Below are positions 1 through 64,000 of a DNA stretch of 64,000 bases, in pieces. Numbering within the stretch: position 1 is the first letter of the stretch; every line of letters begins with the position of its first letter. The stretch lies in the IMG/VR virus record IMGVR_UViG_3300046703_000335, positions 124,001-188,000 of that record, one strand, 5' to 3'. The translations under genes were made by a program, and so were the position numbers. The notes beneath the pieces are model-generated. The model made no database searches, was not told where the DNA came from, and worked only from the letters and a program-made list of their open reading frames with translations.

Positions 1-3000
1 TCCATGACTACCAGGATCAAGGACTGCTTCTACAAGGGAATCCGCTATCTCTGGAGCCAATGCCGCATTTATACTATTTGTTAAACCATCAATAGTTCTA
101 TTACTAATTTCGTTAAAGAAGAAAGTACGTTCATACTTGTAGTTTAAATTCCAATCGCAAGAAGCACTCAAAGTATCCGTTCCATCATCTACCGTAATAT
201 TAGATGCTGTGAATTGATAATTAGAAGCGGGTTTAATTTGTAATACATTTTCATCTTTCAGCATAATATTATCAGTTATAGATAATGGTACATTAGCATG
301 AAAATTAGGAAGATAACTATATTCAAAATATCCGGGATTAAACTTATCCTCACGAGTGAACTTAAGATTAGCATAAAACCATTTATTGACAATATTATTA
401 TTGTTTATTCTATTTACAAGATCAGCTATACTTTCCTTATCTGGAGCCATAGCATGCCCGGATCCTGCTAATGGTAACCCGTATCCTAAGGTTTTAACGG
501 GCTGACCAAGATCGGATGCCTTAATAAAATCTACAGAAGAACTTTTAAAATATAACCAGTTATCCTTAACTTCATACTGAGCATTATAATCCCAGCTATA
601 TATATCAAAAGCTATAATATCTTTTCTGAACCCTTGAGGGACATTACTCAATGTATCAATATAAGCTGCCTCTGGATCTCCTATGGTAAACTTATGAGTT
701 TCCCCATAGCTATATCTTTCTTCCTTAATATTTATTCGATGCTTTATATTACCCTTAAGAATAATATTATTAAGCTTCCACCCAATTAACTGATTGTTCT
801 TATATAATACCGTACCATCAGACATATCTACGGTAAATGACTTGATAATTGGAACAAATGCAGTTTCAAACTCAGAGCTCTTATATTTACCTTCTACTTC
901 TGAATTACCAATTAATTTAGCGGTAAAAAATGCCCGGTTACCATTATCATCAACTTCTCCTGATGCATTAAATTTAGTTAGAACAATAGCTTCAACAAGT
1001 TCATTGATAGTACTATATTTTCGAAGATTATATGTTGCGCTATTACTTTCAGATCCATTAATCCTTGTAAGAATTAACTCTTTAAGTGCCCCAACAACTG
1101 GGCTATCTTCTACAACTTTTATCTGATTATATTGTTCCTCTGTAATTGGTTTGTTATTGTCTATTAAATCCAGGATTTCTTGTGGAGTCATATAACTCTT
1201 GTAGTCTCCTGAATCAAAATCTGAGAATGATACAGACCATTCAAAACCATCTATACAACTTAGTTCGATAATCTCTCTATTATTAATTACATTCCATTTA
1301 CCAGACACTGGTATACCCTCTATAGCGGCTTTATTTGGATTACCATTAGATGTGTACATTGGAAAGGAAAACACAGCATTTTTTATACTGGATATCGTTC
1401 TACTATTGGAATCTTTCCCACTTATTGCTTCAATATACGTATCTACATATACAGTTGTTACCCAATCAAATCCTACAGGTAAAATATTGACATTTGTTAG
1501 AATATATGAAGTAGTTAAACCACTTTTAGGTTCAGCCTCATATACTGAAGATGCTGATAAAAGATTCTCTCCTAAATAAATGAAGCTATTAATCTCATCA
1601 CATATCTCAGCCAAAGTTTTAAATGATCCATCTATTTTTTGAAATGAAAATGTAAAAATATCAGAGATAGTGGTATCTTTATATATAACTTTTCCATCAA
1701 CAATAAGATTATAGAAAATTATATCCAGCTTCTTTATCTTAGCACTATCCGTATATATACGATAATAAAATTGATCTGTATTTTTATCTACAGAACTATA
1801 GATATTATTCGTAGAAATATATGGAATTGCAAAAAATTCCTTAGCAGAAACATAATCTGAAGTACTTATAAAAAGATCTGATGTACGAGATCTATTAGCT
1901 GTGGGTACTGTGCTATGAAACAAATAAGTGTTATTTATTTCACTAGACAACTCAAATATAGTCTTATATGCATTTGAATTACTGCCTATGATATATAATT
2001 TAAATGTACTATAAAATGTCTCTTCATTAAAATCATAAGCTAATGTTAATACCTTTCCCCCGGTATTATCAAAGAAGACGCCATATCTAAAATTAGCTTT
2101 ATTGTAAGGATCATTTAAAGTTATAGACAATCCTGGGGTACCATATTTTAATAGATAATAATTCCCTAAATAAGATATATTAAATCCTGGGAGCTCTCTT
2201 ATCTCATGTGTATAGATTCTATCCTCTACATTTTTGTTAAGAAAAAGCACTCTTGGATCAGATGCTCTATGGTCAGCCACATTAGTAGATACAAGTTGGA
2301 GGCCATTAATGGAGTCAATAGGTTGATTACTTAGAAGTACAGTCTTTGATAGCACGTCATTTTCGGTGTAGGTGAAAACATTATCTGTTAAAAATAATTT
2401 TATTCCCTCATAACTATGACTTGATATTTCCGAACAAATATTATTTATAGTCTTATAGGATATAGTTGGAATACCTCCTATATCTATCTTATCATATAAA
2501 TAAAATACCCACGCTATTCCTGGTACAATTTGATTAGGATTATCTTTCCTAATTAGATCAAAAATAATCTTAATATATTTGCCATCATAATTAGAAGATA
2601 CAGTAACCAAGGGGGAAACTACTGTATAAACAGATTGGTCTGCCAAGGACATCTTAATAATTGGTATCTCTACTAATCCTACAGTCATAACTTTTGAATT
2701 AGTATCATACATCTGTCTTACTAACTGCTGGTATAATATCCCTTGTTCAATACTCATGACCCATCTTATATAATTGTTCTTCCAGTTATAGTTATTGTTT
2801 TCATTTAGATTGTAGTAAAAAAGTAGTTTACTATAAAAAGTGTTATACAAATTCCAAGCATAAAGGGTTTGATTATATGTGGTAGCAATCTCTGGAGAAG
2901 CATTATTTTCAGCATGAACAAGATCAGGATAAAGGGTTCTAAAAACAGGACCAGCAGTATCTACTAAAAATCTTAATTGCTTTTCATAAGTAAGTATTCG

Positions 3001-6000
3001 TACTCTCAATATATCAGAGATACCTGAAGTAGTACCCCCATCAGGCATTGCCAGATAATCCTGATATTTACTATTTTTACGATTAAGGTCACCATTGTCA
3101 AAAGCCCGAGCTATCTTGTCATTATAGCTATATAAATCTCTTACAATGAGCTCCTCAGTCTGCCAAGCTTGCTTTTCAAGAAGCAATCTTTTATAGATAT
3201 TTTCAGGATCATAAAAATTCTCGTATACCTTTTCTTCATTATAACCATAATCACCGATAATGGGTTCTTCTCCGCCATCTGCAAACTTAAAAATCCAATC
3301 TCTATCTTTAGCTCTAATAACTATACCTTGATAGTACCCATCTTTACTCTCTGCATCGTATATATTTTCTAAAGATAAATAAAAATATCTGAAGAACCCC
3401 TTAGAGGTATCTTCCTTTATATCATAGATGATTATCGGAGGTGCTGGTAAAGGCATTGGTATCTTAGCCTTTTCAGTAAAATCATATCTTAAGGCATCCA
3501 GAACATCATCGATATTTCGTTCTTCTTTAAATGTTAACTTTGATAAATCTACGGTGCCAAGTTCTTCCCAATCCTTTTCAGAATCCCTCTTTATCAGAAC
3601 TTTAAAATTTTTTGTGGACTCTTTAATAAAAGGAAATAGCAGCTTTACCAGAGCAGCACTAAAAGGTTTCCTTATCCTACGGGTATTATTTGCAAGTCTT
3701 TCTACAGCATCCCCATAAGCTGTAGCTCCAAGACTCCCATAGTCATCAAACATTGGAAAATCTTCTTTATCCTGACGAGTAATTACAATACGATATCCTT
3801 CTGGAGAAAGAGCATCTACAAAGGTATCAAGAGGAAGTAATCCAAATGTATTGGGGTTTTCTGACGTCTGTACTTGTTTATCAACTATATTATAAGTCTT
3901 TATTCCCTTATCAGAAAAAGGCTTATTAGTAAGAATATATTCATACGTTTTATTATCCGGAGATTCTATACTCGATATAGTATAAGTATTTTTAAAATCT
4001 TCTATAATAACTTTATCCCCTACATTTACTACACGTAAAAATGTATAGTTATTTGGAGTAAAAGATCTATCAGCTATAGGGACATTAACAACATAATCAT
4101 CAACTAATTTATTATTTGTAGCTATTGAGTCATCTTTCCAAATAGTAAAAGATAGGTCAGATGTCCTATTCCAATAAGGTCGCTCAGATTTAATTACTCC
4201 TACAGTTATTATCTTATTCTTATCATTCTTATATGTTACATTACAACAGTATACTTCATTAAAAGATAGAAATCCTTTTTCAAATCTATGATAATAATCT
4301 GGAGCTTGATCACTATACCCTATAGGGAAATATTCTGAAAATCCATTATTAATCTGAGCGATATCTATATCTTTAGTGAGAGTATAATCTTCTGTTTCTA
4401 CATACTGATCCTCTATGCTATAGTAATCGTTTACTTTACCAACTGCATTACTGTGCCCGAACTTAAATCCAAGACCAAGCTGCATCTCAGCACTTAACCC
4501 TCGAAGTCTCTGTTTATACCATTTGAAAAATCTCAAATAAAGTTGTTTCTTAATATATTCATCTTGTAGGAGATAATAAATATCCGCTACACCTCCTCCA
4601 TAATTTGGAGTAGAGTTATTGGTTGCCCCACTATCATTACCTTGACCGCCAACAGCTGCTTTTTGTTCTATGAGCTGTTCTATTTGAGGCACGGTAACTA
4701 TTTCAGAGAAGCTTCTTTCAGTAAGCTTCTGTATATAAAATTGATCTATATTCTGATATTCAAAATAAACGTCCAAACGATACCCTATAGGAAGAGCAGT
4801 TACAAATCGACAAGAACATGTTATTGGGTCACCTTCATTTTCAAATAAATTATCAAGACCCATATAATTAAGGATATATCGATCTAAAGATGCCACAGGA
4901 GTAGTTAATTCTACCACGCCATTAGTAATAGCATAGTCTGTGTTTACTTCTAATCTTCTCTCATTAAGATTCCCAATAGGTATGAAGGAACTAACATCTA
5001 CAGTAGCATATATAGTTTGATTCCCTGAAATACCTTCTCCTAACAATGCAGTGAGATGCGTATAATCCCATTTTCCTAAACCAAATGTATCCTGATTTTT
5101 AAGTATGGTGGTGAAAGGAAAAATAGTGCTTGAAACAACAGAGGATATATTTGGGATAATAGAAGCAGCTAAATCATACAAATCATTTGTATCAGAATAC
5201 TGAATGATAGTTTCTTTTTTTAGCTCATTACCAGAAGGATCAAATAAAAGTTCTTTTATAGAAATATTGTTCGATGTAATATATACATCAAATGTACCTA
5301 TGCATCCAAGGGGAACTTTATAATTAATATCAAAAGCACCAACTGCTAAGGGGATATAACTTGGTAAATTTATGTATTGATCATCAGTACTCTTCAGTGC
5401 GTACTTATCAAAAGCATCATTAAGAATATCAATAAAGTTATTATCTACTGTTATATTAAAAGGCCTATCCCCAGATATATAGGATTCTATTCTCTTGATA
5501 GCCTCAAAAAGCAATCCAAAATTATCGTAATTTGCGTATTTTAGGGAAATCTCCTTAGTATTGAAATTATCAACTACTTCTTTAAAGTATATCTGATCAA
5601 CAGCCACTTTAACCATAGCACTTCCGGTATGCTTATACGGTGCTGTATATGTAAATTGAACTTGAGGTTGTGGTCCAGAAGTAGTTAATACTACTGGGAT
5701 CTTACTGATTTTTACATACCCTGAATAAGTCTGGACTTTTACCCCTGAATCAATTTCAGAATTCAAAAGTAATTCAAAGTTATCTACATTTTGTATTACT
5801 CCCTGAACCTGATATATATAGCTATTACCAATATTCAGGATAGTTCCTACTCTAATGTTATCCTTAAGATCTCCAGAAAATTTTAATCGTGATGTACTAT
5901 GATCTACACCAATAAGGAGACTAACCATATCCAGCCATTCTGGTGAAGTACTTATATATTTATAAGGTGCTACCATATTTTCATTTATAGTACTGTATAA

Positions 6001-9000
6001 AGTTACTATAGTACCTTTATCGGGTACATACACAGTACTCTTTACCATACTTAAAAACATTCTACTACTTATTTTATTAATAAAGGCAATTAGCATACCA
6101 TGCGCAAAATAAGTAGACAGATCAGCATCAGTTATTGTAAACTCATTTTTTCCACTAAAGAGTTCTAAAAGTGTATATTTAAAAAGATCAGGAGTAGTAT
6201 TAAATGTATACGGAAGATTTATAGGATTTTGATCTTCGAAAGGTATCAAAGTATCTGGACTCCAAGTACCCTTTCCGAGATAATATTCTTCTCTGTTAGC
6301 ATGAGTTATGGTGAAAGGATTATATTCCGGAACATCTATATATGGTATGCTTGCTTTGAATGTGGATTTGGTAGACTGAATAGCTTTTGCTAATGTATAA
6401 ATATCTGAATAATCTTTGATTAAATATTTATAAGGCACAGGATTCTTAATACCAGAAATATATTCATCAAGAACTATTGAATCTTTTACAAAAAGTACTT
6501 TAGCACTCCCTTCAAATCCTATAGGGGATTCGTATCTTAATGTAAATGCAGGCTGAGCTGTATCATTAAGAATAAGTTTTCTTGCCGGTAGAGTTGTAAT
6601 TCCTTCCGTATAAACTGGGAGAATAGAATATTTTATATTGGAAGTCAGAGAGGATCTGAGATTTGGGTAAATAGTTACAGTAGTTTTTGTGCCGTTAGTT
6701 GTTACCAAATTTATTGTGTATATCTCTTGATCATTAACCAATAATAACCCTTCTTTCTTCAAATTTGTATTTAAAAAAAGAGGACCTCCATCCAGAATTA
6801 TAAACCCAGAGTCTATTGGTATGGTAGTATCTACTTTAACATCTTCTGACATAGTTTGCCAGGTAATTTGATCATCAAATATCGAGAACACAGGATCAAT
6901 AGCTGTCTCAGAAAAAGTACCATAAATCTCTATTTTTGTAGTTTGATTATTAAAGGATACATTTCTTAAGACATAGTAATTTAATGATTGAGGGTCATTA
7001 TTAGCCACCTGAAGAATAGTACCTGCTTTAAGAGAATCTGTTTTATCATAACCCTCTATCAGAAATGAATCATCCCCCGCATTTATTACTGTAGATATAA
7101 GTAAAATTGGGGCATAGGGGAGGATATCTGATTCATATGTATAAGATCCTACAACAATATCATCACTCGATAATGCTATACTGTTTACTGTGGAATCTAA
7201 CTCTATCAATTTTTTGATGTCATCATATTTTGCACCATTGACATCAAAAATTTTATTGGTCCCTTTTACTCCGATACTTAAGATATTCTCAGGAGTAATA
7301 CTCCCTAAAAATTTATAGTTAGCGGTAATTTTATCACTATCAAACAATATCTTTTTTGGTACAGATACTGAAGGATTATTAACTTTAAACAGCAATCTCT
7401 TGCTTCCAATATCATTTTGAGAAAAAGTAAATACATCATCAATTATAGTATATGAATAGTTAATACTTTTATCTATACTACGAGCTATACAGTTTATCTG
7501 CGCCATAGGAGTATAAGAAGCTCGTATCTCAACAGTAATTTCCTCCGAGGGTAGCATATCAATATACCCTGTGATATATGACATATTAAAATCTATACCT
7601 TCAACAAGTATCCTTGTTAAAGTTACTTGACTTCCTGAATCACTTAGCTTATTATATTTTTTCGACAGTACTAAGGAATTAATTACTAATGGATAGCTAT
7701 TAAGGCGTAAAGTCTTTAGTTCAACTTTCTCATCCTTTATATCATCACCTTCTACATAATAAGACAATAGAACGGTCTCATCAATCTTAGTAGGCTTACT
7801 AAGCGCAAATGCTCCCGATTCTGGATCAATAGTAAAGTCTATATCACGAAGCAAATTATTGGAATCTGTATCTTCATAATACACAGTGTAATCTATTCCT
7901 TTTAATCCCGATACTCCAGGAATAACCAAATTGTTGAAATCATTTACATTCTCCTTTTTAACTCCGGTTATTACACTAATACCATCCCATATGAGTTTTT
8001 TAGGATATGTTAAAGTATCTATTAAAGCTTCATGATTACTGTGCTCAACAAAAGTAAGCATACCCGCACCATCATTAGACACATATTCTGAATTCTTTAT
8101 TTTTTCCGATCCAGCTACTTTTATGGAAAAATCATCTGTAGACAAAATATCCTGGACAGGTCTTACTACTACAGTATCCCCCTCTATTGTCTTTTTATCA
8201 ATAGTAATATTACCATTAAATGTGGTACTTATCTTACTGACTTGAACTTCATCTTCCATACTATCTAAAAATTTTATATAAGCAACTTTTCTCTCTTCAT
8301 ATGGAGGAATAGGGTATAAGATCTCTGAGCTATTTGTATAATTGATAAAATAATCTTTAACTTCTACCGCTTTTTTAGGCTCCTCACCATTTTTACCTAT
8401 GAAAACTTGAAGACTACTATGTGGGTAGGGTATCGGACTCAAAGAGATATCAAAAACTGGTGAAGTATTATTAGCAACTAATGTCTTAGTAGTACTTAAT
8501 ACTGTAGCAATATCAGGCTTCTTCTTTGATGTACCATTTTGAAATTTAAGAGTTACTCCAGTATCAAGATTAAAATTACCAGATGGAGCTATAACAGGAT
8601 CAAGCATCTGTATACCAGTAATTCCCCACTCGCTATTATCCTTGTTATATATAATATTAGTATCTGCATGCTCATATTTTACACTATCAAGATATATCTT
8701 TTCTATGGAACAGCTACCTGACTGCACATCTGGGTCAGAGTTATTTTCTTTTGTATACTTTTCAATAATGAAAATATTTGTTCCATCTATACCTGTTACA
8801 GTGTATGCAGTTCTATCAATGTCAAGTTTTATTTTATCATTATGAGATAGATTCTGAGCTCCTGTATACTCTCTAATAACATCACTATTCTGAATAAATG
8901 TTCCATATCCACTAAGGTCATTGCCTATTAAGGAGGACTGAATCAAATATTCTTTATTTATCCCTGTTTCACCAGTCTTTACAGTAGGGTCATCACCGGG

Positions 9001-9111
9001 ATTAACTTCTATAGTTCTTGTAGAAGATGCATTTTTAATACTGACACGCGCACCACGAACTACAGTATCGTCAAGATAAAGCGAATTTAAATTAAAAATT
9101 TCTGATCCCAT
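1..9111 (-). CDS. Giant virion protein (>=3037 aa, 3'-truncated at window edge), probable baseplate/tail-fibre-associated
   Basis: ATG at 9111 directly after the 9122..9739 gene (MGSEIFNLNSLYLDDTVVRG...). Frame is open where spot-checked (e.g. NNSTPNYGGGVADIYYLLQD at ~4600; LAPEIADSLVEAVLDPGSHG at 60-1). The ORF track lists no minus-strand ORF here, consistent with no stop before the edge. Recurring beta-rich modules (DFTIDPESGAF, DYAITNGVVEL). Confidence 0.85.
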   Translation of the reverse strand, partial: MGSEIFNLNSLYLDDTVVRGARVSIKNASSTRTIEVNPGDDPTVKTGETGINKEYLIQSSLIGNDLSGYGTFIQNSDVIREYTGAQNLSHNDKIKLDIDRTAYTVTGIDGTNIFIIEKYTKENNSDPDVQSGSCSIEKIYLDSVKYEHADTNIIYNKDNSEWGITGIQMLDPVIAPSGNFNLDTGVTLKFQNGTSKKKPDIATVLSTTKTLVANNTSPVFDISLSPIPYPHSSLQVFIGKNGEEPKKAVEVKDYFINYTNSSEILYPIPPYEERKVAYIKFLDSMEDEVQVSKISTTFNGNITIDKKTIEGDTVVVRPVQDILSTDDFSIKVAGSEKIKNSEYVSNDGAGMLTFVEHSNHEALIDTLTYPKKLIWDGISVITGVKKENVNDFNNLVIPGVSGLKGIDYTVYYEDTDSNNLLRDIDFTIDPESGAFALSKPTKIDETVLLSYYVEGDDIKDEKVELKTLRLNSYPLVINSLVLSKKYNKLSDSGSQVTLTRILVEGIDFNMSYITGYIDMLPSEEITVEIRASYTPMAQINCIARSIDKSINYSYTIIDDVFTFSQNDIGSKRLLFKVNNPSVSVPKKILFDSDKITANYKFLGSITPENILSIGVKGTNKIFDVNGAKYDDIKKLIELDSTVNSIALSSDDIVVGSYTYESDILPYAPILLISTVINAGDDSFLIEGYDKTDSLKAGTILQVANNDPQSLNYYVLRNVSFNNQTTKIEIYGTFSETAIDPVFSIFDDQITWQTMSEDVKVDTTIPIDSGFIILDGGPLFLNTNLKKEGLLLVNDQEIYTINLVTTNGTKTTVTIYPNLRSSLTSNIKYSILPVYTEGITTLPARKLILNDTAQPAFTLRYESPIGFEGSAKVLFVKDSIVLDEYISGIKNPVPYKYLIKDYSDIYTLAKAIQSTKSTFKASIPYIDVPEYNPFTITHANREEYYLGKGTWSPDTLIPFEDQNPINLPYTFNTTPDLFKYTLLELFSGKNEFTITDADLSTYFAHGMLIAFINKISSRMFLSMVKSTVYVPDKGTIVTLYSTINENMVAPYKYISTSPEWLDMVSLLIGVDHSTSRLKFSGDLKDNIRVGTILNIGNSYIYQVQGVIQNVDNFELLLNSEIDSGVKVQTYSGYVKISKIPVVLTTSGPQPQVQFTYTAPYKHTGSAMVKVAVDQIYFKEVVDNFNTKEISLKYANYDNFGLLFEAIKRIESYISGDRPFNITVDNNFIDILNDAFDKYALKSTDDQYINLPSYIPLAVGAFDINYKVPLGCIGTFDVYITSNNISIKELLFDPSGNELKKETIIQYSDTNDLYDLAASIIPNISSVVSSTIFPFTTILKNQDTFGLGKWDYTHLTALLGEGISGNQTIYATVDVSSFIPIGNLNERRLEVNTDYAITNGVVELTTPVASLDRYILNYMGLDNLFENEGDPITCSCRFVTALPIGYRLDVYFEYQNIDQFYIQKLTERSFSEIVTVPQIEQLIEQKAAVGGQGNDSGATNNSTPNYGGGVADIYYLLQDEYIKKQLYLRFFKWYKQRLRGLSAEMQLGLGFKFGHSNAVGKVNDYYSIEDQYVETEDYTLTKDIDIAQINNGFSEYFPIGYSDQAPDYYHRFEKGFLSFNEVYCCNVTYKNDKNKIITVGVIKSERPYWNRTSDLSFTIWKDDSIATNNKLVDDYVVNVPIADRSFTPNNYTFLRVVNVGDKVIIEDFKNTYTISSIESPDNKTYEYILTNKPFSDKGIKTYNIVDKQVQTSENPNTFGLLPLDTFVDALSPEGYRIVITRQDKEDFPMFDDYGSLGATAYGDAVERLANNTRRIRKPFSAALVKLLFPFIKESTKNFKVLIKRDSEKDWEELGTVDLSKLTFKEERNIDDVLDALRYDFTEKAKIPMPLPAPPIIIYDIKEDTSKGFFRYFYLSLENIYDAESKDGYYQGIVIRAKDRDWIFKFADGGEEPIIGDYGYNEEKVYENFYDPENIYKRLLLEKQAWQTEELIVRDLYSYNDKIARAFDNGDLNRKNSKYQDYLAMPDGGTTSGISDILRVRILTYEKQLRFLVDTAGPVFRTLYPDLVHAENNASPEIATTYNQTLYAWNLYNTFYSKLLFYYNLNENNNYNWKNNYIRWVMSIEQGILYQQLVRQMYDTNSKVMTVGLVEIPIIKMSLADQSVYTVVSPLVTVSSNYDGKYIKIIFDLIRKDNPNQIVPGIAWVFYLYDKIDIGGIPTISYKTINNICSEISSHSYEGIKLFLTDNVFTYTENDVLSKTVLLSNQPIDSINGLQLVSTNVADHRASDPRVLFLNKNVEDRIYTHEIRELPGFNISYLGNYYLLKYGTPGLSITLNDPYNKANFRYGVFFDNTGGKVLTLAYDFNEETFYSTFKLYIIGSNSNAYKTIFELSSEINNTYLFHSTVPTANRSRTSDLFISTSDYVSAKEFFAIPYISTNNIYSSVDKNTDQFYYRIYTDSAKIKKLDIIFYNLIVDGKVIYKDTTISDIFTFSFQKIDGSFKTLAEICDEINSFIYLGENLLSASSVYEAEPKSGLTTSYILTNVNILPVGFDWVTTVYVDTYIEAISGKDSNSRTISSIKNAVFSFPMYTSNGNPNKAAIEGIPVSGKWNVINNREIIELSCIDGFEWSVSFSDFDSGDYKSYMTPQEILDLIDNNKPITEEQYNQIKVVEDSPVVGALKELILTRINGSESNSATYNLRKYSTINELVEAIVLTKFNASGEVDDNGNRAFFTAKLIGNSEVEGKYKSSEFETAFVPIIKSFTVDMSDGTVLYKNNQLIGWKLNNIILKGNIKHRINIKEERYSYGETHKFTIGDPEAAYIDTLSNVPQGFRKDIIAFDIYSWDYNAQYEVKDNWLYFKSSSVDFIKASDLGQPVKTLGYGLPLAGSGHAMAPDKESIADLVNRINNNNIVNKWFYANLKFTREDKFNPGYFEYSYLPNFHANVPLSITDNIMLKDENVLQIKPASNYQFTASNITVDDGTDTLSASCDWNLNYKYERTFFFNEISNRTIDGLTNSINAALAPEIADSLVEAVLDPGSHG

Positions 9112-9121
9112 TATATTTCCT

Positions 9122-9739
9122 TCAATTTATCTTAGTAAACAATGAGGGTATCCCTATTACTGCCACAGGACCTACTGGAGGAACCGGGGCTATAACACCA
9201 GTCACTATGACCGTAAAATGTACTGAAGATTTAAGATGATTAACAATACCAAAAGATATTGATTCACATAAATTAGCTGCATCTCTTCCTGTTAGTTGCT
9301 TAGATACCATTAATGAGTACATCAGGTTAGATAATGTACTAACATTAACAGCTGTAAAACTCCCTATGCCACCACCAAGTGCTATACCCGCAGCAGTGCC
9401 CGATAATACCATCCCCATAAGAATTTGAGACAAACCATTTGATATTGAATCAAATAATTTTTTTATATCTCGCCCATTTAATCTTTTAGAAGCGGCTTTA
9501 CTTAACATTAAACCACTCATAACTGTGGGAACTAATCCAGTTACAGCCATACTATTTATATTACCTATAGGACCTGCAGTTCCATTAAGTGTACAAGAAA
9601 CTAAATTAGGTGTTACAAGATAAGTCGCTACAGAAGTACTCACGGCATCCACTAATTTAATAGCATCCCTTCCTGTTAACCTATTTAAGGATAGGAACCC
9701 CTGTATTGATGATGATATTGCTTTAGATACTACTGGCAT
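9122..9739 (-). CDS. Spike-associated virion protein with three internal repeats
   Basis: 205 aa with repeats LTGRDAIKLVDAVS / LNGRDIKKLFDSIS / LTGRDAANLCESIS. Overlaps the stop of the spike gene. Function inferred from position. Confidence 0.55.
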   Translation of the reverse strand: MPVVSKAISSSIQGFLSLNRLTGRDAIKLVDAVSTSVATYLVTPNLVSCTLNGTAGPIGNINSMAVTGLVPTVMSGLMLSKAASKRLNGRDIKKLFDSISNGLSQILMGMVLSGTAAGIALGGGIGSFTAVNVSTLSNLMYSLMVSKQLTGRDAANLCESISFGIVNHLKSSVHFTVIVTGVIAPVPPVGPVAVIGIPSLFTKIN

Positions 9740-11757
9740 TACATGCTAGCCTTTGCAGTAGAAGAGCCCTTTAAGGGTGCACCCGTAATATAATCATTAT
9801 GAGTGCGACTAGTTATAATACCCCCCAGGTTACCCAATCTACCATTCAAGTTTATCGATCCCCCAGTTATATTAATAGTTGCTGCCTTAGAAGTTTCAAT
9901 TCCAATATTCAAACTTGCTCCTATAGTAGCTCTACCTGCTCTTGTACTGAGACCAACATTACCTGAAGTAGTACTAAGAGTAACATTTCCTGCTCTTGTA
10001 TTCGCGGTAAAGTTACCCGAATTAGTAGTAAAGCTACGATTTCCTACTCCTGTAATTTCTTCTTGGATACTACCTGTCAAAATCTTTAACTTCTTATTAC
10101 CAACATTAGTAATCTCTTCCAGAATATCACCCCTGATAGATTTTATAGTTAGTTCAGAATTTCCGCTATTAATAAAGGTTTTTCGATTACCAAAACTCTC
10201 ATTTTTTTCTTTAGTAACTTTTTCAGTAAAAGCATCTCCAACTATAACATTATATCCTGATCCAATACTAATAGTAGATGCTCCACTTACTCTTTCTACC
10301 CGGGCACCCTTTACTGCTAATTTATCTGAACCATTGATTATGGTTTCACGAGTGGATTCCACTTCCACACGCTCATTACCACCAATCTTTTCAATCTTAT
10401 AATACTTCCTGACACTATCTAATTTTTTATCTTTTTTATCGAAGTCATATAAATCGGGTGATAATTCAGATCCATACATAAAAAATACAGAGCTACTTGT
10501 TCTAATGTCCATACTTCGATTACTATAAGGGTTACCATCACGCTCATTATGTGATCCAATCTGCCACCTTATACCTCCGACAGTATCTAAATCCCATGAA
10601 TTAGCATACCGAGAATCCTGTCCCCATACTTCCTTCTTACTCCCACGAGCAAGAATGGACATTGACCTACCTTTACCTAATCCTCCGCCTGTAGCAGCAG
10701 GAAGATGTTGAAAGAAGTGCCCTTCTTTATCTATACCTAAGTATGCCCCTAATGAAGGACTGGTTTTATTTGGCTTAAATAGAGTAATAGCAGAAGCAAA
10801 ATTATCTATACCGTCCCCGGACACTGGCTCAAATGAAAAATTTCCTGAATTATCATCGGGATCTGTAAAAAGAACAGGCCTTAAAACTCTACCATAATTC
10901 CCATTATTTGGATTATTACCTATAAAGTTACCTAATGAAAATATAGCAACAGGTTTTCGAATAGTTTTATTAGAACTATAGTTAACATCATTTATAGGTT
11001 TTACTCCAAAATCCCTATCATCTACTTCAAGAAGATATTCCACTAAATATGGGTCAGAGGCCCCATCAGAATTCTGAGGTCTTATTACGAAAGTGTCTTT
11101 ACCATTAACTCTTACATCCTTAAAAGCATTAGGTATCTCATCAATCTCAATAGGACTTATGCTGTTACGCCGGACTATCCCAGCATTTCTCCAGATACCA
11201 CTACTAAACACATAATTGTTAAGAGAAGTATTAATGATAGAATTATCTTCAGGTCTTAATACAAAGCTATTTCCACAACTATCATCCACTTTAAAGTAAT
11301 CACCCAATAAAACTTCTATACCTTCAGTAGAACATAATGATACCCAGCCTTCCTTTAATTTTCTCATACGGAAAAAAAGTTCATTCTTTTCCTGAATTTT
11401 TACATCATCGGACCATACTTCCACATTTCTATTTTCTAATCCAAGTACGTAATTTGGTAAATAAGTTATTGGAAAATAATCTCCTGATTGACGTGCCACT
11501 AAAATAATTGAACCCTCTTCTGGGGTAGCTTGTATAAAGCTATGGGTTCCTGAAAAAGGCTGGGAAATATCAATTATTATACCTGACCCATACCCCTTTC
11601 TAAAGTCAACGTACATTTTTTGTCTATCAACATCAACTTTTTTTACATCCCCAATTAAAAAAGTTAAATCTTCTTGACCCCTGGCACTTGGAGAGGGTAT
11701 CTCATTAGGAGCTATTTTTCTACCGGGTAAGTTAAAGTACCCTTTAGATGTTCTCAT
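9739..11757 (-). CDS. Baseplate central spike (gp5/GpV/VgrG-like)
   Basis: N-terminal OB-fold-like segment (GDVKKVDVDRQKMYVDF...PEEGSIILVA), C-terminal beta-helix-type repeats (GNFTANTRAGNVTLSTTSGNVGLSTRAG) and a His-containing tip (THNDYITG). Follows the hub gene. Confidence 0.8.
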   Translation of the reverse strand: MRTSKGYFNLPGRKIAPNEIPSPSARGQEDLTFLIGDVKKVDVDRQKMYVDFRKGYGSGIIIDISQPFSGTHSFIQATPEEGSIILVARQSGDYFPITYLPNYVLGLENRNVEVWSDDVKIQEKNELFFRMRKLKEGWVSLCSTEGIEVLLGDYFKVDDSCGNSFVLRPEDNSIINTSLNNYVFSSGIWRNAGIVRRNSISPIEIDEIPNAFKDVRVNGKDTFVIRPQNSDGASDPYLVEYLLEVDDRDFGVKPINDVNYSSNKTIRKPVAIFSLGNFIGNNPNNGNYGRVLRPVLFTDPDDNSGNFSFEPVSGDGIDNFASAITLFKPNKTSPSLGAYLGIDKEGHFFQHLPAATGGGLGKGRSMSILARGSKKEVWGQDSRYANSWDLDTVGGIRWQIGSHNERDGNPYSNRSMDIRTSSSVFFMYGSELSPDLYDFDKKDKKLDSVRKYYKIEKIGGNERVEVESTRETIINGSDKLAVKGARVERVSGASTISIGSGYNVIVGDAFTEKVTKEKNESFGNRKTFINSGNSELTIKSIRGDILEEITNVGNKKLKILTGSIQEEITGVGNRSFTTNSGNFTANTRAGNVTLSTTSGNVGLSTRAGRATIGASLNIGIETSKAATINITGGSINLNGRLGNLGGIITSRTHNDYITGAPLKGSSTAKASM

Positions 11758-11759
11758 AT

Positions 11760-14216
11760 CTACCCACTATATGTTGAATATTTTTGATTATCTTCTAATA
11801 GACTTTCATCTACCGTACTAATTGGAACATCCATTAATATCTTTGTGGCATTATCCACATTATTAATCGCAGCTATCCCTGTTTTATTATTCATACTTTC
11901 ATAAAAATAAGGATTAGACTGTGAATTTTGTTGCTGCTTTACATCCTCAAGTGTACTATAGATATTATCCATTTTATCTTTAGACTTTTGAATAGTAACT
12001 TCTTCTTGTTCATTAGTTGCAGTAGGATTACTAGCTACGCTATTCTGTATATCATTATTAGCCTCACTACTAACTCCATAAGATGTTGCTTCACGTATCC
12101 CTGAGCTATTTAATATGGAGCTCACTTCCTGATCTTTTACATCAATAAAGTTTGTAGTATCTCGCATCTTACCATCTTTTGTAATTACAAGATTAGCTCC
12201 GTAAGGAAAAGCACCCATATGTCGGTACCCAAGCTTATCCGTAAATGGGACACTTTCATCAGTTAGCATAACAAGTTCATTAGAAGTATATGTAGCCCCA
12301 TCACCAGCATCTTTAATTTGATCCTGAGTCCTCTGTTTTACATTAGCTCGATCGATTTTCCATAACCCCAATAACCCCGGGCCATCATAAACTCCATTTT
12401 GAGCTGATATTAATTGTTTTTTCCAATCATTTATAGTTTTATCTAAATCTTTAGGCTGCTTGCCTTTTTCAGATATAGCACTAATTTTATCTTTTAATGC
12501 TGCAGTATTTATATTTCCGTCATTTATCAACTTAGCTATCTCAGCTTCTCTATCTCGCAGCACACAAGAATAGAGTACATCCCCTAGCTGAGATCCTGGC
12601 ACACCACTATTACCATCATCAAAAACTTTTTCTCTTCTAAATTGTAAGGTTAACTCAGTGACTGCAGAAGAACCATATGTAAAATTATGATTAATACCGG
12701 TTACATAATAAAAAGTATCTATATGCTCAAGATACACTGGATAACCAAGTCTCATCTCTGGTCTTAACGGGATAGAAACACTCCCAGTATATGCCTGACC
12801 ATTCTTTCTAGCCATCTCAGCCACAGCTATCATTTTAAGCTGTTTTGCGTTCATACCGTATGGCACGTTAAGCTGTTCTGATCTTATCCCATATCTTTTA
12901 ATTGAATCAAAATCAGCGTGAAAACCTATAGCCTCAAGGGAAGGCAGTGATTGATATAAAGGACCAGTAACAGTTAGGTAATTTATAATTGAATTTGAAT
13001 CAAAAGAAGAATTATAGTTAATAATCTCATCCGGCCCTACACGATAGTATGGTACTTTACCTGAAGCTACATCAAGATTATAAAAAGGTGGCTTAAATAC
13101 TATCTCCCCATTAGTATCTACAAAAAATTCCATGAAAACTTTTTCGCATATAGTTGTAGCTATTTCCAATTTTGAATAAATTGTAGGTTCAGCACCCGAG
13201 CCAAATAATTCAAACATACCATAGGGTTGAACTCTTGCCAATATCCCAAAATCTAAATCTAATTTTGCTCTTCTATCTGCTTGCTGACCCAGTGATGCTT
13301 CTTTAGGATCAAGAAAAGACAGCATTGAATCACTGACAGTCTTAAAGTCTATGGGACCCCGTAATCCATACATTCTCAGAGGGATTTTTTCTAATTGTTT
13401 TCTTATAAGATCGGGATTATCATCCGCAGATACTCCCAAACCAAAACGATCATTCCAGTAATCTATAACAAGGCTTGATAAAGGGCCAAAAGTATCTCTT
13501 GTAGGAATCAATGAATCAGGAAAAATGCCAGTCTGTGACCATTTAGGAAATATAAAATTATAATGCAAAGCAGAACCATTAGTAGCATGCTGAGCAAAAA
13601 AGGAATCTACAAATAAAGAGTATATTATCTCCCATGCAGACATTTTTTCAAATGTTGAAGGAAATCTTATTTGTGGGGCTCCTCCAAAAAAGGCATCCTG
13701 AACACTTGGATTTAGTGTGATTTTCTGGTATTTCCACCAGCATAAAAAATCTTCACAAGTAATACTTATAGTATAATTACCATCAGAATAACTTTCTTGT
13801 ACATTAGTTATCATACCCCAGAATACTGGATAGTATCTCGGTACATAGTTATACTCTGGTTCAAGAAATCTACCTTTCATGTATATTTTTACTTCCATCA
13901 TAGGCATAAAAAATGGCACTCTTGTTCCATTTGGTAGAGTTATATAATAATCCTCATGTATTCCTTTATATATAGGTGCTATAACTTCAATAGTCGCTCT
14001 GGATGCTCCGGGGGGAGATATTGCTGCACTGACATTAATAGAAGATATTCCTCCCCTTATATCGATACTTTGAGTTGATTTAGCCTCCATTGGAGATAAT
14101 ACTCTTGATGTCAAAGCTCCATTTATGATAACAAATGCATCTGGAGCTATCTTTAGAACATTTCTTCGATAATTAAACTCATCAAGAGTAAACAATCCTG
14201 ATTGAACATTTGCCAT
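11760..14216 (-). CDS. Baseplate hub protein (gp27/GpD-like)
   Basis: Hub motifs VFWGMITNVQESYS, MEFFVDTNGEIVFKPPFY, SIKRYGIR, LRPEMRLGYPVY, YYVTGINHNFTYG. Located between tube-initiator and spike genes. Confidence 0.8.
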   Translation of the reverse strand: MANVQSGLFTLDEFNYRRNVLKIAPDAFVIINGALTSRVLSPMEAKSTQSIDIRGGISSINVSAAISPPGASRATIEVIAPIYKGIHEDYYITLPNGTRVPFFMPMMEVKIYMKGRFLEPEYNYVPRYYPVFWGMITNVQESYSDGNYTISITCEDFLCWWKYQKITLNPSVQDAFFGGAPQIRFPSTFEKMSAWEIIYSLFVDSFFAQHATNGSALHYNFIFPKWSQTGIFPDSLIPTRDTFGPLSSLVIDYWNDRFGLGVSADDNPDLIRKQLEKIPLRMYGLRGPIDFKTVSDSMLSFLDPKEASLGQQADRRAKLDLDFGILARVQPYGMFELFGSGAEPTIYSKLEIATTICEKVFMEFFVDTNGEIVFKPPFYNLDVASGKVPYYRVGPDEIINYNSSFDSNSIINYLTVTGPLYQSLPSLEAIGFHADFDSIKRYGIRSEQLNVPYGMNAKQLKMIAVAEMARKNGQAYTGSVSIPLRPEMRLGYPVYLEHIDTFYYVTGINHNFTYGSSAVTELTLQFRREKVFDDGNSGVPGSQLGDVLYSCVLRDREAEIAKLINDGNINTAALKDKISAISEKGKQPKDLDKTINDWKKQLISAQNGVYDGPGLLGLWKIDRANVKQRTQDQIKDAGDGATYTSNELVMLTDESVPFTDKLGYRHMGAFPYGANLVITKDGKMRDTTNFIDVKDQEVSSILNSSGIREATSYGVSSEANNDIQNSVASNPTATNEQEEVTIQKSKDKMDNIYSTLEDVKQQQNSQSNPYFYESMNNKTGIAAINNVDNATKILMDVPISTVDESLLEDNQKYSTYSG

Positions 14217-14240
14217 TATGTTAATTCCTTAAAATTATCA

Positions 14241-15683
14241 TTAAATAGATATTTCATGCTCATTTACCACGCCAGGAGCAGAATGCTTAGCTATAAGTTG
14301 TAAAAAATCAAGTCTAATTGGATCAACTATTGGAGCACTAATAGCTCTATTATGTAATGTTCTCCACATGTCATCTAAGATAGGATTAACTTGAAACTCT
14401 ACACAATCTAAATAGTTTGATGCTAAAGGATTAATTATTCTTGCTCCAAAGTCACAATGCTGAGGGTACATCCCATTATCTGTACCTTCATGACCTATAA
14501 CTGAGCCTACACTAACTGTAGCCCCCACTACAAGGACTATGCTATTTATATCTAAATGATAATATCGCACATATAAGGAGGTACCTCTAAAATTTGTAGA
14601 TACTATTATATAATTTGAACCTCCATATAAAGTACTTTTCTGCACTTTCCAAACAGTGCCATCAGTAGCAGAATAAACTGTACCTGTGTGAGTTCTAAAA
14701 TCACATTTCATATTAGGATCACCATGAGGTTCTCCATCTCTCCACCCACGAGTTATTCTAAAGATACCAGGACCTATGGGTGAAACGCCATTTTCTAATG
14801 GATCCCCAAAAAACTTTTTTTCATCTGAATACTCTCTTGTTGTATAATCATAAAGAGTTGGATCCTTAGCATCACTCAAAGGAAAATAAGAATTAAGTTC
14901 ATTCTGGTCTAAACCAAGAATCGGTGTAAATCCTACATTCTCCCCCTGTAAACTTATATGGACTTGATTATCCAGTTGGTTATCCTCCATAGAAACATGT
15001 CCTTCCACACCTGGATATAGTATACCAAAACTTGATACTATAAACTCAAAACTATACTCCATTTTATAGGGGCTGGTTGCAAGATCATTAAGAGTAAAGG
15101 TACTAAAGGATCCTATATAAGTTGAGCCATCGTATTCAATCTTAATACTGTCCATAACATTTATTACTCTACTAGTACCATCTTTAAATAAGGATGGGTT
15201 AGATGCACCATCTAAAAAATACCAGCCATTATTCTTAAATAATCCTGTGATATCCATAACATTGACAAAACTCGGAGACCCTCTTCTATATTTGTTAGTT
15301 AAACCACCATTATTATTGAGATAAAAATAAAAAGCAGCTGATACCCCCGAAGCTGATATCGTAGCTTGTTGATTTCCCCAAGCTGTTGTCACCCAACCAC
15401 GCCTAGTATACGTGTTACCTAATACTTGCTGCTGTCCGATAGTCATATCACGAGGATTAATAAACAGTGTTAAAGTAGCCACATCATAACTTAGATATGA
15501 ATTATATATCGATATTGTAAATTCCTTATGATCCGCTGGAATGTTAGCAGCAGTTCTTAGATTTGTTGTATCAGTTTCCAAGGTACTATTTACAACAGAA
15601 TTATAAAATAAACTACCACCCTGTCTATTTTGTAATGCTAACAGAACTTCTTTTGTTGCTGTATATTTTTGATTTTCTATCAT
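14241..15683 (-). CDS. Tube-like baseplate (tail-tube initiator) protein fused to an M23-like peptidase domain
   Basis: N-terminal tube-like motifs (LFINPRDMTI, TYTRRGW, YIGSFSTFTL, PYKMEYSFEF). C-terminal M23 signature VYSATDGTV...RYYHL...VGATVSVGSVIG...HCDF. Confidence 0.7.
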   Translation of the reverse strand: MIENQKYTATKEVLLALQNRQGGSLFYNSVVNSTLETDTTNLRTAANIPADHKEFTISIYNSYLSYDVATLTLFINPRDMTIGQQQVLGNTYTRRGWVTTAWGNQQATISASGVSAAFYFYLNNNGGLTNKYRRGSPSFVNVMDITGLFKNNGWYFLDGASNPSLFKDGTSRVINVMDSIKIEYDGSTYIGSFSTFTLNDLATSPYKMEYSFEFIVSSFGILYPGVEGHVSMEDNQLDNQVHISLQGENVGFTPILGLDQNELNSYFPLSDAKDPTLYDYTTREYSDEKKFFGDPLENGVSPIGPGIFRITRGWRDGEPHGDPNMKCDFRTHTGTVYSATDGTVWKVQKSTLYGGSNYIIVSTNFRGTSLYVRYYHLDINSIVLVVGATVSVGSVIGHEGTDNGMYPQHCDFGARIINPLASNYLDCVEFQVNPILDDMWRTLHNRAISAPIVDPIRLDFLQLIAKHSAPGVVNEHEISI

Positions 15684-16537
15684 TATCCTATTGTCCAGAT
15701 AGTTTTTTCAGACTTAAATACAGTACTATAAATTAATCTATAGGGATTTGCTGAATCTTCCGTTATATCAAAGGATTCAAAATGCCCTAAAAAAGTTACA
15801 TAATCAAAACTTATTCGATTATATAATCTTTCTCGAATCATACCTCGTCTAGGATGATTCCCTATAAAAGAAGGATTTTGATTTAAGTATCTATTCATTA
15901 TGGCAAATTCCGCAACCTCCCGTTCAGATGAGGGGGAATTTGACATTGTATAACCATTGTCTTCTTGATATAAATAACCGTTTATTCTATATATGTTAAT
16001 AAGCGCTCTAAGAAATTGATATGACTCAGAGACACTCCTACCAAGAACAGTTAAGCCTTTATACTGATTTGGATATTTAGGATCATTAGGATTAAGTTTA
16101 AAATTAAAAGAATAAGTTGAACCTGAAAAATTTATTGAATCTAAATCATCTCCCCAATGTTCTTCTACCCATCTTGTCATTGTATTGTATCTATTAACAA
16201 TTTTTGATGAGCTTATTACTAAAGATTCTGGATTTGGGGTAAGTTTAAGAGATTCTATGGTAGACCCATCCTCTAATTCAATATGAACCGGTTTAATATT
16301 GGAATCTACATAATCAATAATCATTGGAATTTCATCGGTTACTTTTCTTACATAAGGGGGTTGAAATTCCACAATATTAGCTGATTGGTTTTCTACTTTC
16401 CAATTCTTAGTAGGACCTAGAATATTAACGTTTTCGAAACCCTCAGTTGTATAAAGCTGTGGCAATGTTTTAGCCATTATATACTTTTCAAAAAAAGCTG
16501 GAGTTATGTTAGCTATTGTTGTATTATCTTCAGCCAT
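15683..16537 (-). CDS. Tube-like baseplate protein (gp48/gp54-like initiator)
   Basis: Paralogous to the neighbouring N-terminal domain (LTPNPESL, TMTRWVEEHWG, FLGHFESFDITEDSANPY). Directly follows the tape measure gene. Confidence 0.7.
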   Translation of the reverse strand: MAEDNTTIANITPAFFEKYIMAKTLPQLYTTEGFENVNILGPTKNWKVENQSANIVEFQPPYVRKVTDEIPMIIDYVDSNIKPVHIELEDGSTIESLKLTPNPESLVISSSKIVNRYNTMTRWVEEHWGDDLDSINFSGSTYSFNFKLNPNDPKYPNQYKGLTVLGRSVSESYQFLRALINIYRINGYLYQEDNGYTMSNSPSSEREVAEFAIMNRYLNQNPSFIGNHPRRGMIRERLYNRISFDYVTFLGHFESFDITEDSANPYRLIYSTVFKSEKTIWTIG

Positions 16538-16545
16538 ATTTCACT

Positions 16546-19500
16546 CTATCTTCTTTTCTGTTTTTCGAAGTACATTCTCTCAAATGCTTGCTCAATAGCA
16601 GGTCTTATACTTTTTAGAAATTCTTCCGGATTACCACTTACTGATCCTATATTAATATTAACAGGAATGCTGGGAGCGATAGCCCCTTGGGATCTACCAG
16701 GGCTAAGAGAGCTCAACATATTAGCTGCAGCGGTACCTGCAAATGCCCCAAGATCCCCGCTGATACCTGATGACATATTACGAGCATTTACTACTACATC
16801 TCCTTTACTTAACAGAGCATAACCACCTGAAGATGATTTATAATCTTTATTAGGTGTAACAGGCTGAGTATCCGTTATCTTATTATTATCATTGGTAGTA
16901 TCTTTATTTTTTTTGGATAAAAATAATTCTACTTGTTTCGTAGAATATTGCAGATAACCTTTTTGGTATGCAAAGTCTTTCTGCATTACATCCGCTTCTT
17001 TTTCCAACTTAAGAGCTTTTTTATCATCACCTTTACCTCTTACAGAGGCAGCTTCATCTCTTTTTTGTGTTATAGCTTCCTCAGCAGCCCTTTTTTCTTC
17101 AAATATCTTCCTTGCTTTATCTAAAGCAGCATCAGAAGCTGAACCAATAAGTTGGCCCCCTATATCTGATCCATGTTCCTTCTTTAACACATCTCCCAGA
17201 TGAGCAGCGTTCTTAGTTAATCTATCAATCTCTTTTTGATATTCTTCTTGCTTTTTAACATCAGTTGTTTCTGCCTTACCTGCTTCCAAGACTTTTATAT
17301 CCGCACCAATTTCTTTTAATCCCTTATAGTAGATATCTTTACTTGGATCCTTTAATATTGCTTTTTCTTTATCTGTAGCCTGTAAAAAACTAAAAATAGA
17401 TCCTACTGTCTTAGCAGTACTTACAGCTGCCAAAGCAGCATCCTTTTGAATATCATTACTTGATAATATATACTTTGCATTTTCAGCAGATATACCAATA
17501 AAATCTTCAATAGATTTTGTGTTATTTACAAGATCATCTAATCTCTTATCCTGAGCTTCCATTCCATCATCATTTACTTTAGATACATTATTTAATTCAG
17601 TTAATGTAATTTTATCAATGTTCTTTTGAAGATTCTCATACCCTCCTGAAACTAAATCCTGTACAGCCTGGGGATACTTATCCAAATAAGCCATGACTTG
17701 CTTTATATCTTTACTATTCACTTTAGCGTATGTCAATAGGCCTGATCTTATAGATTCCATATCCATTTGACCAGTTTTCATACCATCTTGAATAACCTTT
17801 TGAAATCTCTCTTGAAATCCCTTTTTATTCTCGGGAGATACATTATCTACCATCTTTTGAACATCTTTACCCATTTGAAGGATACCAACTCTTGACGTCT
17901 GAAGATGACCAAGCATTTTTCTAGCAAATTCTTCTGATACTCCCATAACAGTTTTCATATGCTCTATGGCGGCACGGTCATCAGCAAATATATCCAGACC
18001 TCCCTGCTTTTTCATTTCACTAAAATATTTACTTAATTTAGAACCGGCATCCTTAGAAAGCATCTCTAAATATTCTGCCATATTTAAAGCATTAGATTTA
18101 GCAGCATGGTCAGCCATAGCAAATGTTTTTTGCAAAGTATCACGTAAATTTTCTTCTGCTGATACCTCATTTTCCAATTTAGCTATTACTGCTTGATCCG
18201 CTTTACTGCCTTTACTTTTTTCCTCTTCTATCTTTTTTCTTTTATCTTCTAAAGCTTTGTTATGTTCCTGTATAGCTGCCCCTGTTTCAGCTGCCATTTT
18301 TTGAAAATCTTTTCTATAAGATTCTACTCCACCAGACATTTCCATGAAAGCAATTTTTTGATTAGAACTCATATTACCAAATAAATTGGTCATTTCCTGT
18401 GCCTGCTTCTGAGCATCCTTAAAACCCATGGCACCTTGTTTTTGAAAATTCTTAAGATTATTAGAAGCTACATCCATAAATTTACCATAATAACTTAGAG
18501 CTTCTGCAGCGGCATAAGTAGCTTGATAAAATTTTTGTGATTGTATCCCGGCAATAGAAGCATCATAAGATAGAACTTTAAAACTTTTTGAAGCTTCATC
18601 AACAGTAGACTTAAGATCAGTCATCTGTTCCCCTAACATAGCCCCAGCTTCATCCATAGAAACACCAAAATCGAAACTTACCTTTGCAGCATCTTCTGTA
18701 AGAGCACTATATCCCCCCGCTATATTCTGCATTACTCCCTGAAGACTCATACCTGCTTCTGAAATCCCTTTAAACATCCCAAGAATATCTTCAGACTTCA
18801 AACCATATTTAAGATTTCTCTTAACATCAAAGATAGAATCAGTAAATGTCTTCATAGACTTACTAACATCTTTCATCAATACTGTAGGTCCTTGAAGTTG
18901 AGTAAATGTCTTATTAAATCCTTTTAAAAATTTATCTAATTCATTAACAGCTTTAGCAATAGCTACTACTGCGGAAATGATAAGTCCTATCCATCCTAAT
19001 TTACCTAATGAATTTAATGCTGTGCCAAGCATCTTCATCATATTACCTGCACCCAAAGCACTTTTACCAGTAACCCCCATTATCTCGTTAAGCTTACCTA
19101 ACTCTTTTGAAGCTTCACCATGAGATTTAACTGCCCCCATTCTCTCCCCAAAACTTGATTTTGTACTAAAGAGTGTTTTAAGACTACTTACTTGCTCAGA
19201 TCTTAAACTTACACCTTTTCGAGCTTGAGCAGCACCTTGACTACGGGTTATCTCCCCCATTTTATTCTTAGCAAATCTTTTTGGGTCCGTCAATCCCGTA
19301 GCACTTTTAGTAAGATCTCCTACCATCGGAGTTGCTTCCTCTGAGACATTTCTTTTTAAAAATTCTCCCTGTATCTTATGCATCTCCTCAAGTTGACCCA
19401 GTTTTTCCTTTAAATCCTTAGCTTCTTCTTTACCTAATGTCCCACTTTTTTCCTGAATATCAAATTGTTGCCTCATAATATCAAGGCGCTCTTGTGTAGC

Positions 19501-20040
19501 ATTATTAAGAGCTTTAGTACTTCCTATTTTGCTACTATCTATTTTACTAAGAGCTTCAAAAGTATCTGCTAAAAGTTCAGCATTTCCCCTTAATTTCTTA
19601 GACTCTTTAATCGAACCTACTAAACTTTTTTCAAATGCCTCAACAGATTTGCTAGCCTCATCCAATTCATGGTGGAGAGCATTTAGCCTCTTTTTATTAT
19701 CTGTATAGTCTTTAGAATTTTTCTTATTATCCTTCTTAAGATCTTTCTGTACTTTTAAAAGCTTTAATTCTTCTTCTTTAAGCTTTTTATGAAGTTTACC
19801 ACTTTTCTTTAAATTATCATTACTATGTATTATGCTACTAGCAAGTTTCTGCTCTTTATCCATAAGATCTTTTTGAGCAGTAGCTGCTGCTGAAAGAGCA
19901 TCCGTGTATTTTTTACGAACACTTATGCTATAAAGCATAGTACTATTAAGATCTTTCTCTCTTGCTAATAGGTTAACTTGCTTATCAGCTAATTCTTGAT
20001 ATTTTTTTATTTCGGCATCGATATTACTTAGATCAGCCAT
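16546..20040 (-). CDS. Tail tape measure protein
   Basis: 1164 aa, helical/coiled-coil, A/K/E-rich with one hydrophobic segment (LGWIGLIISAVVAIA). Canonical position after tube and chaperones. Confidence 0.85.
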   Translation of the reverse strand: MADLSNIDAEIKKYQELADKQVNLLAREKDLNSTMLYSISVRKKYTDALSAAATAQKDLMDKEQKLASSIIHSNDNLKKSGKLHKKLKEEELKLLKVQKDLKKDNKKNSKDYTDNKKRLNALHHELDEASKSVEAFEKSLVGSIKESKKLRGNAELLADTFEALSKIDSSKIGSTKALNNATQERLDIMRQQFDIQEKSGTLGKEEAKDLKEKLGQLEEMHKIQGEFLKRNVSEEATPMVGDLTKSATGLTDPKRFAKNKMGEITRSQGAAQARKGVSLRSEQVSSLKTLFSTKSSFGERMGAVKSHGEASKELGKLNEIMGVTGKSALGAGNMMKMLGTALNSLGKLGWIGLIISAVVAIAKAVNELDKFLKGFNKTFTQLQGPTVLMKDVSKSMKTFTDSIFDVKRNLKYGLKSEDILGMFKGISEAGMSLQGVMQNIAGGYSALTEDAAKVSFDFGVSMDEAGAMLGEQMTDLKSTVDEASKSFKVLSYDASIAGIQSQKFYQATYAAAEALSYYGKFMDVASNNLKNFQKQGAMGFKDAQKQAQEMTNLFGNMSSNQKIAFMEMSGGVESYRKDFQKMAAETGAAIQEHNKALEDKRKKIEEEKSKGSKADQAVIAKLENEVSAEENLRDTLQKTFAMADHAAKSNALNMAEYLEMLSKDAGSKLSKYFSEMKKQGGLDIFADDRAAIEHMKTVMGVSEEFARKMLGHLQTSRVGILQMGKDVQKMVDNVSPENKKGFQERFQKVIQDGMKTGQMDMESIRSGLLTYAKVNSKDIKQVMAYLDKYPQAVQDLVSGGYENLQKNIDKITLTELNNVSKVNDDGMEAQDKRLDDLVNNTKSIEDFIGISAENAKYILSSNDIQKDAALAAVSTAKTVGSIFSFLQATDKEKAILKDPSKDIYYKGLKEIGADIKVLEAGKAETTDVKKQEEYQKEIDRLTKNAAHLGDVLKKEHGSDIGGQLIGSASDAALDKARKIFEEKRAAEEAITQKRDEAASVRGKGDDKKALKLEKEADVMQKDFAYQKGYLQYSTKQVELFLSKKNKDTTNDNNKITDTQPVTPNKDYKSSSGGYALLSKGDVVVNARNMSSGISGDLGAFAGTAAANMLSSLSPGRSQGAIAPSIPVNINIGSVSGNPEEFLKSIRPAIEQAFERMYFEKQKRR

Positions 20041-21103
20041 TTACTTTTTCCTTCATCTCAGGTCTGATAATCCGGGTGCTTAACTTTTTGTACACCCGTT
20101 CTTTAGTCTCAGCATCTTCTTTACCTGCCATGTATGCCCGGTTCTCTGATCTAATTTTATTTTGTTCTAATATCTTATTAAGTTCTTGAGAAGATATTGG
20201 TTTAGAAGGTTCTAGTAAATCCAAATCTGACTCCGTTATCTTCTTACGGAAAGCTTGCTGTTTATCTATAACACTCTGCTTAACTGCCTCAGCTCTCCCC
20301 TTTTGATCTTCTATCCATTGATCTATGTATAAATCATGCTTGTCCTTTTTACCATCCATTTGGCGATAAAGCTCTTTCACCAAATCCTCACGAGATACTA
20401 ATGGAGCTGTCCAAGTCTCCCTCTTTTTCTCATTTTCCTCTACTCTTTTTCTATCATGCCCATATTTAAGTATTTCATCTCTAAGCTCTTTACGTTCCTC
20501 AACATGCTTTTCATAGTTCTTAGAAAGCATCTTTGCGCTTTTATAATTCGAAGCACCAACGATGAGAAGAGTGTTATTTAAGTTACTTCCATATTCCTCT
20601 TCCTCATCTAATCTTTTATTAATACTAATCCAATTCTCAATCACACTATTAATCCCTATAAGATCTATTCCTCCCATACCAACAAAGGAAGACCTGTTAT
20701 ATGGATCTAACACAGACCAAAGATATCTCGATCGGGGGGAATAGCTAAACCCCTCAAGAAAATTTATGGAATCAGTATAAGTTTGATTCAGCTCATTAAT
20801 TGCTTCAACTATTCGAAGCATAAACAAAGCTGAGGAATTCTTATATAGCTCTACTATCTTAGAGATATTCTCATTTCTTTTTTCTAATAAGCTAATTCCA
20901 TCTATTGATACCGTACAAAAAGCTAAACTAAGAAAATTAAACTTCTCTCTATCTTTATTAGAACAGAGCATCTGCATATGCTGATATTCTCTATCTGATA
21001 TATTTTTTATTAATAGATCATGACCATTATATGAAATTCTAACAGATAAAAATCCAAAAGTTATTATCCGCTCTATATTTTCATAGGCATCTTTAACTTT
21101 CAT
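20033..21103 (-). CDS. Tail assembly chaperone-like protein
   Basis: Lies between tube and tape measure genes. Shares an 'AFCTVSIDG / SYALISIDG' motif with the upstream ORF. Confidence 0.6.
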   Translation of the reverse strand: MKVKDAYENIERIITFGFLSVRISYNGHDLLIKNISDREYQHMQMLCSNKDREKFNFLSLAFCTVSIDGISLLEKRNENISKIVELYKNSSALFMLRIVEAINELNQTYTDSINFLEGFSYSPRSRYLWSVLDPYNRSSFVGMGGIDLIGINSVIENWISINKRLDEEEEYGSNLNNTLLIVGASNYKSAKMLSKNYEKHVEERKELRDEILKYGHDRKRVEENEKKRETWTAPLVSREDLVKELYRQMDGKKDKHDLYIDQWIEDQKGRAEAVKQSVIDKQQAFRKKITESDLDLLEPSKPISSQELNKILEQNKIRSENRAYMAGKEDAETKERVYKKLSTRIIRPEMKEKVNG

Positions 21104-21104
21104 G

Positions 21105-21686
21105 TCAATCTACCTGACTTAAATCATCTTCTTTTTCTTCTATCTTTTTAAAGACTATTGGTGCATCTTCGGATATAGATTCTTCCTGAGATTCAAATAC
21201 TTCAGGTTCTTTATTCTCAGTTTTTTTATTCTTCTCTTCTTTCTCCATCTTTTCTCTTTCTTCTTTTCTCTGCTCCGGAGTCTTATACCACTGGAACTCT
21301 ACCTCAGTATTAAGACGAGTGTCTGTTTCATCTTTAAAATCGATATAAACTTCAAAAAGCTTTTCTACAATCTTAGGAGGAAGCTTTTTTAAAATCTCTC
21401 TGATATATATAGCTTTTTCTTTTGTTGTAACTTTATCCCCTTCTGTTATTTCTACAATAGGGGGAAAACTTTCACCGTCAATACTAATAAGAGCATATGA
21501 TAATACTTTTGCTCTTGTCTTCTCATAATAGGATATAGGATCATCCCCTTCATCAGGATATGCATTTATCATTTGATCCTGTTCGTAGTTAAGAAGAGCA
21601 ATTTCAAATGAAATACCACTAATAACAGCCTTTTTCTTGAAAGTAAGTTTTTCTTCCAAAGATTTTATGACATCAGATAATGACAT
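21105..21686 (-). CDS. Tail assembly chaperone
   Basis: Immediately downstream of the tail tube. LSYALISIDG...LKKLPPKIVEKLFEVY is chaperone-like, with an acidic tail and AAGGAG RBS. Confidence 0.65.
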   Translation of the reverse strand: MSLSDVIKSLEEKLTFKKKAVISGISFEIALLNYEQDQMINAYPDEGDDPISYYEKTRAKVLSYALISIDGESFPPIVEITEGDKVTTKEKAIYIREILKKLPPKIVEKLFEVYIDFKDETDTRLNTEVEFQWYKTPEQRKEEREKMEKEEKNKKTENKEPEVFESQEESISEDAPIVFKKIEEKEDDLSQVD

Positions 21687-21856
21687 GAGTATCTCCTTAT
21701 GTGGGATATATTTTTATATACAAATAGGTAGAATAATACAAGGTCTGTACAAAAAGAGGGATATAGATATAAAGATATTATTTTATATATGAAAAAATGT
21801 GATATATATTATTTTATTTAAATGTAAAGTAAGTCTCCCTCTTGGAGACCTGACCT

Positions 21857-22567
21857 TTAAGAAAGTGCTATTCCACCACTAGGCTTACCTGTAGTTTGAG
21901 CTCCTACAAATGAGTTGTGCTCCGGATTTGCAATTCTTGATACTGCATTCATATTGAAATAATCACCAAGTTCAATATAATCATTACTGGTACTTGCAAC
22001 AATGTCAGTCACATTAACTGTAACATTCTCTTGTACAAGTGCCGCATCTGCTGCATAAGAAATACCATAATCAGAGATCCAACAGCCTTCATAGTACGTT
22101 AGGATAGCATCTAACTCACCATTAAGCCCTTTGGCTGTGATACCCGGAGCGCCATTACCTCCAGTGATAACTGCTGGAAGACGGCTTATAACCACTTCCT
22201 GAACAATATCAAAGGGCCATTTGTGGTGACGAAGAGATCTCACAATACCATCGACACCACCCTTATATCCGAATACCTGAAAAATCATTGACAGATATTG
22301 GGCGGTACGTGTGATACCAAGAGTCATAGGCTCTGTAGCACCAGGAACCAACTCAGCAATATGGTCACCAAAACCTATACCACGAACAGGTTCGATGGTA
22401 CGGGATTCAGCCGGGTCAAATGTAGCAAGGACTCCGATCTGAAAAGCCGTACTCTGGTCACCATCAGCTGGGATAGCATAAATTTTATTTTTAGAACTTA
22501 TGACCGAAGCGGTTTCGGGAGTAACACCTAACCGATGGACATAAGTATCTCTATCTCTAGCTGCCAT
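21857..22567 (-). CDS. Tail tube protein
   Basis: Tube motifs IGVLATFDPAESRTIEPVRGIG...ELVPG, PFDI, YEGCWISDYG...VQENVTVNVTDI. Downstream of the sheath. Confidence 0.85.
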   Translation of the reverse strand: MAARDRDTYVHRLGVTPETASVISSKNKIYAIPADGDQSTAFQIGVLATFDPAESRTIEPVRGIGFGDHIAELVPGATEPMTLGITRTAQYLSMIFQVFGYKGGVDGIVRSLRHHKWPFDIVQEVVISRLPAVITGGNGAPGITAKGLNGELDAILTYYEGCWISDYGISYAADAALVQENVTVNVTDIVASTSNDYIELGDYFNMNAVSRIANPEHNSFVGAQTTGKPSGGIALS

Positions 22568-22590
22568 AATTTATTTCTCCTTATAGTTAA

Positions 22591-23553
22591 TTACGAAAAG
22601 AGTCTGCTAAGTTTTGCAGCTTCACCTGCATCAAGCTCAACTTCATCCAGGGATGACATAAGTTCGATACCTTCAATAACAGAAGATGCAGCATCTTTCT
22701 CTTCTTTTTCAGCCTTTTCAGCTTTATCTTCTTCCTCTTTAGCCTCTTCCAATTTCTCTTCGGCTTTCTTAAGATCGTCCTGAGCTTGTTCAACCAACTT
22801 TTCGGCTTCTTCCTCTTTCTTTTCAGCTATCTGCTCAATTTTTTCTTCAGCCTCATCAGAAGCGCTTTTTTCTTTTTTCTTAGTTTTCTTAGCCTTCTGA
22901 TCTTTCTCTAAAGTTTTAAGAAGCTCTTTATTTTTCTTTTCTTCTCTCGTCTTAGCAATGTCAGCCCCGGTAGCAGCTTCTTTCTTAACTGCTCCATGAG
23001 ACTTCTCTACCATACCTGAATTAATGGATTTCTCAATGTCAGGAGCCTGTTCCTTCTTAAGAGTAGGAGCTAAAGTAGGCTTATGTGTACCATCAGGAAT
23101 TTGCTCTTTGTCGAGATGTCTTCCTGTGTCACAGCAGACACTCTTATTCATACCAACAACATCACGTAGTAAATTATCGACAACTGCTTTAGATGCTTGT
23201 TTACACCAAAACATCCCAGCTGTTTTTTCTGAAGCTTCTACAGACATGGGCATCTCCCCTTCTTTTTTGATTATAATGACTTTTGGTTTTTCATCACTAC
23301 CAGGAAGATCCAAAGGCTCATTCACTGGAACACCAGTTGGTATTATACCCTGTAAAGGCCCTGGGCCTTTATCACACATGCATGCATCAAACTCTTCAGA
23401 TTCAAAGTCCCCAGAAAGAATACCTGTGAACTTATCATCAGCCATCTTATTCAAGACATAAGACATTGCCTTAAGATCACGATTATACGGCGTGTGACTG
23501 GCAAAGACGCTTGATAAGCTCTCCAATCTTTTTGCTAATGCTATACGATCCAT
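22591..23553 (-). CDS. Charged scaffold-like/internal virion protein
   Basis: 320 aa, K/E-rich coiled coil. N-terminal helix MDRIALAKRLESLS and several K-x-A sites (KTA, KQA, KEA, KSA, KDA). Confidence 0.55.
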   Translation of the reverse strand: MDRIALAKRLESLSSVFASHTPYNRDLKAMSYVLNKMADDKFTGILSGDFESEEFDACMCDKGPGPLQGIIPTGVPVNEPLDLPGSDEKPKVIIIKKEGEMPMSVEASEKTAGMFWCKQASKAVVDNLLRDVVGMNKSVCCDTGRHLDKEQIPDGTHKPTLAPTLKKEQAPDIEKSINSGMVEKSHGAVKKEAATGADIAKTREEKKNKELLKTLEKDQKAKKTKKKEKSASDEAEEKIEQIAEKKEEEAEKLVEQAQDDLKKAEEKLEEAKEEEDKAEKAEKEEKDAASSVIEGIELMSSLDEVELDAGEAAKLSRLFS

Positions 23554-23598
23554 AATATAAATCTCCTTATAATAGTTGTTTTCTACTGTTGTTCTTAA

Positions 23599-26532
23599 TT
23601 AAAGGCTCTGTCTCAGATTCAAAGTCACTACAATCCAATTCAAAGGAAATACTGGGCTGTAATATGCCTCTACATCAAGAGTACTAGGATCTTGTTGATT
23701 CTGAGTTACGTTAATACCCGTAAAATCAACAATGAGCTCTTTTTGCTTCAGTGACTTAAAATATGACCCGACAGAATCTCTGACCTGAGACTGCATCTTT
23801 GGAAGATTCTTGGAACCAATGAATCTATCAAGAGATCTTCTAATACCCTGCTGAACAAAGTGCTTAACTTCTACTATTCTAGGATCTCTCGTTAAAGCTG
23901 TTGAAGTATCAGATGTCAGATAGAAAAGAATCTTTATAACAGGAGCCTGTTCTTCAAGAACTGTACATCCAGCATTGGCAACAAGAGCTGCATTAACGCT
24001 ATCCAATCTCCGATATAGTCTCTTAAATCCAACAATTGTAGAATTGGTTAAAGGAGTTGCTATATCAGAAACTTGAGATACATCTCGTCCAGCAACAGCA
24101 GCAGCTATTATTGAACCATCAACGACATATTCCACTTCATTTCCATACGCATCCACGATACCTATAATCGCTCCATCAGGATAAATAGGAGTGAGTTTTT
24201 CAGTTTTAAGATTCTGGACCATTTGAATAACCTGGTCCGATGTCGTACCTACTGAAAAACCAAAGATACTCGTTCTCTCATTCTTATACCGTATACTTGA
24301 CTGTATAGCATTTGAAGTCTTAAGATAACTGATAACTTCTGAATTAGTTGTCAAAGGTTGCATCAATGAAGGTCTCAAACCATTAGGTAAAGGTTCATTG
24401 AAAGCATCAATACCTGAGATGTAATCTGCAACAGAAGCATCCGTACCATTAGCACTACGTTTAATCTGCTTCAAGGCCACTGCCTGAGCACCATTTAAAA
24501 ATGCTAAGTTAGCAGCTACAGTCAGTTTATTATTAATGTCCATAGGGCCATAATACTTTGTAACATCTCTCATGTTAGTCAAGAATCGTGTTGTATAATC
24601 TGTTTTTACCTTATCAAAGGAAACATAATACAAATCACCAACTGCTGGCTCATTACCAGATTTTACATAAGTATCAATGATCACAGTGTCATCAGTATTA
24701 TCAGGTGTTCCACCGCTTGTTGTAGGAACTGCTAAATTGACACCAGGGATTACTCTAACATTACTTACTGAAGCAGTAATGTAAAGTTTTTGTGTGGCAT
24801 CTGACACGGTAGGATCACCTATATCATATCTTACTAAAGTACCCGCACCAGGATTAAAAGTTCCGGTATCACCAGAGAAAGTAATACGTAATCCTGTTGT
24901 AGGATCAACATATGTCTTACCACAATAACCAATATTTTGATTATATGTAGTAACTGAACCAGTTCTTCCAGGAAGTGTGAATCCTGTACCAAGAAGTGAA
25001 GTAACTGTAAAAGCACCCGCACCATCAAAAGTAAATATTACACGTTCAACTGACCCTTTAAGAGGATCAATTTGAAAATTAGGGGTACCTGAACCAGAGT
25101 AAATTGGAGTAACTGTCCCACTGATATATTTAACTTCAAGTGCAGTACCACTTACTCTTGACGTTATAGTATACTTACCAATACCTGCACCACCAGGTAC
25201 TTTATTGGTCATTGTCCACTTATCATCCAGAAGGAGATTTTCGAAGTATGTTACGAAAACTATTTCTTCAGTAGGTTGATCAGGAGACACCGTAAATGTA
25301 ATCATATTGCCAGATATTTTTGAAACGGTTTTTGGTCCAGCTGTATAAGCTGCTGCCCAGTCAGTTCCAATATAAGCAATAATGTTTGCGGGATCTTCTG
25401 TCCATACACCTAAACCTGATCCATCAACTGGCATCGTAGGAAGTGCAAAAGATTTATTACCTGCAAGATTGATCTGCTCTCCATTAGTATTAACTTGGAT
25501 AACCCCACCTACTGTATAAGGACTTGCTGGAGAAGCAACTCTTCCATATACACGTGTATCGGTAAGTGATACTGATACATTATTTATAAGAGGTACGGAT
25601 CCTGCGGTAAACAAACCTTGAGCAGCATTGAAGGAATTTCCCCAATGAATTCTATTATTACCTGCAAGCACACAATCATCACCAATTGAGAAGTCATTAG
25701 TATCTTGACTTAAACCAACCTTAACCAGTTGCTCAACAATTGATGCTGGAAGAATATCATATGTATCCTGCCAGGTATTTGTGAAGTAGGTAACAGTTAA
25801 AACTGATGAGACTGCAGGAGTATTTTGAAGTACAAACATTGCATCTGAACCATTAAGATGCGTAACCGGTACTTCTACACCGTTTACCTTAACTTGAAAT
25901 ACTCTTACCTGACGTTCATACTCATCACCGATGATTAATGGGTCGGGGTTAAATAAGATAGTAGTCGTACCATTGATGTCGGAATCAACTGCTGATCTTC
26001 CACCATTATCACCCTTTACAATACGATCACTTTTTACTTTGAAACTATTAGTAATACCATCTACTTGGACAGAAATGTCCTCATTTTCAATAAAGGTATC
26101 ACGACGTTTGAAGTAGTAATTAGCTCTTACTTCATCACCCACTGCTGGGATCTGAACAAGAGTAACTTCACCAGTAAGACCATTTACAGAGTTAACTGCA
26201 ACATTAAATCCGTTAATTGAAACTATAACACTTCCAGGAGTAGTGGCTACTTTACCGCTACCATCACCAGTTACGATTGGTTTATTCTCGACTACAAATG
26301 TATTCTCCATACCCGTGAATTGAGTACTGACATCTTCGTCAAGTATAAGATTATCAGAAATTGCTGATGAACCTCTTACCATTTCAAAGTTGCCAATACG
26401 AACAGTTTCAGCGGACACGCCCACAAAGGCTGGTATACGTATATCACCAGCTGCAGTAGTTCCAGCAGCTTCAGTGTTAGTTCTAGCGTATACACCTGGA
26501 AATACGAAACTTTCTAAAGGTCCTATTGCCAT
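23599..26532 (-). CDS. Contractile tail sheath protein
   Basis: N-terminal FPGVYART, internal LAFLNGAQAV, C-terminal sheath domain (DRFIGSK...DPSTLDVEAYYSPVFPLNWIVVTLNL). 977 aa with large inserted domains. Confidence 0.92.
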   Translation of the reverse strand: MAIGPLESFVFPGVYARTNTEAAGTTAAGDIRIPAFVGVSAETVRIGNFEMVRGSSAISDNLILDEDVSTQFTGMENTFVVENKPIVTGDGSGKVATTPGSVIVSINGFNVAVNSVNGLTGEVTLVQIPAVGDEVRANYYFKRRDTFIENEDISVQVDGITNSFKVKSDRIVKGDNGGRSAVDSDINGTTTILFNPDPLIIGDEYERQVRVFQVKVNGVEVPVTHLNGSDAMFVLQNTPAVSSVLTVTYFTNTWQDTYDILPASIVEQLVKVGLSQDTNDFSIGDDCVLAGNNRIHWGNSFNAAQGLFTAGSVPLINNVSVSLTDTRVYGRVASPASPYTVGGVIQVNTNGEQINLAGNKSFALPTMPVDGSGLGVWTEDPANIIAYIGTDWAAAYTAGPKTVSKISGNMITFTVSPDQPTEEIVFVTYFENLLLDDKWTMTNKVPGGAGIGKYTITSRVSGTALEVKYISGTVTPIYSGSGTPNFQIDPLKGSVERVIFTFDGAGAFTVTSLLGTGFTLPGRTGSVTTYNQNIGYCGKTYVDPTTGLRITFSGDTGTFNPGAGTLVRYDIGDPTVSDATQKLYITASVSNVRVIPGVNLAVPTTSGGTPDNTDDTVIIDTYVKSGNEPAVGDLYYVSFDKVKTDYTTRFLTNMRDVTKYYGPMDINNKLTVAANLAFLNGAQAVALKQIKRSANGTDASVADYISGIDAFNEPLPNGLRPSLMQPLTTNSEVISYLKTSNAIQSSIRYKNERTSIFGFSVGTTSDQVIQMVQNLKTEKLTPIYPDGAIIGIVDAYGNEVEYVVDGSIIAAAVAGRDVSQVSDIATPLTNSTIVGFKRLYRRLDSVNAALVANAGCTVLEEQAPVIKILFYLTSDTSTALTRDPRIVEVKHFVQQGIRRSLDRFIGSKNLPKMQSQVRDSVGSYFKSLKQKELIVDFTGINVTQNQQDPSTLDVEAYYSPVFPLNWIVVTLNLRQSL

Positions 26533-26631
26533 GTGTCGTTCTCCTTTTTATACCGTAAATATTTTTTCATTGATCTTATTTATATTTTTAAAATTCTTTA
26601 TATAAGATTTATTCATATTATTTAATGTGTA

Positions 26632-26647
26632 TATTAGAAGAGTATTA
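26632..26647 (-). promoter_or_regulatory. TAATA-N6-TAATA motif (putative late promoter) upstream of sheath
   Basis: Minus strand TAATACTCTTCTAATA. Confidence 0.5.
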
Positions 26648-26671
26648 CCAACGACACCAGGACCTGCAATA

Positions 26672-27151
26672 TCAACCTTCTGTAATTGCTCCAGATGATT
26701 CAAACTGTGGTATACCCTTTTTTACTCTATCTGATCTATGCTCCTGTAATGCTTCTGAATATTCTTTTCTTAACGTTCGTTCCTTATTATCTCCCAAGTG
26801 CATTATCGGACTATACTTACCATCCTGATCCTTGGGGATATTAACCTGCTCAGGAGTCTTACCCTTCCATCTCTTCTGCTGCCTAGCCTCATACCGGCTC
26901 TTCCATCTCTCATCGTAACCTTCCCATCTCTTTTCAGATACTTTACCTACGACTTTGTCAATCTCTTTACGAGTAACTATCGTATCTGTTTTAGGATTTA
27001 AGTCACTATGCACCCCGAATAAAGAAGCCACTTTTCGTTCTGAAACCGTCCCACATCTTTTACAGGATTGCTCCGCATCCCTATCTTTATATGGCACTAA
27101 TTCTTCAAACTCATGACCACAGCCCACACACTTAAATTCATACAACGGCAT
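26672..27151 (-). CDS. FmdB-family zinc-ribbon protein
   Basis: MPLYEFKCVGCGHEFEEL...CKRCG zinc-ribbon signature. Confidence 0.8.
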   Translation of the reverse strand: MPLYEFKCVGCGHEFEELVPYKDRDAEQSCKRCGTVSERKVASLFGVHSDLNPKTDTIVTRKEIDKVVGKVSEKRWEGYDERWKSRYEARQQKRWKGKTPEQVNIPKDQDGKYSPIMHLGDNKERTLRKEYSEALQEHRSDRVKKGIPQFESSGAITEG

Positions 27152-27196
27152 AAATACTCCTATCTTATGTTATATATGATCTATTAATAGAATTCG

Positions 27197-27212
27197 TATT
27201 AATAGATTATCA
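27197..27212 (-). promoter_or_regulatory. Putative late promoter motif
   Basis: Minus strand TGATAATCTATTAATA, upstream of the 27151 start. Confidence 0.55.
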
Positions 27213-27247
27213 CCACTTAATGGGGTATATCATACACACCATGGATA

Positions 27248-28681
27248 CTAAAAATATCTAGGATAACCAATTTTGGGATAGGATACCTCAAAGATTGTGC
27301 TACTGGGCTTTAGCATCAATTCAAGTATTCTTCCCTGATTTGTTACGATATAACTCTTATTAGTTACATATCTGTAAATTTTAGTATCAAAATCTACAAT
27401 CTCAGTCAGGAATGGAATAAACTTTTTCCATTCTGTCATAATCTGAATATTTATACCATGCCTATAGTATAAATCACCTGTATTCTCATCATATGGTTCC
27501 TCTGTTTCACCCGTTGCATCCATCTCTTCAATAGTCAAACCTTCATCTATTAATAATAAACGGCGGTTTCCCCATATATCTTCTATTAGATGATCTGTAA
27601 GATTTGCCAGCTGCTGCGGGTCACGTGCCACTACATCAATATCAAAATTCATTTTATAGTGCCCACTATTCATATTTGCAGCAGCTTCCCGCTGAGGATA
27701 TACAATAACGACTACTTTATCTCCCACAGTTATTTCATTACTAAAAGAGAGAATCACCCCAGGAAGAGCCTCATTCACATAATGAAATTCACTGGGTATA
27801 TTAAAAGGACCCATAGTGCTGCCTACCCAGCGATAATTTGCATATAGGGTTGTATTAGCATCAAGAGGCTGTAAAAAAGTTATAAGACCATTTTGATCAA
27901 TTGTATAGTCGATACCTTTTTCGAGATATAACTTAGTACTAACATCCATTTTTTTAGTGTAAAGCATATCAAAGTCACCATATAAATTTCCATTTAATAA
28001 CTGTGCTGTAGGCTCCATACCTGTGGTTCTATCTATAACTTTTTCATTTTTAACAACATAAAATGGATCAATCACAAATTGCGTAGGAGATATTATCTCA
28101 ATGTAATACCTTCCCGGAGGAGTTAAATTACTATAATAATAAGACACTAAAAGCTGACTACCTAATACTGGGGCCATAGGCAAAGAAAACACACCACTGA
28201 CACCATCTAAGAATTCTGGAAGTACTGATTGACCATCTAATAGAACCGAGATCTGCCGGAAATTATCAGCTACTAGCGTATTATTATACCCCGATAATAC
28301 TGGCTTTCTTGGGATCTTAAAAAATCTATTAGTCCCTATAGATATTGTACCGGTTATTTGAGATGATAAATCTTCATCTTTTTGATATTTTGTCAAGTTA
28401 TTAAAATCTTCCCAAACCCATGCTAAAAACTTTCCTTCAAAATTCTCTGCGTGAGCCATCATGACATGACTCTTCAATACCCCCGCGTGGTCATCAGCAG
28501 AGAGCTTTATCCTTGATGATGAAGCATTCTTAAGTACGATCGCCATCATGGGTCTTTCTTTGTACGGGAATTTATGAAAAACCTCGACAGGAACTGATCT
28601 GAACACTTGATGTCTTTGTATAGAACCAGTAAGCTCATCCATGACCCGAGATTTAACAACTCTTAATAAATTATTTTCCAT
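27248..28681 (-). CDS. Tail terminator/neck protein
   Basis: Upstream of the sheath. Terminator-like C-terminus (FDIDVVARDPQQ...TGETEEPYDENTGDLYY) with inserted Ig-like modules (KGIDYTIDQNGLITF). Confidence 0.55.
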   Translation of the reverse strand: MENNLLRVVKSRVMDELTGSIQRHQVFRSVPVEVFHKFPYKERPMMAIVLKNASSSRIKLSADDHAGVLKSHVMMAHAENFEGKFLAWVWEDFNNLTKYQKDEDLSSQITGTISIGTNRFFKIPRKPVLSGYNNTLVADNFRQISVLLDGQSVLPEFLDGVSGVFSLPMAPVLGSQLLVSYYYSNLTPPGRYYIEIISPTQFVIDPFYVVKNEKVIDRTTGMEPTAQLLNGNLYGDFDMLYTKKMDVSTKLYLEKGIDYTIDQNGLITFLQPLDANTTLYANYRWVGSTMGPFNIPSEFHYVNEALPGVILSFSNEITVGDKVVVIVYPQREAAANMNSGHYKMNFDIDVVARDPQQLANLTDHLIEDIWGNRRLLLIDEGLTIEEMDATGETEEPYDENTGDLYYRHGINIQIMTEWKKFIPFLTEIVDFDTKIYRYVTNKSYIVTNQGRILELMLKPSSTIFEVSYPKIGYPRYF

Positions 28682-28685
28682 GCCA

Positions 28686-30044
28686 TCACCTATTCTTAAT
28701 GTCTATTATATCCAAATAAAGTTTTGATAATATATTGGGTAGTTCCGTATTTTGATTATAGCCTATTCGTATCAATGGTATTTTGTTTTCTTCACAAAAC
28801 TTATTTTTAAGATTATCCCGATATTGCGACTTCTTGAAATTGGCGAGTGCTCTCTCCATAGATATGCCATTGAAACGGACTGGTCGGTAATGCTGTTCAC
28901 CATCATACTCAATTAATGTGTTTATTTCTGGGAGATAGAAATCAAACTGAAGCGGTTTTTTATCAACTTTTAATTCATTAAGCTTATACTGCTGAACAAA
29001 ACTTATACTATTTTCAGTAAACCATTTTTTTATTGCAAGTTCCCCATAAGATATATGGCAATTTGGGCACCTCTGCCCATCTATGTGATTATTTGGTTTC
29101 TGCCAGAATTCACCATGCTCTCTACATATAATGCATACTTTAGTCCTCGAGTTATAATATTCAACTTTTGAATAATCGTAAATATCCCCATGTATTTCCT
29201 TAAATTTATTAATACATTCAGATAAAGTATATGAAGCATACCCACATCTTTGACAACCATGCCCTTGTAAAAAAACATGTGCATTCTGATTAAACTCACC
29301 ATGAATATTACAAGTTACTATGACATCTGTAAGTGCATTTATATATCTTGTTTTATCATAGTTGTATTTATCTTTTCCGTATACTTTTATGGCCTTTTTA
29401 ATAAATTTTTCCTGAGTCAGAGTACGTTTCTCACCAACTCTATCATACCCGCATTTAGGGCATCCACAACCACTTAAATGGTCGTTTGGGGTCTGATAGA
29501 ATTTATTATGCTTGGGACATATTATTAATAATTTAGAATGAGCATCAATGTACACAGATTTAGAATAATTGTACTTACTACCGTGAATAGAATTAGCTTT
29601 ATCTACAAATTCAGATAGGGTCTGTAGTTTTAGCTTTTTTAATAACTTATTAGCGCACTTTTTACAAATCCTACCCTTAAGATGTCCGTTAGGAGTCTGT
29701 AGGAAATCTCCATGTTCTGGGCAAGTTATTAGGACTTTAGAACCAATACCTGCATAGACAACTTTAGAATAATCATATCTATTACCATGAACTTTAATCG
29801 CTTTTTCAACAAATTTATCTGTGGTGCAAGTATTAGACTTAGACCTGGACAAATTACCACATGTCGGGCACCCTTTTCCGGATATGTGACTTGAGGGCTT
29901 TTGACTAAAGATTCCATGTTCTGAGCATCTCATATCTATTTTTGTGCGCCAATCTTTATATTCAGATATGGAATAGTCATATCTGCTTCCATGCGTAGCC
30001 GTAGCTTTATTAATAAATAATTGCGTTTGTTCTGATCTTTCCAT
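28686..30044 (-). CDS. Free-standing homing-type endonuclease (about five Zn-binding repeats plus Vsr/DUF559-like PD-(D/E)xK nuclease)
   Basis: Repeats of KA.KVHG..YDYSK..Y....KV.I.C.EHG.F.Q.P..H..G..C..C. C-terminal FDFYLPEINTLIEYDGEQHY...RDNLKNKFC. Confidence 0.85.
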   Translation of the reverse strand: MERSEQTQLFINKATATHGSRYDYSISEYKDWRTKIDMRCSEHGIFSQKPSSHISGKGCPTCGNLSRSKSNTCTTDKFVEKAIKVHGNRYDYSKVVYAGIGSKVLITCPEHGDFLQTPNGHLKGRICKKCANKLLKKLKLQTLSEFVDKANSIHGSKYNYSKSVYIDAHSKLLIICPKHNKFYQTPNDHLSGCGCPKCGYDRVGEKRTLTQEKFIKKAIKVYGKDKYNYDKTRYINALTDVIVTCNIHGEFNQNAHVFLQGHGCQRCGYASYTLSECINKFKEIHGDIYDYSKVEYYNSRTKVCIICREHGEFWQKPNNHIDGQRCPNCHISYGELAIKKWFTENSISFVQQYKLNELKVDKKPLQFDFYLPEINTLIEYDGEQHYRPVRFNGISMERALANFKKSQYRDNLKNKFCEENKIPLIRIGYNQNTELPNILSKLYLDIIDIKNR

Positions 30045-30069
30045 AAGATATCCTCGACTATAATAAATC

Positions 30070-30085
30070 TATTAAGGGATTATTA
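30070..30085 (-). promoter_or_regulatory. Putative late promoter motif
   Basis: Minus strand TAATAATCCCTTAATA, immediately after a terminator. Confidence 0.6.
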
Positions 30086-30116
30086 AAAAAGGCTGAGAGA
30101 AGTTATTCTCCCAGCC
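30085..30116 (-). terminator. Rho-independent terminator after actin-like gene
   Basis: Minus strand GGCTGGGAGAA-taac-TTCTCTCAGCC followed by T6. Confidence 0.75.
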
Positions 30117-30166
30117 CCTTGCAGAAAGCTGTTCTTTCGCAAACAGCTAATTGATCAATATCTTAC

Positions 30167-31177
30167 TTAATCATTCATTGCAGCTATAAGAAGTCCTTTT
30201 GCTACATCTCCAAGAGGATCACTAGCCATTCTTATTTCAGATATGCTAATAGGAAAATTATCACGTTCTTTTTCGAACTCTTGTTTGAAAAATTCAAGGA
30301 AATTTTTGGCTTTAGCAGTACCACCACTAATAATCCATGGGATCTGGTCAGGAAGTTCAATCTTTCCATTATCCTTTTTGAACTCTCTCTTTATGCTATC
30401 TACCACATAATGTATAAGATTCTTATAATAAACCACAATGGCTTCTCTTTCCCTAAGTTGTTTTGGATCACCTTCATTAGGATCAAGAAGATTTACACCT
30501 TTTTCCTTTATCGACATCAGACGTGTAGCAGTACTACCTACAGCTTTAGCTGCAGATTGATCAACCCAGTCACCACTACGTGAAACTGAAAATGACATAC
30601 CCACCATGGTCTGGAAAACCAAAGCTGTATTTACCATACCTGCACCAAAAGATGAAGCAAGAGCTGTAAAACCATCAGAACTTCCATTTGCATAAACAAT
30701 TGCAGCTGCTTCATTCATAGCAGTAGCTTTATAACCAAAAGACTCTATAATCTTTTGGAACATTGCTTGATGATAGATAATGTCCATATCTTTATCTATA
30801 GACTTCGCTGGTACAGAAAAGAATACTGACTCATTCTCAACTTTAGGAGAACTAAGAATATTTTTTAAAAGTATTACTAACATCCTCTCAGCATCATGTT
30901 CTCCAGAGGATATAACTCCCTGATTTAAAGGTCTTCTAGCTTCTCTTTTAAGAAGATTAGATACACTTAATGCAGGTTCTCCTACTATGTAAATAAAATC
31001 TTTTTCCTGCACGTAAGAAACATTTGACATCTTAAGCATATTCAAAATAGACTGGTCTGCTTCTACATCCAAAAATGCGTCCCGGATAGATTTTAGTTCT
31101 ACAGGTGCATTTTCATTTTTAATATCTTTTGTAGCACTTACCAAAAAACATGTCCCTATGTCAAGTCCAACTGCCAT
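30167..31177 (-). CDS. Actin-like (FtsA/MreB/ParM superfamily) ATPase
   Basis: Phosphate-1 GLDIGT, connect NEAAAIVY, phosphate-2 SFGAGMVN, adenosine ISGGTAK, terminal VAKG. Confidence 0.85.
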   Translation of the reverse strand: MAVGLDIGTCFLVSATKDIKNENAPVELKSIRDAFLDVEADQSILNMLKMSNVSYVQEKDFIYIVGEPALSVSNLLKREARRPLNQGVISSGEHDAERMLVILLKNILSSPKVENESVFFSVPAKSIDKDMDIIYHQAMFQKIIESFGYKATAMNEAAAIVYANGSSDGFTALASSFGAGMVNTALVFQTMVGMSFSVSRSGDWVDQSAAKAVGSTATRLMSIKEKGVNLLDPNEGDPKQLREREAIVVYYKNLIHYVVDSIKREFKKDNGKIELPDQIPWIISGGTAKAKNFLEFFKQEFEKERDNFPISISEIRMASDPLGDVAKGLLIAAMND

Positions 31178-31191
31178 AAAAACCTCCTAAA

Positions 31192-31872
31192 TTATATTGA
31201 TTTAGATTTCAACTCTTTAAGTTTTTTCAATGAATCAGACACGCTATCTCCAGAATCAATTGTCCGTACTTCTAACTTTATGTGTGAATTAGCATCTTCT
31301 ACCCGAATATTAGGGATATAAACATCTTCTACCCGTCGACTATCTCCTTGTATAGATGCTGAATTCACACCAGATCGACTAATAATACCTTCAAGTTTTT
31401 CAAGTATACCATCACTTTTATTACTCTGCATCCGTACTTCTATACTCTTTAAAGCATCTTGTATAACCGATAAATCAATAGAAGTAGGATTTTTTTCTAA
31501 TTTCTCAAGTCTATCTAATATAATAGCCAAAGCATCATTATTCTGCGTTGAAGGAAGAGAAAGATTAGATTGATTTTTAACTGTTGCTTCTAAATCTTTA
31601 ATCTTATCTAATAAGACTTCTATTTCTGGAGATGAGACTGATTCAGAAGATTTAATCTCAGAGGATATAATAGGTGTTTGAATATCAAAAGAACCTGTGG
31701 TATCTTCAGACTTTTTGAGAACTATAAGAATCTTACGTTCGATTGCGCGTTTTAAATCAACAGAACTTTCATATTGAGCATCAGTATAAACTTTCTGCTG
31801 CTTATAATACACACAATCGTTAAGATCTTTAAGTTCTACCTTCTTTGGGGAATTTCCAATGATATAGAACAT
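31192..31872 (-). CDS. Hypothetical coiled-coil protein co-transcribed with the actin-like ATPase
   Basis: 226 aa, heptad-rich central region, ends 14 nt upstream of the actin gene. Confidence 0.55.
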   Translation of the reverse strand: MFYIIGNSPKKVELKDLNDCVYYKQQKVYTDAQYESSVDLKRAIERKILIVLKKSEDTTGSFDIQTPIISSEIKSSESVSSPEIEVLLDKIKDLEATVKNQSNLSLPSTQNNDALAIILDRLEKLEKNPTSIDLSVIQDALKSIEVRMQSNKSDGILEKLEGIISRSGVNSASIQGDSRRVEDVYIPNIRVEDANSHIKLEVRTIDSGDSVSDSLKKLKELKSKSI

Positions 31873-31917
31873 ATTTTTTATTTTATATAAATTTTATGAA
31901 ATTAAAATATCCAGCTA

Positions 31918-32817
31918 TTAAATGGAATATTTTACAACCGATTTCCAGAAATCATCTTGAGCTTCTTTTGGAATTTTTTCAAATTTAGGAACATTTTTTT
32001 TCGGGATTTCTACGCCTTTTTCATCTATTGGTTCTTCTTCCTCAGAGGTTCCCTCTTCTATAGATTCACCATCTATTACAGGCTCATCCTCAGGGACTGT
32101 CTCTTCTACGACTGGCTCACCTTCAACAGCACCTTGATCCTCAGGTATTTCTTCATCCTTTGGAGCTACACCATCCTCAGGAGTTTCATCTCCCATTGGA
32201 GTTTCAGCTATTTCAGGTGTCTCATCCTTATCCGAAGTTGCATCACCTTCAGGTTTCTGTTCTTCATCAGGAGTTCCATCATAATCTGATATTTCAGGTG
32301 TTTCATCAGTTTTATCTTCATCAGAAGTTTCTTCATTTTCAGAAGTTTCAGAAACATCTTTATCTTCTTCAGGGTTCACTGCAGTCATGGGAAGAGTGCC
32401 ATCAATAACAGGGGGTTCATCAGTTTTAGGTTCGACTACATCAGAAGTCTCATCCCCCTTATCAGTTCCCTGATCATCAACAGGTTCGAATATATCCGCA
32501 CCAGTATCTTCTGTATCATCAGACTCTACATAGTATTTTTCACTTGAGTCTGTAGGAACATAAGACATTTTACCACCACAAGCCAGACATGTTACGGCAT
32601 CATTCACTGTAACATTAGCGATACGTTTAACACTATGATTTTTACCAGCAATCTTACGCTTTTTATTAATATCAAGTAATGACGATGTATGATTACATCC
32701 ATCACAAACAAAGAATGTATTATCCGCAGCTTCCTTCTCAAGATCATCAGCGATCTTAAGTAATCTTTCAGCGGCAAGTTTCATATTCGATCCCATGAAA
32801 AGACTCCTTTGAGGCAA
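31918..32817 (-). CDS. Zinc-ribbon plus acidic disordered protein, probable internal head protein
   Basis: CDGCNH and CLACGG pairs, long D/E/P-rich tail, N-terminal RLLKIADDLEKEAA helix. True start may be a downstream Met. Confidence 0.55.
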   Translation of the reverse strand: MPQRSLFMGSNMKLAAERLLKIADDLEKEAADNTFFVCDGCNHTSSLLDINKKRKIAGKNHSVKRIANVTVNDAVTCLACGGKMSYVPTDSSEKYYVESDDTEDTGADIFEPVDDQGTDKGDETSDVVEPKTDEPPVIDGTLPMTAVNPEEDKDVSETSENEETSDEDKTDETPEISDYDGTPDEEQKPEGDATSDKDETPEIAETPMGDETPEDGVAPKDEEIPEDQGAVEGEPVVEETVPEDEPVIDGESIEEGTSEEEEPIDEKGVEIPKKNVPKFEKIPKEAQDDFWKSVVKYSI

Positions 32818-32844
32818 AAGAACTTCTGATAGATTTATATATAA

Positions 32845-32860
32845 AATTAAGAGATTATTA
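32845..32860 (-). promoter_or_regulatory. Putative late promoter motif
   Basis: Minus strand TAATAATCTCTTAATT. Confidence 0.55.
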
Positions 32861-32915
32861 TAACAAAAGATTTCTTATAGAATAAAATTCTTAAAAGGAA
32901 CTAAAAATAAAAAGT

Positions 32916-34295
32916 TCAAAAAACAATATTCTCAAATGTTACTGTTCTCCCCTGTAAAGTATATTGACCTGGTATCCCTGGCTTGTTAGGGATAGTAGGA
33001 CTTGCATCTGTAGGTCTATCTGTACGATAAGCATTCCACGCTGCGGGGACAATCAATCCTCCATTTATAGGTACCTGATACCTGATATCTCTCCGATCAA
33101 GGGGCGCTAACATAAAATGCTGCTGATATATAGCTCCACGAGATCCTTGTGGATTCACATGAGCTATGGACATCCTATCATTATTCTGTCTTACGATAAA
33201 ATCACGATCATTAAGAAGAGGATAAGGACCAGTCCAGGTTTGCCAATCGTAAGATATATGTAAACCCATATCCATAAGTTGGACAGTCTTTTCTGTTTCT
33301 GGGGGAGCTATAATTATATCATAAGGCCCTTCATACCCCCCAATATAACCTGTACCTAGGCATAAGGTATGATCACTTTGAGGAGTACGATATTGCTCAT
33401 TCCAACAAGGGCAACGCTCTCCAGCCCATTTCCTAATGAATAACTTTACACGTTCTCCAGCCTGCTCTAATATCCATCTGTTTCGTCGAATACTTTCAGC
33501 CCAAATCCAATCAATCTTTTCCATATCATAAAGATTAATAGCGCCTACTTCAGTTAAGGGGGTCTCTTTCATTTCGTCATTAGACCCATCGATAGCAACT
33601 GTAGTACATTTATAATAAATTTTTCTATTAGCATCCAACTGAATGTTATTATTGATATAGGTATAGGATACCCTTATCTCACCACCACTACTAAGAATGG
33701 GTAATACAGGAGGATCTAATCTATTAAACTGATTATTGTATGTTTGTTTATTTATTAAAAAGATTTCACCGGTTTCGCCTCTTACCTTAAATGCAGGAAC
33801 TGTTTGAAATGCATCCAAGGAAGTGGGCCTAATCTCAACCTTAACATGCTTAGGATGATTCGCCAATTCTCCATTTGTTCCGACAATTACTAATGGTTTA
33901 TTATAGGTATGAACAATCCAATCACCATTTGCATTAGTACCTGCTATAAGTCTTCCACCAGCTACAGGATCTTCCTGATTAGCCCAAACTTCCCGGGTTT
34001 CATCCCTATAATACAAAGCCCCTATAGGTACATCATTTAACTTAATATAGGGTCCTTCAGGAGTATCATATGATCGATAGACATTTATACCAAGAACATT
34101 ATACCCATTATGCTCAGAATATTCTGCAGTAGAATCCCATCGGATGTCTATCGCTCCTATAAGATAAGGGCTGGTAGCATGTACATTCTTAGGTCCGAGA
34201 GGTATAGAAAGAGGCTTATCCGTATTCCATCGATAAGGAAGTTTAAAATCTGGTCTTCCATAATTATCCATAAAATTATGAGGAGATGTTGTCAT
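32916..34295 (-). CDS. Neck/head-closure-like protein with FN3-like N-terminus
   Basis: GINVYRS...PEGPYIKLN (FN3-like) and LEQAGERVKLFIRKWAGERCPC...CLGTGYIGGY. Confidence 0.55.
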   Translation of the reverse strand: MTTSPHNFMDNYGRPDFKLPYRWNTDKPLSIPLGPKNVHATSPYLIGAIDIRWDSTAEYSEHNGYNVLGINVYRSYDTPEGPYIKLNDVPIGALYYRDETREVWANQEDPVAGGRLIAGTNANGDWIVHTYNKPLVIVGTNGELANHPKHVKVEIRPTSLDAFQTVPAFKVRGETGEIFLINKQTYNNQFNRLDPPVLPILSSGGEIRVSYTYINNNIQLDANRKIYYKCTTVAIDGSNDEMKETPLTEVGAINLYDMEKIDWIWAESIRRNRWILEQAGERVKLFIRKWAGERCPCWNEQYRTPQSDHTLCLGTGYIGGYEGPYDIIIAPPETEKTVQLMDMGLHISYDWQTWTGPYPLLNDRDFIVRQNNDRMSIAHVNPQGSRGAIYQQHFMLAPLDRRDIRYQVPINGGLIVPAAWNAYRTDRPTDASPTIPNKPGIPGQYTLQGRTVTFENIVF

Positions 34296-34306
34296 ACAAT
34301 ATATCC

Positions 34307-36724
34307 TTATCCCTGTATTCCAGTAGAACCCATTATCGCAAAAAGTTTTTTCAGAGTCACAGTACTACTTATACCCGTAGCCCCTATAATAGCACTTGAA
34401 AAAGCACTTAAATTCGAAATAGTATCATCACCAGATCCTGAGTTAGTAAATCTCAGTACCCAATTTGTAAATGATCCTGAAACAAAATTATTAGTATAAG
34501 AACCATGAACATATTTACCATCAATAGATATTACAAATTTATTACCATTAAATATAAATCGGACTTTAAGATCTGAAAATATCTCATCAGGTGTATGCGG
34601 ATCAGATATACTATAATTTATCTCATATGTATTTATGCCTGTCACATACCCATAAGTTATAACTGATAAAGATCTGTTTATCTTTATGTATGCACTATTA
34701 TCATTATTATTTATTTTTACCATTAAGTTATCTGATTTCACAGTAACAAATAGTTTTATATCTACATCTGTATTAAAACTAAATCCCCCCATTATATTCG
34801 AAGGGGATGTCAATGTTAGATTATTCATATCATAACTATAAGTTCCTACCCCTGTCCAAGACCCATCTCTAGCATTACTATAAAAAATACCACTCAGACC
34901 GATTTCATTAAATCTTTCTATACCTATAAGATTTATGCCTGTTACACCATGAAAAGAAGGGTAGTAACCTGGCTCCACAAGGATATATGGACTGCCATTC
35001 TGGAGTGCTCTATCAATAGTTCGGTAGGGGGATTCAAAAGTCCCAGTCCATAAATCATTACCATCCGGAGATGCATATATTAACCCTGTCTCAAAAGAAG
35101 GATGTGATGGATATATAATGACCACATCATTTCTTGTCCTATTACCTATAATCAAATTGCTATCACTCAGAGTCATTTCTTTACTTCTAAACCTACTATA
35201 ACTTGATCCAGTAGTATAAAAAGTATAAAGACCTGTTTCTCCATTTTGTGATGGGACAACATTTGTAGCTATATGTAAATCATTGACACCTGATCTCTGA
35301 TACCCTCTATCTGGAGTAGCATAAGGACCCGTTTCAGTACCCGGATAATCCTTATCGTACCCATATTCAGCGACATAATTTCCCAAAGCTGTTTCATTAT
35401 AATTAAACTCAAAAGCCCCTATATCTCCTGTAACACCCTGTATCCCTGTGGCACCTCTATGGAATAAGTCAAAATCTATATCACGATCAAATGGAGATAC
35501 ATTATCTCTGATACCTGTATAAGATGCAGTATAGTACCATCCCCCATCAATATTAACTTTCTTTACCCCTATCTCTCCATAGATATTATTCCACCTATCA
35601 AAATCTCCTCTATCGATATTTGGGGAAGAAAGCTGCAGTCTAAAATCCTCATTAAAAGGATCTCTATACATAGCAGTCTCACCGATATTATTCATACCAG
35701 TACTCCCAGTAGGAACAGATCCCCCCCACCATACGAGCACATCATCGAAATTATTATTTAAAATCTTTACAGGAGTATTGAAATAAACTCCAGTAGATAT
35801 CGGAGTACCTGCACTCGATATGCTATTAGAATCTACTCTACTATTCTCATCCCCGATATTACTAAGACTTATAGCCATACCAGGATCAATATCCCCTGCT
35901 TCTGAATACATTACCCTAACTATATCACCTATAGCAAGTTCTTGTGATAGTTGAAGACCACTCCATGAAACTATAGATCCTAAAGATATAACTGTAAAAT
36001 CCGTACCATAATTAAATGATGGTCCATTTACGATATTTACAGCAACGTCATATTCTCCATTATTTGTCGGTGAAGCAAAACCTGGGAGTTGTATTCTATT
36101 ATGGCTGATATCAAAAGCATTAATAGTCTTATATATTACTCTAAGATTGGTATCAGGAAACAAAATCGGGGGTAAATCTAAAGCCCCATAAATAGTATTT
36201 CCCCACAGATCTAATCTATCAACAGTAACTATGTCTATAGATTTTCGACCATTAGAAAAAACATTAGAATTTACACAGATTTCTTTTGCAGAATTAATTT
36301 TTATAGCTGATTGATGCTCATAGAAATAATTTCTATTAATTGAAATGTAATTTACGGAGTCTATATTTATTGCAATATCTACACTATTAAATCTACACCC
36401 ACGAACTATTGTTGAACCGACACTTAGATTATTTGCAGTTATTCCTGTGGAAATATTTTTAAATGTTAATCCTTCAATAAGACCCTGCATGTTTAATAGA
36501 GTTAAACTTCCCACTACTGGTGTAGCACCATATGCAGATTTAATTGTCAAATTTTTAGTAACAGTAAGATTTCCATAAGATACCCCATTACCGCTCTGAA
36601 GGACAATAACACCACCCTCATATACTTGTGTCAAAGCATAAGGAAGTGTCTTCACCGGAGAAAGAAGTTCTCCGGTGTTTGTATCCAAGCCATATAAAGA
36701 ATCAACGTATACGGTATAAAGCAT
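34307..36724 (-). CDS. Right-handed beta-helix (pectin-lyase-like) virion appendage protein
   Basis: DUF1565-like starts (VYVDS..G.D.N.G...SP.KT; YASPDGNDLWTGTFESPYRTI), beta-helix coils, DFRLQLSSPNIDRG...DIGAFEF. Confidence 0.75.
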   Translation of the reverse strand: MLYTVYVDSLYGLDTNTGELLSPVKTLPYALTQVYEGGVIVLQSGNGVSYGNLTVTKNLTIKSAYGATPVVGSLTLLNMQGLIEGLTFKNISTGITANNLSVGSTIVRGCRFNSVDIAINIDSVNYISINRNYFYEHQSAIKINSAKEICVNSNVFSNGRKSIDIVTVDRLDLWGNTIYGALDLPPILFPDTNLRVIYKTINAFDISHNRIQLPGFASPTNNGEYDVAVNIVNGPSFNYGTDFTVISLGSIVSWSGLQLSQELAIGDIVRVMYSEAGDIDPGMAISLSNIGDENSRVDSNSISSAGTPISTGVYFNTPVKILNNNFDDVLVWWGGSVPTGSTGMNNIGETAMYRDPFNEDFRLQLSSPNIDRGDFDRWNNIYGEIGVKKVNIDGGWYYTASYTGIRDNVSPFDRDIDFDLFHRGATGIQGVTGDIGAFEFNYNETALGNYVAEYGYDKDYPGTETGPYATPDRGYQRSGVNDLHIATNVVPSQNGETGLYTFYTTGSSYSRFRSKEMTLSDSNLIIGNRTRNDVVIIYPSHPSFETGLIYASPDGNDLWTGTFESPYRTIDRALQNGSPYILVEPGYYPSFHGVTGINLIGIERFNEIGLSGIFYSNARDGSWTGVGTYSYDMNNLTLTSPSNIMGGFSFNTDVDIKLFVTVKSDNLMVKINNNDNSAYIKINRSLSVITYGYVTGINTYEINYSISDPHTPDEIFSDLKVRFIFNGNKFVISIDGKYVHGSYTNNFVSGSFTNWVLRFTNSGSGDDTISNLSAFSSAIIGATGISSTVTLKKLFAIMGSTGIQG

Positions 36725-36742
36725 AACTATTCATTTCTATTA

Positions 36743-37075
36743 TTAATTTGTGTATAGCCAGCTTGGTTTGGAAGATATGCTAAAAGTACCCCCGCCACCA
36801 CCTCTCACAGTTGTAACCGGTTTACTCTCTGCTGAGCCATCCGCAAGATTCACTCCTGAACTGTTATCTACTCTGTCTCCAAGAGGATTACCAAACTTTG
36901 TGTCAGGAGACACACCACCACCAGTAGAATTACTTATAGGAATGTTTTGAAACAATTCCGGAGGTATGACACCACCACTTAGTACTTCTCCATCATTAGA
37001 GGAATAGGAAGCAAAATTCCCATTAATAATTACAATATTCTTATCTGTATAATTCTGCACTATTACTTTGTTCAT
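36743..37075 (-). CDS. Hypothetical G/S-rich protein
   Basis: 110 aa, in operon orientation with AAGGGG RBS. Confidence 0.55.
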   Translation of the reverse strand: MNKVIVQNYTDKNIVIINGNFASYSSNDGEVLSGGVIPPELFQNIPISNSTGGGVSPDTKFGNPLGDRVDNSSGVNLADGSAESKPVTTVRGGGGGTFSISSKPSWLYTN

Positions 37076-37126
37076 ACTAATACCCCTTTATGTGTTTATA
37101 CAACTACCTGTATTAATCAACTTAAT

Positions 37127-37651
37127 TTAAAAATTTGGTATAACTAAACTTGGATCATTCATATCTCTCTGTATCTGCCAATAGGTAGGATCTAAACCAG
37201 TTATTATATTTGATAATTTTTTTAGCTCTTCTAAATTTTCTTTAAAAGCTACAGACATAATTACCGTCTCACATCTACCCTTAACTGCATTAAATAGCTT
37301 AATGGCGCTATCGTAAACTCCCTCACCACGATATGCATCATGATATTCTTTAGTACCATCAAAGCTAATTCCTATCCTATCAACATGGTCAGCTATCTCT
37401 GGTCTATAAAAAGTTCCATTAGTAGTAACTCCTACTTTAAACCCTTTACTTTTTAGTATATCACAAATATCCGCTAAATTTGATATAGTAAAAGGTTCAC
37501 CACCAGTAATGTACACCCATTCTATTTCACCAGCTTTTGATAATATTGTTTCCAAACTTTTATCAATATCTATTATTGCGGTACTCTTTGCACAACATCC
37601 GGCGCATGATAAATTACAAGCATACGTAATTGGGAAAAGTATATGATTCAT
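37127..37651 (-). CDS. Minimal radical SAM enzyme
   Basis: CNLSCAGC (CxxxCxxC), ITGGEP, TTNGT, ISFDG...HDAYRG. No SPASM/twitch extension. Confidence 0.9.
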   Translation of the reverse strand: MNHILFPITYACNLSCAGCCAKSTAIIDIDKSLETILSKAGEIEWVYITGGEPFTISNLADICDILKSKGFKVGVTTNGTFYRPEIADHVDRIGISFDGTKEYHDAYRGEGVYDSAIKLFNAVKGRCETVIMSVAFKENLEELKKLSNIITGLDPTYWQIQRDMNDPSLVIPNF

Positions 37652-38224
37652 TTATACAGTCTCTATTGGTTGTTCGATCATTTTAAGCTCGTTAATCCAT
37701 TTTTGATGTAAGACCAATCCTGTAGAATATCGCCATTTATACATCGTAACAGCTTGCCAGTCTCGATAAAGATATGGAACCCATACATTACCCCCACCAA
37801 GTCGATGATGTCTTGACCAGGCTACCGAATAAGGTAACCCTACATCATCAATACCATCCTCAGAAGGGCACTCTATACCATCAATGTAATATCGCATCTC
37901 ACCATCACCAAGACATACATAGGTAAGTAAATGCCATTTCTTATCATCTAATGATATACCTGTATACTGTTCAATAGGTTTAGATTCAGAATTAGAAAAT
38001 TGTAATTTATAATCGTAGTCACCAGATCTTTTTATTTCCATTAGTATTGCCTGATCTGACAGTACTAAACCTCCCGAATCTGATACAGTCAACAAATACA
38101 CAGGGTATTCATCCGGGATCTGTATATCATAAATCCACCCCATACAAGTAAACTTATTAGCCTTCTTAATACTGGTGGGTTCTACAGTTACATATTTACT
38201 TTTTATGAGTGAGACTTCTGGCAT
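37652..38224 (-). CDS. LamG/concanavalin-A-like domain protein
   Basis: FTCMGWI...DDKKWHLLTYV...MRYYIDG LamG signature. Confidence 0.7.
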   Translation of the reverse strand: MPEVSLIKSKYVTVEPTSIKKANKFTCMGWIYDIQIPDEYPVYLLTVSDSGGLVLSDQAILMEIKRSGDYDYKLQFSNSESKPIEQYTGISLDDKKWHLLTYVCLGDGEMRYYIDGIECPSEDGIDDVGLPYSVAWSRHHRLGGGNVWVPYLYRDWQAVTMYKWRYSTGLVLHQKWINELKMIEQPIETV

Positions 38225-38250
38225 ACTAATCCTTGAATTTATATATCGAT

Positions 38251-38553
38251 TTAATAGTTATATACTGCTCTCAGGTATAAGATACCTGTTACACCATGAG
38301 AAGTGTTATTCATTACATCTTTTATATCCGAATTAGCAAGATTCAAAGCCAACATAGCTGTAGTACCCGGAACATTACTAAATGTAACTCCAAAATCGAT
38401 ACCATACCGCTGGGCAGGTCCATCAGTAGGATCTACAGCAATATCATAGGCACCATTGGGTCCAGTTGTCGGTGCTGCCCTTAACAGTATTAAGTCATTA
38501 GATAGAGGACTTACCATACCTGTCAAACCAAAATATTCAACTTCTATAGCCAT
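38251..38553 (-). CDS. Small putative virion surface protein
   Basis: 100 aa. DIAVD...GPAQRYGIDFGV resembles DVAVN...GPSFNYGTDFTV in the 805-aa protein. Carries GLTG and GVTG motifs. Confidence 0.55.
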   Translation of the reverse strand: MAIEVEYFGLTGMVSPLSNDLILLRAAPTTGPNGAYDIAVDPTDGPAQRYGIDFGVTFSNVPGTTAMLALNLANSDIKDVMNNTSHGVTGILYLRAVYNY

Positions 38554-38608
38554 GTGTATTTCACTTTATATGAACTTGTTTATGGAACGCCATTTATTAA
38601 TATTGCTT

Positions 38609-38624
38609 CATAAACAGATTATTA
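38609..38624 (-). promoter_or_regulatory. Degenerate late promoter motif
   Basis: Minus strand TAATAATCTGTTTATG, upstream of the 38553 start. Confidence 0.4.
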
Positions 38625-38633
38625 GAAAAAGTC

Positions 38634-38662
38634 TTGAAATACCCGATAATAAGTAGTATTAT
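38634..38662 (+). promoter_or_regulatory. Sigma70-type promoter for the nuclease-Mom fusion gene
   Basis: TTGAAA-17 nt-TATTAT, followed by GGAGG RBS and ATG at 38695. Confidence 0.65.
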
Positions 38663-38694
38663 TAATATTAAGACAACCATGCTATGGAGGATAT

Positions 38695-40830
38695 ATGACA
38701 GCAGCACAAAAAGGTATTACTTTGCTTTTATGGTCTGAACAAGAAGATACACTACTCAAGGAGCTATATTTAAAAACACCTAAAGATATAATATTAACTA
38801 AGTTAAACAGAACTTGGAAATCTATAAGATATAGGGCTAGTAGACTAAAGTTTAAACGAGACCCATCCATTATAAAACAGGATAATATAGAAGGTACTAA
38901 AAAAGCTATGCTTGAAAAATATGGTGTAGAATACTCTACCCTTCTACCGGCTATGAAAGAAAAAAGTAGACAAACCAATTTGAAAAAAAGGGGAGTAGAG
39001 TATCCTTCACAATCCAAAGAAGTTCGTGACAAGATAAAATTAGTAGTAAATGAGAGATATGGTGTAGATAATGTATTTCAGGCACAGAAAATAAAAGAAA
39101 AATCTGAACAAACTATTTTAAAAAGATATGGAGTAAGATATATAAACCAAAGTCCAACTATTCGAGAGAAAACAAAAGAAACAAATCTTGAAAGATATGG
39201 AATATCAAATACTTTTCAATTAACAGATAGGGTCGAAAAAGGAATGATTGAAAAGTATGGACAAAGAGTCCCACTTAATGTCCCTGAAATTGCTGAAAAA
39301 AAGAAAAAAACGAGTTTAGAAAAATATGGTGTTGAAGTAGCTTCAAAAAATGAAGCTGTAAAAAGAAAATTATCAGAAACTTTAAAAACTGCTGTCGTTA
39401 GAGAAAAAAAATATCAAGCATTAAAGAAAAAAGGCTCTTTTAATTATTCTAATGAAGAGCTTGCATTCGCTAATTATTTATTAATAGCTGATCCAGACCT
39501 TAAAACTCATCAGCTTCATCCTATAACAAAACATGTGATAGATTACTATATGCCCAGATATGACTTATGGGTACAATATGACGGAACTTATTGGCACGGT
39601 AAGGGAGAAGCAGTGCATACTGGACCTCAAGCCATATCCATAGAGAAGATAAAAGCAAAAGATATCTATCAGAACGAAAATATTCCAAATTTAATAAGAT
39701 TCTGGTCAGATGATGTTAATGAAGCTATAAAAAAAGGCAGCATATTTACTCTTATTGAAATAAAAATAAAAGAAAAGATAAATACTACTGAGGATATATT
39801 TGTGTGCCACCAGTATCGAAAAAAAATAGAACATTATACTGAAGACCGAGACAATTTACCATTTAACCCAGATAATATCAAAGCATCAAATTTTACGCTT
39901 ATAAAGGAGGAACTATCAACAGAGATCGTAGAGTTTATAAAAAAATATGAATGGTTAGAAACTGTTGGAGTTAATCCTAAATGGTGTTTCACAGCTCGAT
40001 ACAATGATAAACTTGGAGGAGTAGTCCTAATAAATGAACCTACTGCTTATTCAAAAATGCTGGGTAAAGATACCCCCATCTATGAAGCCCTTATACAAAG
40101 AGGTGCTACAGCTTCCTGGACCCCTAAAAACCTCGGAAGCAGACTTGTTATGTTCTCTTGTAAGTGGATGGTAGCTAATACCCCAAAACGAATCTTTGTA
40201 GGTTATGCTGATCCTTCTGCTAAAGAACGCGGCATTATCTATCAAGCATGTAATTTTGATTATTTAGGGGATAATTTTGGGAATAGCTACCTATACAAGC
40301 ACCCTGAAATAAATCGAACATTTACATCCCAATATCTAAAAAGAACATCAACATTTAGACGCTGGTGTCTTCTTAATAAAATTGAACTGAGAAAAGAATG
40401 GTTTAAAGAAAATGGGTTTAAGAATTTGGAGATTATACCTCATGAAATTAAAAATATGTGGTATCTCTGGATAAAAGATATAATAAGCAGTGCAGAAAGA
40501 ATAACTATAAGTAAAAAGATGAAATATGCTATTCTACTCTATAGAGATAAAAAAGACAGAAAAATACTTGAACCTTTAAAAAAATATGACAAATTTCCAT
40601 ACAATAAAATTTATAACACAACAAACCAGCTAACTCTCCGACCACGCGGAAAAAACAATCATGGCTTAACAGCAGATAGAAAAAATCCAGAAAAAATTGA
40701 ATTTATATTAAAAAATCATAGCACTATGTCCAGGTCAGTTATGGCCCTAGAGTTGAATGAAACTCAACGATGGGTAAAAAGACAAGTAAATAAATTAGTA
40801 TCTGAGAATAAGATTAAGCCAAAGAGATAA
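38695..40830 (+). CDS. Multidomain protein: HTH + KYGV repeats + Vsr/DUF559-like endonuclease + Mom-like GNAT DNA-modification domain + HTH
   Basis: About seven (K/R)YGV-type repeats. DYYMPRYDLWVQYDGTYWHG nuclease motif. FIKKYEWL...RGA...KNLGSRL...VGYADPSAKERGIIYQACNFDYLG matches the Mom-family motif. On the opposite strand to its neighbours. Confidence 0.75.
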   Translation: MTAAQKGITLLLWSEQEDTLLKELYLKTPKDIILTKLNRTWKSIRYRASRLKFKRDPSIIKQDNIEGTKKAMLEKYGVEYSTLLPAMKEKSRQTNLKKRGVEYPSQSKEVRDKIKLVVNERYGVDNVFQAQKIKEKSEQTILKRYGVRYINQSPTIREKTKETNLERYGISNTFQLTDRVEKGMIEKYGQRVPLNVPEIAEKKKKTSLEKYGVEVASKNEAVKRKLSETLKTAVVREKKYQALKKKGSFNYSNEELAFANYLLIADPDLKTHQLHPITKHVIDYYMPRYDLWVQYDGTYWHGKGEAVHTGPQAISIEKIKAKDIYQNENIPNLIRFWSDDVNEAIKKGSIFTLIEIKIKEKINTTEDIFVCHQYRKKIEHYTEDRDNLPFNPDNIKASNFTLIKEELSTEIVEFIKKYEWLETVGVNPKWCFTARYNDKLGGVVLINEPTAYSKMLGKDTPIYEALIQRGATASWTPKNLGSRLVMFSCKWMVANTPKRIFVGYADPSAKERGIIYQACNFDYLGDNFGNSYLYKHPEINRTFTSQYLKRTSTFRRWCLLNKIELRKEWFKENGFKNLEIIPHEIKNMWYLWIKDIISSAERITISKKMKYAILLYRDKKDRKILEPLKKYDKFPYNKIYNTTNQLTLRPRGKNNHGLTADRKNPEKIEFILKNHSTMSRSVMALELNETQRWVKRQVNKLVSENKIKPKR

Positions 40831-40882
40831 GTACTTATCAAAAAGCATGTTAAGGATTATTTTTATATAATCCTCTTGGTCC

Positions 40883-41797
40883 TTAACTCCAACCCCCCCT
40901 TGCACCGGACACGAAGTTTCTACGGCTTTGGACCCCCGGACGTGAATACGGTCCCAGGGCCGAACTGATACCTATACCGTAACGAGGCTGTTTTAGTCCT
41001 ATAGCAATCTTTATAGATCTCTTAGCTTGGTCAAGAAGCTTATCGTATTCACCTTCAAAAGAATCTCTCATTGATTGATACTTAGATGATTTCTCTATAT
41101 TAAGAGATACACCACTGATGCTATAATCATATTCGTCAACTATCCAATTCAAAGCAAGAGCCCCGCAAGCCAGTGATGCGGACTTAAGAAGAATAACAGC
41201 TCTCCATCTATCTGGAGTTTGAAATAATGTTATACCTGTCACCGGAGGAGCCGTATTGAAATAATCAACAGCCATAAGTAGATACTCATAGAGTTCATAA
41301 TCTTCCCACACGTAACCAAATACCTGAGCTTGTGCTTGTATGAACTTTTCACTCGCCGGGGGACGAAATCTATAATTACGATCGGGATTATTATCCCTTA
41401 GCATAATTCTTAACCTTCTTACGAGCAACTGCTCAGAATCAACACTATTAATATCTGTCTTTACATCTTTAGCAACAACATTAAATTCCTGAACAACTTG
41501 AATTGTAGGAGATCCTGAAGTTTCCCTAAAATTCCATCGTACTAGCCAGTCTCCGATATTTGCATCTAAGGGTATGGTAATATTCACATAATATTGACCT
41601 ACCCCCATGGTAGCGGGGATTTGATCTGGAGGCCCAATAAGAACTTCAACACCTGTAGTATAATCAAATATAGAAAATCTAATATAATAGGGATCTACCA
41701 AATTTCCGATATTATCCCGGATTAATATTTTCAAATCTTCTTGGGTAAGAGTTTGTCCCGGTTGGTATGCTACTGACATATTAAATTCCTCGATCAA
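40883..41797 (-). CDS. Head-tail adaptor/neck protein with N-terminal Ig-like domain
   Basis: LVRRLRIMLRD...WEDYELYEYL..AVDYFN...EYDYSISGVSLNIEKS, a gp6/gp13-like adaptor pattern. Confidence 0.65.
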   Translation of the reverse strand: MIEEFNMSVAYQPGQTLTQEDLKILIRDNIGNLVDPYYIRFSIFDYTTGVEVLIGPPDQIPATMGVGQYYVNITIPLDANIGDWLVRWNFRETSGSPTIQVVQEFNVVAKDVKTDINSVDSEQLLVRRLRIMLRDNNPDRNYRFRPPASEKFIQAQAQVFGYVWEDYELYEYLLMAVDYFNTAPPVTGITLFQTPDRWRAVILLKSASLACGALALNWIVDEYDYSISGVSLNIEKSSKYQSMRDSFEGEYDKLLDQAKRSIKIAIGLKQPRYGIGISSALGPYSRPGVQSRRNFVSGARGGWS

Positions 41798-41987
41798 TAT
41801 TATTTAGATACTTGTCAAGAACTTTCCTTACAGAGTCTTCTTTAAGGAATGAAAACTTATGGAACTGTTCCTGAATATATGGAGTAATCTTACCTGACTC
41901 ATCTTTGAGAAACTCCCCATTTTCAGATCTTATATAGGATGATATTCGAATCATGTCCCTGAAGACAGGATTTTTTTTACGTTGCAT
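41781..41987 (-). CDS. Hypothetical protein (68 aa)
   Basis: GGGAG RBS and promoter motif upstream. Overlaps the next gene. Confidence 0.55.
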   Translation of the reverse strand: MQRKKNPVFRDMIRISSYIRSENGEFLKDESGKITPYIQEQFHKFSFLKEDSVRKVLDKYLNNIDRGI

Positions 41988-42024
41988 AAGATTGTCTCCC
42001 TATAATATTACTGTAAGGATTTTA

Positions 42025-42040
42025 TATTATTAGATTATTA
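42025..42040 (-). promoter_or_regulatory. Putative late promoter motif
   Basis: Minus strand TAATAATCTAATAATA. Confidence 0.55.
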
Positions 42041-42051
42041 GCTCTAAAATT

Positions 42052-42456
42052 TTAGTACAATATCATGAAAGCATTAATATCGAAGTGATTTTCCATAGCT
42101 GACATTTGCTGATGAATACCATCCGAAGTTACTGAAAATTCCACAGTGGTCAATTGTGTAGCAGAGGTCTCCAAAGCCCTATAATACCAGCGTATCTCAT
42201 AAGTCCCAATCTTCCATGTATCCTCAATAATAAAATTGGGTTTTATCTTTCCAGTATCTAAAATATCAGGTAACCGATTACGAATACCAATTGGCATAAA
42301 TTGATTTGTAAGAAGATGAACAAACCCAATATCATATCTTATCCAATATGGAGTATATGGAAAAGTCTGGTATGGGTAGGCATTATAATACCGCGCATAC
42401 AAATTAAGGATAAGATCTGTTTGTCCTATCCGATGTCCTTGTATAAAACTTTCCAT
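42052..42456 (-). CDS. Ig-like protein paralogous to the adaptor N-terminal domain
   Basis: PYWIRYDI...IGTYEIRWYYR versus PYYIRFSI...IGDWLVRWNFR in 40883..41797. Confidence 0.6.
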   Translation of the reverse strand: MESFIQGHRIGQTDLILNLYARYYNAYPYQTFPYTPYWIRYDIGFVHLLTNQFMPIGIRNRLPDILDTGKIKPNFIIEDTWKIGTYEIRWYYRALETSATQLTTVEFSVTSDGIHQQMSAMENHFDINAFMILY

Positions 42457-42520
42457 AAGGAGTCTCCAGACAAAGGAACCGATATATGCAAGATCAGTTC
42501 TTTAACGGAAGGGCACAATC

Positions 42521-42979
42521 TTATTCTTCGTTATCTTCTTCTTCGATCTCAAGTACTAACTCAACAGTAAACTTGATCACCTTCTTATCCTCATCAATAT
42601 CTGGCATATAATCAACCTGGTCTTCCCAGATATAATCATCAAAATCCTGATTCAAATCTGATATATCAAGATTAGCATATTTTTCTTTAAGAAAGGATGA
42701 TAGTTTTGGATTGATCATTTTTTTAAGATCACCATCATGATCATCAACCCAATCCTGAAGTATTCTATTAAGTACCCTATAACTGTCCGGTGGTATACCA
42801 TCATAAGTTATATGGATATCTGCCCATACTTCAATATTTGCTGAGAATTCCTCATCATTGTTTTCTACAACATTTTCTTCATCGATATCAATGTTTTCAA
42901 ACTCAATAAAAGAGGCTTCTTTTAGCTTAAAATTTTCAGAAGCTTTTTTAGCCATAAAATCAACAACAGATGCTCTCAT
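42521..42979 (-). CDS. Highly acidic protein, probable internal head protein
   Basis: About 28% D+E by manual count. N-terminal KKAS and KEAS sites. Confidence 0.55.
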   Translation of the reverse strand: MRASVVDFMAKKASENFKLKEASFIEFENIDIDEENVVENNDEEFSANIEVWADIHITYDGIPPDSYRVLNRILQDWVDDHDGDLKKMINPKLSSFLKEKYANLDISDLNQDFDDYIWEDQVDYMPDIDEDKKVIKFTVELVLEIEEEDNEE

Positions 42980-42981
42980 AA

Positions 42982-43182
42982 TTAAAATCCATGTTTGCTG
43001 TTAGTAAAATTAGCATCATTTATTCCCGTATAACCCATATCCCACATTACAGGCTCAAGTGTCCCCATACCTGTTATGCCACCGGTTTCAGGGGTCACTT
43101 TATCAATGTTATAAAATACATTGATTTCATATGGTCCTATAGCAGGGGATATAGTCATCATTTTACCTTGATATACATCCAT
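42982..43182 (-). CDS. Small TG-motif-rich protein
   Basis: 66 aa with ETG, GITG and GYTG. Tightly packed in the operon. Confidence 0.55.
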   Translation of the reverse strand: MDVYQGKMMTISPAIGPYEINVFYNIDKVTPETGGITGMGTLEPVMWDMGYTGINDANFTNSKHGF

Positions 43183-43190
43183 ATTAATTC

Positions 43191-43493
43191 TTATCCTTTT
43201 TTAATTTCATTCCCAATTATGCTGGCACAAAGAGACTTTAATGACTTTATATTGTCAGCATAAGTAAGAGCATCAACTGGACATTGTCTTAAAAAGTATG
43301 CTGTTTTCAACTTTTCTACCACATCTGAATTTTCAAAAAAGAAAAATACTTTTCTTTGGTCCTTAGTGGTATTTTTTATTTTACAACCAGAGGTTGCAAA
43401 TAGAGCTGCAAGATAAAGGTCACACGTCTTATACCCATCCCGTGTATAAATCAAATCACCGTGTATATTATCGTTCATTTGATCACCTCTCAA
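43191..43493 (-). CDS. DUF5659-like protein
   Basis: TCDLYLAALF...G...KVFFFF...YADNIKSLK pattern. Start probably at the second Met (GAGG RBS). Confidence 0.6.
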   Translation of the reverse strand: MRGDQMNDNIHGDLIYTRDGYKTCDLYLAALFATSGCKIKNTTKDQRKVFFFFENSDVVEKLKTAYFLRQCPVDALTYADNIKSLKSLCASIIGNEIKKG

Positions 43494-43528
43494 TATTTTT
43501 TATTATAGATGTTATTTTAAATTTAAAC

Positions 43529-43560
43529 AAAAATTGCCGAGGTCGATGTAACCCCGGCAA
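43529..43560 (-). terminator. Rho-independent terminator
   Basis: Minus strand TTGCCGGGGT-loop-ACCTCGGCAA then a T-run. Confidence 0.65.
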
Positions 43561-43591
43561 CCTCAAAAATCATCAAGTCTTAAAAAAAGTC

Positions 43592-44017
43592 TTAAGCATT
43601 ACCGTAATAATACCCAGTTGAACCAGCTGCACCAGTTGAATACTTATCATTAGCCAGAAGATCCATGTAAGTATTGGTGAATCTGGAAGTACCTGTATCA
43701 CCGATATCTTGACGAGGGACTTCATCAGCTGAAGTGTATGCACCTTCAGTAAGAACAAATGGTGCACCATTATGGTCTGTGAAGAGTGAGTTACTTGCTG
43801 CTGTCGAGAAATACTTCAGGACACCCTTTGCAAGACTATACAGAACGTTATCTGTAAGTTGAATAACTTTTGTTTCTCCCCACACGATATATTCATCTTG
43901 ACCGCTGAGGTAATTACCTTCCTGGGCACCGCCAAGCTGACTTCTTTTGTCAAAATCAGTAAAATAAATTTTACCTACGTTTGTGCCAAAATATTGTACA
44001 CGTAGTGTATCAGCCAT
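43592..44017 (-). CDS. Putative abundant virion (decoration/surface) protein
   Basis: Own promoter motif, strong AAGGAGG RBS and terminator. GDTG and STGAAGSTG motifs. Confidence 0.5.
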   Translation of the reverse strand: MADTLRVQYFGTNVGKIYFTDFDKRSQLGGAQEGNYLSGQDEYIVWGETKVIQLTDNVLYSLAKGVLKYFSTAASNSLFTDHNGAPFVLTEGAYTSADEVPRQDIGDTGTSRFTNTYMDLLANDKYSTGAAGSTGYYYGNA

Positions 44018-44090
44018 AAAAGCCTCCTTAGACTAAATCTTTTTGTTTGTATATAAAACCCTTTATCAGGGATCTTCAATAAAGGTAGCA

Positions 44091-44106
44091 TATTAAGAGA
44101 TTATTA
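44091..44106 (-). promoter_or_regulatory. Putative late promoter motif (consensus)
   Basis: Minus strand TAATAATCTCTTAATA. Confidence 0.65.
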
Positions 44107-44113
44107 TCTATGT

Positions 44114-44151
44114 AAAAAAAAAGGCCACTCATTTTATTGAGCAGCCTTTTT
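44114..44151 (-). terminator. Terminator after glycosyltransferase
   Basis: Imperfect stem AGGCTGCTC...GAGTGGCCT followed by a long T-run on the minus strand. Confidence 0.55.
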
Positions 44152-44174
44152 ACATACACGTTTAATAACTGATA

Positions 44175-47100
44175 TTATTTTATGCCAAATTCCTTAAGCC
44201 ATCCATCAGCTATTTTTCCCCAATTATACTCCTTCATCTTAGCATAAGCCCTATCAGCCCACATAAGCCTATAAGACTCATCAGAAAGCATCCTTATAGC
44301 TTCTGCTACGAATCTATTAACATATGAAGTGGGATATTCACCATTGCGACTTAATCCATCAGGAGAAAGAAGTATCCCTGCTGATCCTACAGTAGTTTGC
44401 AAACCGGCGAAGTCAGTACTTACAATAGAACACTTAGATAATCCTGCAGCAACTGCTGTTATACAAAATGTTTCACTGAACCAGCTCGGATACAACCAAA
44501 TCTTTGATTCTTTCTCATATTCAGCCAATTGCTTCTTACTCACTCGATCAACATACTTTACACCAGGCTGATTCATTAGATTTTTTATATCTGCTATAAA
44601 TTTCAGTCCCTCGACATCCTTCCGCATACGAGCCATGGATTCCCAATTAAAAAAGCCATAAGCTACGACAAGTTCAAAATCAGGGATCTCTTTTCTTATT
44701 TGAGGAACCATCTTTAAAAGCTGGTATAAACCTCTATCGGGGCTTGAAGAATAAACAGCTTGATTCTTCTTTTTATATTTGTCAACATCGCTATATAGAC
44801 TGAAATCCTGACCATTTGCAGTAAGGAACATCTTATCACTTATAATACCATGGTGACTCATAATAAATTCTTTATGCCACTCTGACAAATAAGCGTACTT
44901 ATCTACACGCCAAGTCATAATATCATAACTTTTATCTGGGGATAACCAAATATCATGAAATATGATATAGTTTCTTAAAGAATGAATATTTAATTTTAAT
45001 GGTTCCGTCGATCGTGACGCTATGAAATAATCAATAACATCATATTCTACATCAGCCTGCATCTTAGTATGATCACGATAAACAACATCCCCAACCTTTT
45101 CTCCGACATTATCAAAGACCGGATCAAGAACGATATCATCTTTACTGTCTGATAGTAAATCATTATAAATAGTGGTCTCAAAACCTTTTTTTACAAATTC
45201 CCGAGCAAGATATGATGCCCAAGTTTCTGATCCTGCCATACCCTCATCTACTTTTTGTTTATTCCAAGGCTCCCAAGCTGGACCTGTCCAAATTACTACT
45301 CGGGGTTTATTCCATTTTGCCCTATATTTCATATGATTTTCAGCATCTTCTTTATTATAAGATTCTCTATTCTCTTCCTGGTAGGCACCTCGGCTTATTC
45401 CGCCATAATGAAAAACAAAAGAATCTATAGCTTGACCTGTCACATATCCAAATTTTGATAATCGATTCATAAGGTCAAGATCTTCGCACCCATTAAGGAA
45501 GAGAGGATCAAATAAGCTTACTTCATTTATTGCACAGCGAGCAAAAATAGTAGCGTATGCTGCCACCCATCCCTGACGGACAAAAACATCCTTATGCTTT
45601 TTGTTAGAATACTCCATGAATTTATAGAGTTCTTCCACATAAGGTTTAATCTCATCAATTTTCATAGCTGGGTGAAGATCAATCTTTGATTTTTCTAAGA
45701 GCATCGAATAAGATGGTTTACCTGGAGCGTCATGCAACCAGCCTCTGTCACAATTAGACAATACCCCACAAGAAGCTAATCGATCAACAGTCTCCATTTT
45801 ATTTACAAGGCTAGTAAGCCAGCACTTTGACACTATAACATCTGAATTCAAAATTACAAAATATTTTGTATTAGAAGCTTTAATACCTGCGTTACAAGTC
45901 TCAGAAAAAGATAAGCGCTTATTTGGGTCACCTATAACAGTAATTCCTTTTAATGTCAGCAAGTAATCCCATGTCTCTTTATTACTACCTCCATCTGAGA
46001 TAATGATGTGGAAAGGGTATAGGGTATTCATGAGAATAGAGCTTACACACATCTTAAGATATTCAACGTTATTATAGTTAGCAATAATGATATCTACTAT
46101 GGATCTATTTTTTACATCTATCTTTTCGGGAGGATCCGGAAATTTCATCTGATTATTAATAAGCTCTGTTAAAGTGCTAATCCACTGACTAGCAATAACT
46201 GGTAGACTATACTCTCCTATAGAAGCTTTTCCAGCTTCTCCTATCTTCTTTCTCACGGTACTATCTTTCAACTTTATGAGAGCATTTTTCCACTCTTCTT
46301 TAGTATCACATATAAAACCGTTTTCTCCATCCTTGATAATTTCTTTGTATGCCTGAAGTGGAGAACAAAGAACTGGGAGACCAAGAGCCATTGCTACAGT
46401 AGCTTTCACAGAACTCTTTGCTGGTTGAACCTCAACACGTTGAGGGCACAATACCACATCACAGGCATTCATTACATCGACCCAGCCTTCCTCTGTCCAG
46501 CGATGAGTAGCATTATCCCATTCTGTACATAATACTATTTCATAACCTGCTTCTTCAATTGTATCTTTTAGATATTCATTTACAAGCCAGGAATTTCCAC
46601 CCATACCCACATAAACTGCCTTAGGCTTTAGATATCGATTTTCATATACTGCTTTATCAGATGTTTTCTCCACTGCATCCTTAAGGACTACTGTCTTCAT
46701 AAAACCATGTTCATTAGTAATCTCTTTAAGCTTGGTAGAACAGCAGGTGATAAGATCAACCTCTTCCATACATTCCCGTTCAAACGGAAAATTGAATAAA
46801 GCCTCACAATGATCAAAGACACATTTTATATCTGAGGATTTAAGATGCTTCATTATTTCAAGATCTTCTTTACCAAACTGAGTAAAAATAGCTACAGTTG
46901 CATCTCCTACCTTGTTTCTTGTTTCATAGATATTATTACCGTAGTAATTAGAAATGATTGTGCTATCAATACCCATATCTACCAGTTGCTGGCAGATATT
47001 AAACCTTCTTAATCGGATAGAAGGATTCGTTAGATCAAGTGTGGGAATAAACCACACTATTTTAATATCGCGAATTTTATTCAATCTTATGTCACAAAAA

Positions 47101-48296
47101 TCGAGGTTATTCCGGAGAACACTCATATTAAGATCATTTTTCTGCAAAAATTCTTTTAATTTAGAAATGTCTTCTTCCTGGAGCACCATTCCTTTTGACA
47201 AACGATTCATTTCGATATTCGTAATCTTAAGAAGTTCGCTCATCTGTTCATTACCGGGTTTATGCGTAAGAGCAAGTGTACAATATTTTACTACACTGTC
47301 ATATTCTTTTCTGTTGTAATAAATAAGAGCCAGTTTAGCTGCTGGAATAAATCCATAATAGTCAATTATCTGAGACATTCCTCCTTCAAGCTTTTTATTA
47401 AGAGCTTCTTTATAATATGATACTGCGGTGTCTGTATCATTCTCTTGCTCAAAGATATTTCCAAGAACCACGTAATTCTCAGCATAAATGCTATTGAATC
47501 TAATACCTTTTAGTGCATAATTTTTTGATGAGGAATAATCAGATTTTTCAAAATAGTATCTTGATAATTTTATACATGCTGTAGTAAGATTATCCGCAAA
47601 ATCAGCCCCCTTTTTTATATACGGATCAAGTACCGATATTGCTTTTTCCCACATTCCAAAATCAGCCAGTTCTTTACCATAATAAAATTTTATTCGCTCT
47701 GAACAATCTCCCGTTTCATATACTTTTTTGAGAGCCTCTATATTGCGAGCGGGATTATGTACTCTAACCCTATAATGATCAATATTGATATTTTCCCGAT
47801 GTAATCTATTGGGGGGGACATCCAAATTCATATACTCGTGTATGGGGTCATGCCATTTTATATGCTCACAATTTTTTACTATTCTTTCTCTAGGGAGAAT
47901 TAGTACTGGAGCATCCTTCTCATCATGGCTATATACGTAGTTAAGAATTATAATATCCCAAGCACTTATCTTTGGCTTCAATACCTGCAGTCTCATATAC
48001 TCTGAAGGCCTCAAAACATCGTCAGAGTCTAACCACATGATATATTGAGATGTATTATTACTAAAAGAGAAGTTTCTCGCAGCTGAGAAATCAGAAATCC
48101 ATTTAAAGAAAAATGTCTTAGCACCATAACTTTCAGCTAAAGACTTTATCTCTGGGTCCTCTTTTTCCATAGCAAGAGTTATTACTATCTCGTCAAATAG
48201 TTCACCTTGACAACTTTTAAGACATCTATCTAAAACATCCTTATCATCAGGACCTACAATAATATTCAAACCCAATAAAGGGGTGCGTATACTCAT
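44175..48296 (-). CDS. Multi-domain glycosyltransferase (GT2-TPR-GT4-GT2-GT4)
   Basis: GT2 #1: DFSAARNFSF, WLDSDD, PIHE. TPRs. GT-B #1: KSSVKATVAMALGLPVL. GT2 #2: DIIIANYN, ILNSDVIV, EDLDL. GT-B #2: YSSSPDRGL, YPSWFSETFCITA. Confidence 0.9.
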   Translation of the reverse strand: MSIRTPLLGLNIIVGPDDKDVLDRCLKSCQGELFDEIVITLAMEKEDPEIKSLAESYGAKTFFFKWISDFSAARNFSFSNNTSQYIMWLDSDDVLRPSEYMRLQVLKPKISAWDIIILNYVYSHDEKDAPVLILPRERIVKNCEHIKWHDPIHEYMNLDVPPNRLHRENINIDHYRVRVHNPARNIEALKKVYETGDCSERIKFYYGKELADFGMWEKAISVLDPYIKKGADFADNLTTACIKLSRYYFEKSDYSSSKNYALKGIRFNSIYAENYVVLGNIFEQENDTDTAVSYYKEALNKKLEGGMSQIIDYYGFIPAAKLALIYYNRKEYDSVVKYCTLALTHKPGNEQMSELLKITNIEMNRLSKGMVLQEEDISKLKEFLQKNDLNMSVLRNNLDFCDIRLNKIRDIKIVWFIPTLDLTNPSIRLRRFNICQQLVDMGIDSTIISNYYGNNIYETRNKVGDATVAIFTQFGKEDLEIMKHLKSSDIKCVFDHCEALFNFPFERECMEEVDLITCCSTKLKEITNEHGFMKTVVLKDAVEKTSDKAVYENRYLKPKAVYVGMGGNSWLVNEYLKDTIEEAGYEIVLCTEWDNATHRWTEEGWVDVMNACDVVLCPQRVEVQPAKSSVKATVAMALGLPVLCSPLQAYKEIIKDGENGFICDTKEEWKNALIKLKDSTVRKKIGEAGKASIGEYSLPVIASQWISTLTELINNQMKFPDPPEKIDVKNRSIVDIIIANYNNVEYLKMCVSSILMNTLYPFHIIISDGGSNKETWDYLLTLKGITVIGDPNKRLSFSETCNAGIKASNTKYFVILNSDVIVSKCWLTSLVNKMETVDRLASCGVLSNCDRGWLHDAPGKPSYSMLLEKSKIDLHPAMKIDEIKPYVEELYKFMEYSNKKHKDVFVRQGWVAAYATIFARCAINEVSLFDPLFLNGCEDLDLMNRLSKFGYVTGQAIDSFVFHYGGISRGAYQEENRESYNKEDAENHMKYRAKWNKPRVVIWTGPAWEPWNKQKVDEGMAGSETWASYLAREFVKKGFETTIYNDLLSDSKDDIVLDPVFDNVGEKVGDVVYRDHTKMQADVEYDVIDYFIASRSTEPLKLNIHSLRNYIIFHDIWLSPDKSYDIMTWRVDKYAYLSEWHKEFIMSHHGIISDKMFLTANGQDFSLYSDVDKYKKKNQAVYSSSPDRGLYQLLKMVPQIRKEIPDFELVVAYGFFNWESMARMRKDVEGLKFIADIKNLMNQPGVKYVDRVSKKQLAEYEKESKIWLYPSWFSETFCITAVAAGLSKCSIVSTDFAGLQTTVGSAGILLSPDGLSRNGEYPTSYVNRFVAEAIRMLSDESYRLMWADRAYAKMKEYNWGKIADGWLKEFGIK

Positions 48297-48469
48297 GCGT
48301 ACACCTCACGTATATTTTCAAGTCCTGTAAATCCTTCAAATTTCTTTCTATTAATATAGTCATCAATTGCACGTCTTATAATCTCAGCACGAGGTACCCC
48401 CGTAAGTTCAGATATTACTCGAAGACCATGTATCTCACCATCGGTAAGATGAAAATTCACTCTTTCCAT
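48293..48469 (-). CDS. Ribbon-helix-helix (CopG-like) regulator, 58 aa, not in ORF track
   Basis: MERVNFHLTDGEIHGLRVISELTGVPRAEIIRRAIDDYINRK... with AGGAG RBS. ATGA overlap with the glycosyltransferase start. Confidence 0.85.
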   Translation of the reverse strand: MERVNFHLTDGEIHGLRVISELTGVPRAEIIRRAIDDYINRKKFEGFTGLENIREVYA

Positions 48470-48483
48470 TAAAAACTCCTATA

Positions 48484-48512
48484 TATAGGTAAGTACCATA
48501 TACTTACCTATA
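48484..48512. promoter_or_regulatory. Perfect 12-bp inverted repeat, putative RHH operator
   Basis: TATAGGTAAGTA-ccata-TACTTACCTATA between the promoter motif and the RHH RBS. Confidence 0.65.
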
Positions 48513-48519
48513 GAAAAGA

Positions 48520-48535
48520 TATTAAGAGATTATTA
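48520..48535 (-). promoter_or_regulatory. Putative late promoter motif (consensus)
   Basis: Minus strand TAATAATCTCTTAATA. Confidence 0.65.
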
Positions 48536-48564
48536 ATTTTTAAAAATTATTAGAGAAAGGAAAT

Positions 48565-49017
48565 TTATACTGCGGCTTCTTTAGCAGCTTTCCACTTCCT
48601 GTCATCGATACCGGAGATCTTTGAAATATTTTTTTCTTGAGTAATGAGAGGTTCATATGATTTAGTACTCAAACCAGCTTCTGAGGCTAATTTACTAGCA
48701 TCTGACCAAGATTCTGTCTCTACCCCTGCAACATTGGGTTTTAATTTAGTCCCACCTGAACCATAGCGTTCGATTTGGCGAATTTCAAGTTCAGTATTCT
48801 GCTTCCTTTTATCCCGACTGATCTTATACGTCTGAGCCTCTGTCCATTGCTTGAAAAAAAATCCACCATTTAAATTTAGAGATATCAGGCGTTCCATCTT
48901 TACTTCCTTATGACCCTCTTCACATCGAGGGCATAAGATATCGGGGGTTTCTTTAATGGAATGAATAACTTCTTGTATCAAGCTACAGCTATTACATCTG
49001 TACTCGTAGGTAGGCAT
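48565..49017 (-). CDS. FmdB-family zinc-ribbon protein
   Basis: MPTYEYRCNSC...CPRC...MERLIS. Confidence 0.8.
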   Translation of the reverse strand: MPTYEYRCNSCSLIQEVIHSIKETPDILCPRCEEGHKEVKMERLISLNLNGGFFFKQWTEAQTYKISRDKRKQNTELEIRQIERYGSGGTKLKPNVAGVETESWSDASKLASEAGLSTKSYEPLITQEKNISKISGIDDRKWKAAKEAAV

Positions 49018-49037
49018 ATCTTAACTCCTATGTAATA

Positions 49038-49337
49038 TTATATTAATGATAATTTTAATTTAAATGTTTCATGTTGATTTATAAACCATATACCATTCTC
49101 TTTTACCGAAGGAAGGTATTTCAGATAAGCTGTTCTGAATATACCAATACCCTGATGAACATAGTCAAATTTTACTTCATCAGAAAAAGTTAAGACTATT
49201 TTTTTAATTATGTCAGGATTGGCATAAATCATTCCAACGATATCATCGTGGAATTCTATGTAGTTAAAAGCACAATCAATCGCTTTTGAAAAAAGATTCT
49301 TATCAAATTCGATAAGATATACGGGTAGATCATTCAT
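49038..49337 (-). CDS. Stand-alone paralog of the major capsid A-domain (99 aa)
   Basis: AFNYIEFHDDIVGMIYAN versus MCP AFARIETHDLRVARIFMN (9/18 identical, ungapped). Confidence 0.6.
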   Translation of the reverse strand: MNDLPVYLIEFDKNLFSKAIDCAFNYIEFHDDIVGMIYANPDIIKKIVLTFSDEVKFDYVHQGIGIFRTAYLKYLPSVKENGIWFINQHETFKLKLSLI

Positions 49338-49366
49338 TAATACTCCATTTTATATATATCTGTTTT

Positions 49367-50926
49367 TTATTTTATCGCTGGTCGTACTTTCGTTGGTCTT
49401 TTCATTCTTCCAGGATTTTTAACTTTCTTTGGTATAGTGGTAGGCATCCAATCAGGAGCTTCATTATTAACAACATCCACTTCACCAGTACCTATAGTAC
49501 CATCATCAAGCTCTGGGATAACCTGAGCTTCAGCAGGATTATCCTTATCTATAACCTGATCCATTAACTCAAATCCCTCGTCGACAAGCCTCTTTGATAT
49601 ATACCCACCGCTTTGACGTTTTAAGTATGCTTCTTCTATGAGTATAAAAAATACTCTTTCAGGAAACATACTGAATTCTTTAAGAGATTTTAATTTTTGT
49701 TCATCTGTCCGAGGGAACCAGGTATTCTGAAACCAATCAATAACTGTTGGCATAAAACTTTCTCTTTTAAAATACCCAGGCACTTTAGGACTTGAAGATA
49801 ATAACCTATTCTTTACATCTTTTTCTGTAAAAGGAAATTTCATCATCTTTTCCCATGCCGTTACATCAATTTTCTTGGATGGTGGAGAATATACAGGATA
49901 ATTCTTATAATGTACTTCTATGGGAGTATTCTTTATCTCATCAAAAACTGCAAGTATATGCTTACATACTCTCGCATTTTTACCCCTACCAGGGTTTCTT
50001 TTCCCATTAGGATATCTTTGACTTTTAGAAACAGTATATTGACCAGGTTCTTTCGGAGCAACTAAATCAGGTTTAAACGCAGGCATATACATGTAATTGT
50101 CTTTAACAGCATAATACTGAGCTCCGCTATACAAAAAAGCGGGGCAGGTACAACCAATATGTACAGGATAATCGACATACTTGGTTGCATCTATTTTATC
50201 ATCTCTTAAAAACTGTAGATAGACACTATGCGTCCCATATCTGGATCCCGGGGAGGTTACTCTAAAAGTAAATAACCCACGTTCATATTGTTTAGGGTTA
50301 TTTTTATTTGACCATATAGCCCTACACTTATTAGCACGCTGCAATTTTAAATCATTTTTATAATGATAATCTTTTTCAATTATCTCATCAAGAGATGCTG
50401 CAACTTTACACCTCATAACAAATTCATTGAAGTCATTACCTGATATAGTAAGATTAGCTAAAAGTTCTTCCGGAATAATATCAGAAGATAATTTTCTGGT
50501 AAGACTTATAGCAGGCTGTTGTTGATCCTCATCTGTAGTAAAATCCTGCTCTCTTGATTTTCTCCATTCTTCTAAAACGCCCCCCTCACTATATATTTTT
50601 GGGGTATTAAAGTACCCAAATTGAGTAGGATCTGAAATAGCGTTCTCAAAAGGGGGGGAGTCCTCCTGATCTTTTGGTTTATCAGAAGGACTATCATAAT
50701 CATATGGATCAGTTGTACTAAAAGAAGTATCAAGATGTTCCTTGCCTTTAAGCATATCAGGAACGGGATTATCTGGACCATGTGTAGTTTTAGCTTTATC
50801 CTTAAGATATTCCATCCAGGATTTATCAGTGTCTGTAGATACTTCTCCTGGTAAGTCATAATTCGGAGGACAATCCTCCGGTTTTTCGAAATATCTTGCT
50901 AAAACTCTTCTGACCCTTATATCCAT
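49367..50926 (-). CDS. SWIM zinc-finger domain protein
   Basis: CTCPAF...CKHILAV. Acidic N-terminus with a KVAAS site. Confidence 0.7.
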   Translation of the reverse strand: MDIRVRRVLARYFEKPEDCPPNYDLPGEVSTDTDKSWMEYLKDKAKTTHGPDNPVPDMLKGKEHLDTSFSTTDPYDYDSPSDKPKDQEDSPPFENAISDPTQFGYFNTPKIYSEGGVLEEWRKSREQDFTTDEDQQQPAISLTRKLSSDIIPEELLANLTISGNDFNEFVMRCKVAASLDEIIEKDYHYKNDLKLQRANKCRAIWSNKNNPKQYERGLFTFRVTSPGSRYGTHSVYLQFLRDDKIDATKYVDYPVHIGCTCPAFLYSGAQYYAVKDNYMYMPAFKPDLVAPKEPGQYTVSKSQRYPNGKRNPGRGKNARVCKHILAVFDEIKNTPIEVHYKNYPVYSPPSKKIDVTAWEKMMKFPFTEKDVKNRLLSSSPKVPGYFKRESFMPTVIDWFQNTWFPRTDEQKLKSLKEFSMFPERVFFILIEEAYLKRQSGGYISKRLVDEGFELMDQVIDKDNPAEAQVIPELDDGTIGTGEVDVVNNEAPDWMPTTIPKKVKNPGRMKRPTKVRPAIK

Positions 50927-50927
50927 T

Positions 50928-52202
50928 TTACACTTCCGCTAAAAGATCATTAAGATCAATATCATCGTCCTTGGCATAAATTACTTCTGCCTCTGAAGCA
51001 TCAAAGGGGGTATCTTCACCTGAAGAATACACTGCGGTAGGTTCCTCAAAATCATTATTCGATGAAAAAGTAACCTCACCAGCATCAACTTCACCAGAAG
51101 CACCTACAGTCACTCTCGAAGTGATTCCATCTTCAGTTTGAATACTTGACCTTGTATCTCGGGATACCTTACTTATCACAACAGCTTCCTGACCTTCAGT
51201 AATAACTGTGACCCCTTTAGCTACTGTAGGTTTAGTATCCACTATAATTGGAGCACTATCGATAAGTTCTTCAACAGAATCTGTAACATTCATAACCGGA
51301 GCATTAGAAGTAATTTTAGCAGGAGCCTTCTTAGCAGGAGCCTTCTTAACAGGAGCCTTCTTAGCAGGAGCTTTTTTAACCGGAACCTTATTAGAAGAAA
51401 CCTTATGTTGTTCCATCTGAGCCTGAGTACTTGACCCTACATCTGTTGTTTGTGTCGATGGGTAAGATGTCCCAGCAACTTCTACATCAGTAGCAAATGT
51501 TTCCATTTTTACAGGAGCTTTAACTACATTACTTTTATTATTCGATGTCTTACGAACTTCTACACCAGATGATTCATAATCAATAGTTAATTTTTTTCTA
51601 TCCTCAGTACTGGCTTGTTTACCTGTATAATTTGTTGCTTTGGCAACATTACCTTCATGAGATAACGTTGCACTTTTTGCATTAGTATTGCTGCCAATAG
51701 CTACGCTATCCTTATTTGTAACTGGAGCGCCATCATAAGCAGATACTTTTCTAACTTCATTGGCATCCTCGTTAACAACAGTAACTTCTCTTTTAATATC
51801 ATCCAGATCACTGGTAACTTCTCTTTTACCATTAACCAATTTAATCTCAGGTGTCTTATCATAACCCTTTAAAAGTTTATCGATGCTATCACTGGGAGGA
51901 TTCTGTATTCCAACGAGGGGATCAGAAGTGTAATCACTATGCTCTACAACCCTACCTCCTGTAGCATTACGAGATACAGATGCAAGCTGCTTCTCGACAG
52001 GTTTTAATGATGTCCCCGTAAGAGCTATCCATTCCCCTACTACTTTAGATAATGAACGTGCGGTACCCTGCTCCCCACGAAGTATCACATTAAGACCATC
52101 AAATTGTAAAATCTCCCCTCTTTTTACATAGAGAGAAGTCTTACCATTATCCAGACTTACGGTAAAATCCTGAAGTGCTGAGTATTCCTTTAAATTTGAC
52201 AT
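50928..52202 (-). CDS. Low-complexity protein with KKAP(A/V) repeats
   Basis: KVPVKKAPAKKAPVKKAPAKKAPAK and an acidic C-terminus. Confidence 0.6.
   Translation of the reverse strand: MSNLKEYSALQDFTVSLDNGKTSLYVKRGEILQFDGLNVILRGEQGTARSLSKVVGEWIALTGTSLKPVEKQLASVSRNATGGRVVEHSDYTSDPLVGIQNPPSDSIDKLLKGYDKTPEIKLVNGKREVTSDLDDIKREVTVVNEDANEVRKVSAYDGAPVTNKDSVAIGSNTNAKSATLSHEGNVAKATNYTGKQASTEDRKKLTIDYESSGVEVRKTSNNKSNVVKAPVKMETFATDVEVAGTSYPSTQTTDVGSSTQAQMEQHKVSSNKVPVKKAPAKKAPVKKAPAKKAPAKITSNAPVMNVTDSVEELIDSAPIIVDTKPTVAKGVTVITEGQEAVVISKVSRDTRSSIQTEDGITSRVTVGASGEVDAGEVTFSSNNDFEEPTAVYSSGEDTPFDASEAEVIYAKDDDIDLNDLLAEV
51317..51385. repeat. 15-nt tandem repeat encoding KKAP(A/V)
   Basis: About four to five units of tagcaggagccttct. 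Confidence 0.8.
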
Positions 52203-52244
52203 ATCTGTATCTCCTTTTTATGTTATTATGATTTGATTTATATG

Positions 52245-53525
52245 TTATATATTCAATGGTAACTTTTTTTCATTATCCCTATCTTTACCATTAGAAAATA
52301 CTATATTATTTACTTTAAACGTCTTACCTTTAAAAGTCTCATCCCCTATAAAATTGTCCATGGAATCTTTTTTAACATATGCTATAGTAACATGGGGATT
52401 GTATGTCGGGAATGTGCTTTCATTTTTTATCTTTTTTACGAGATTATAATACAATTTCTCAAGATCTCCAGATTCTACTTCAATCTTAAGAACATCATAT
52501 TCTTTTTTATCCTTAAATGCATTAATCAAACCAAGGCGTACTTCAAAAGGTTTAATTTCTCCAATAATCTTTGCAGTCCTTATAGGAGAATCATCTGTAA
52601 TCCCATAAAGCACTGTTACATGAATATCATCCTCTCGACCTTTTGAATTATCCCCTTCTACATATAATTTATTACCTGGTACATTATCCTTACCCCATTT
52701 TATAATTGACTTAGATAAGGCATCCGGTAAATTGATTTTAGTACACGAATACTCATACTTCACTCCGGTTTTTGCAACTTTTGTACGTACATCAACGTAG
52801 GTACTAGAAGGAACATCATAAGTGAAGATAATTGATTCTGGATTGCGATTAGAAAATGTTTTTTTTACATGTTCAATATCTTTATAATTCTTAAGAAATG
52901 CCAAAGAGTTATCCGGATCAGAGAGACTTTTAATACTAAATGTGTTAAATCCTGTAGTAGCTTCACCATACTTTGGAATTCTTATAGTCTTACCAGAGAA
53001 AATATCATTCACTACTTTTGGGATGGAATCCGTATCCAGGCGTTCAAATTTAAAATCTATAGCCCTTGAGGTACCTTTATCTGGAGATACGAAAGGCATA
53101 GCCATTTTTGAAAGTGTATTCGCGCACTTTCTTATTTTTGAGCTAATACTTTTCAAATTTTTTTCCTTTAGTTTATTTAAAAACTTTTTTACACTGTCGA
53201 TACTGTCAAATTCCTTGACTATGCCACTACGCCTACCTATAAGTTCAAGAAATTTCTTTTCCCTATCTGATTGGTTACCGCCATTATAGAAAATAACATA
53301 ATCTGAATTTATCATCCCAGCTATTTCTTTATAAGTATTCTTTGCTGGATCATAATTATTATCAAAAGGGTCTAATAGGTATAAGTCTCCTCCAAACTCT
53401 TTCTCGATTTCTTTACGCCAACTGTTATTCTGACAGTCTCCACCAAGAAAAATAACAGGGGTACCAGATTTTGGAGCGTTAACAATATCTTTATCAGATA
53501 AATAGGATGTAATTAAACGAATCAT
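52245..53525 (-). CDS. Nucleoside-2-deoxyribosyltransferase-like domain fused to an Acb1/gp57B-like 2H phosphoesterase
   Basis: N-terminal IFLGG...SWR...DPF...E...SDYVIFY. C-terminal YEYSC...GREDDIHVTVLYG...YNPHVTIAY (two HxT motifs). Confidence 0.75.
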   Translation of the reverse strand: MIRLITSYLSDKDIVNAPKSGTPVIFLGGDCQNNSWRKEIEKEFGGDLYLLDPFDNNYDPAKNTYKEIAGMINSDYVIFYNGGNQSDREKKFLELIGRRSGIVKEFDSIDSVKKFLNKLKEKNLKSISSKIRKCANTLSKMAMPFVSPDKGTSRAIDFKFERLDTDSIPKVVNDIFSGKTIRIPKYGEATTGFNTFSIKSLSDPDNSLAFLKNYKDIEHVKKTFSNRNPESIIFTYDVPSSTYVDVRTKVAKTGVKYEYSCTKINLPDALSKSIIKWGKDNVPGNKLYVEGDNSKGREDDIHVTVLYGITDDSPIRTAKIIGEIKPFEVRLGLINAFKDKKEYDVLKIEVESGDLEKLYYNLVKKIKNESTFPTYNPHVTIAYVKKDSMDNFIGDETFKGKTFKVNNIVFSNGKDRDNEKKLPLNI

Positions 53526-53725
53526 ATTCTAAGTAATTCTCGTGATAGTTCTCTAATAATATCTGAAGCGCACTTTTTCTTTTTATCCTTATCTCTCCAC
53601 ATACCTAAACATTGAGCGATACTTTGATCTCTATCCTTGTTTTCAATGCGGACACATTGATGCATACAATCACCCATAAATTTTTGCTTGTCTCCATCAT
53701 ATTTGTTAGGATCAGGCATCATCAT
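53522..53725 (-). CDS. Small Cys-containing phage protein
   Basis: KQKFMGDCM...DQSIAQCLGMWR, followed by KKCASDIIRELSREL. Confidence 0.6.
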   Translation of the reverse strand: MMMPDPNKYDGDKQKFMGDCMHQCVRIENKDRDQSIAQCLGMWRDKDKKKKCASDIIRELSRELLRI

Positions 53726-53973
53726 TCCCCTGTCTTAAGTAAATCACTATCAGTAGTCTTCTTATTTTCCGAAAAAGATTGGGCTGCTTTCGCACCTAAA
53801 ACTCCAGCAATCAAAAGTGCTTCTGATGTCCCTAACGAAATAAAACCTCCACCCTTTATCATAGAAACAATATTATGTGCAGCAAAAACTATCATAATAG
53901 TTATACATACTACAAAAGACATCAAACGCATCATACTAATTTTTCCATCAGGACCAGTGAACAAACTACTCAT
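53722..53973 (-). CDS. Small two-TM membrane protein (holin-like)
   Basis: KISMMRLMSFVVCITIMIVF...LLIAGVLGAKAAQ with a charged C-terminus. Confidence 0.5.
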   Translation of the reverse strand: MSSLFTGPDGKISMMRLMSFVVCITIMIVFAAHNIVSMIKGGGFISLGTSEALLIAGVLGAKAAQSFSENKKTTDSDLLKTGE

Positions 53974-53995
53974 AATGCCCCCAATATCCTAAAGG

Positions 53996-54580
53996 TTACT
54001 CTGAAACTGCTTTTGTATATTCATCCATAGCAATTTTTAATTTTTTCACTAATAAAGTATATCCTCGCTTTTTCAAACAATCCTTAATATATGATAGTCT
54101 CTCAGCTGGATAACGTACTTCATCTATCTTTTTTGAAGAAATATTACGGGATGCTTCTTTACTTTTTGCATATTCTATTAAAGGTCTCATCTGTGCTTTT
54201 ACATCAGGAGTAGCTTTATTATATGGACCAATCAAACGCTCTTCTCTCATAGCCCCTGTTTCAACCATATCCTCAATTTCTTTTTTAGGAACTAATCTCT
54301 TACCATCCCACATCATCAACTCTTCTTTACCAGTAGAAGAATTCAGTTCAATAACAAATTCTCCCTTTTCATACGGTTTGATATTAGGATCAGTAGGCTC
54401 ATGAAAAGTTTTACCAGGTGTTCTATCACTCAATAATCGTGGACTATGCTTGGTTTCCCCAAAAAAAGGATACCCAGTAAGAGTCGCTTCCTTAATAGCT
54501 TTTAGCTCAGAAGCTTCTTTACTAAAACCACGTTCATTAAGAATATCAGAAATCTTATTTAGTCTACTTAAGATACTCAT
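53996..54580 (-). CDS. Probable internal head protein
   Basis: N-terminus RLNKISDILNERGFSKEASEL, shared with 55398..56156. KEA sites. Confidence 0.55.
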   Translation of the reverse strand: MSILSRLNKISDILNERGFSKEASELKAIKEATLTGYPFFGETKHSPRLLSDRTPGKTFHEPTDPNIKPYEKGEFVIELNSSTGKEELMMWDGKRLVPKKEIEDMVETGAMREERLIGPYNKATPDVKAQMRPLIEYAKSKEASRNISSKKIDEVRYPAERLSYIKDCLKKRGYTLLVKKLKIAMDEYTKAVSE

Positions 54581-55296
54581 TATTTACCACCTTTAAGATA
54601 TTTCTTTAAAAGCTTATCAAAATACGCTATTTTATCCTTTGGTAAGTAGCTTTTAGCTCCTCCAAGATAATATGAAAAGCTATCCGCCCAATCCTCCCAA
54701 GGGGATCTTTTTGCATAGAATCTTGTGAATCTAGCATATGGTGAATAATAATAATCTCCTATTACTTCAGGAGTACCTTTTTCATTAATATGTATTCTTT
54801 TAAGTCCTGGTTTTGGATATTTTGACCAACCAGATAATTCCTGCCAATCTTTTTTAAGAGATAGATCCCCATCTTCTCCCTGTGCTTCATCCCACCCATG
54901 ACCAAGCTCATGATAAAGAGTTTGATCAAATTTATTTATTATAGACCCATTATCAGGATCTATAATTAACTTGGGGTCATTAAGCAATTGATCATTCATG
55001 ATAAGAGTATTATTAACATATTTACCATGATTCGGATAGTATTCCTTGGAGGGACCTAAGTCATCAAATGATAAAGATTTTATACCACACATCTTTACAA
55101 TTTCTGGAGATATTCTCTGAAGGCTACTATATAATGCCTGGATACACTCAGGATTAGTTTTTCTATCTACATTAATACCATAAATTTCTTTGATACCAGA
55201 AAACAAATCAGAGTTACGACTATGTTCTTCTAAATCAGCCGCAATTCTCCGTAGACGAAAAATAAGTTCTATTGGTGTACTTTTTATAGTCATCAT
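54580..55296 (-). CDS. Zincin-type metallopeptidase
   Basis: YHELGHGWD (HExxH) and downstream YA..SPWEDWADSF. Confidence 0.75.
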   Translation of the reverse strand: MMTIKSTPIELIFRLRRIAADLEEHSRNSDLFSGIKEIYGINVDRKTNPECIQALYSSLQRISPEIVKMCGIKSLSFDDLGPSKEYYPNHGKYVNNTLIMNDQLLNDPKLIIDPDNGSIINKFDQTLYHELGHGWDEAQGEDGDLSLKKDWQELSGWSKYPKPGLKRIHINEKGTPEVIGDYYYSPYARFTRFYAKRSPWEDWADSFSYYLGGAKSYLPKDKIAYFDKLLKKYLKGGK

Positions 55297-55310
55297 TACA
55301 CTAAAAAAAA

Positions 55311-55326
55311 TATTAATGTATTATTA
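55311..55326 (-). promoter_or_regulatory. Putative late promoter motif
   Basis: Minus strand TAATAATACATTAATA, just after a terminator. Confidence 0.5.
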
Positions 55327-55332
55327 TTTAAT

Positions 55333-55363
55333 AAAAAAGGTATTGGGCTACATACCCAATACC
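55333..55363 (-). terminator. Rho-independent terminator
   Basis: GGTATTGGG/CCCAATACC stem plus T6 on the minus strand. Confidence 0.75.
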
Positions 55364-55397
55364 CTTATTAATATCTTACTATTCCTAAAAAATGAAT

Positions 55398-56156
55398 TTA
55401 ACTATTATGTGGTAAATTAGATCTATCTGTTTTTACCATTGGAGCATTAGGGGTAAAAGGAATTTCACCTGATCGGACTAACTTATCACGAAGACTCACA
55501 CCACCATGCATAATATCCCCTTCTAATTTCTTCTTACCATCAGTATAAGTAATCAATCGAGCGGTATTACCAAATGCATCCTTTAGTTCTTCAACATTTT
55601 TTACAGTTTTATCAGCTTGTCCAGGTTTTCGAGAATTTTGTGCATCATCTACATTTACGCTATCCTGAAAACGAGACTTATGATGCTCAGCTTCTTGTTT
55701 ATGATAATTCTCCATAACTATCGCAAAACTTTTAGGATCCCCTTTTTCAAGTTGTCTCAAATCCTTAGCAGTATAAGTAACTGTGCCTCCCTGAGGAGCC
55801 TTAACTGTAATGGGGCTACCTTTTGCTTCTACCTGAGAAAGAAATGAAGAAGCAAGTACCATAGCTAACATAGCCAAGGATCTTATCTTAGGACTAACAC
55901 CCATAGCTTCCTTATCCCCTATACCCTCTGTAGAAGGCGTATTCAAGTATTTCGCAACAATCTCAGCAGCATTCTGGGGATTAAGCGTAATACCTACCTC
56001 ACGTGCCAATTGAACTGCTTCAGGGGGGAAAGTAGTCATGGCTTCCAAAGATTCAGAAATCTTATCAATTTCATAAGCTTCTTTTAAATACCCATGAGAC
56101 TCTACTGAATCAGCAATTTTATCAAGAGCTTTAGCTATCTTCAAAAATTCACACAT
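55398..56156 (-). CDS. Probable internal head protein with an internal signal-peptide-like segment
   Basis: LDKIADSVESHGYLKEAYEI N-terminus. KEA-MGVSPKIRSLAMLAMVLASSFLSQVEA at residues 82-111. Confidence 0.6.
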   Translation of the reverse strand: MCEFLKIAKALDKIADSVESHGYLKEAYEIDKISESLEAMTTFPPEAVQLAREVGITLNPQNAAEIVAKYLNTPSTEGIGDKEAMGVSPKIRSLAMLAMVLASSFLSQVEAKGSPITVKAPQGGTVTYTAKDLRQLEKGDPKSFAIVMENYHKQEAEHHKSRFQDSVNVDDAQNSRKPGQADKTVKNVEELKDAFGNTARLITYTDGKKKLEGDIMHGGVSLRDKLVRSGEIPFTPNAPMVKTDRSNLPHNS

Positions 56157-56215
56157 ACTATCTCCACCTTCTATAGTGATTCAATAAACATACACGTCAT
56201 ATCCCTTATACGCGA

Positions 56216-56231
56216 TATTAATAGACTATTA
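56216..56231 (-). promoter_or_regulatory. Putative late promoter motif
   Basis: Minus strand TAATAGTCTATTAATA. Confidence 0.55.
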
Positions 56232-56248
56232 ATTTTTTAATAACCTTG

Positions 56249-56277
56249 TTGTTATGCTCATTCTAAACCAGTATATT
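56249..56277 (+). promoter_or_regulatory. Sigma70-type promoter
   Basis: TTGTTA-17 nt-TATATT upstream of an AAGGAG RBS and ATG 56307. Confidence 0.5.
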
Positions 56278-56306
56278 ATTAATAGACACACTAACAAGGA
56301 GACTTT

Positions 56307-56813
56307 ATGTTGAATAAGAAACTAATAATCATGTTGACCGTAATTTTAATGTCAGTAATTAATATCTCTGCAAAAAATATCCTCAGCATCTATGATAGTC
56401 ATAAAAAGCTATATACCAGCAAGTCACTGAACCCTGCTTATATTGGACCTCTATTTGCCACTGGGGGAGCCATGACAGACATTAACCGGTATATCAACAA
56501 TATGGCACCAGAGAAGATTGGGCATTTCACCAGTAATACTTTAGTTCTTATTGAAACAGACACCCTCCTAAATCAGGTGTATACATTTAATAAAGTGACA
56601 GCCTATAATGTGACAAAAGATACCAATAGCTTTAATATAATGCACATAGTTGGTACTCTGGGGGGAGAAAAGTATGATATAATTGTAGAAATAAAAGAGG
56701 GACCAGAGTATGATCGGATCATCACGATCTATAAGAATCTTAAACCTATAACAATAATTTTGTGGTTAGATAATTCAAAAATTACTCAGAAGAAAGCTCC
56801 TACTACTATCTAA
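56307..56813 (+). CDS. Exported protein (moron-like)
   Basis: Signal peptide MLNKKLIIMLTVILMSVINISA. Opposite strand, with its own promoter and terminator. Confidence 0.7.
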   Translation: MLNKKLIIMLTVILMSVINISAKNILSIYDSHKKLYTSKSLNPAYIGPLFATGGAMTDINRYINNMAPEKIGHFTSNTLVLIETDTLLNQVYTFNKVTAYNVTKDTNSFNIMHIVGTLGGEKYDIIVEIKEGPEYDRIITIYKNLKPITIILWLDNSKITQKKAPTTI

Positions 56814-56827
56814 CATCATATAGCAGT

Positions 56828-56869
56828 AAAGGCTCCTGGTACAAAACAACCTGTACCAGGAGCCTTTTT
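56828..56869. terminator. Bidirectional terminator between convergent genes
   Basis: 16-bp perfect stem AAAGGCTCCTGGTACA/TGTACCAGGAGCCTTT. Confidence 0.85.
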
Positions 56870-56883
56870 AATACACTATCCGT

Positions 56884-59466
56884 TTACATAAACTCTTTTA
56901 AGAATCTTCCATGATCAGCAGCAATAGGAGCTACTTTGAAAAGTTCTTCTTTTAGCGAAGCATATTTCTTACCAGCATTAAACAATCGCTTCATCTTAAG
57001 AGTATAATTATTTCCTCGAATCTTCCCATACTCATAGAAGGACAGAGCTTTATTCTGTGCGAGGCATTCTTTAAAATACTCTGACACTATTATAGTAGGA
57101 GTCTCAGCCTGATATTGTGGTATCATCCCACAGGCTTCTATAAACTTATTCCAACTACCATAATAGTGCTCAATAACATGTGAGGGTGCCCCCAAAATTG
57201 ATTTTTCACGATAGGTCTCTCGAGACATCCCTAATTTTAAGCTAACTTCTTTAAACTTATTCTGGATTGTATTCTCGTCAAAAGATACCGAAAAAGCTCT
57301 TTTATTTACTTCATGTGGAGCATCAGTGCACTTTATAATATTATCATAACTGTTTTTTAAGTTAACCCAGTTAATCGAGTCCTTAACATGTCTGGAAAAC
57401 AACAAGATAACTTCATAACTGTCTGAGGTAGTCACATGCTTAAAAGGTATTCTCAACACTTTAAATAACTTATACCCTAAATTACTACATGTGTTTATTG
57501 ATCTTTCAATAAGGGGAACTTTTTGGTTGGGGCTATAACAGACACCGAATACTCCATCCTCCCTCAAGGATTTAATACAACCTTTTACAGTAGCATCCCA
57601 ATACTGAGTCAACCAATCGGAAAGTTCTGGAAATCTATTGATACTTTGAGATTCTTCATTAGAATAGCTTTCATAATCAAAGTATGGTGGTGATGAAAAT
57701 GCTAATCCAAAATAATTCGTGTAAGGGATATCAACTTCAGAGCCCTTATTGTGTACACAATAATTTCCCCCTAAGTTAGCTTTTACAAATGCTCCGAAAT
57801 TTAATAGATTTTCATATGTTATAGTATTAGGCTCAAAACCTACATACTCCATACCTAAAGACATTGCTGCCAGCATCCTTGAACCAAAACCAGCAGAATA
57901 ATCTAATACCTTACCATTTTTACAAAAGTTGGCATATATATACCTAGCTATTGAGGGCTTAAAGTTACTTACAACAGTATTCATTAACTTTAGCCCTTTA
58001 CGCATTGAAGAATCATTTATTCTATCTGCGTACCTCAACCTATTCTCTACTAACTTTTTAAAAAAAGTCTCATCAACCCATACATCTATAGGTGCTGGAT
58101 AACCTTTACGTTTACTGCTATATATATTCGGAAAAAACTTCTCGCATAATTCCATCCCAGAGGTGTTAAAGCTTAAGAGATCGCCATCACATGTTGAAAT
58201 CCCGTTGTCTTTAAAGCTCCTTAACAAATAAAGAGCCCTACTGTCTGATATGTCTGAAAATGGAAAAGGTTTCCCCCAATATTGCTCAAAAGTCATATTA
58301 AACATCCGGGCCTTCATAACATCATTACCTACCCTATAAAATTTAGGATGTACCATTAATGGGGTTAAGGTATTAACCTTATCGGGGATTAAGAACTCTT
58401 CAGGTATCTTATATAGGACATCCGGAGTGGCTACTTGATATACAATATCAAAAAATTCCTTATAAAATTTTTTAGAAAAACTTATCCCACTTTTATAAAG
58501 CTGAAAACCCCACCCCAACTTATTCTCTAAAAAATCAACAAAAGCACTTAGTTGTTCCTTTATAGGGCAATAATTATTAATTATAAGAAATCGAGAATCA
58601 TCATCGTAATAACCATCATCTATAAACCAATAGGCCAATATTCTTTCATCCCAGTACTCTGAAATTAAGTCTATTGGAATTAGCTTACCTTCAACACCCT
58701 CTTTATAAAAAGATTCTCTAAACTTTGAGAAATGTTCACTCTGAATTGTTGCAAAACGTAACCCTGTTCCGTTATCACAGGGGTAGCAATTAGTGGAATA
58801 AGGTTCTAAAAGTTTATGTTTTAAACGAAGGTACTGCTCTTGTTTTAATGAGTGACTCTCATAATATCTTGGAGAAGAATCTATTCCACCATCCCCAAGT
58901 AGACCACCAATAATTAAGACAATCTGATTATGTGTTAAAGGAGGAGACTGCTTCTGTGTTTTTAATAAAATCCCTTTATCTTGTATTATAGGTCTCCAAG
59001 TAGTTTTTGAAACACCATATTTAGAAGAAAATTCTTCTTGTGTTAATTCATAATAATCTTTTTCAAGAACTTCTTTTGGAGTCTGTATGACTCTTTCTTT
59101 TTGTATATCATTAACTTTTATAGATATCCCAAGATTCAATTTCTTCCTTCTATATGCTACACCCTCTCCAGACATCTTAAAAAGTTTGCCAATATTTGAA
59201 TCTGTTTTTCCTTCAGCGTGCAAGGTTCTCAAGATATCATCAGTGAGTTTATTCTTAAGATCTTTTCGTATACCCTCATACACCACAGTAATTTTCGAGT
59301 TATATGCCCCTCTACTATCCGAAGTAATACCATAGGTTTTCATTCGCTTAAAGATTGCATCTTCTGAGACACCAAAAATTCCACCTATAGCTTTTGCAGT
59401 AAAACCAAAATCGCAATATAGCCTTTTTATGGATTCCATATTTAATTCTTCGATAGTATACTGCAT
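56884..59466 (-). CDS. HTH repeats + LAGLIDADG endonuclease + amino-DNA methyltransferase (N4C/N6A) fusion
   Basis: LAGLIDADG motifs IIGGLLGDGG and LAYWFIDDG. MTase motifs VLDYSAGFGSRM and FSSPPYF. C-terminal YYGSWNKFIEACG (homing-endonuclease-associated repeat). Confidence 0.85.
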   Translation of the reverse strand: MQYTIEELNMESIKRLYCDFGFTAKAIGGIFGVSEDAIFKRMKTYGITSDSRGAYNSKITVVYEGIRKDLKNKLTDDILRTLHAEGKTDSNIGKLFKMSGEGVAYRRKKLNLGISIKVNDIQKERVIQTPKEVLEKDYYELTQEEFSSKYGVSKTTWRPIIQDKGILLKTQKQSPPLTHNQIVLIIGGLLGDGGIDSSPRYYESHSLKQEQYLRLKHKLLEPYSTNCYPCDNGTGLRFATIQSEHFSKFRESFYKEGVEGKLIPIDLISEYWDERILAYWFIDDGYYDDDSRFLIINNYCPIKEQLSAFVDFLENKLGWGFQLYKSGISFSKKFYKEFFDIVYQVATPDVLYKIPEEFLIPDKVNTLTPLMVHPKFYRVGNDVMKARMFNMTFEQYWGKPFPFSDISDSRALYLLRSFKDNGISTCDGDLLSFNTSGMELCEKFFPNIYSSKRKGYPAPIDVWVDETFFKKLVENRLRYADRINDSSMRKGLKLMNTVVSNFKPSIARYIYANFCKNGKVLDYSAGFGSRMLAAMSLGMEYVGFEPNTITYENLLNFGAFVKANLGGNYCVHNKGSEVDIPYTNYFGLAFSSPPYFDYESYSNEESQSINRFPELSDWLTQYWDATVKGCIKSLREDGVFGVCYSPNQKVPLIERSINTCSNLGYKLFKVLRIPFKHVTTSDSYEVILLFSRHVKDSINWVNLKNSYDNIIKCTDAPHEVNKRAFSVSFDENTIQNKFKEVSLKLGMSRETYREKSILGAPSHVIEHYYGSWNKFIEACGMIPQYQAETPTIIVSEYFKECLAQNKALSFYEYGKIRGNNYTLKMKRLFNAGKKYASLKEELFKVAPIAADHGRFLKEFM

Positions 59467-59553
59467 CTTATTCCCCCTATTATGTAAATTATTAAGTAAG
59501 TATACTATATTTTACGCCAATAATCCATAAATTTTAGATCCTTATGCACAAAT

Positions 59554-59586
59554 AAAAAAGGATTGGTAATTTTACTTACCAATCCT
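59554..59586 (-). terminator. Terminator after major capsid gene
   Basis: AGGATTGGTAA/TTACCAATCCT stem plus T-run on the minus strand. Confidence 0.8.
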
Positions 59587-59650
59587 AAAATGATAACCTG
59601 ATGTTTTACTTTAAGGTAGTATGTAAACACACTACCTTTACAGTTGAAAA

Positions 59651-61660
59651 TTAGCGAGCTATCTTAACCCTTGTAATTGCCAATGGGTTATGGCACCCAA
59701 TACCTAAATTTTCGAAGACTGAAAATCCTATTCTTCTTGCCTTTGGATCATCAGCAGATAGTACTGTAAGTTCGGTACGTACAGGAATGCGCCCGAAAAA
59801 TTCTGGTTCTGCGCAAACATAAGCATAACCAGGATTAACTTTTCTGCTGACGATGATCTGAGCACCCCAAACGGTACCAAGTAGACCACTCTTAAGCAAT
59901 GTCCCTTGAGTTTCAATATCAAGAACGTCTCTTCCCCATTTTCTTAAATCTGCAAAGTCAAGAGCGTTCATGAAAATACGAGCAACTCGAAGATCATGAG
60001 TCTCAATACGTGCAAAAGCGTCAATCAAGTTTGCAGGTGTAAGAGGAGCAACAGCATTGATCTGTGCGTTTACATATGCACTTCCAAGATTGTCAAAACC
60101 AAACTGAGAAACTGCATCCATAACATCAAAGGCACGTGCATCTTCAGCAGCTTGAATTTGAGCTTTTGCCAAATCCTGTGCGCGTTCGATAAGGTCAAAA
60201 CGACGTTCTTTGATCTGTGTCAAAGGCAGTTCAGGATTCGATGCTATTTCGAAAAGAGGGAATATCACACGGCGAGGTTTTGTGATCGCCAGAATGTTTT
60301 CACCTTCTTCTCCGACAACGAAAGCAGTGACGTTAGGATCTTTGTCGTAAATTGGCAGCGCACCATCAGGGAGCTGTTCTACGAGAAAAGCCTTACGTGC
60401 AACTGACGTATAATCTCTGCGAAGACGCAGAGGCTGGATCCACTTTGTTACTACCCTATTTAAGGGCGTATGAGTCTTTCAACTCATATCTCATGGTTAC
60501 CCATGAGTTCAGACTGTATCACTACCTGTTATATACAGGTACTCGGCATGTCTTGACAAATTACTCTGTCAAGGTAGGTCTTATCGCCATTACCAAAACT
60601 TGGTATTAGGCTTCCCTCAGTCGTTGAACCTTCAATGGGGTTTCCCCCAAAGCTTGGCTGCTGATTGTCCTTTGAACGATATCTCTTAGGTAACTTATAG
60701 ATCAAATCATTAGTAATATTATCACGGATATACTCATAAGCAGTATCTCTTGATTCCTTCAAAACCCTAATATGGCATTCACCATCAGAGTTCTCAGTAA
60801 CACTTACAACCAGGTTTAAAACATCCTTAAAGATATCTATAACCAGTTCTTTGTTGTTTTTGAAAAAGCTATCATAAGACACTATAGTAAACCCGTAATC
60901 ACCAACCGCCCCATCATCCATCCACCAAAAAGACAACCCTACACCAGTAAGTTCACTTAGTAGTTCAGCACTCAGTACCTTTGTACCTTCAGGATAAAAC
61001 TTTTTTCTTAACTCTGTAAATTGATGCAAGGCATAACTCCTTGCATCAACATATGAAAAAAGTTCTCCACCGGATATAAAAGCTCTTTCACCATAAAATA
61101 CTTTAGCAGTAAAAAGGCTTCATTATCTCTGCTTTTCTAAGCAATAGTTGCTCTTGTTTCACACTATGCCTACAAAGCCAATATCCAGTCCCAGATGATT
61201 GTACTGCAATGCAGGAATCCCCAAACAAACTCCCATGCAGAAATTCTTTCTGATAGCTATTTAACGGAACCAATCTTAATGCGTTACGATTCAAATGATA
61301 GCCCTTATTTGTACTAATACCATAGATACTTCTTAAGGTACAAACTACTCTATCAGTTAAACCATATTTTTCACCTATCTCAATATCGCATAAACCAGCA
61401 TTGATGTACTCTTCAACAAGCACATCTTCCGGCAAAACACTTATAAGTCTTGCCAGTTTCTCTTCGCTGATTATTACGTTATTGATCTTCATACCTACCC
61501 ATCGTTCAAAGGATGTTCCAGACAATTTACCGAGTTTTACGTCCACCATCCAGAATCAATTAATGGACGCCGCTAACTTTGCACGGCCAGAAGCAGTCTT
61601 AATGTAATCTCCAATGATCTGTTGTTTCAGTTCATTAGTGATTGTGTTTGTTCCTTCCAT
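59651..61660 (-). CDS. Major capsid protein (HK97 fold), spliced: exon 1 61660-61563 joined to exon 2 60440-59651, 295 aa
   Basis: AGGAGG RBS. Exon 1 MEGTNTITNELKQQIIGDYIKTASGRAKLAAS + AT|G joins in frame to IQPLRLRRDYTSVARKAFLVEQLPDGALPIYD...GEEGE...IGFSVFENLGIGCHNPLAITRVKI. Follows the scaffold and decoration genes. Confidence 0.9.
60441..61562 (-). mobile_element. Group I intron (1122 nt) in the major capsid gene
   Basis: 5' exon ends in U (GTCCAT) pairing with IGS GTGGAC. IGS CTGGAT pairs with 3' exon ATCCAG (P10). P AAATTGTCTGGAA, Q AATCAGCAG, R TTCAACGACT, S GATACAGTCT. P3 ACTCGGT/GCCGAGT. Terminal omega-G. Confidence 0.93.
60529..61492 (-). pseudogene. Intron-encoded LAGLIDADG homing endonuclease with a 1-nt frameshift
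   Basis: LHGSLFGDS lies in 61103..61549 and LSFWWMDDG in 60529..61029. Removing one T from the T5 run at 61111-61115 gives a continuous 320-aa ORF (...MKPFTAKVFYGERAF...ALHQFTELRKKFY...). Confidence 0.8.
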
Positions 61661-61739
61661 TTCACTTCCTCCTAAAAAAATAAGTTTTCTGCGTGTCTAC
61701 TATATCATATTATGGATTATTTTCACGGCTAACGATTAA

Positions 61740-62318
61740 TTAGATCGAAAGCTGAACAACCATAAATGGATCAGTTGCACTTGGAGCAATCAATACGATA
61801 CCAACTACGAAAGCTGCAACATCAACAGCTGTACTAACAGCATTGCTGAGCAAGCCATTCTGAGAAACATAAAGTCTTGCACCAGGAAGATATGTGATAG
61901 GAACTCCGGCACCAGCCTGAGTACATGTCTCATACATATCTGTTGAGAAAACGGTACCTGTTCCATGTAAATATGGGCATTTACCACTTGCTACACCAGA
62001 GCTTGACTCGAAAGGATAACCAACAGCGTTATTAATCGCAACACCAACTGGGCGACCAACAAGAACTGATGGAGCTGCATCTGTACCTGTACATGCTACG
62101 ACTGTTCCGTTCACTGTTCCAACACATACAAACTGACCTGCAAGAATACCCTTAGGTGTGTCAGCACTAAGACGAGAATTCGCCAAAGATTGAACATTTG
62201 CACCGTAGTTATCTCTTGTCAGTCCAGCCGCTGTCAGATTCATGAGAGTATTCATTGTCACGCGATTGAGGATATTTAGGCCTCTATCAGGGGCAATTCC
62301 ACTTCCTTCACCAACCAT
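61740..62318 (-). CDS. Capsid decoration/cement protein
   Basis: Between scaffold and MCP. Beta-tulip-like pattern (ASGKCPYLHG, YLPGARLYVSQNGLL, VVGIVL). Confidence 0.65.
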   Translation of the reverse strand: MVGEGSGIAPDRGLNILNRVTMNTLMNLTAAGLTRDNYGANVQSLANSRLSADTPKGILAGQFVCVGTVNGTVVACTGTDAAPSVLVGRPVGVAINNAVGYPFESSSGVASGKCPYLHGTGTVFSTDMYETCTQAGAGVPITYLPGARLYVSQNGLLSNAVSTAVDVAAFVVGIVLIAPSATDPFMVVQLSI

Positions 62319-62439
62319 GTTAAACCTCCTATTAAATGAAACCCAATCCCCTTATGGGGCGGGTAGATACTGTTAAAAATCTTATATCGATCTTTTTACT
62401 ACTGATACCCCTCTAATAAAGTGGGGTATCGAATATCAC

Positions 62440-63447
62440 TTAATTAAAAATTTCTCTTACATCCGGAGCAGTAGACCATAGACTTGATAAGTCACTGGAA
62501 CCACTTGAAGAAGCTTCTTTCTTAACCATACCGGAAAGTTTTGAAGCACCCTTCTTGATAGGAGAAGGCATAACACCACTGAAAATCTGATCAAGAAGAC
62601 TTGCATCTTTTGATGAGCCTTCTTCTTCATCTTCTTCTTTTTTATCCTTGGAGGAAGCTTCGACTTCTTCTTCATCTTCTTCTTTTTTGGCAGAAGCTTC
62701 GACTTCTTCTTCGTCTTTGCCTACTTCTTTTTCAAGCTCTTCAGCTTGCTTTTTCAGGCTGGCAAGTTTTTCTTTTTTCTTTTTAATGTCCAGATCCTTA
62801 GTGCCGGCTTCTTTTTCTTTCTTATCATCTTCGTCTTTGTCGGCAGAGGCATCCTTCTCTTCTTTATCCTTATCATCTTCATCTTTGTCAGCAGAAGCAT
62901 CCTTCTCTTCTTTATCCTTGTCATCTTCATCTTTGTCAGCAGAAGCATCCTTCTCTTCATCTTCTTCATCAGAAGAATCAGAAGCAGCTTTTGCGATCAT
63001 CTGAGCGAGACCTTCTTGGTTTGCAAGAGTCGCATTAAGGCCCTCTTCAGGAAGATGCATAAGAATACCCGCCTGCTTCTCGATAATCTCGTCTGTAGCA
63101 CCAGGAAGCATTCTCTGTGAAGCAATAATAGCTTTGACAGCTTTCTCTTCAAGTCTACGAGCACTTGCGATAGCTTCTTGAGCAGCATGTTTATCAATAA
63201 GAGGAGCATGACCAGTCTCTTCACGTTTCTGATCATCTTTATTTACTTTGTCTTTATTAACGCCTTCATTCCATGCTTCAGGATCACCCTTAGCATATTC
63301 ACCGACACTTGGATTATTCTTGCTGTGTCCAGTATCATTCATATCAAAAACATCATTGTCAATTCCAGAACCCTTATCTTCAACTTGGGCACCTGGTTTT
63401 GACTTCATATCCGAAGCTAATCTGTTAGTCAAACGATTACGAGACAT
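62440..63447 (-). CDS. Capsid scaffolding protein
   Basis: Highly charged, disordered/coiled-coil, upstream of decoration and MCP. Many K-x-A sites. Confidence 0.7.
   Translation of the reverse strand: MSRNRLTNRLASDMKSKPGAQVEDKGSGIDNDVFDMNDTGHSKNNPSVGEYAKGDPEAWNEGVNKDKVNKDDQKREETGHAPLIDKHAAQEAIASARRLEEKAVKAIIASQRMLPGATDEIIEKQAGILMHLPEEGLNATLANQEGLAQMIAKAASDSSDEEDEEKDASADKDEDDKDKEEKDASADKDEDDKDKEEKDASADKDEDDKKEKEAGTKDLDIKKKKEKLASLKKQAEELEKEVGKDEEEVEASAKKEEDEEEVEASSKDKKEEDEEEGSSKDASLLDQIFSGVMPSPIKKGASKLSGMVKKEASSSGSSDLSSLWSTAPDVREIFN
62822..62958. repeat. 48-nt tandem repeat (EEKDASADKDEDDKDK, about 3 copies) in scaffold
   Basis: Near-identical DNA units visible directly. Confidence 0.85.
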
Positions 63448-63516
63448 GCTTGTCCTCCTGTGTCAATTTATTTATGAAGTTCTAATGAACTTGGTTGTTT
63501 TCAGAGAAAAAACAGA

Positions 63517-63532
63517 TATTAAGAGATTATTA
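63517..63532 (-). promoter_or_regulatory. Putative late promoter motif (consensus)
   Basis: Minus strand TAATAATCTCTTAATA, upstream of the scaffold. Confidence 0.65.
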
Positions 63533-63544
63533 TAAAAAAGTTTT

Positions 63545-64000
63545 TTACTCTTCAAATTGAGATAAAATCTTAGCCCATGAAGCTAACTTTTTACACTCTC
63601 TCTGACTTGGCTTGCGACCTATCTCAACTATCATCTTTGTGAAAAAGGGCACCATTCCTGTTGATCCAAGTTTGACTCTGGATAAAGTCTTAACTGCATC
63701 TGTACCAACAGGGATATTAGAAGCATTCTTATCTATAAAGTGCAATATCCCTAAAACATCATCACGAGTGTACCCATACTTTTTAAATTGTTTCCAATTC
63801 TTAGTATTAGATAAAATCATAATACCATTGTACAGCCGATCATTTTTTGTATCTCTTGCAGAAGCTAAAATCTTTTTAAAACTAGCGGACTTGTTCACTA
63901 AGTTATCATTTGTAGAAGTCTCTTCATCCGAAGGACGTCCACTATCTCCGCCATCTTGCTTAGCCTGATCCTTCATGATCTCTCTACGAATCTGATTAAG
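63545..64000 (-). CDS. C-terminal part of a head-morphogenesis protein (possibly the prohead protease), 5'-truncated
   Basis: Frame open to the window edge (LNQIRREIMKD...). Identity inferred only from its position upstream of the scaffold. Confidence 0.45.
   Translation of the reverse strand, partial: LNQIRREIMKDQAKQDGGDSGRPSDEETSTNDNLVNKSASFKKILASARDTKNDRLYNGIMILSNTKNWKQFKKYGYTRDDVLGILHFIDKNASNIPVGTDAVKTLSRVKLGSTGMVPFFTKMIVEIGRKPSQRECKKLASWAKILSQFEE

Follow-up and report, generated by a model that had tools for sequence, protein, structure and literature searches.

Organization of the Locus

The DNA analyzed here, a stretch of 64,000 nucleotides referred to as the window, comes from an uncultured jumbo phage from peat, of whose 210-kb genome 74 kb was covered. 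The neck/fibre part of the structural module houses the TG-rich proteins, and 14 of the 22 GxTG motifs in the window fall in five proteins between positions 34307 and 48535. The features considered are:

8512..9111, minus strand, first 200 residues of a giant ORF (~3400 aa), 6 TG and 2 GxTG
34307..36724, minus strand, 805-aa fibre/tailspike-like protein, 18 TG and 7 GxTG
34310..34330, minus strand, tail GSTGIQG that ends the 805-aa protein with two collagen-like triplets (pLDDT ~52)
37127-37651, radical-SAM gene
37652..38224, minus strand, 190-aa ConA-like lectin (Laminin_G_3; Pfam 33.8 bits, cut-off 27.6)
38251..38553, minus strand, 100-aa protein, 3 TG and 2 GxTG
38695-40830, plus strand, Mom-like DNA-modification gene fused to a homing-endonuclease-like domain
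40883..41797, minus strand, 304-aa conserved protein (ATG at 41779 the probable true start)
42052..42456, minus strand, 134-aa protein, homologue of the N-terminal domain of a 1546-aa collagen-like protein of relative L007
42982..43182, minus strand, 66-aa protein with two conserved G-Φ-T-G sites
43592..44017, minus strand, 141-aa protein with a conserved N-domain and variable tail, directly downstream of the glycosyltransferase (GT)
44090..44106, minus strand, another exact 17-mer copy, ahead of the 141-aa gene
44175-48296, minus strand, four-domain GT of 1373 aa, single ORF (Pfam and PHROG)
48293..48469, minus strand, 58-aa ribbon-helix-helix (RHH, CopG-type) protein (Pfam RHH_1 29.5 bits, cut-off 20.5)
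48519..48535, minus strand, exact copy of the 17-mer TAATAATCTCTTAATAT, upstream of the operon of the 58-aa ORF and GT
63516-63532, further exact copy of the 17-mer

The 304-aa protein shows 60%–86% identity among loci carrying the GT and 42%–50% identity in 60 or more relatives without it. Atlas leads to gp13, Mu gp36 and adaptor families (scores 0.82–0.91) serve as a lead only; the protein is likely a head-tail adaptor or neck protein, placing the module in the neck region. The lectin gene lies between the 100-aa and 805-aa genes and is kept in L003, L004, L016 and L018. The 134-aa protein aligns by blastp with the N-domain of the L007 collagen-like protein (32% over 107 aa, E 5e-9), which is encoded at 18347-22987 of that locus and carries 180 GxTG. 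The stop of the 58-aa RHH ORF overlaps the GT start (ATGA), and the gene is kept upstream of the GT in L002-4, L010, L016 and L018; its two TG are likely to be residues normal for an RHH loop.

The motif that the earlier note had seen ahead of the GT is a real, recurring, promoter-like 17-mer, with 14 matches at three or fewer mismatches against 2.4 expected. These matches lie mostly upstream of minus-strand genes, and looser copies precede sheath and neck genes.

A Four-Domain Glycosyltransferase with a Probably Protein-Directed First Module

Pfam and PHROG give the domain order GT2-TPR-GT(B)-GT2-GT4, confirming the architecture of four GT domains plus TPR proposed earlier:

47589..48281, minus strand, domain 1, GT2/GT-A, GmaR/SunS-like, residues ~6-236
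47184..47588, minus strand, TPR repeats, residues ~237-371 (Pfam TPR_1/2/7/8), proposed acceptor-binding module
46149..47099, minus strand, domain 2, GT-B of Glycos_transf_1/Glyco_trans_1_2 type, residues ~400-716 (Pfam)
45312..46127, minus strand, domain 3, second GT2, residues ~724-995 (Pfam Glycos_transf_2 at 736-861)
44190..45299, minus strand, domain 4, GT4, residues ~1000-1369 (Pfam Glyco_transf_4, phrog_2170)

More than 100 full-length homologues (42%–82% identity) occur on contigs of up to 469 kb. Across 18 of them (45%–82% identity) all four GT domains keep invariant residues, namely the DxD of domain 1 (D90/D92/D93), P618-Q619-R620, K627 and S628 in domain 2, N817-S818-D819 in domain 3 and E1275-x7-E1283 in domain 4; the classical E-x7-E is absent from domain 2. 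Inteins are inserted at the domain 1 DxD in L002 (at about position 88) and the domain 4 E-x7-E in L004, L010, L016 and L018 (at about position 1276), as expected for conserved catalytic sites. The four presumed active sites, that of domain 2 without the classical motif included, may jointly make one oligosaccharide.

In profile searches against the PDB, domain 1 matched the flagellin O-GlcNAc transferase GmaR (E 1.2e-27), the peptide glycosyltransferase SunS (E 5.9e-21) and the glycocin GT 7msk (4e-16). The SunS alignment extends to residue 314, and the TPR region matches both consensus TPR and the TPR of OGT. Judged by these matches, the GT2+TPR module groups with protein and peptide glycosyltransferases, which agrees with the protein-glycosylating type assigned to it previously. 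Domain 2 matched BshA-like and PglA-type GT4 enzymes at residues 633-714, and domain 3 matched chondroitin synthase (E 4e-14) and GalT1 (3e-11). No transmembrane segment was found in the GT, as judged by 19-residue windows of transmembrane hydrophobicity.

GxTG Motifs Are Enriched in Neighbouring Proteins

Motif expectations were derived from per-protein shuffles. The 805-aa protein contains 18 TG where 6.6 are expected and 7 GxTG where 0.65 are, and for either motif 0/1000 shuffles gave as many. The 100-, 66- and 141-aa proteins have 3 TG and 2 GxTG each; for GxTG the shuffle p values are modest (0.003, 0.004 and 0.014, respectively), and TG alone is marginal. Residues 1-200 of the giant ORF, which are kept in orthologues at 58%–93% identity, carry 6 TG against 1.5 expected (p 0.005), while past residue 200 TG is slightly depleted and neither a TG excess nor a collagen-like run was found. 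The counts in the earlier note were thus all exact, and the enrichment that it asserted exceeds chance given composition.

The codons used differ between sites (ACA, ACT, ACG or ACC for Thr; GGA, GGT, GGG or GGC for Gly), so the signal is one of protein rather than of a DNA motif. Among 192 TG sites, Gly occupies position -2 in 51% and position +4 in 26%, and window sites such as GATGIQGVTGDIG and GSTGIQG are miniature copies of the collagen-like G-Φ-T-G-x-Q repeat. The motif excess behind the proposed TG sequon stands, but a mini-collagen unit, G-Φ-T-G(-x-Q), fits better than a bare TG.

Modelling gives the 805-aa protein a tailspike-like beta-helix and a ConA-like lectin domain: a Pel9A-like beta-helix is followed by a TG-dense linker, a second beta-helix (DUF1565) and a C-terminal ConA-like lectin/CBM fold. 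Its enrichment holds in 49 homologues, at identities down to 33%, most of which have 14-26 TG (5-10 expected) and 5-12 GxTG (about 1 expected). Thirteen TG columns (residues 339, 342, 403, 426, 432, 465, 497, 546, 560, 595, 624, 783 and 801) are each kept in half or more of 38 homologues. Most of the 49 keep the ending F[AG]IxG[SA]TG[IL]Q[G], and those without an ending of the GSTGIQG type (P0155-P0158) have only 1-3 GxTG.

The 100-aa protein corresponds, as a free-standing paralogue, to the insertion domain of the 805-aa protein (residues 193-255; hhalign probability 94.6%, E 7e-8). The 66-aa protein is confined to GT-bearing lineages, and its orthologues retain 2-4 GxTG down to 33% identity (12 pooled against 0.8 expected). 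The 141-aa gene follows the GT in 15 of 22 GT loci; the tail of its product, poorly modelled by AF2 (pLDDT 45 overall, below 50 in the tail), carries TG/GxTG sites at T108, T128 and T134, with T108-G109 nearly invariant and a conserved end GxTGYYYGN. To call the three small proteins dedicated carriers, as had been suggested, is speculation.

Relatives Link the Enzyme to Collagen-like Proteins

Huge collagen-like proteins of (G-Φ-T-G-x-Q)n are encoded next to the gene in most other lineages of the GT family. Among 22 viral GT loci, 12 have such a protein, with 40-180 GxTG, no more than a few kb from the GT, as do L109 and L111; its gene lies upstream or downstream of the GT according to lineage, and all deep branches of the GT tree are represented. 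Of 24 GT loci, 14 contain a collagen-like gene, whereas only 2 of the 58 syntenic loci that lack the GT do so (Fisher p 8e-8, relatedness ignored). In a separate, unrelated sample of 120 viral loci picked solely for GxTGxQ repeats, L125 and L201 have a GT2-TPR(+GT4) gene directly adjoining the collagen-like one, and a GT2-TPR gene lies 2 bp from it, convergently, in L215 and 3.4 kb away in L154; about 95% of these loci have no GT2-TPR nearby. Thr at the Y position is common among collagen-like proteins generally, and genes of this kind in L089 and L097 have no flanking GT.

All 12 syntenic GT loci contain GxTG-enriched ORFs (257 GxTG against 47 pooled). Syntenic regions without the GT, where the same motifs might also have occurred, show neither enrichment nor TG-rich proteins, with GxTG at about 1x except in two collagen-gene loci. 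Within the clade of the window (near clade), observed and expected GxTG are 43 vs 4.3 for the 805-aa family, 11 vs 0.6 for the 100-aa family and 11 vs 1.3 for the 141-aa family, compared with 1 vs 1.6, 0 vs 0.1 and 4 vs 0.8 in a deeper, far clade; the TG sites of the 100-aa protein are absent or deleted in the latter. Three unrelated families thus acquired GxTG in one and the same clade, and control neighbours (DUF5659, an acidic 152-aa protein and the 304-aa protein) have 0 GxTG. These co-occurrence statistics come from related, phylogenetically non-independent genomes, and the label behind them needs only a single change on the GT tree.

A Proposed Mechanism and Its Alternatives

The conserved GxTG excess in neck/fibre proteins, together with a matching GT, makes glycosylated virion proteins likely in this phage. 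More specifically, we see about an even chance that the GT is a soluble, cytoplasmic phage enzyme for protein O-glycosylation, with its GxTG neighbours as the likeliest acceptors, namely the 805-aa protein with its C-terminal tail, the three small proteins (66, 100 and 141 aa) and the N-terminal part of the giant ORF. The TPR repeats would hold the acceptor while the N-terminal SgtA/GmaR-like GT2+TPR module attaches the initial sugar (a beta-linked HexNAc or hexose from a UDP-sugar, if the analogy holds) to Thr of G-Φ-T-G(-x-Q) units; the GT-B, GT2 and GT4 domains would then extend it to a short oligosaccharide. The ancestral acceptors of the family may have been the adjoining collagen-like (GxT-GxQ)n fibre proteins, replaced in the window's clade by short, mostly loop-located copies of the unit in neck/fibre-module proteins. 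If so, the virion appendages would be decorated with glycans.

Alternatively, although we consider this unlikely, the GT could glycosylate proteins, but only true collagen-like fibres or other targets whose genes lie elsewhere in the genome, just 74 of whose 210 kb were covered, and the dispersed GxTG would have a structural role, as glycine turns, as leftovers of collagen-like segments or as points of contact with collagen-like fibres. With the 13 conserved columns masked, the window's 805-aa protein retains 5 TG against 4.7 expected; its excess comes wholly from these columns, as would also be expected of a purely structural motif. The Gly-rich sites lie in loops anyway (TG Thr in coil in 14 of 18 cases, Gly in coil in 77%), and the far clade has the GT without a TG excess in its 805- and 100-aa homologues, which makes the dispersed motifs dispensable for the enzyme and no general requirement. 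However, the same masking across homologues leaves a TG observed/expected ratio of 1.56 over 99 rare columns, indicating residual turnover, the three families gained the motif together in a clade without a collagen-like neighbour, the conserved GSTGIQG tail has no obvious structural role, and the sites copy the whole G-Φ-T-G-x-Q unit, beyond a mere turn.

It is distinctly unlikely that the enzyme makes or alters a polysaccharide or glycolipid during infection (host capsule, LPS, wall glycan or phage exopolysaccharide), perhaps excluding other phages or masking receptors, with the TPR serving localization rather than acceptor choice. The best matches of domain 1 are all protein or peptide GTs, even though domains 2-4 are nearest to chondroitin synthase, GalT1, PglA, BshA and Eps/Tua-type GTs. 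Pieces of the enzyme fall in the PHROG class "moron/auxiliary metabolic", source annotations name homologues "involved in cell wall biosynthesis", and some homologues have sugar epimerase or formyltransferase genes close by; against this, neither a transmembrane segment nor an initiating transferase of lipid-carrier type was found, the GT sits in the neck module under a promoter motif common to structural genes (141-aa, sheath and neck), and its linkage to collagen-like genes recurs.

There is a slim chance that the enzyme is a takeover or anti-defence effector acting on a host protein of flagellin-like, pilus, S-layer or regulatory kind. GmaR does act on flagellin and TPR modules bind many proteins, but nothing ties the GT to any host target, what is conserved is linkage to phage genes for collagen-like and fibre proteins, and four fused GT domains suit a defined glycan on an abundant structural acceptor. 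Glycosylation of phage DNA as hypermodification against restriction, suggested by the Mom-like and radical-SAM genes within the segment, is hardly credible: these neighbours are variable (radical-SAM in L001 and L002 only; Mom-like in 6 of 22 loci, on the strand opposite to the module), no DNA glycosyltransferase is among the PDB matches at E 1e-4 or better, and TPR with a GmaR/SunS-type GT-A is an architecture for protein acceptors.

Comparison with SgtA and BclA3

SgtA, a 358-aa protein composed of a GT-A domain and four TPR, has its gene immediately upstream of bclA3; it modifies Thr in the GPT collagen repeats of BclA3 with beta-O-GlcNAc (PMC7157674). The first module of the phage GT shares this GT-A+TPR architecture (PMC7157674). 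While no collagen-like gene was found within the 74 kb examined of the window phage, in relatives the same GT adjoins collagen-like (GxT-GxQ)n proteins, as sgtA does bclA3, which bears out the parallel drawn in the earlier note. On this comparison, the locus is a well-supported candidate for a protein O-glycosylation module of the SgtA/BclA3 type in a phage.

Domain Architecture and Relatives of the Glycosyltransferase

The 1373-aa glycosyltransferase (GT; 44175-48296, minus strand) has the architecture GT2-TPR-GT(B)-GT2-GT4 according to Pfam and PHROG, with invariant residues in every domain across the 18 homologues compared, which bears out the GT2-TPR-GT4-GT2-GT4-type layout proposed in an earlier note on this DNA. 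We searched a profile of the GT family against all solved structures and counted matches in the PDB at E ≤1e-4. Residues 6-193 matched Listeria GmaR, a flagellin O-GlcNAc transferase (E 1.2e-27), and residues 6-314 matched SunS, the sublancin peptide S-glycosyltransferase (E 5.9e-21; 4e-16 for a related glycocin enzyme), with the SunS alignment extending into the helical repeat region. By this homology the N-terminal GT-A domain, called GT2 by Pfam, resembles protein-acting glycosyltransferases, and its DxD motif (D90/D92/D93) is invariant. TPR repeats follow immediately (TPR_1/2/7/8 at ~237-371, with consensus-TPR and OGT-TPR matches), in the order described for SgtA of Clostridioides difficile. 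Domains 2-4 find their matches among GT4 and GT2 enzymes of generic type, for example BshA, PglA, chondroitin synthase and GalT1. The names offered by NCBIfam were rejected, as all matches fell far under the cut-off and the likeness of these three domains is just that of generic GT2/GT4 enzymes. No transmembrane segment was found in the GT.

Protein clusters with the full four-domain architecture number more than 100; they share 42-82% identity and lie on contigs of up to 469 kb. In four loci (L019-L022, ~6170-13100) its four parts are four consecutive separate genes in unchanged order.

Sizes of the separate GT genes
L019-L021: 516, 145, 424 and 357 aa
L022: 515, 145, 402 and 388 aa

More distant jumbo-phage relatives carry GT2-TPR alone or GT2-TPR+GT4, and the GT2-TPR module is therefore the constant core. 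About 10% of GT homologues (P0007, P0011, P0013, P0014 and others) contain inteins of ~390-420 aa at one of two insertion sites, either at ~position 88, adjoining the DxD of domain 1 (L002), or at ~position 1276, inside the E-x7-E of domain 4 (L004, L010, L016 and L018). The enzyme of L016 is additionally split into ORFs of 558 aa and 1260 aa.

Genome Setting and Promoter-like Motif

The window, part of a 210,408-bp viral contig, has ~34% G+C, with almost every gene on the minus strand. The same DNA is present in peat and freshwater-sediment metagenomes of many studies, and searches against phage records found no close cultured or GenBank phage. The GT gene had no megablast match among 50,697 phage records and only partial tblastn matches, all at ≤36% identity; there is therefore no cultured relative to rely on. 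The GT and its TG-rich neighbours lie immediately upstream, in the direction of transcription, of a contractile-tail module.

The GT region and its surroundings (window positions)
1-26,532: contractile-tail module, with a 977-aa sheath, baseplate-like proteins and a giant ORF of ~3400 aa running past the left end
34307-36724 (-): 805-aa TG-rich protein
37652-38224: 190-aa protein
38251-38553 (-): 100-aa TG-rich protein
40883-41797: 304-aa conserved, adaptor-like marker
42052-42456: 134-aa protein
42982-43182 (-): 66-aa TG-rich protein
43592-44017 (-): 141-aa TG-rich protein

The "late motif" reported previously is a recurring 17-mer, TAATAATCTCTTAATAT, with 14 matches against 2.4 expected; one exact copy stands ahead of the GT operon, another ahead of the 141-aa gene and a third ahead of a gene at 62440-63447. 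The GT start is overlapped by the gene of a 58-aa ribbon-helix-helix protein. Further genes of the window are listed below; its genome is rich in selfish elements.

Other genes of the window
26672-27151 (-) and 48565-49017 (-): two paralogues with an N-terminal FmdB-type zinc ribbon (Zn_ribbon_8), one directly upstream of the sheath gene and the other directly upstream of the GT operon; both places are kept in relatives (L112)
28686-30044 (-): free-standing HNH endonuclease among structural genes (phrog_559, E 2e-96)
30167-31177 (-): 336-aa actin-fold protein (Pfam Volactin, E 1.4e-61; weak MreB match), an uncommon find within a phage structural module; homologues at L112 15918-16955 and L113 11036-13147 keep the synteny between neck and sheath genes, and the one in L113 contains an intein with a LAGLIDADG domain
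37127-37651 (-): 174-aa radical-SAM protein (Pfam E 8e-15; weak QueE-like PHROG match), confined to L001 and L002 and seemingly inserted of late among fibre-module genes
38695-40830 (+): 711-aa protein in which DUF7487 (homing-endonuclease-like, E 1e-32) is fused to a Mom-like DNA-modification domain, a rare plus-strand gene inserted amid neck genes in part of the relatives, L112 included
42521-42979 (-): 152-aa highly acidic protein (~1% Thr, ~1% Gly) whose gene is kept in every GT locus between those of the 66-aa and 134-aa proteins; possible roles are chaperone, scaffold or DNA mimic
52245-53525 (-): 426-aa protein with a C-terminal 2H phosphoesterase, for which the 2'-5' RNA ligase and Acb1 (anti-CBASS) models are both at cut-off; by homology it may act against host defence as a nuclease of cyclic nucleotides
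56884-59466 (-): 860-aa protein with LAGLIDADG/HNH and DNA-methyltransferase matches, which may be a methyltransferase bearing an intein

Collagen-like Neighbours of the Enzyme

In most GT lineages outside the window's own, only a few kb separate the enzyme from very large collagen-like proteins composed of alternating G-Φ-T and G-x-Q triplets in runs of up to 188 triplets. We scanned all ORFs of 22 GT loci for GxTG excess; a collagen-like gene stands beside the GT in 12 of the 22, as well as in two loci from other sequence collections (L109 and L111) and three from an independent sample (L125, L201 and L215).

Collagen-like neighbours of the GT
L007: 1546 aa, 180 GxTG
L010: 870 aa, 100 GxTG
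L019-L022: up to 3261 aa, 143 GxTG
L008, L009, L011, L012, L015, L017: further loci with such neighbours

The GT of L109 is flanked by collagen-like proteins (1443 aa and 1087 aa) and accompanied by a sugar epimerase, and a Pfam Collagen protein is encoded upstream of the GT in L111. In a maximum-likelihood GT tree, collagen-like neighbours occur in each deep branch, and the window's clade (L001-L004, L016 and L018) is a derived group that has none. The collagen-like genes lie upstream of the GT in some lineages and downstream in others, and their non-collagen domains also vary. The independent sample served as a control and comprised at least 120 viral loci, unrelated to the GT loci and chosen solely by a GxTGxQ DNA pattern. 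Among the control matches listed, a GT2-TPR(+GT4) gene directly abuts a collagen-like gene in L125 and L201, and a GT2-TPR gene lies 2 bp from one, convergently, in L215 and 3.4 kb away in L154. A GT beside a collagen-like gene in phages is the arrangement of sgtA and bclA3.

Some observations on these loci stand apart. Coding repeats of the collagen-like (GxT-GxQ) kind abound in viral contigs whatever their size, and giant-virus bins have them too (at least 120 stretches, L114-L233). L109 (NCBI GCA_030650065.1, JAUSEY010000306.1) is a 102-kb contig under a Nitrosarchaeum MAG label which, besides the GT and collagen-like genes, shows phage-type synteny and carries DnaJ and an IS605 OrfB/Cas12f-like gene; a jumbo-phage contig wrongly binned with an archaeon is the probable explanation. 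Homology links the window's 134-aa protein to the N-terminal domain of the L007 collagen-like protein. Residues 11-112 of the 304-aa protein resemble the 134-aa family (against L006 20669-21148, 27% over 111 aa, E 2e-6), and its N-terminal ~100 residues also resemble the L007 domain. All three may have an attachment domain in common.

TG Motifs in the Window's Proteins

The earlier note's counts of TG and GxTG, putative Thr sequons, proved correct throughout, and the counts exceed what composition predicts. The 805-aa protein has 18 TG against 6.6 expected and 7 GxTG against 0.65, with 0 of 1000 shuffles as high for either, and the 100-, 66- and 141-aa proteins have 3 TG and 2 GxTG apiece (GxTG p 0.003-0.014). 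In the giant ORF, residues 1-200 hold 6 TG (1.5 expected, p 0.005) and the other ~3200 residues 7 against 12.6 expected. A DNA-level motif was ruled out as the source of the excess: codons differ between sites, so the signal is selected at the protein level. The secondary-structure placement of the sites does not discriminate because Gly lies in coil regardless.

Among 192 TG sites of four families, G is found at -2 in 51% and at +4 in 26%. The longest G-X-Y run among the window's proteins spans 5 triplets (GATGIQGVTGDIGAF, in the 805-aa protein) and every other run at most 3; the 805-aa protein has this sole five-triplet run as GATGIQGVTGDIG, and the protein itself terminates in GSTGIQG. None of the window's proteins has a long unbroken G-X-Y region with Thr at Y, the acceptor feature of BclA type, and a collagen-like C-terminus was ruled out for the giant ORF, whose ~3400 aa lack G-X-Y runs. 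In the 74 kb examined of the window's genome there is no collagen-like gene, and the GxTG units of the neighbours are short. In sequence, the window's TG sites are short copies of the collagen-like G-Φ-T/G-x-Q repeat unit.

We modelled the 805-aa protein with AF2 (pLDDT 84, a confident model). Its predicted order is a pectate-lyase-like beta-helix, a TG-dense linker of lower confidence, a second beta-helix and a C-terminal ConA-like lectin/CBM66-type sandwich. In structure its neighbours are tailspike and fibre proteins of phages; Foldseek returned CBA120 TSP2, DUF1565 phage proteins, ConA-like lectins and CBM66, and homologues carry Pfam Pel9A-like beta-helix and NosD domains. A right-handed parallel beta-helix with a carbohydrate- or receptor-binding domain, encoded in a structural module, is characteristic of phage tailspikes and fibres, and the predicted fold has it. 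The gene sits upstream of the sheath gene, with neck-like genes on either side. The 100-aa protein is a paralogue of an insertion domain of the 805-aa protein, and between their two genes lies that of the Laminin_G_3 lectin-like 190-aa protein. Language-model leads, and leads only, liken the flanking pair of 304-aa and 459-aa proteins to T4 neck proteins and head-tail adaptors. The fold, the lectin-like neighbour and the adaptor- and neck-like flanks therefore place the module best at the neck or fibres, and we infer that its products enter the virion. For the 141-aa protein, the AF2 model was discarded (pLDDT 45), an Atlas search gave noise (scores ≤0.68), and homology to the 100-aa protein was ruled out (hhalign probability 0.4%).

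Conservation and Covariation of the Motif

Across 49 homologues of the 805-aa protein, some as low as 33% identity, the usual counts are 14-26 TG and 5-12 GxTG, and the usual C-terminus is G[SA]TG[IL]Q. Thirteen TG columns are kept in at least half of 38 sequences of the family (residues 339-624, 783 and 801); with these masked, TG is still in 1.56-fold excess over 99 rare columns, and the excess is nil for the window's own protein. Pooled over the near clade, observed against expected GxTG counts are 43 vs 4.3 (805-aa), 11 vs 0.6 (100-aa), 11 vs 1.3 (141-aa) and 12 vs 0.8 (66-aa). In contrast, the far clade, in which collagen-like neighbours are present, gives 1 vs 1.6 (805-aa), 0 vs 0.1 (100-aa) and 4 vs 0.8 (141-aa), and the control neighbour families (DUF5659, the acidic 152-aa and the 304-aa protein) have no GxTG. 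The motif therefore rose jointly in unrelated proteins of one clade.

For comparison with relatives lacking the enzyme, we fetched 80 loci anchored on the conserved 304-aa gene; among them are 12 that carry the four-domain GT and 58 whose flank has no GT. All 12 GT loci hold GxTG-enriched ORFs (257 vs 47 pooled), whereas GxTG is at ~1x in the 58 others, except for two with giant collagen-like genes and no GT nearby; enrichment and enzyme co-occur, as virion O-glycosylation at dispersed TG sites would have it, in loci that share descent, which confounds the comparison. The same confounding by common descent applies to the 141-, 66-, 100- and 805-aa families, which among these 304-aa-anchored loci are found only where the GT is present. 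In one GT-less relative (L097), no GT lies within ~3 kb upstream of the collagen-like genes. The loci of distant 805-aa homologues (L112 and L113) have short flanks or a contig end around them.

Proposed Function and Alternatives

We put at about even the chance that the GT is a phage protein O-glycosylation system, with SgtA/GmaR-like initiation and three extension domains acting on Thr of G-Φ-T-G(-x-Q). The initiating module would attach the first sugar in the manner of SgtA and GmaR and the three further domains would extend the glycan; the acceptor units would lie in collagen-like fibres in most relatives and as short dispersed copies in the window's clade. The dedicated carriers and the single oligosaccharide made by four active sites that were proposed previously are conjecture. 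A broader reading, which we offer tentatively, is of a widespread jumbo-phage family with an all-in-one assembly-line O-glycosyltransferase and the sequon G-Φ-T-G-x-Q, in which the window's clade seeded the sequon from collagen-like fibres into loops, termini and small accessory neck or fibre proteins as short, portable tags, genetically encoded and transplantable. If so, the phage would select which parts of its virion receive a glycan coat.

The main rival, which we think unlikely, is that the acceptors of the GT, collagen-like or not, are encoded elsewhere and the scattered units have a structural role; the joint rise of the motif in unrelated proteins speaks against it. Somewhat less probable still is synthesis of polysaccharide or of the host envelope: the features of lipid-carrier assembly are missing, since the GT lacks transmembrane segments and its neighbours have no Wzx/Wzy, ABC-type or PGT matches, and the likeness of domains 2-4 is of generic GT2/GT4 type. 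That the GT targets a host protein, for which the likeness of domain 1 to protein-acting enzymes would serve as well, we consider doubtful. Glycosylation of DNA is very improbable: DNA-acting glycosyltransferases are absent from the 46 PDB matches, no hydroxymethyl-pyrimidine synthesis gene is found among the annotated genes of the window (many genes have no annotation), and the neighbouring Mom-like and radical-SAM genes vary between loci and look like mobile insertions.

If the O-glycosylation reading is right, a large, environmentally common jumbo-phage group (peat, freshwater and sediment) glycosylates its fibres with a single self-contained enzyme, which would bear on host-surface encounter and survival in polysaccharide-rich habitats. 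It would also bear on why Thr-rich collagen-like proteins abound in viruses; sugars on Thr can make triple helices more stable, tube-worm cuticle collagen being an example. A compact enzyme with a short peptide tag would further be a tool for cytoplasmic O-glycosylation of recombinant proteins.

Comparison with Known Systems

SgtA is a 358-aa protein with a GT-A domain and four TPR repeats, encoded immediately upstream of bclA3, and it puts beta-O-GlcNAc on Thr in the GPT collagen-like repeats of BclA3 (PMC7157674). The analogy drawn in the earlier note was accurate: by the published description, SgtA has GT2 (GT-A) followed by TPR, as do the first ~370 residues of the GT, and relatives of the GT adjoin collagen-like genes with Thr at Y as sgtA adjoins bclA3. 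However, SgtA has one GT domain and the window's enzyme three more fused to it; BclA3 has long GPT runs, whereas the window has isolated units of 1-5 triplets in globular proteins; and one is a spore system, the other a phage system. GmaR and SunS/ThuS-type enzymes, the best solved-structure matches of domain 1, likewise act on protein or peptide acceptors in the cytoplasm, but on flagellin Ser/Thr and on Cys/Ser of small peptides, and without extension domains; GmaR is also an anti-repressor.

Among eukaryotic viruses, multi-domain glycosyltransferases of chloroviruses act on the capsid protein, with Vp54 of PBCV-1 being N-linked, and mimivirus collagen-like proteins are glycosylated via hydroxylysine. 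These giant viruses resemble the present system in that virus-encoded, host-independent multi-domain enzymes decorate surface proteins, including collagen-like ones; by description, they differ in host domain, GT families and linkages. Actinobacteriophages encode glycosyltransferases that act on virion proteins and place glycans on the C-termini of the capsid and tail-tube subunits (Freeman et al., 2023, as related in PMC12619734); virion glycosylation by phage enzymes has so far been demonstrated in actinobacteriophages, where, by that same account, it alters immune recognition. The 805-aa protein too has a conserved putative acceptor tail at its C-terminus. By description, the actinophages are high-GC siphoviruses with separate small GT genes by the capsid genes, whereas the window's phage, a low-GC jumbo myovirus, has a single four-domain enzyme, encoded in its neck module.

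Actinophage virion glycosylation and a jumbo-phage survey with core glycosyltransferases of open function are already known; in the literature searched, no fused four-domain GT2-TPR enzyme with a link to collagen-like proteins is described for phages. The survey describes moraphages, uncultured aquatic and freshwater jumbo phages with four core glycosyltransferase orthogroups and DnaJ; it leaves the function of the glycosyltransferases open and mentions collagen-like proteins 0 times (PMC12619734). Compared by description, the likeness lies in DnaJ near the GT (L109 and L110) and in the four GT domains encoded as four genes in L019-L022, which may correspond to the four core orthogroups of moraphages (PMC12619734). 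If the O-glycosylation reading holds, core GT genes left open by metagenomic surveys of jumbo phages would gain a concrete, testable function.

What the first reader, a model, noticed from the sequence alone, without database searches (positions are those of the whole stretch)
38695..59466. Recurrent theme: two unrelated nuclease-DNA-modifier single-chain fusions
Seen: Vsr-like nuclease + Mom-like GNAT (38695..40830) and LAGLIDADG + amino-MTase (56884..59466). Both have HTH repeats and both sit as insertions in the structural region. Inference: a convergent class of mobile 'homing restriction-modification' genes that mark the resident genome and cut unmarked co-infecting phages.
Basis: inference. 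Interest (0 to 1): 0.68.

Follow-up and report, generated by a model that had tools for sequence, protein, structure and literature searches.

The report
Mobile nuclease–DNA-modifier fusion genes, huge phage
Two genes in the structural region of a huge phage each join a homing-type DNA-cutting domain to a DNA-marking enzyme in one protein. Both are mobile cassettes that come and go between near-identical phages, and whether the mark protects against the cut is plausible but untested.

Summary
ORF A (38695..40830 +, 711 aa) has Myb-like and DUF7487 DNA-binding repeats, a Vsr-like (EDxHD) nuclease and a Mom-type GNAT. ORF B (56884..59466 -, 860 aa) has three HTH repeats, an I-SceI-like double-motif LAGLIDADG nuclease and an SPPY amino-methyltransferase.

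AlphaFold models (pLDDT 91 and 94) match Vsr (Z 12.2), Mu Mom (Z 16.0) and I-WcaI (Z 20.1). Neither fusion is an assembly artefact. Each architecture recurs in about 80-100 independent metagenomic protein clusters, with catalytic residues almost always kept.

Both genes are intergenic cassettes in the tail/capsid module of a ~460-kb phage. Close relatives show empty sites, 28-64%-identical replacements between 94-100%-identical flanks, and an ORF-B-type gene at ORF A's site.

The theme is wider than two. The same Mom subfamily is also fused to LAGLIDADG and endonuclease VII/HNH nucleases, and LAGLIDADG is also fused to ParB_N.

The idea that the mark protects against the cut is not tested here. 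Iyer et al. 2021 already described Mom fused to restriction-fold nucleases in jumbo phages with the same reading. I found no prior report of the LAGLIDADG-methyltransferase family, the shared insertion sites or the combinatorial pattern.

The parts
38575..40870 (+). Cassette A: inserted segment holding ORF A with its own upstream region, lying in what is a 58-bp spacer in the empty allele
   Evidence: Alignment of both window junctions with the empty site of relative G005 (L014: g304 ends at 7879, g100 starts at 7938). Boundaries are good to about +/-20 nt. A promoter-like TTGAAA-17-TATTAT lies at 38634-38662 (this is a consensus match only).
38695..40830 (+). ORF A, 711 aa: Vsr-like homing-type nuclease fused to a Mom-type DNA modifier. 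It is transcribed against all its neighbours.
38722..39414 (+). ORF A aa 10-240: Myb/SANT-like helix bundle and about seven DUF7487 repeats (KYGV..N..Q type), the presumed DNA-binding array
   Evidence: Pfam DUF7487 1e-32 and PHROG 3339/12131 'homing endonuclease'. Relatives carry Pfam Myb_DNA-binding. The same repeats occur in F-LimVIII-type homing endonucleases of Dickeya phages.
39439..39789 (+). ORF A aa 249-365: Vsr-like (EDxHD-type) nuclease domain; E255, D283, D296, H301, D323
   Evidence: VIA-align match to 1cw0 Vsr: Z 12.2, rmsd 2.5 A, 113 aa. The five positions are kept in 95 of 97 family members. They map onto I-Bth0305I E170/D196/N208/H213/D222 as described in PMC3239194.
39802..40608 (+). 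ORF A aa 370-638: Mom-type GNAT module; R469, S482, D506, Y516 correspond to Mu Mom R111, S124, D149, Y159
   Evidence: Match to 8bv8 at Z 16.0, Foldseek E 2e-9, phmmer alignment. The four residues are invariant in 120 of 120. Residue roles are from PMC13219725.
40657..40827 (+). ORF A aa 655-711: C-terminal helix-turn-helix extension, absent from many relatives
   Evidence: PHROG 323. It is 51% identical to the N-terminal HTH of the LAGLIDADG-methyltransferase ORF that occupies the same site in L015. It is absent in L004-L006.
56850..59640 (-). Cassette B: inserted segment between the major capsid gene's stop codon and the 3' end of the convergent 168-aa gene
   Evidence: The empty site in G005 (L026) is a 75-bp spacer with one hairpin. 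The window has hairpins on both sides of ORF B. Boundaries are approximate.
56884..59466 (-). ORF B, 860 aa: LAGLIDADG homing-type nuclease fused to an amino-methyltransferase
58957..59442 (-). ORF B aa 9-170: three HTH-like repeats
   Evidence: PHROG 8446, 7545, 9759 and 323 hits on these residues. Pfam HTH_23 is only weak. The repeat pattern is visible in the translation.
58399..58938 (-). ORF B aa 177-356: I-SceI/I-WcaI-like double-motif LAGLIDADG domain (LLGDGG at aa 189-194, FIDDG at aa 281-285)
   Evidence: Pfam LAGLIDADG_2 3e-15. PDB phmmer hits to 6x1j and I-SceI. VIA-align Z 20.1, rmsd 2.1 A. The acidic residues of both motifs are kept in at least 78 of 86 relatives.
57397..58164 (-). 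ORF B aa 435-690: class I SAM-dependent amino-methyltransferase; motif I around D522/G526/G528, motif IV S592-P-P-Y595
   Evidence: Fold matches to Trm11, TrmN, METTL5 and PrmC at Z 14-18. Stand-alone phage homologues are annotated as N4-cytosine or DNA methyltransferase. The motifs are kept in 76 of 86.
56887..57369 (-). ORF B aa 700-860: C-terminal extension with a weak match to the 'homing endonuclease associated repeat'; present in about half of the family
   Evidence: Pfam HNH_repeat E 0.034. Alignment occupancy is 0.53.
59651..61660 (-). Major capsid gene directly upstream of ORF B: exon 1 at 61563..61660, group I intron at 60441..61562 (1122 nt, with a frame-broken LAGLIDADG ORF), exon 2 at 59651..60440
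   Evidence: PHROG 2522 major head protein 3e-37. Rfam Intron_gpI 29 bits, E 8e-5, below the gathering score. Alignment with the intronless alleles of G001 and G005 fixes the splice sites: the exon ends in T and the intron ends in G. The joined exons were not translated.

Best explanation
ORF A and ORF B are two unrelated free-standing, homing-endonuclease-type mobile genes of an uncultured huge phage (~460 kb). Each encodes, in one chain, a modular DNA-binding array, a site-specific nuclease and a DNA base-modifying enzyme.

- ORF A carries an EDxHD/Vsr-like nuclease and a Mom-type enzyme. In phage Mu, Mom uses Gly-tRNA to put a carbamoylmethyl group on adenine N6.
- ORF B carries a double-motif LAGLIDADG nuclease and an SPPY amino-methyltransferase.

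Shown here:
- Both are intact, and both halves are conserved as if active.
- Both are intergenic cassettes that are gained, lost and replaced between nearly identical phages.
- Nuclease and modifier travel together as a unit.

Inferred:
- The pair works like a single-chain restriction-modification or homing unit.
- The modifier marks the resident genome. This protects it from the fused nuclease and probably also from host restriction.
- The nuclease cuts unmarked DNA of related co-infecting phages at or near the empty site.
- Repair then copies the cassette into the competitor, or the competitor is disabled.
For: Architecture and folds.

Catalytic residues kept:
- E-D-D-H-D in 95 of 97 Vsr-containing relatives.
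- Mom R/S/D/Y in 120 of 120.
- GDG..DDG in 73 of 86.
- Motif I/IV in 76 of 86.

Recurrence: on contigs of up to 589 kb.

Mobility:
- Empty site for A in G005 (58-bp spacer) and in G004, while more distant relatives carry it.
- Empty site for B in G005 and G004.
- G001 has a 28%-identical family member at the same site although its capsid protein is 100% identical.
- Window against L004: flanks and the first ~600 nt of ORF A are 94-100% identical, but the nuclease-plus-Mom part is only ~60% identical. The two enzymatic domains were therefore exchanged together.
- The last ~130 nt of the capsid gene next to cassette B are 78-80% identical to G001, against 97-98% upstream. All these changes are synonymous, as expected for a co-conversion tract or target immunity.

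Modularity:
- The same Mom subfamily (44-56% identity) is fused to LAGLIDADG and to endonuclease VII/HNH nucleases.
- LAGLIDADG is fused to ParB_N next to a PAPS-reductase gene at cassette B's site in G002.
- An ORF-B-type gene sits at cassette A's site in L015.

Precedent:
- Iyer et al. 2021 proposed the same role for Mom fused to restriction-fold nucleases.
- A homing endonuclease acts in phage-phage competition in PhiPA3 (PMC11620839).
Against: - No experiment or read-level data bear on activity, targets, or whether modification blocks cleavage.
- Homing endonucleases normally avoid self-cleavage through an interrupted or diverged target, so a modifier is not required.
- Nuclease-only relatives (F-LimVIII type) and modifier-only relatives (Vibrio phage 501E54-1; P0083) are viable. 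The two halves therefore do not strictly depend on each other.
- The methyltransferase's nearest solved folds are RNA and protein amino-methyltransferases, not DNA methyltransferases. Its Pfam DNA-methylase score is below the cut-off.
- Mu Mom residue R151 has no clear equivalent in ORF A in the alignment.
- The relatives were selected by homology, which favours intact copies.
Confidence: 0.5

Rival explanations
1. Homing gene with a payload. The nuclease only drives the spread of the cassette, by classical free-standing homing with self-immunity through target divergence. The modifier is an anti-host-restriction benefit that keeps the selfish gene from being lost. There is no functional link between the mark and the fused nuclease.
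For: - Mom and orphan phage methyltransferases are known anti-restriction functions (PMC7261163, PMC13219725).
- The synonymous-change cluster at the capsid gene's 3' end is what target-site immunity without modification would look like.
- Nuclease-only and modifier-only relatives exist.
- The Mom tetrad is kept in 120 of 120, as expected for a selected payload.
Against: - It does not explain why fusion in one chain, rather than a neighbouring gene, recurs with at least three nuclease folds and several modifiers.
- It does not explain why nuclease and modifier are swapped together.
- It does not explain why nuclease sites almost never decay, since 95 of 97 are intact. Purely selfish homing genes often degenerate; the frame-broken LAGLIDADG ORF in the capsid intron of this same window looks like an example.
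Confidence: 0.3
2. Anti-host or general exclusion enzyme, not a homing element. This is the other half of the reading of Iyer et al. 2021. The modifier protects phage DNA globally and the nuclease degrades host or any superinfecting DNA at frequent short sites, like a Type IIG/IIC enzyme. Patchy distribution would then reflect ordinary accessory-gene turnover.
For: - Published proposal for Mom fused to restriction-fold nucleases in jumbo phages.
- The nuclease is maintained under purifying selection.
- Mu Mom acts on a short degenerate motif (own knowledge).
Against: - The nuclease halves belong to homing lineages with long targets: LAGLIDADG_2 of the I-SceI/I-WcaI type, and EDxHD with modular repeats.
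- The cassettes sit precisely in intergenic spacers, with allele replacement at the same site by distant family members. This is a site-specific behaviour.
- LAGLIDADG is not among the nuclease folds of known restriction enzymes (own knowledge).
Confidence: 0.12
3. The nuclease domains are inactive and serve only to bind DNA, steering the modifier to particular sites (a domesticated homing endonuclease).
For: Inactive LAGLIDADG domains used as binding modules (maturases, regulators) are known (own knowledge). The DNA-binding arrays are large.
Against: The metal-binding acidic residues of both LAGLIDADG motifs and all five EDxHD positions are kept in nearly all members over 40-80% sequence divergence.
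Confidence: 0.06
4. Assembly or gene-calling artefact: two neighbouring genes wrongly read as one.
For: None found.
Against: - The frames are continuous.
- The same fusions occur in about 100 and about 80 independent clusters from different sources.
- The two-domain models are confident, with pTM 0.82 and 0.84.
Confidence: 0.01

Closest known systems
Mom fused to restriction-fold endoDNase proteins of jumbo phages (Iyer, Anantharaman, Krishnan, Burroughs, Aravind 2021, Viruses 13:63, section 3.4.7)
   Same: A Mom-family GNAT fused to a restriction-endonuclease-fold nuclease in large phages. The authors read it as momylation protecting phage DNA while the nuclease attacks host or superinfecting phage DNA. 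They also note several copies per genome (PA5oct has five momylating enzymes).
   Different: That paper does not use the words 'homing', 'Vsr' or 'LAGLIDADG'.

New here:
- The nuclease is placed in the Vsr-like/EDxHD homing lineage with DUF7487 repeats.
- The gene is shown to be an intergenic cassette with empty and replaced alleles.
- The same Mom module is shown on LAGLIDADG and endonuclease VII/HNH nucleases.
EDxHD (Vsr-like) homing endonucleases: I-Bth0305I and the phage Hef type (Taylor et al. 2011, PMC3239194)
   Same: An N-terminal modular DNA-binding repeat region followed by a C-terminal Vsr-like catalytic domain with the E, D, x, H, D positions. The family occurs in phages and includes free-standing members.
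   Different: - ORF A carries a whole extra enzyme (Mom) plus an HTH behind the nuclease.
- The helix between H301 and D323 has Vsr-like length (22 residues, against 9 in I-Bth0305I).
- The sequence profile of the domain finds no PDB chain, so the link rests on the predicted fold and motif spacing.
Phage Mu Mom (PDB 8bv8; PMC13219725, PMC7261163)
   Same: GNAT fold with Mom-specific elements (Z 16.0). Residues equivalent to R111, S124, D149 and Y159 are conserved. The Pfam Mom score is above the cut-off.
   Different: Only 14-16% identity. An extra conserved N-terminal helix region (aa 370-410). No clear equivalent of R151 in the alignment. Fused to a nuclease. Substrate and product are unknown.
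I-SceI / I-WcaI family LAGLIDADG homing endonucleases (Pfam LAGLIDADG_2)
   Same: Monomeric double-motif fold (Z 20.1, 25% identity to I-WcaI), with both catalytic acidic residues present.
   Different: - Free-standing rather than intron-encoded.
- Preceded by three HTH repeats and followed by a methyltransferase.
- I found no report of a LAGLIDADG-methyltransferase protein in the searchable literature, which is a limited library.
Single-chain restriction-modification enzymes (Type IIG/IIC/IIB, e.g. MmeI, BsaXI)
   Same: A nuclease and an amino-methyltransferase in one polypeptide. The proposed logic is to mark self and cut unmarked DNA.
   Different: - Known single-chain enzymes use PD-(D/E)xK-type nucleases and one shared target-recognition domain for short sites (own knowledge).
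- Here the nucleases are homing-type with their own long-site binding surfaces, and one modifier is not a methyltransferase at all.
- These genes are phage cassettes at fixed intergenic sites.
Free-standing homing endonuclease genes of T4-like phages and cyanophages (seg, mob, Hef, F-CphI) and the PhiPA3 intron endonuclease used in phage-phage competition (PMC6083498, PMC11620839)
   Same: Intergenic insertion beside a conserved gene, patchy distribution among close relatives, divergence of flanking sequence next to the insert, and a role in competition between co-infecting phages.
   Different: Those enzymes carry no DNA-modifying domain. Their self-immunity comes from target differences or intron interruption.

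Membership tests
EDxHD / Vsr-like homing endonucleases | Vsr-like catalytic fold | tested here: met
   The model of ORF A aa 249-365 matches 1cw0_A at Z 12.2, rmsd 2.5 A, 113 aa. The model has pLDDT 90.8.
EDxHD / Vsr-like homing endonucleases | Conserved E, D, x, H, D positions (I-Bth0305I E170, D196, N208, H213, D222) | tested here: met
   E255, D283, D296, H301 and D323 have matching spacing. The full set is present in 95 of 97 relatives. The mapping was made by motif spacing and the Vsr fold match, not by a direct alignment to I-Bth0305I.
EDxHD / Vsr-like homing endonucleases | N-terminal modular DNA-binding repeats before the nuclease | tested here: met
   DUF7487 repeats at aa 66-240. Whether they equal NUMOD2 was not tested.
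EDxHD / Vsr-like homing endonucleases | Site-specific double-strand cleavage that drives homing | not testable with these tools
   Only indirect evidence: empty, occupied and replaced alleles.
Mom family (PF25680) | Pfam score above the gathering cut-off | tested here: met
   33.0 bits against 27.1. The genome search gave 35.4 bits.
Mom family (PF25680) | GNAT fold closest to Mu Mom | tested here: met
   8bv8_B at Z 16.0 is the top hit, 3 Z-units above other GNATs. Foldseek E 2e-9.
Mom family (PF25680) | Catalytic residues R111, S124, D149, R151, Y159 of Mu Mom | tested here: inconclusive
   R469, S482, D506 and Y516 align and are invariant in 120 of 120. R151 aligns to S508 in the phmmer alignment, and a nearby K510 or R512 may substitute.
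Mom family (PF25680) | tRNA-dependent N6-carbamoylmethylation of adenine in DNA | not testable with these tools
   Needs expression and nucleoside LC-MS.
LAGLIDADG_2 (I-SceI-like) homing endonucleases | Two LAGLIDADG motifs with catalytic acidic residues in one chain, and the matching fold | tested here: met
   Pfam 57 bits against a cut-off of 25. D192 and D283/D284 are kept. 6x1j at Z 20.1.
DNA amino-methyltransferases (N6_N4_Mtase, PF01555) | Pfam score above the gathering cut-off | tested here: not met
   19.9 bits against 26.7, and only the motif I region matches. Family members P0019 and P0025, and the L015 and G001 proteins, do reach the cut-off.
DNA amino-methyltransferases (N6_N4_Mtase, PF01555) | SAM-binding motif I and catalytic (D/N/S)PP(Y/F) motif IV on a class I fold | tested here: met
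   D522, G526, G528 and S592-P-P-Y595 are kept in 76 of 86. Fold matches at Z 14-18.
DNA amino-methyltransferases (N6_N4_Mtase, PF01555) | The substrate is DNA (N4-cytosine or N6-adenine) | not testable with these tools
   The nearest solved folds act on RNA or protein. Phage homologues are only annotated as DNA methylases.
Single-chain restriction-modification enzymes (Type IIG/IIC) | Nuclease and modifier in one chain | tested here: met
Single-chain restriction-modification enzymes (Type IIG/IIC) | Modification of the recognition site blocks cleavage by the same enzyme | not testable with these tools
   This is the decisive experiment and has not been done.
Free-standing homing endonuclease genes | Intergenic insert with empty sites in close relatives and sequence change in the flank next to the insert | tested here: met
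   Cassette A. Cassette B.

The most novel reading that the evidence does not exclude
Huge phages carry a combinatorial class of 'self-immunising homing endonucleases'. Homing nucleases of at least three folds (EDxHD/Vsr-like, LAGLIDADG, endonuclease VII/HNH) are fused to exchangeable DNA-marking enzymes (Mom, amino-methyltransferase, ParB_N with PAPS reductase). These compete for the same few intergenic sites in the structural module. In each one the fused modifier chemically masks the nuclease's own long target in the resident genome. That would be a route to self-immunity not known for homing endonucleases, and the first restriction-modification-like use of a LAGLIDADG nuclease and of tRNA-dependent momylation.
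Probability: 0.3. Interest if true: 0.8.

Novelty: new variant of a known kind. Interest (0 to 1): 0.62.

Why it matters
If the mark really shields against the fused nuclease, homing endonucleases and restriction-modification systems, usually treated as separate kinds of selfish element, would be joined by a natural intermediate. That intermediate would have arisen several times.

This would explain how huge phages tolerate many active nucleases in essential regions. It would also point to phage-against-phage warfare as a driver of DNA hypermodification.

In practice the families offer long-site nucleases paired with site-directed base modifiers (methylation, momylation) in compact single chains. 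There are dozens of natural specificity variants and ready-made 'empty-site' substrates to test.

Even under the more modest payload reading, the data show that anti-restriction genes spread between huge phages by homing.

Tried and rejected
- Megablast of both loci against 50,697 phage records: no match. The phage has no close sequenced relative. The nearest by tail sheath are LR745208.1 (33%) and Tunturiibacter phage Tunturi_5.
- Pattern-based search of viral contigs with whole ORF B: nothing. The family was then found by the word-based protein search and by searching the records of relatives.
- Sequence profile of the nuclease domain against PDB sequences: only noise. The Vsr link needed the predicted structure.
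- Foldseek on the two-domain model A listed only GNATs. The all-against-representatives aligner was needed to see Vsr.
- Rfam at gathering thresholds: no hit in the window. The capsid intron appears only at E 8e-5 and was confirmed by comparison with intronless alleles.
- NCBIfam: no family for either protein.
- An early note that G001's 911-aa protein has a different methyltransferase class was wrong. It is a colinear 28%-identical homologue of ORF B with the same motif order.
- 'Collaborative homing' (ORF B targeting the capsid intron site): considered, not supported. G001 has an ORF-B-type gene without the intron, and only the window has both.
- Neighbours as a DNA-modification cluster (radical SAM, giant glycosyltransferase): no evidence of a link.
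- One fetch from genomes failed and was repeated.
- PMC2995806 (Iyer 2009) is not held.
- The large representative-protein search, the protein atlas and the complex predictor were not used, because the claim does not rest on absence of relatives or on a protein-protein contact.
Full report
WHAT IS THERE

The window is bases 124001-188000 of a 210-kb IMG/VR virus record that CheckV rates 45% complete. That implies a phage of about 460 kb. A 98%-complete relative, G004, is 467 kb.

The window is a structural module on the minus strand:
- baseplate and tail genes at 9739..14216;
- tail sheath at 23599..26532;
- a scaffold-like acidic protein at 62440..63447;
- the major capsid gene.

The nearest deposited phages by tail sheath are only 31-33% identical. 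They are LR745208.1 (485 kb, uncultured) and Tunturiibacter phage Tunturi_5. The standard genetic code gives long frames throughout.

ORF A (38695..40830, plus strand, 711 aa)

ORF A runs against all its neighbours, and the AT skew flips over it. Its parts are:
- A Myb-like N-terminus and about seven DUF7487 repeats (Pfam 1e-32). The same repeats occur in annotated homing endonucleases such as F-LimVIII of Dickeya phages.
- A nuclease domain at aa 249-365.
- A Mom-type GNAT at aa 370-638 (Pfam 33 bits against a cut-off of 27.1).
- A C-terminal HTH.

An AlphaFold model of aa 235-650, built on 72 relatives, has pLDDT 90.8 and pTM 0.82. It matches Mu Mom (8bv8) at Z 16.0, rmsd 3.1 A, over 176 residues. 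It matches E. coli Vsr bound to DNA (1cw0) at Z 12.2, rmsd 2.5 A, over 113 residues.

The nuclease carries the five positions that define the EDxHD (Vsr-like) homing endonuclease family of I-Bth0305I and the phage Hef proteins (PMC3239194). These are E255, D283, D296, H301 and D323.

Mu Mom's R111, S124, D149 and Y159 are described as active-site or activity-critical residues in PMC13219725. They align with R469, S482, D506 and Y516 of ORF A. R151 has no clear partner.

ORF B (56884..59466, minus strand, 860 aa)

ORF B has:
- three HTH-like repeats (aa 9-170);
- a LAGLIDADG_2 domain (aa 177-356; 57 bits against a cut-off of 25);
- a helical linker;
- a methyltransferase (aa 435-690) with motif I at aa 520-531 followed by SPPY at aa 592-595;
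- a C-terminal extension that weakly resembles the 'homing endonuclease associated repeat'.

The model of aa 170-700 has pLDDT 93.6. It matches I-WcaI (6x1j) at Z 20.1, rmsd 2.1 A, over 185 residues. It also matches amino-methyltransferases of the (D/N/S)PP(Y/F) type (Trm11, TrmN, METTL5, PrmC) at Z 14-18.

The Pfam DNA-methylase score is below its cut-off (19.9 against 26.7). The closest solved folds act on RNA or protein, so 'amino-methyltransferase' is shown but 'DNA' is inferred. That inference rests on the fusion itself and on stand-alone phage homologues annotated as DNA methylases.

NOT ARTEFACTS: TWO LARGE FAMILIES

A word-based search with ORF A aa 230-650 found 266 proteins.
- Of the best 120, 97 carry the Vsr-like domain, scored with my own HMM.
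- They are 50-83% identical and 700-1000 aa long.
- They lie on contigs of up to 589 kb from several data sources.

The search with ORF B aa 170-700 found 86 proteins.
- About 70 cover at least 97% of the LAGLIDADG-plus-methyltransferase span at 40-76% identity.
- They lie on contigs of up to 474 kb.

Several contig lengths appear in both lists (22455, 51160, 53143, 99012). This suggests that the two genes travel in the same phage lineage.

Catalytic positions are kept almost everywhere:
- E-D-D-H-D in 95 of 97;
- the Mom R-S-D-Y tetrad in 120 of 120;
- GDG..DDG in 73 of 86;
- motif I plus SPP(Y/F/W) in 76 of 86.

This speaks against dead, purely DNA-binding nuclease domains. By contrast, the LAGLIDADG ORF in the capsid intron of the same window is split between two reading frames. 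The caveat is that homology searches favour intact copies.

BOTH ARE MOBILE CASSETTES

Cassette A. The genes flanking ORF A (100 aa at 38251..38553; 304 aa at 40883..41797) were traced in six relatives.
- Three relatives carry an ORF A homologue at the same place and in the same orientation (50-64% identity).
- G005 has flanks 80-86% identical, yet the two flanking genes are separated by only 58 bp.
- G004 also lacks ORF A.
- The insert spans about 38575..40870. It brings its own upstream region with a promoter-like site (a weak consensus match only).
- Against the closest relative (L004), nucleotide identity is 94-100% in the flanks and 99-100% over the first ~600 nt of ORF A (the DNA-binding repeats).
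- Identity then drops to about 60%, with indels, from ~39300 to the end of the gene. The nuclease-plus-Mom part has therefore been exchanged as one block.

Cassette B. ORF B lies between the capsid gene's stop codon and the 3' end of a convergent 168-aa gene.
- In G005 (capsid 99% identical) the site is a 75-bp spacer with one hairpin. G004 also lacks the gene.
- G001 has a capsid C-terminal half that is 100% identical in protein. At this same site it carries a 911-aa colinear family member only 28% identical to ORF B.
- G002 carries there a 586-aa LAGLIDADG_2 + ParB_N protein, followed by a PAPS-reductase/DUF3440 gene. I read this pair as resembling IbrA/IbrB-type predicted DNA-modification modules, from my own knowledge.
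- The last ~130 nt of the capsid gene are only 78-80% identical between the window and G001, against 97-98% upstream. The encoded protein is nevertheless identical.
- Such a block of purely synonymous change beside the insert is what co-conversion from a different donor, or selection for a cleavage-resistant target, would leave.

THE THEME IS COMBINATORIAL

- The Mom module of ORF A (aa 370-638) is 52% identical to that of P0186. The N-terminal half of P0186 is a LAGLIDADG_2 nuclease with HTH repeats. Nine such clusters are among the best 120 hits.
- Other close Mom relatives (44-48% identical) carry endonuclease VII-type or HNH-type nucleases (PHROG 1035, 559). Endonuclease VII is the fold of the free-standing cyanophage homing enzyme F-CphI (PMC6083498).
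- In L015, a high-GC relative, the site of cassette A holds a 776-aa HTH + LAGLIDADG + SPPY-methyltransferase gene. It is a distant homologue of ORF B (23% over 512 aa, E 4e-21).
- Its N-terminal HTH is 51% identical to ORF A's C-terminal HTH.
- So unrelated nuclease-modifier fusions replace each other at the same intergenic sites and share accessory DNA-binding modules.

HOW IT PROBABLY WORKS

Shown:
- Two intact multi-domain genes.
- Conserved active sites in all four enzymatic domains.
- Cassette behaviour.
- Joint exchange of nuclease and modifier.

Inferred, with about 0.5 confidence for the whole chain:
- The modifier marks the resident genome and the nuclease cuts unmarked alleles of related co-infecting phages.
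- The result is gene conversion (homing) or exclusion of the competitor.

Three points favour real coupling over coincidence:
- Fusion has arisen with several nuclease folds and several modifiers.
- The two halves move together.
- The nuclease sites do not decay.

Points against certainty:
- Homing enzymes do not need a modifier for self-immunity.
- The synonymous block in the capsid gene could by itself be the immunity.
- Nuclease-only and modifier-only relatives exist.
- The methyltransferase's substrate is unproven.

The main rival (about 0.3) is a homing gene carrying an anti-host-restriction payload. A general anti-host restriction-modification enzyme (about 0.12) fits poorly with long-site homing folds and site-specific allele replacement.

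WHAT IS KNOWN ALREADY

Iyer et al. [quoted passage not shown] They propose that momylation protects phage DNA while the nuclease attacks host or superinfecting phage DNA.

That paper does not mention homing, Vsr or LAGLIDADG. The 2026 biochemical paper on Mom does not discuss fused nucleases either.

Searches for LAGLIDADG-methyltransferase fusions found nothing relevant. The library is limited to open-access papers.

PhiPA3's intron endonuclease shows that homing enzymes can serve phage-phage competition (PMC11620839).

I therefore rate the finding as a new variant of known kinds (free-standing homing genes; single-chain restriction-modification enzymes). The new parts are:
- the LAGLIDADG-methyltransferase family;
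- the placement of the Mom-fused nuclease in the EDxHD homing lineage;
- the empty, replaced and mosaic alleles;
- the combinatorial exchange at shared sites.

LIMITS

- Insertion boundaries are good to about 20 nt.
- The EDxHD mapping rests on a predicted fold and motif spacing.

Noticed in passing
window 60441..61562 (-), within the capsid gene 59651..61660: The major capsid gene is split after codon 33 by a 1122-nt group I intron. The Rfam match is only 29 bits. The exon ends in T and the intron ends in G. The intron's LAGLIDADG ORF is broken into two frames (61103..61549 and 60529..61029) and is 27-28% identical to ORF B's N-terminal half. G001 and G005 have uninterrupted capsid genes by direct alignment. 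G002 and G004 show a single ~300-aa open frame there.
   Followed up: yes
window 59651..59780 (3' end of capsid exon 2) compared with L024: A block of about 27 purely synonymous differences lies in the last ~130 nt of the capsid gene, next to cassette B. The rest of the exon is 97-98% identical and the protein is 100% identical.
   Followed up: partly
window 28686..30044 (-): A third free-standing homing-type gene lies in the structural module. It encodes 452 aa with strong PHROG matches to HNH and homing endonucleases with repeats (1.6e-96), and sits a little upstream of the tail sheath gene. It has no modifier domain.
   Followed up: no
L015:8361-10691 (+): A high-GC relative has an HTH + LAGLIDADG + SPPY-methyltransferase gene at exactly the site of cassette A, in the opposite orientation. 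Its N-terminal HTH is 51% identical to ORF A's C-terminal HTH.
   Followed up: partly
L025:5187-8854 (-): At cassette B's site another relative (G002) has a LAGLIDADG_2 + ParB_N fusion (586 aa), a 299-aa unknown gene and a PAPS-reductase/DUF3440 gene. This may be another nuclease joined to a predicted DNA-modification module.
   Followed up: partly
P0194, P0197, P0199, P0201, P0203-P0206, P0196 (metagenomic proteins): The Mom subfamily of ORF A is also fused to endonuclease VII-type and HNH-type nucleases (PHROG 1035, 559). At least three nuclease folds therefore carry the same modifier.
   Followed up: partly
window 44175..48296 (-) and 37127..37651 (-): A 1373-aa protein with three or four glycosyltransferase domains and a small radical-SAM protein (QueE-like by PHROG) sit between tail and capsid genes. 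Their role is unknown and no link to the fusions was found.
   Followed up: no
window 62440..63447 (-): A scaffold-like 335-aa protein has tandem acidic repeats (KDASADKDEDDKDKEE-type units). The repeat region varies in length in relatives (69% identity over 390 columns in G001).
   Followed up: no
window 1..9111 (-): An open frame of more than 3037 aa runs off the window's start, upstream of the baseplate genes. It was not analysed.
   Followed up: no
G000:C1:72782-73183 (outside the window): A weak second DUF7487-repeat match lies in a 380-aa open frame elsewhere in the same genome. It may be another repeat-bearing homing-type gene without Mom.
   Followed up: no

What the first reader, a model, noticed from the sequence alone, without database searches (positions are those of the whole stretch)
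49367..56156. Capsid-loading system: shared targeting helix plus K-x-A maturation sites on diverse cargo proteins
Seen: otherwise unrelated late proteins share an amphipathic helix. Examples are RLNKISDILNERGFSKEASEL (53996), ALDKIADSVESHGYLKEAYEI (55398), RLRRIAADLEE (54580), RLLKIADDLEKEAA (31918), KIRKCANTLSKMA (52245) and ALAKRLESLS (22591). K-x-A(S/A) motifs fall at apparent domain boundaries and recur throughout the scaffold. Known: T4 internal proteins use a short capsid-targeting sequence removed by the prohead protease. Inference: an analogous but distinct address-and-cleave code packages enzymes (2H phosphoesterase, zincin, SWIM, acidic protein) for injection with the DNA.
Basis: partly seen in the sequence, partly recalled or inferred. 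Interest (0 to 1): 0.8.

Follow-up and report, generated by a model that had tools for sequence, protein, structure and literature searches.

The report
Phage head-protease cut sites and helix tag
A giant peat-bog phage related to phage G carries a short motif, K-x-A-S/A, that looks like its head-maturation protease's cut site, and a portable helical hairpin on several otherwise unrelated proteins; together they resemble phage T4's system for loading proteins into the capsid, but packaging itself is unproven.

Summary
The window is part of a 210-kb jumbo myophage from peat whose capsid protein is 41% identical to phage G's.

- **Helix.** Four of the six quoted examples fit one strict motif, with 0.004 expected by chance. 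It is the first helix of a ~35-aa helix-turn-helix module. The module is conserved in orthologs. In relatives it also occurs internally and at C-termini.
- **K-x-A-S.** This is the most over-represented of about 40,000 short patterns (31 vs 8). It is enriched about 7-fold in head-module proteins (portal, protease, scaffold-like protein) and across relatives in the capsid protein's N-arm. It is not enriched in tail proteins, the decoration protein or enzymes. It also forms a conserved island just after the catalytic domain in 113 diverse homologs of the prohead protease.
- **Control.** The same scan recovers T4's known I/L-x-E motif.

K-x-A-S/A is therefore probably the protease's cut site. Within the finding's own block the support is uneven: p194, the SWIM protein and the 424-aa protein carry conserved or enriched sites, while the zincin and the 2H enzyme do not. 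The address function, virion location and injection remain inference. I rate this a new variant of a known kind.

The parts
55398..56156 (-). 252-aa protein. Its N-terminal helix-turn-helix module (residues 5-44, nt 56025-56144) reads LKIAKALDKIADSVESHGYLKEAYEIDKISESLEAM. A hydrophobic segment lies at about residues 89-110. The gene is present in only some relatives.
   Evidence: (66.6 bits; shuffled maximum 5.6). A terminator-like hairpin follows at 55366-55336.
54580..55296 (-). 238-aa zincin-like protein with an invariant HExxH (H129, E130, H133). The N-terminal helix PIELIFRLRRIAADLEEHSR is encoded at nt 55216-55275. It has no K-x-A-[SA] site.
   Evidence: AF2 gives one long helix at residues 8-39 running into the core. 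The fold resembles M34 zincins only weakly. The family is not enriched in sites (1 vs 0.7).
53996..54580 (-). 194-aa protein (p194). It has an N-terminal helix-turn-helix (nt 54476-54580) containing K21-E-A-S (nt 54509-54520). A disordered linker and a small core follow. A second helix-turn-helix copy lies at the C-terminus (nt 54002-54124).
   Evidence: The family has 15 K.A[SA] sites vs 2.3 expected.
53722..53973 (-). 83-aa protein with two hydrophobic helices, read from the sequence as membrane-type. It is conserved in the block.
   Evidence: The membrane assignment is read directly from the sequence and was not tested further.
53522..53725 (-). 67-aa Cys-rich protein. It has a conserved K-C-A-S followed by a C-terminal amphipathic helix (KKKKCA|SDIIRELSRELLRI).
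   Evidence: The family has 5 sites vs 0.6 expected.
52245..53525 (-). 426-aa protein. It has an N-terminal alpha/beta domain and an internal helix plus K-x-A (SISSKIRKCANTLSKMA, nt 53100-53150). The C-terminal 2H phosphoesterase domain is Acb1-like and carries two HxT motifs.
   Evidence: K-x-A-h-P-[YF] is conserved in orthologs, but the family has no excess of K.A[SA] (1 vs 1.8).
50928..52202 (-). 424-aa protein. It has a small conserved N-terminal domain, a long low-complexity middle with a KKAPAKKAP run, and a conserved acidic C-terminus (DIDLNDLLAEV).
   Evidence: The family has 12 K.A[SA] vs 3.8 expected. The KKAP run is absent in L003 and L004.
49367..50926 (-). 519-aa SWIM-type zinc-finger protein with invariant C259, C261, C321 and H323. 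The N-terminal helix IRVRRVLARYFE is encoded at nt 50885-50920. K174-V-A-A-S (nt 50393-50407; K174, A176 and A177 invariant) stands at the start of the conserved domain.
   Evidence: The family has 11 sites vs 2.1 expected.
62440..63447 (-). 335-aa scaffold-like acidic protein, between the protease gene and the decoration-like and capsid genes. It has nine K-x-A-[SA] sites, including three KDAS repeats and a conserved C-terminal KKGAS...KKEAS.
   Evidence: (weak phrog_4708 match). The family has 89 sites vs 17.7 expected.
63545..64000 (-). 3' end of the prohead protease gene (950 aa in this genome; the rest lies beyond the window). This C-terminal part has three K-x-A-S sites.
59654..61660 (-). 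Major capsid protein gene in two pieces: nt 61660 to about 61577, and 60440 to 59654. A 1,136-bp insertion (60441-61576) separates them. The N-arm carries K-T-A-S and K-L-A-A-S.
31918..32796 (-). 292-aa protein (p292). Its N-terminus KLA|AERLLKIA|DDLEKEA|AD is encoded at nt 32722-32781. A zinc ribbon and an acidic low-complexity region follow. A conserved K-[ED]-A lies about 12 residues from the C-terminus.
   Evidence: The family has 15 sites vs 1.4 expected.
22591..23553 (-). 320-aa protein (p320) encoded between the sheath and tube genes. It has its own conserved N-terminal helix (MDRIALAKRLESLS). Two K-x-A-[SA] sites are conserved (WCKQA|S and KKEA|A). It occupies the position of Tunturi_5 gp328, annotated 'DNA ejection protein'.
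   Evidence: The family has 17 sites vs 4.6 expected.
42521..42979 (-). 152-aa acidic protein (p152) with two N-terminal sites (MRASVVDFMAKKA|SENFKLKEA|SFIEF).

Best explanation
The block lies just downstream of the head-morphogenesis module of an uncultivated jumbo myophage of the phage G lineage. That module runs portal, small ORFs, protease, scaffold-like protein, decoration-like protein, capsid protein. Two separate codes are present.

1. **Cut site.** K-x-A-S/A is most likely the recognition site of the phage's serine prohead protease, which has conserved His and Ser-Met-Gly-Cys. The protease would cut itself just after its catalytic domain. It would chop the scaffold-like protein at many sites and trim the portal and the capsid protein's N-arm. 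It would also process a set of proteins of unknown function: p194, the SWIM protein, the 424-aa protein, p292, p320, p152 and the 67-aa protein.
2. **Helix.** Single-helix variants exist. I infer that it bundles with like modules on small head-module proteins or with the scaffold core. That would draw the attached domains into the assembling prohead, and cleavage would then free them.

**Shown:** both motifs are non-random, and so are their distribution and their conservation. **Inferred:** cleavage, which bond is cut, binding to the core, virion residence and injection.
For: **Head module and lineage:**

**K.AS over-representation:**
- K.AS is the top pattern of about 40,000.
- Enrichment is 7.0x in the head module and 7.7x in p320/p292/p152. 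It is 1.2x in tail proteins and 0.8x in enzymes.
- Family-wise sums over relatives give the same split, with sheath, tube and decoration protein at zero.
- Sites are biased to protein termini (14 of 31 vs 8.3 expected, p=0.012).

**Link to the protease:**
- K278-x-A280 is invariant in 7 proteases, including phage G gp19 and Tunturi_5 gp331.
- In 113 representatives the columns read [KR] 95%, A 96%, S 53%, inside variable flanks.
- Tunturi_5 gp328 'DNA ejection protein' has 10 sites vs 1.7 expected, and its scaffold-position gp332 has 6 vs 1.3.

**Method control:** the same scan puts I.E first and L.E fourth in T4 head proteins only.

**Helix module:**
- New module hits of 17-35 bits appear in other head-region ORFs of relatives, against a shuffled maximum of 5.6.
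- AF2 of p194 shows terminal hairpins separated from the core by a disordered linker.
- The helix is kept in orthologs.
Against: - No proteomic or biochemical datum exists for this clade. The phage G structure paper is not held, and the 2025 proteome tables are not held.
- The finding's own block is only weakly enriched in sites (4 vs 1.8, p=0.10).
- The zincin and 2H families show no enrichment.
- In the 252-aa protein type the K-E-A is followed by Y, L, A or E, so K-E-A there may be a structural feature of helix 2.
- The module also occurs internally and C-terminally.
- In the zincin the helix is continuous with a core helix.
- The block contains an 83-aa membrane-type protein, and a hydrophobic segment lies in the 252-aa protein.
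- A terminator-like hairpin separates the 252-aa gene from the rest.
- Ortholog counts are not independent events.
Confidence: 0.5

Rival explanations
1. The helix-turn-helix is only an oligomerisation or structural element of assembly-accessory and other phage proteins. The enzymes of the block (zincin, 2H phosphoesterase, SWIM protein) act in the cytoplasm and are never packaged. K-x-A-S is a protease site only in the true head proteins, and its occurrences in the block are incidental or structural.
For: - The block is only weakly enriched in sites, and the zincin and 2H families show none.
- The module is found at internal and C-terminal positions.
- The module resembles designed antiparallel coiled coils.
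- The zincin helix is continuous with the core.
- Membrane-type proteins lie in the block, and a terminator-like hairpin lies inside it.
Against: - The block is syntenic with the head module in all relatives.
- K-x-A-[SA] sites are conserved in p194, the SWIM protein and the 67-aa protein within otherwise variable surroundings.
- The same module sits on small ORFs between the portal and protease genes.
Confidence: 0.3
2. K-x-A-S/A is not a cleavage site. It is another kind of functional motif, such as a helix-capping or binding motif or a modification site, shared by head-interior proteins.
For: - No cleavage data exist.
- Several sites lie in predicted helices: p194 K21 at the start of helix 2 and the helical context of SWIM K174.
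- The capsid N-arm sites lie in a region that is conserved throughout, so they carry little information.
Against: - The conserved island in variable linker lies exactly at the end of the protease domain in 113 family members.
- Repeated sites run through the acidic scaffold-like protein.
- Sites cluster at termini.
- Tail and decoration proteins show no enrichment.
- The same statistic recovers the true cleavage motif in T4.
Confidence: 0.12
3. Both signals are chance or compositional artefacts of K/A/E/S-rich amphipathic helices.
For: - The helix pattern was defined after the fact.
- Low-complexity repeats, such as the three KDAS repeats, inflate the counts.
Against: - Shuffles expect 0.004 helix matches against 4 observed.
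- All permutations of K, A and S in all spacings give 5-13 against 31.
- The unbiased scan ranks K.AS first.
- Both signals are conserved across relatives at 40-60% identity.
Confidence: 0.03

Closest known systems
Phage T4 capsid targeting sequence (CTS) with gp21 prohead protease (internal proteins IPI-III, Alt)
   Same: - Unrelated proteins share a short terminal element.
- A prohead protease in the head module cuts many head-interior proteins and chops the scaffold at a short, low-information motif.
- Multiple sites lie in propeptides.
- T4 facts are from PMC9026906.
   Different: - The T4 motif is [LI]-x-E, which is not enriched here (325 vs 294).
- The T4 CTS is about 10 N-terminal residues ending in the cut site. 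Here the element is a 20-40-aa helix or hairpin, it is not always N-terminal, and it is not always followed by a site.
- Targeting here is untested.
phiKZ, 201phi2-1 and SPN3US prohead protease (gp175/gp245) with N-terminal propeptides on inner-body and ejection proteins
   Same: - It is a jumbo myophage with many head-interior proteins.
- N-terminal propeptides carry redundant sites, and the protease cleaves itself.
- Facts are from PMC10052503 and PMC9026906.
   Different: - The motif there is S/A/G-x-E, cut after Glu. It is not enriched here (259 vs 282).
- The capsid lineage is different.
- No shared helix-turn-helix module has been described there.
Herpesvirus assemblin (release and maturation sites, Ala|Ser bond)
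   Same: - Phage prohead proteases share the assemblin fold (Cheng et al. 2004, as cited in PMC10052503).
- Assemblin cuts itself at a site just after its catalytic domain and cuts the scaffold near its C-terminus at x-x-A|S (established knowledge).
- The layout here is the same: [KR]-x-A-S after the catalytic domain, and K-x-A-S sites near the scaffold-like protein's C-terminus.
   Different: - No significant sequence match to any solved protease was found.
- A preference for Lys at P3 is not the herpesvirus consensus.
- The scissile bond here is unknown.
P22 scaffolding protein C-terminal helix-turn-helix coat-binding domain; encapsulin cargo-loading peptides
   Same: A small terminal helical element is enough to carry a protein into an HK97-fold shell (established knowledge). 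The module here is likewise a predicted helix-turn-helix on a flexible tether.
   Different: - No sequence similarity is detectable.
- The module here is mostly N-terminal.
- Binding to the capsid or scaffold protein is untested.
Bacillus phage G (gp14 portal, gp19 protease, gp26 decoration protein, gp27 capsid protein) and Tunturiibacter phage Tunturi_5
   Same: - The capsid protein is 41% (phage G) and 48% (Tunturi_5) identical.
- The protease is homologous and carries the same K-x-A-S island.
- K-x-A-[SA] clusters are present in the phage G portal and in Tunturi_5 gp328 and gp332.
   Different: - The finding's block (zincin to SWIM protein) has no homolog in cultured phages.
- Phage G's capsid N-arm lacks the Lys.

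Membership tests
T4-type CTS / internal-protein loading system | A prohead protease is encoded in the head module | tested here: met
   The protease matches phrog_18299 'head maturation protease'. His109 and Ser170 (SMGC) are invariant. The family has 1,100 representatives.
T4-type CTS / internal-protein loading system | Cleavage motif [LI]-x-E | tested here: not met
   [LIV].E gives 325 observed vs 294 expected. The top motif here is K.AS. The T4 control recovers I.E and L.E.
T4-type CTS / internal-protein loading system | A short N-terminal sequence is shared by unrelated packaged proteins and ends in the cut site | tested here: inconclusive
   A shared helix lies at residues 7-15 of 5 proteins. 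K-x-A-[SA] follows within 10 residues in p194 and p292 and lies inside the helix in the 118-aa ORF. It is absent near the zincin helix and reads K-E-A-Y in the 252-aa protein. The module is also internal and C-terminal in relatives.
T4-type CTS / internal-protein loading system | The proteins are present in virions, processed, and injected | not testable with these tools
   No isolate or proteome exists for this clade. The phage G data tables are not held.
phiKZ-like propeptide processing | Cleavage after Glu at S/A/G-x-E | tested here: not met
   [SAG].E gives 259 observed vs 282 expected.
Assemblin-fold serine prohead proteases (HK97 gp4 / T4 gp21 / herpesvirus) | A His/Ser catalytic pair in a ~230-aa domain, with self-cleavage at the domain's end | tested here: inconclusive
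   Conserved His and Ser and a conserved [KR]-x-A-S island after the domain are seen. The fold was not modelled, and no solved-structure sequence match was found. Cleavage was not assayed.
2H phosphoesterase (Acb1-like) for ORF 52245-53525 | Two H-x-T/S motifs and a Pfam match above cutoff | tested here: met
   PF13563 scores 30.9 bits (cutoff 27) and PF23474 Acb1 scores 27.2 (cutoff 27). HVTV and HVTI are conserved. Activity is untested.
SWIM zinc finger for ORF 49367-50926 | The CxCx(n)CxH signature | tested here: inconclusive
   Pfam scores 16.7 bits, below the 19.6 cutoff. C259, C261, C321 and H323 are invariant in orthologs.
Zincin metallopeptidase for ORF 54580-55296 | HExxH and a zincin fold | tested here: inconclusive
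   H129, E130 and H133 are invariant. Pfam Peptidase_Mx is below cutoff. Foldseek's best hits are PPEP and lethal-factor M34 domains at E 5e-3 and TM 0.34.

The most novel reading that the evidence does not exclude
A large, globally distributed lineage of phage-G-like jumbo phages uses a prohead protease with K/R-x-A|S specificity, laid out like herpesvirus assemblin with a self-release site after the catalytic domain. It also uses a portable helix-turn-helix 'loading tag'. If so, the set of capsid-internal and injected proteins can be read directly from sequence. That set would include enzymes such as a SWIM protein and, if they are packaged uncleaved, an Acb1-like 2H phosphoesterase and a zincin, delivered with the DNA as pre-made counter-defence.
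Probability: 0.25. Interest if true: 0.75.

Novelty: new variant of a known kind. Interest (0 to 1): 0.55.

Why it matters
- **Prediction from sequence.** Prohead-protease specificities are known by experiment for T4-like and phiKZ-like phages (PMC9026906, PMC10052503). A sequence-derived motif for the phage G lineage would predict which of the many unknown proteins of these uncultivated giant phages sit inside the capsid. The protease family has more than 1,100 representatives, and 1,980 capsid-protein homologs were found.
- **Directly testable.** The prediction can be checked in two cultured members, phage G and Tunturi_5.
- **Practical use.** If the helix-turn-helix module really loads cargo, it would be a new protein-packaging tag for HK97-fold shells.
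- **Biology.** It would also suggest that these phages inject enzymes along with their DNA.

Tried and rejected
- **DNA search.** Searching the block against cultured phages gave no match.
- **tblastn of block proteins.** The zincin gave one weak hit, and the SWIM protein gave none.
- **PHROGs and Pfam.** They gave nothing for p194, the 252-aa protein, p292, p320, p152 or the 477-aa protein.
- **ESM Atlas.** The helix-turn-helix gave a best score of 0.83, which is within noise.
- **Word-indexed search.** The module alone found only two close homologs.
- **PDB searches.** The protease sequence gave nothing. The module profile gave nothing against PDB or Pfam apart from a resemblance to designed coiled coils.
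- **Mycobacteriophage cluster C.** Its head region was tried as a test of K-x-A and was uninformative. There was a hint of R-x-A-[SA] in gp90.
- **Papers.** The phage G structure paper is not held. The supplements of the 2025 phage G proteome paper are not held. The Tunturi paper has no proteomics.
- **Rfam.** No family reached threshold in the window, so the capsid-gene insertion could not be typed.
- **RNA runs.** Only distant relatives hold the capsid gene in RNA runs, so expression and splicing could not be tested.
- **K-I-A-D as the cut site.** I considered that the K-I-A-D core of the helix is itself the cut site. I rejected this because Asp is not enriched after K-x-A.
- **T4-like and phiKZ-like motifs.** Both were rejected.

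Full report
**What the window is.** The window is bases 124,001-188,000 of IMG/VR contig IMGVR_UViG_3300046703_000335 (210,408 bp). The best DNA holders are peat metagenomes. Almost all genes are on the minus strand. The capsid protein is 41% identical to Bacillus phage G gp27, 48% to Tunturiibacter phage Tunturi_5 and 73.5% to an uncultured 485-kb phage.

Reading on beyond the window's end in locus L013 gives the head module. Its order is portal, five small ORFs (118, 102, 138, 207 and 184 aa), prohead protease, a 335-aa acidic scaffold-like protein, a decoration-like protein and the capsid protein. The finding's block follows the capsid gene after a mobile LAGLIDADG/methylase-like ORF. The block has the same order in seven to nine relatives at 36-96% identity. 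That order is: [252 aa], zincin-like 238 aa, 194 aa (p194), 83-aa membrane-type protein, 67 aa, 2H phosphoesterase 426 aa, 424 aa, and SWIM-type 519 aa.

**The helix.** Four fit L.[KR]I[AS][AD].[LV][EN]. All four start at residues 7-15 of their proteins, with 0.004 matches expected in residue shuffles. The pattern was written after the fact, so that number overstates the case. The orthologs give independent support:
- The zincin keeps the helix in 7 of 8 relatives, once only with a non-ATG start.
- p194 keeps it in 7 of 7.
- The 252-aa family keeps it in every member seen, and p292 in 6 of 6.

The examples at 52245 (internal) and 22591 score within noise against the profile. The SWIM and 2H proteins have family-specific N-terminal helices that resemble the motif only loosely.

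The helix is not a free-standing signal. In p194 and the 252-aa protein it is the first half of a ~35-aa helix-turn-helix with the approximate consensus LDKIAxxLExxG[FY]xKEAxxLDxVSxxLE. p194 has a second copy at its C-terminus.

A profile of the module finds further copies well above the shuffled maximum of 5.6 bits in other head-region ORFs of relatives. These are internal (L031_18969 at 35 bits, L019_12007 at 17 bits) and C-terminal (L029_18067 at 23 bits, L014_12459 at 20 bits). The profile also gives weak matches, near the shuffled maximum, in the 207-aa and 106-118-aa ORFs between the portal and protease genes.

AlphaFold2 was run on shallow alignments and gave medium confidence. For p194 it gives hairpins at residues 3-35 and 153-193, a disordered stretch at 36-67 and a small core. 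For the zincin it gives one long helix at 8-39 that runs into the well-predicted core. The module matches nothing in PDB or Pfam. Its nearest sequence look-alike is a designed antiparallel coiled coil.

**K-x-A-S/A.** I scanned all tri-residue patterns in five spacings (about 40,000) over the 65 proteins read from this genome. K.AS ranks first, with 31 observed against 8.0 expected (p=5e-10). Every other order or spacing of K, A and S gives 5-13. After K-x-A the next residue is S 31 times and A 17 times, and no other residue exceeds 9. The distribution is the telling part:

| Protein group | Observed | Expected |
|---|---|---|
| Head module | 22 | 3.1 |
| p320, p292, p152 | 8 | 1.0 |
| Tail and baseplate proteins | 2 | 1.7 |
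| Enzymes and mobile-element proteins | 2 | 2.6 |
| The finding's own six proteins | 4 | 1.8 (p=0.10) |

A giant tail-region ORF of more than 3,037 aa has only 2 sites. Summing over orthologs in all loci gives the same split:
- **Enriched:** scaffold-like protein 89 vs 17.7; capsid protein 21 vs 2.8; 207-aa ORF 21 vs 3.1; p292 15 vs 1.4; p194 15 vs 2.3; p320 17 vs 4.6; SWIM protein 11 vs 2.1; 424-aa protein 12 vs 3.8.
- **Not enriched:** sheath 0 vs 2.9; decoration protein 0 vs 1.5; tube 0; zincin 1 vs 0.7; 2H protein 1 vs 1.8.

Orthologs are not independent, so these sums show conservation rather than extra significance. Sites lean towards protein ends (14 of 31 within 30 residues of an end, 8.3 expected, p=0.012).

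As a control of the method, I ran the same kind of scan on T4. It ranks I.E first and L.E fourth in head-module proteins and not in other T4 proteins. That is T4's experimentally known gp21 motif (PMC9026906).

**Link to the protease.** The protease has invariant His109 and Ser170 (SMGC). In seven sequences, including phage G gp19 and Tunturi_5 gp331, K278-x-A280 is invariant and followed by S in six of seven (R in one). It lies just after the conserved domain. An exhaustive search found 1,100 representatives. In 113 of them of suitable length, aligned, the four columns read K/R 95%, A/V/T 88%, A 96%, and S 53% (A 9%). No residue dominates in the ten columns before or the columns after.

A conserved four-residue island in a variable linker at the end of a protease domain is what a self-release site looks like. 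In Tunturi_5 the protein annotated 'DNA ejection protein' has 10 sites (1.7 expected) and the scaffold-position protein has 6 (1.3 expected). In phage G the portal has 3 (0.34 expected), and two small proteins begin MKRLISKTA|A and MKRLIKKA|S.

I therefore think K-x-A-S/A is the cut site of this protease family. I cannot tell which bond is cut.

- *Supported by conserved sites.* p194 has K-[EHS]-A-[SA] in 6 of 7 orthologs. In the SWIM protein K174, A176 and A177 of K174-V-A-A-S are invariant, at the start of the conserved domain. The 67-aa protein has K-x-A-S before a C-terminal helix. p292 has three sites in its first 24 residues and one about 12 residues from its end. p320 has two conserved sites at domain junctions.
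The 2H protein has a conserved K-x-A-h-P-[YF] at a domain junction, with a hydrophobic residue after Ala.
- *The coupling fails.* In 252-aa-type modules K-E-A is followed by Y, L, A or E, so there it may simply be part of the fold. Address and cut site are thus two signals that sometimes coincide, not one code.

The block also holds an 83-aa membrane-type protein. A hydrophobic stretch lies in the 252-aa protein. Terminator-like hairpins follow the capsid gene and the 252-aa gene. Nothing available shows that any of these proteins is in a virion.

**Cargo identities.**
- The 2H assignment is sound (Pfam above cutoff, two HxT motifs).
- The SWIM assignment rests on invariant Cys, Cys, Cys and His residues with a sub-threshold Pfam score.
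- The zincin assignment rests on an invariant HExxH and a weak fold match to M34 peptidases.

**Comparison and novelty.** The logic matches T4's capsid targeting sequence with gp21, and the propeptides of phiKZ and SPN3US (PMC9026906, PMC10052503). The differences are a cut motif not reported in the papers I could search and a longer, position-flexible helical module. Neither [LIV]-x-E nor [SAG]-x-E is enriched here.

The layout also echoes herpesvirus assemblin, from established knowledge. That layout has a site after the catalytic domain, sites at the scaffold's C-terminus, and a small residue pair A-S. It is a resemblance, not a tested relationship. I found no report of this motif in the papers searched, but that library is incomplete.

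I rate the finding a new variant of a known kind. Confidence is moderate for the cut site (about 0.65), lower for targeting (about 0.4) and low for injection of enzymes (about 0.25).

Noticed in passing
window 60441-61576 (within the capsid gene, 59654-61660, minus strand): The major capsid gene is split by a 1,136-bp insertion carrying ORFs 61103-61549 and 60529-60921. Contigs of relatives join 60440 directly to 61577, and intact 293-295-aa capsid genes exist in L002, L003, L006 and L007. The insertion sits at the codons of K-L-A-A-S|M. No Rfam intron family matched. A different insertion splits the same gene in L004.
   Followed up: partly
L013:8051-11476 and L013:13891-16743 (same contig, beyond the window's end): In this genome the portal (1,141 aa vs 643 aa in L010) and the prohead protease (950 aa vs 537 aa in L006) carry large in-frame insertions. 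Many protease representatives are likewise about 900-1,400 aa with the match split into 2-4 stretches, which suggests inteins.
   Followed up: no
window 30167-31177 (-): A 336-aa actin-fold protein matches Pfam Volactin (PF25216) at E=1.4e-61 over its full length. This is an unexpected cytoskeletal gene among the tail and head genes of a phage.
   Followed up: no
window 1-9111 (-): One open reading frame of more than 3,037 aa runs off the window's start. It lies next to the baseplate and tail genes and has only 2 K-x-A-[SA] sites.
   Followed up: no
window 44175-48296 (-): A 1,373-aa protein combines TPR repeats with family 1 and family 2 glycosyltransferase domains. It is conserved next to the block in relatives (L030, L031).
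   Followed up: no
window 56884-59466 (-) and 56307-56813 (+): Between the capsid gene and the block lie two extra ORFs. One is an 860-aa LAGLIDADG endonuclease with a weak DNA-methylase match; unrelated ORFs replace it in L003 and L007. The other is an opposite-strand 168-aa ORF with a signal-peptide-like N-terminus that recurs in L006 and L025.
   Followed up: partly
window 27248-28681 (-): A 477-aa protein of unknown function has a conserved K-N-A-S-S at about residue 51.
   Followed up: partly
L008 (phage G) 646-912 and 16927-17442: Phage G gp13 and gp38 begin MKRLISKTA|A and MKRLIKKA|S, and gp17 begins LKRLIKKS. This may be a short shared N-terminal peptide ending in the same motif in the cultured relative.
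   Followed up: no
window 37127-37651 (-); 26672-27151 and 48565-49017 (-): There is a 174-aa radical SAM protein (Pfam E=8e-15). There are also two small ORFs with near-identical N-termini (MPLYEFKC / MPTYEYRC). Pfam confirms Zn_ribbon_8 for 48565-49017; 26672-27151 was not scanned. The 48565 family ends in K-E-A-A.
   Followed up: no
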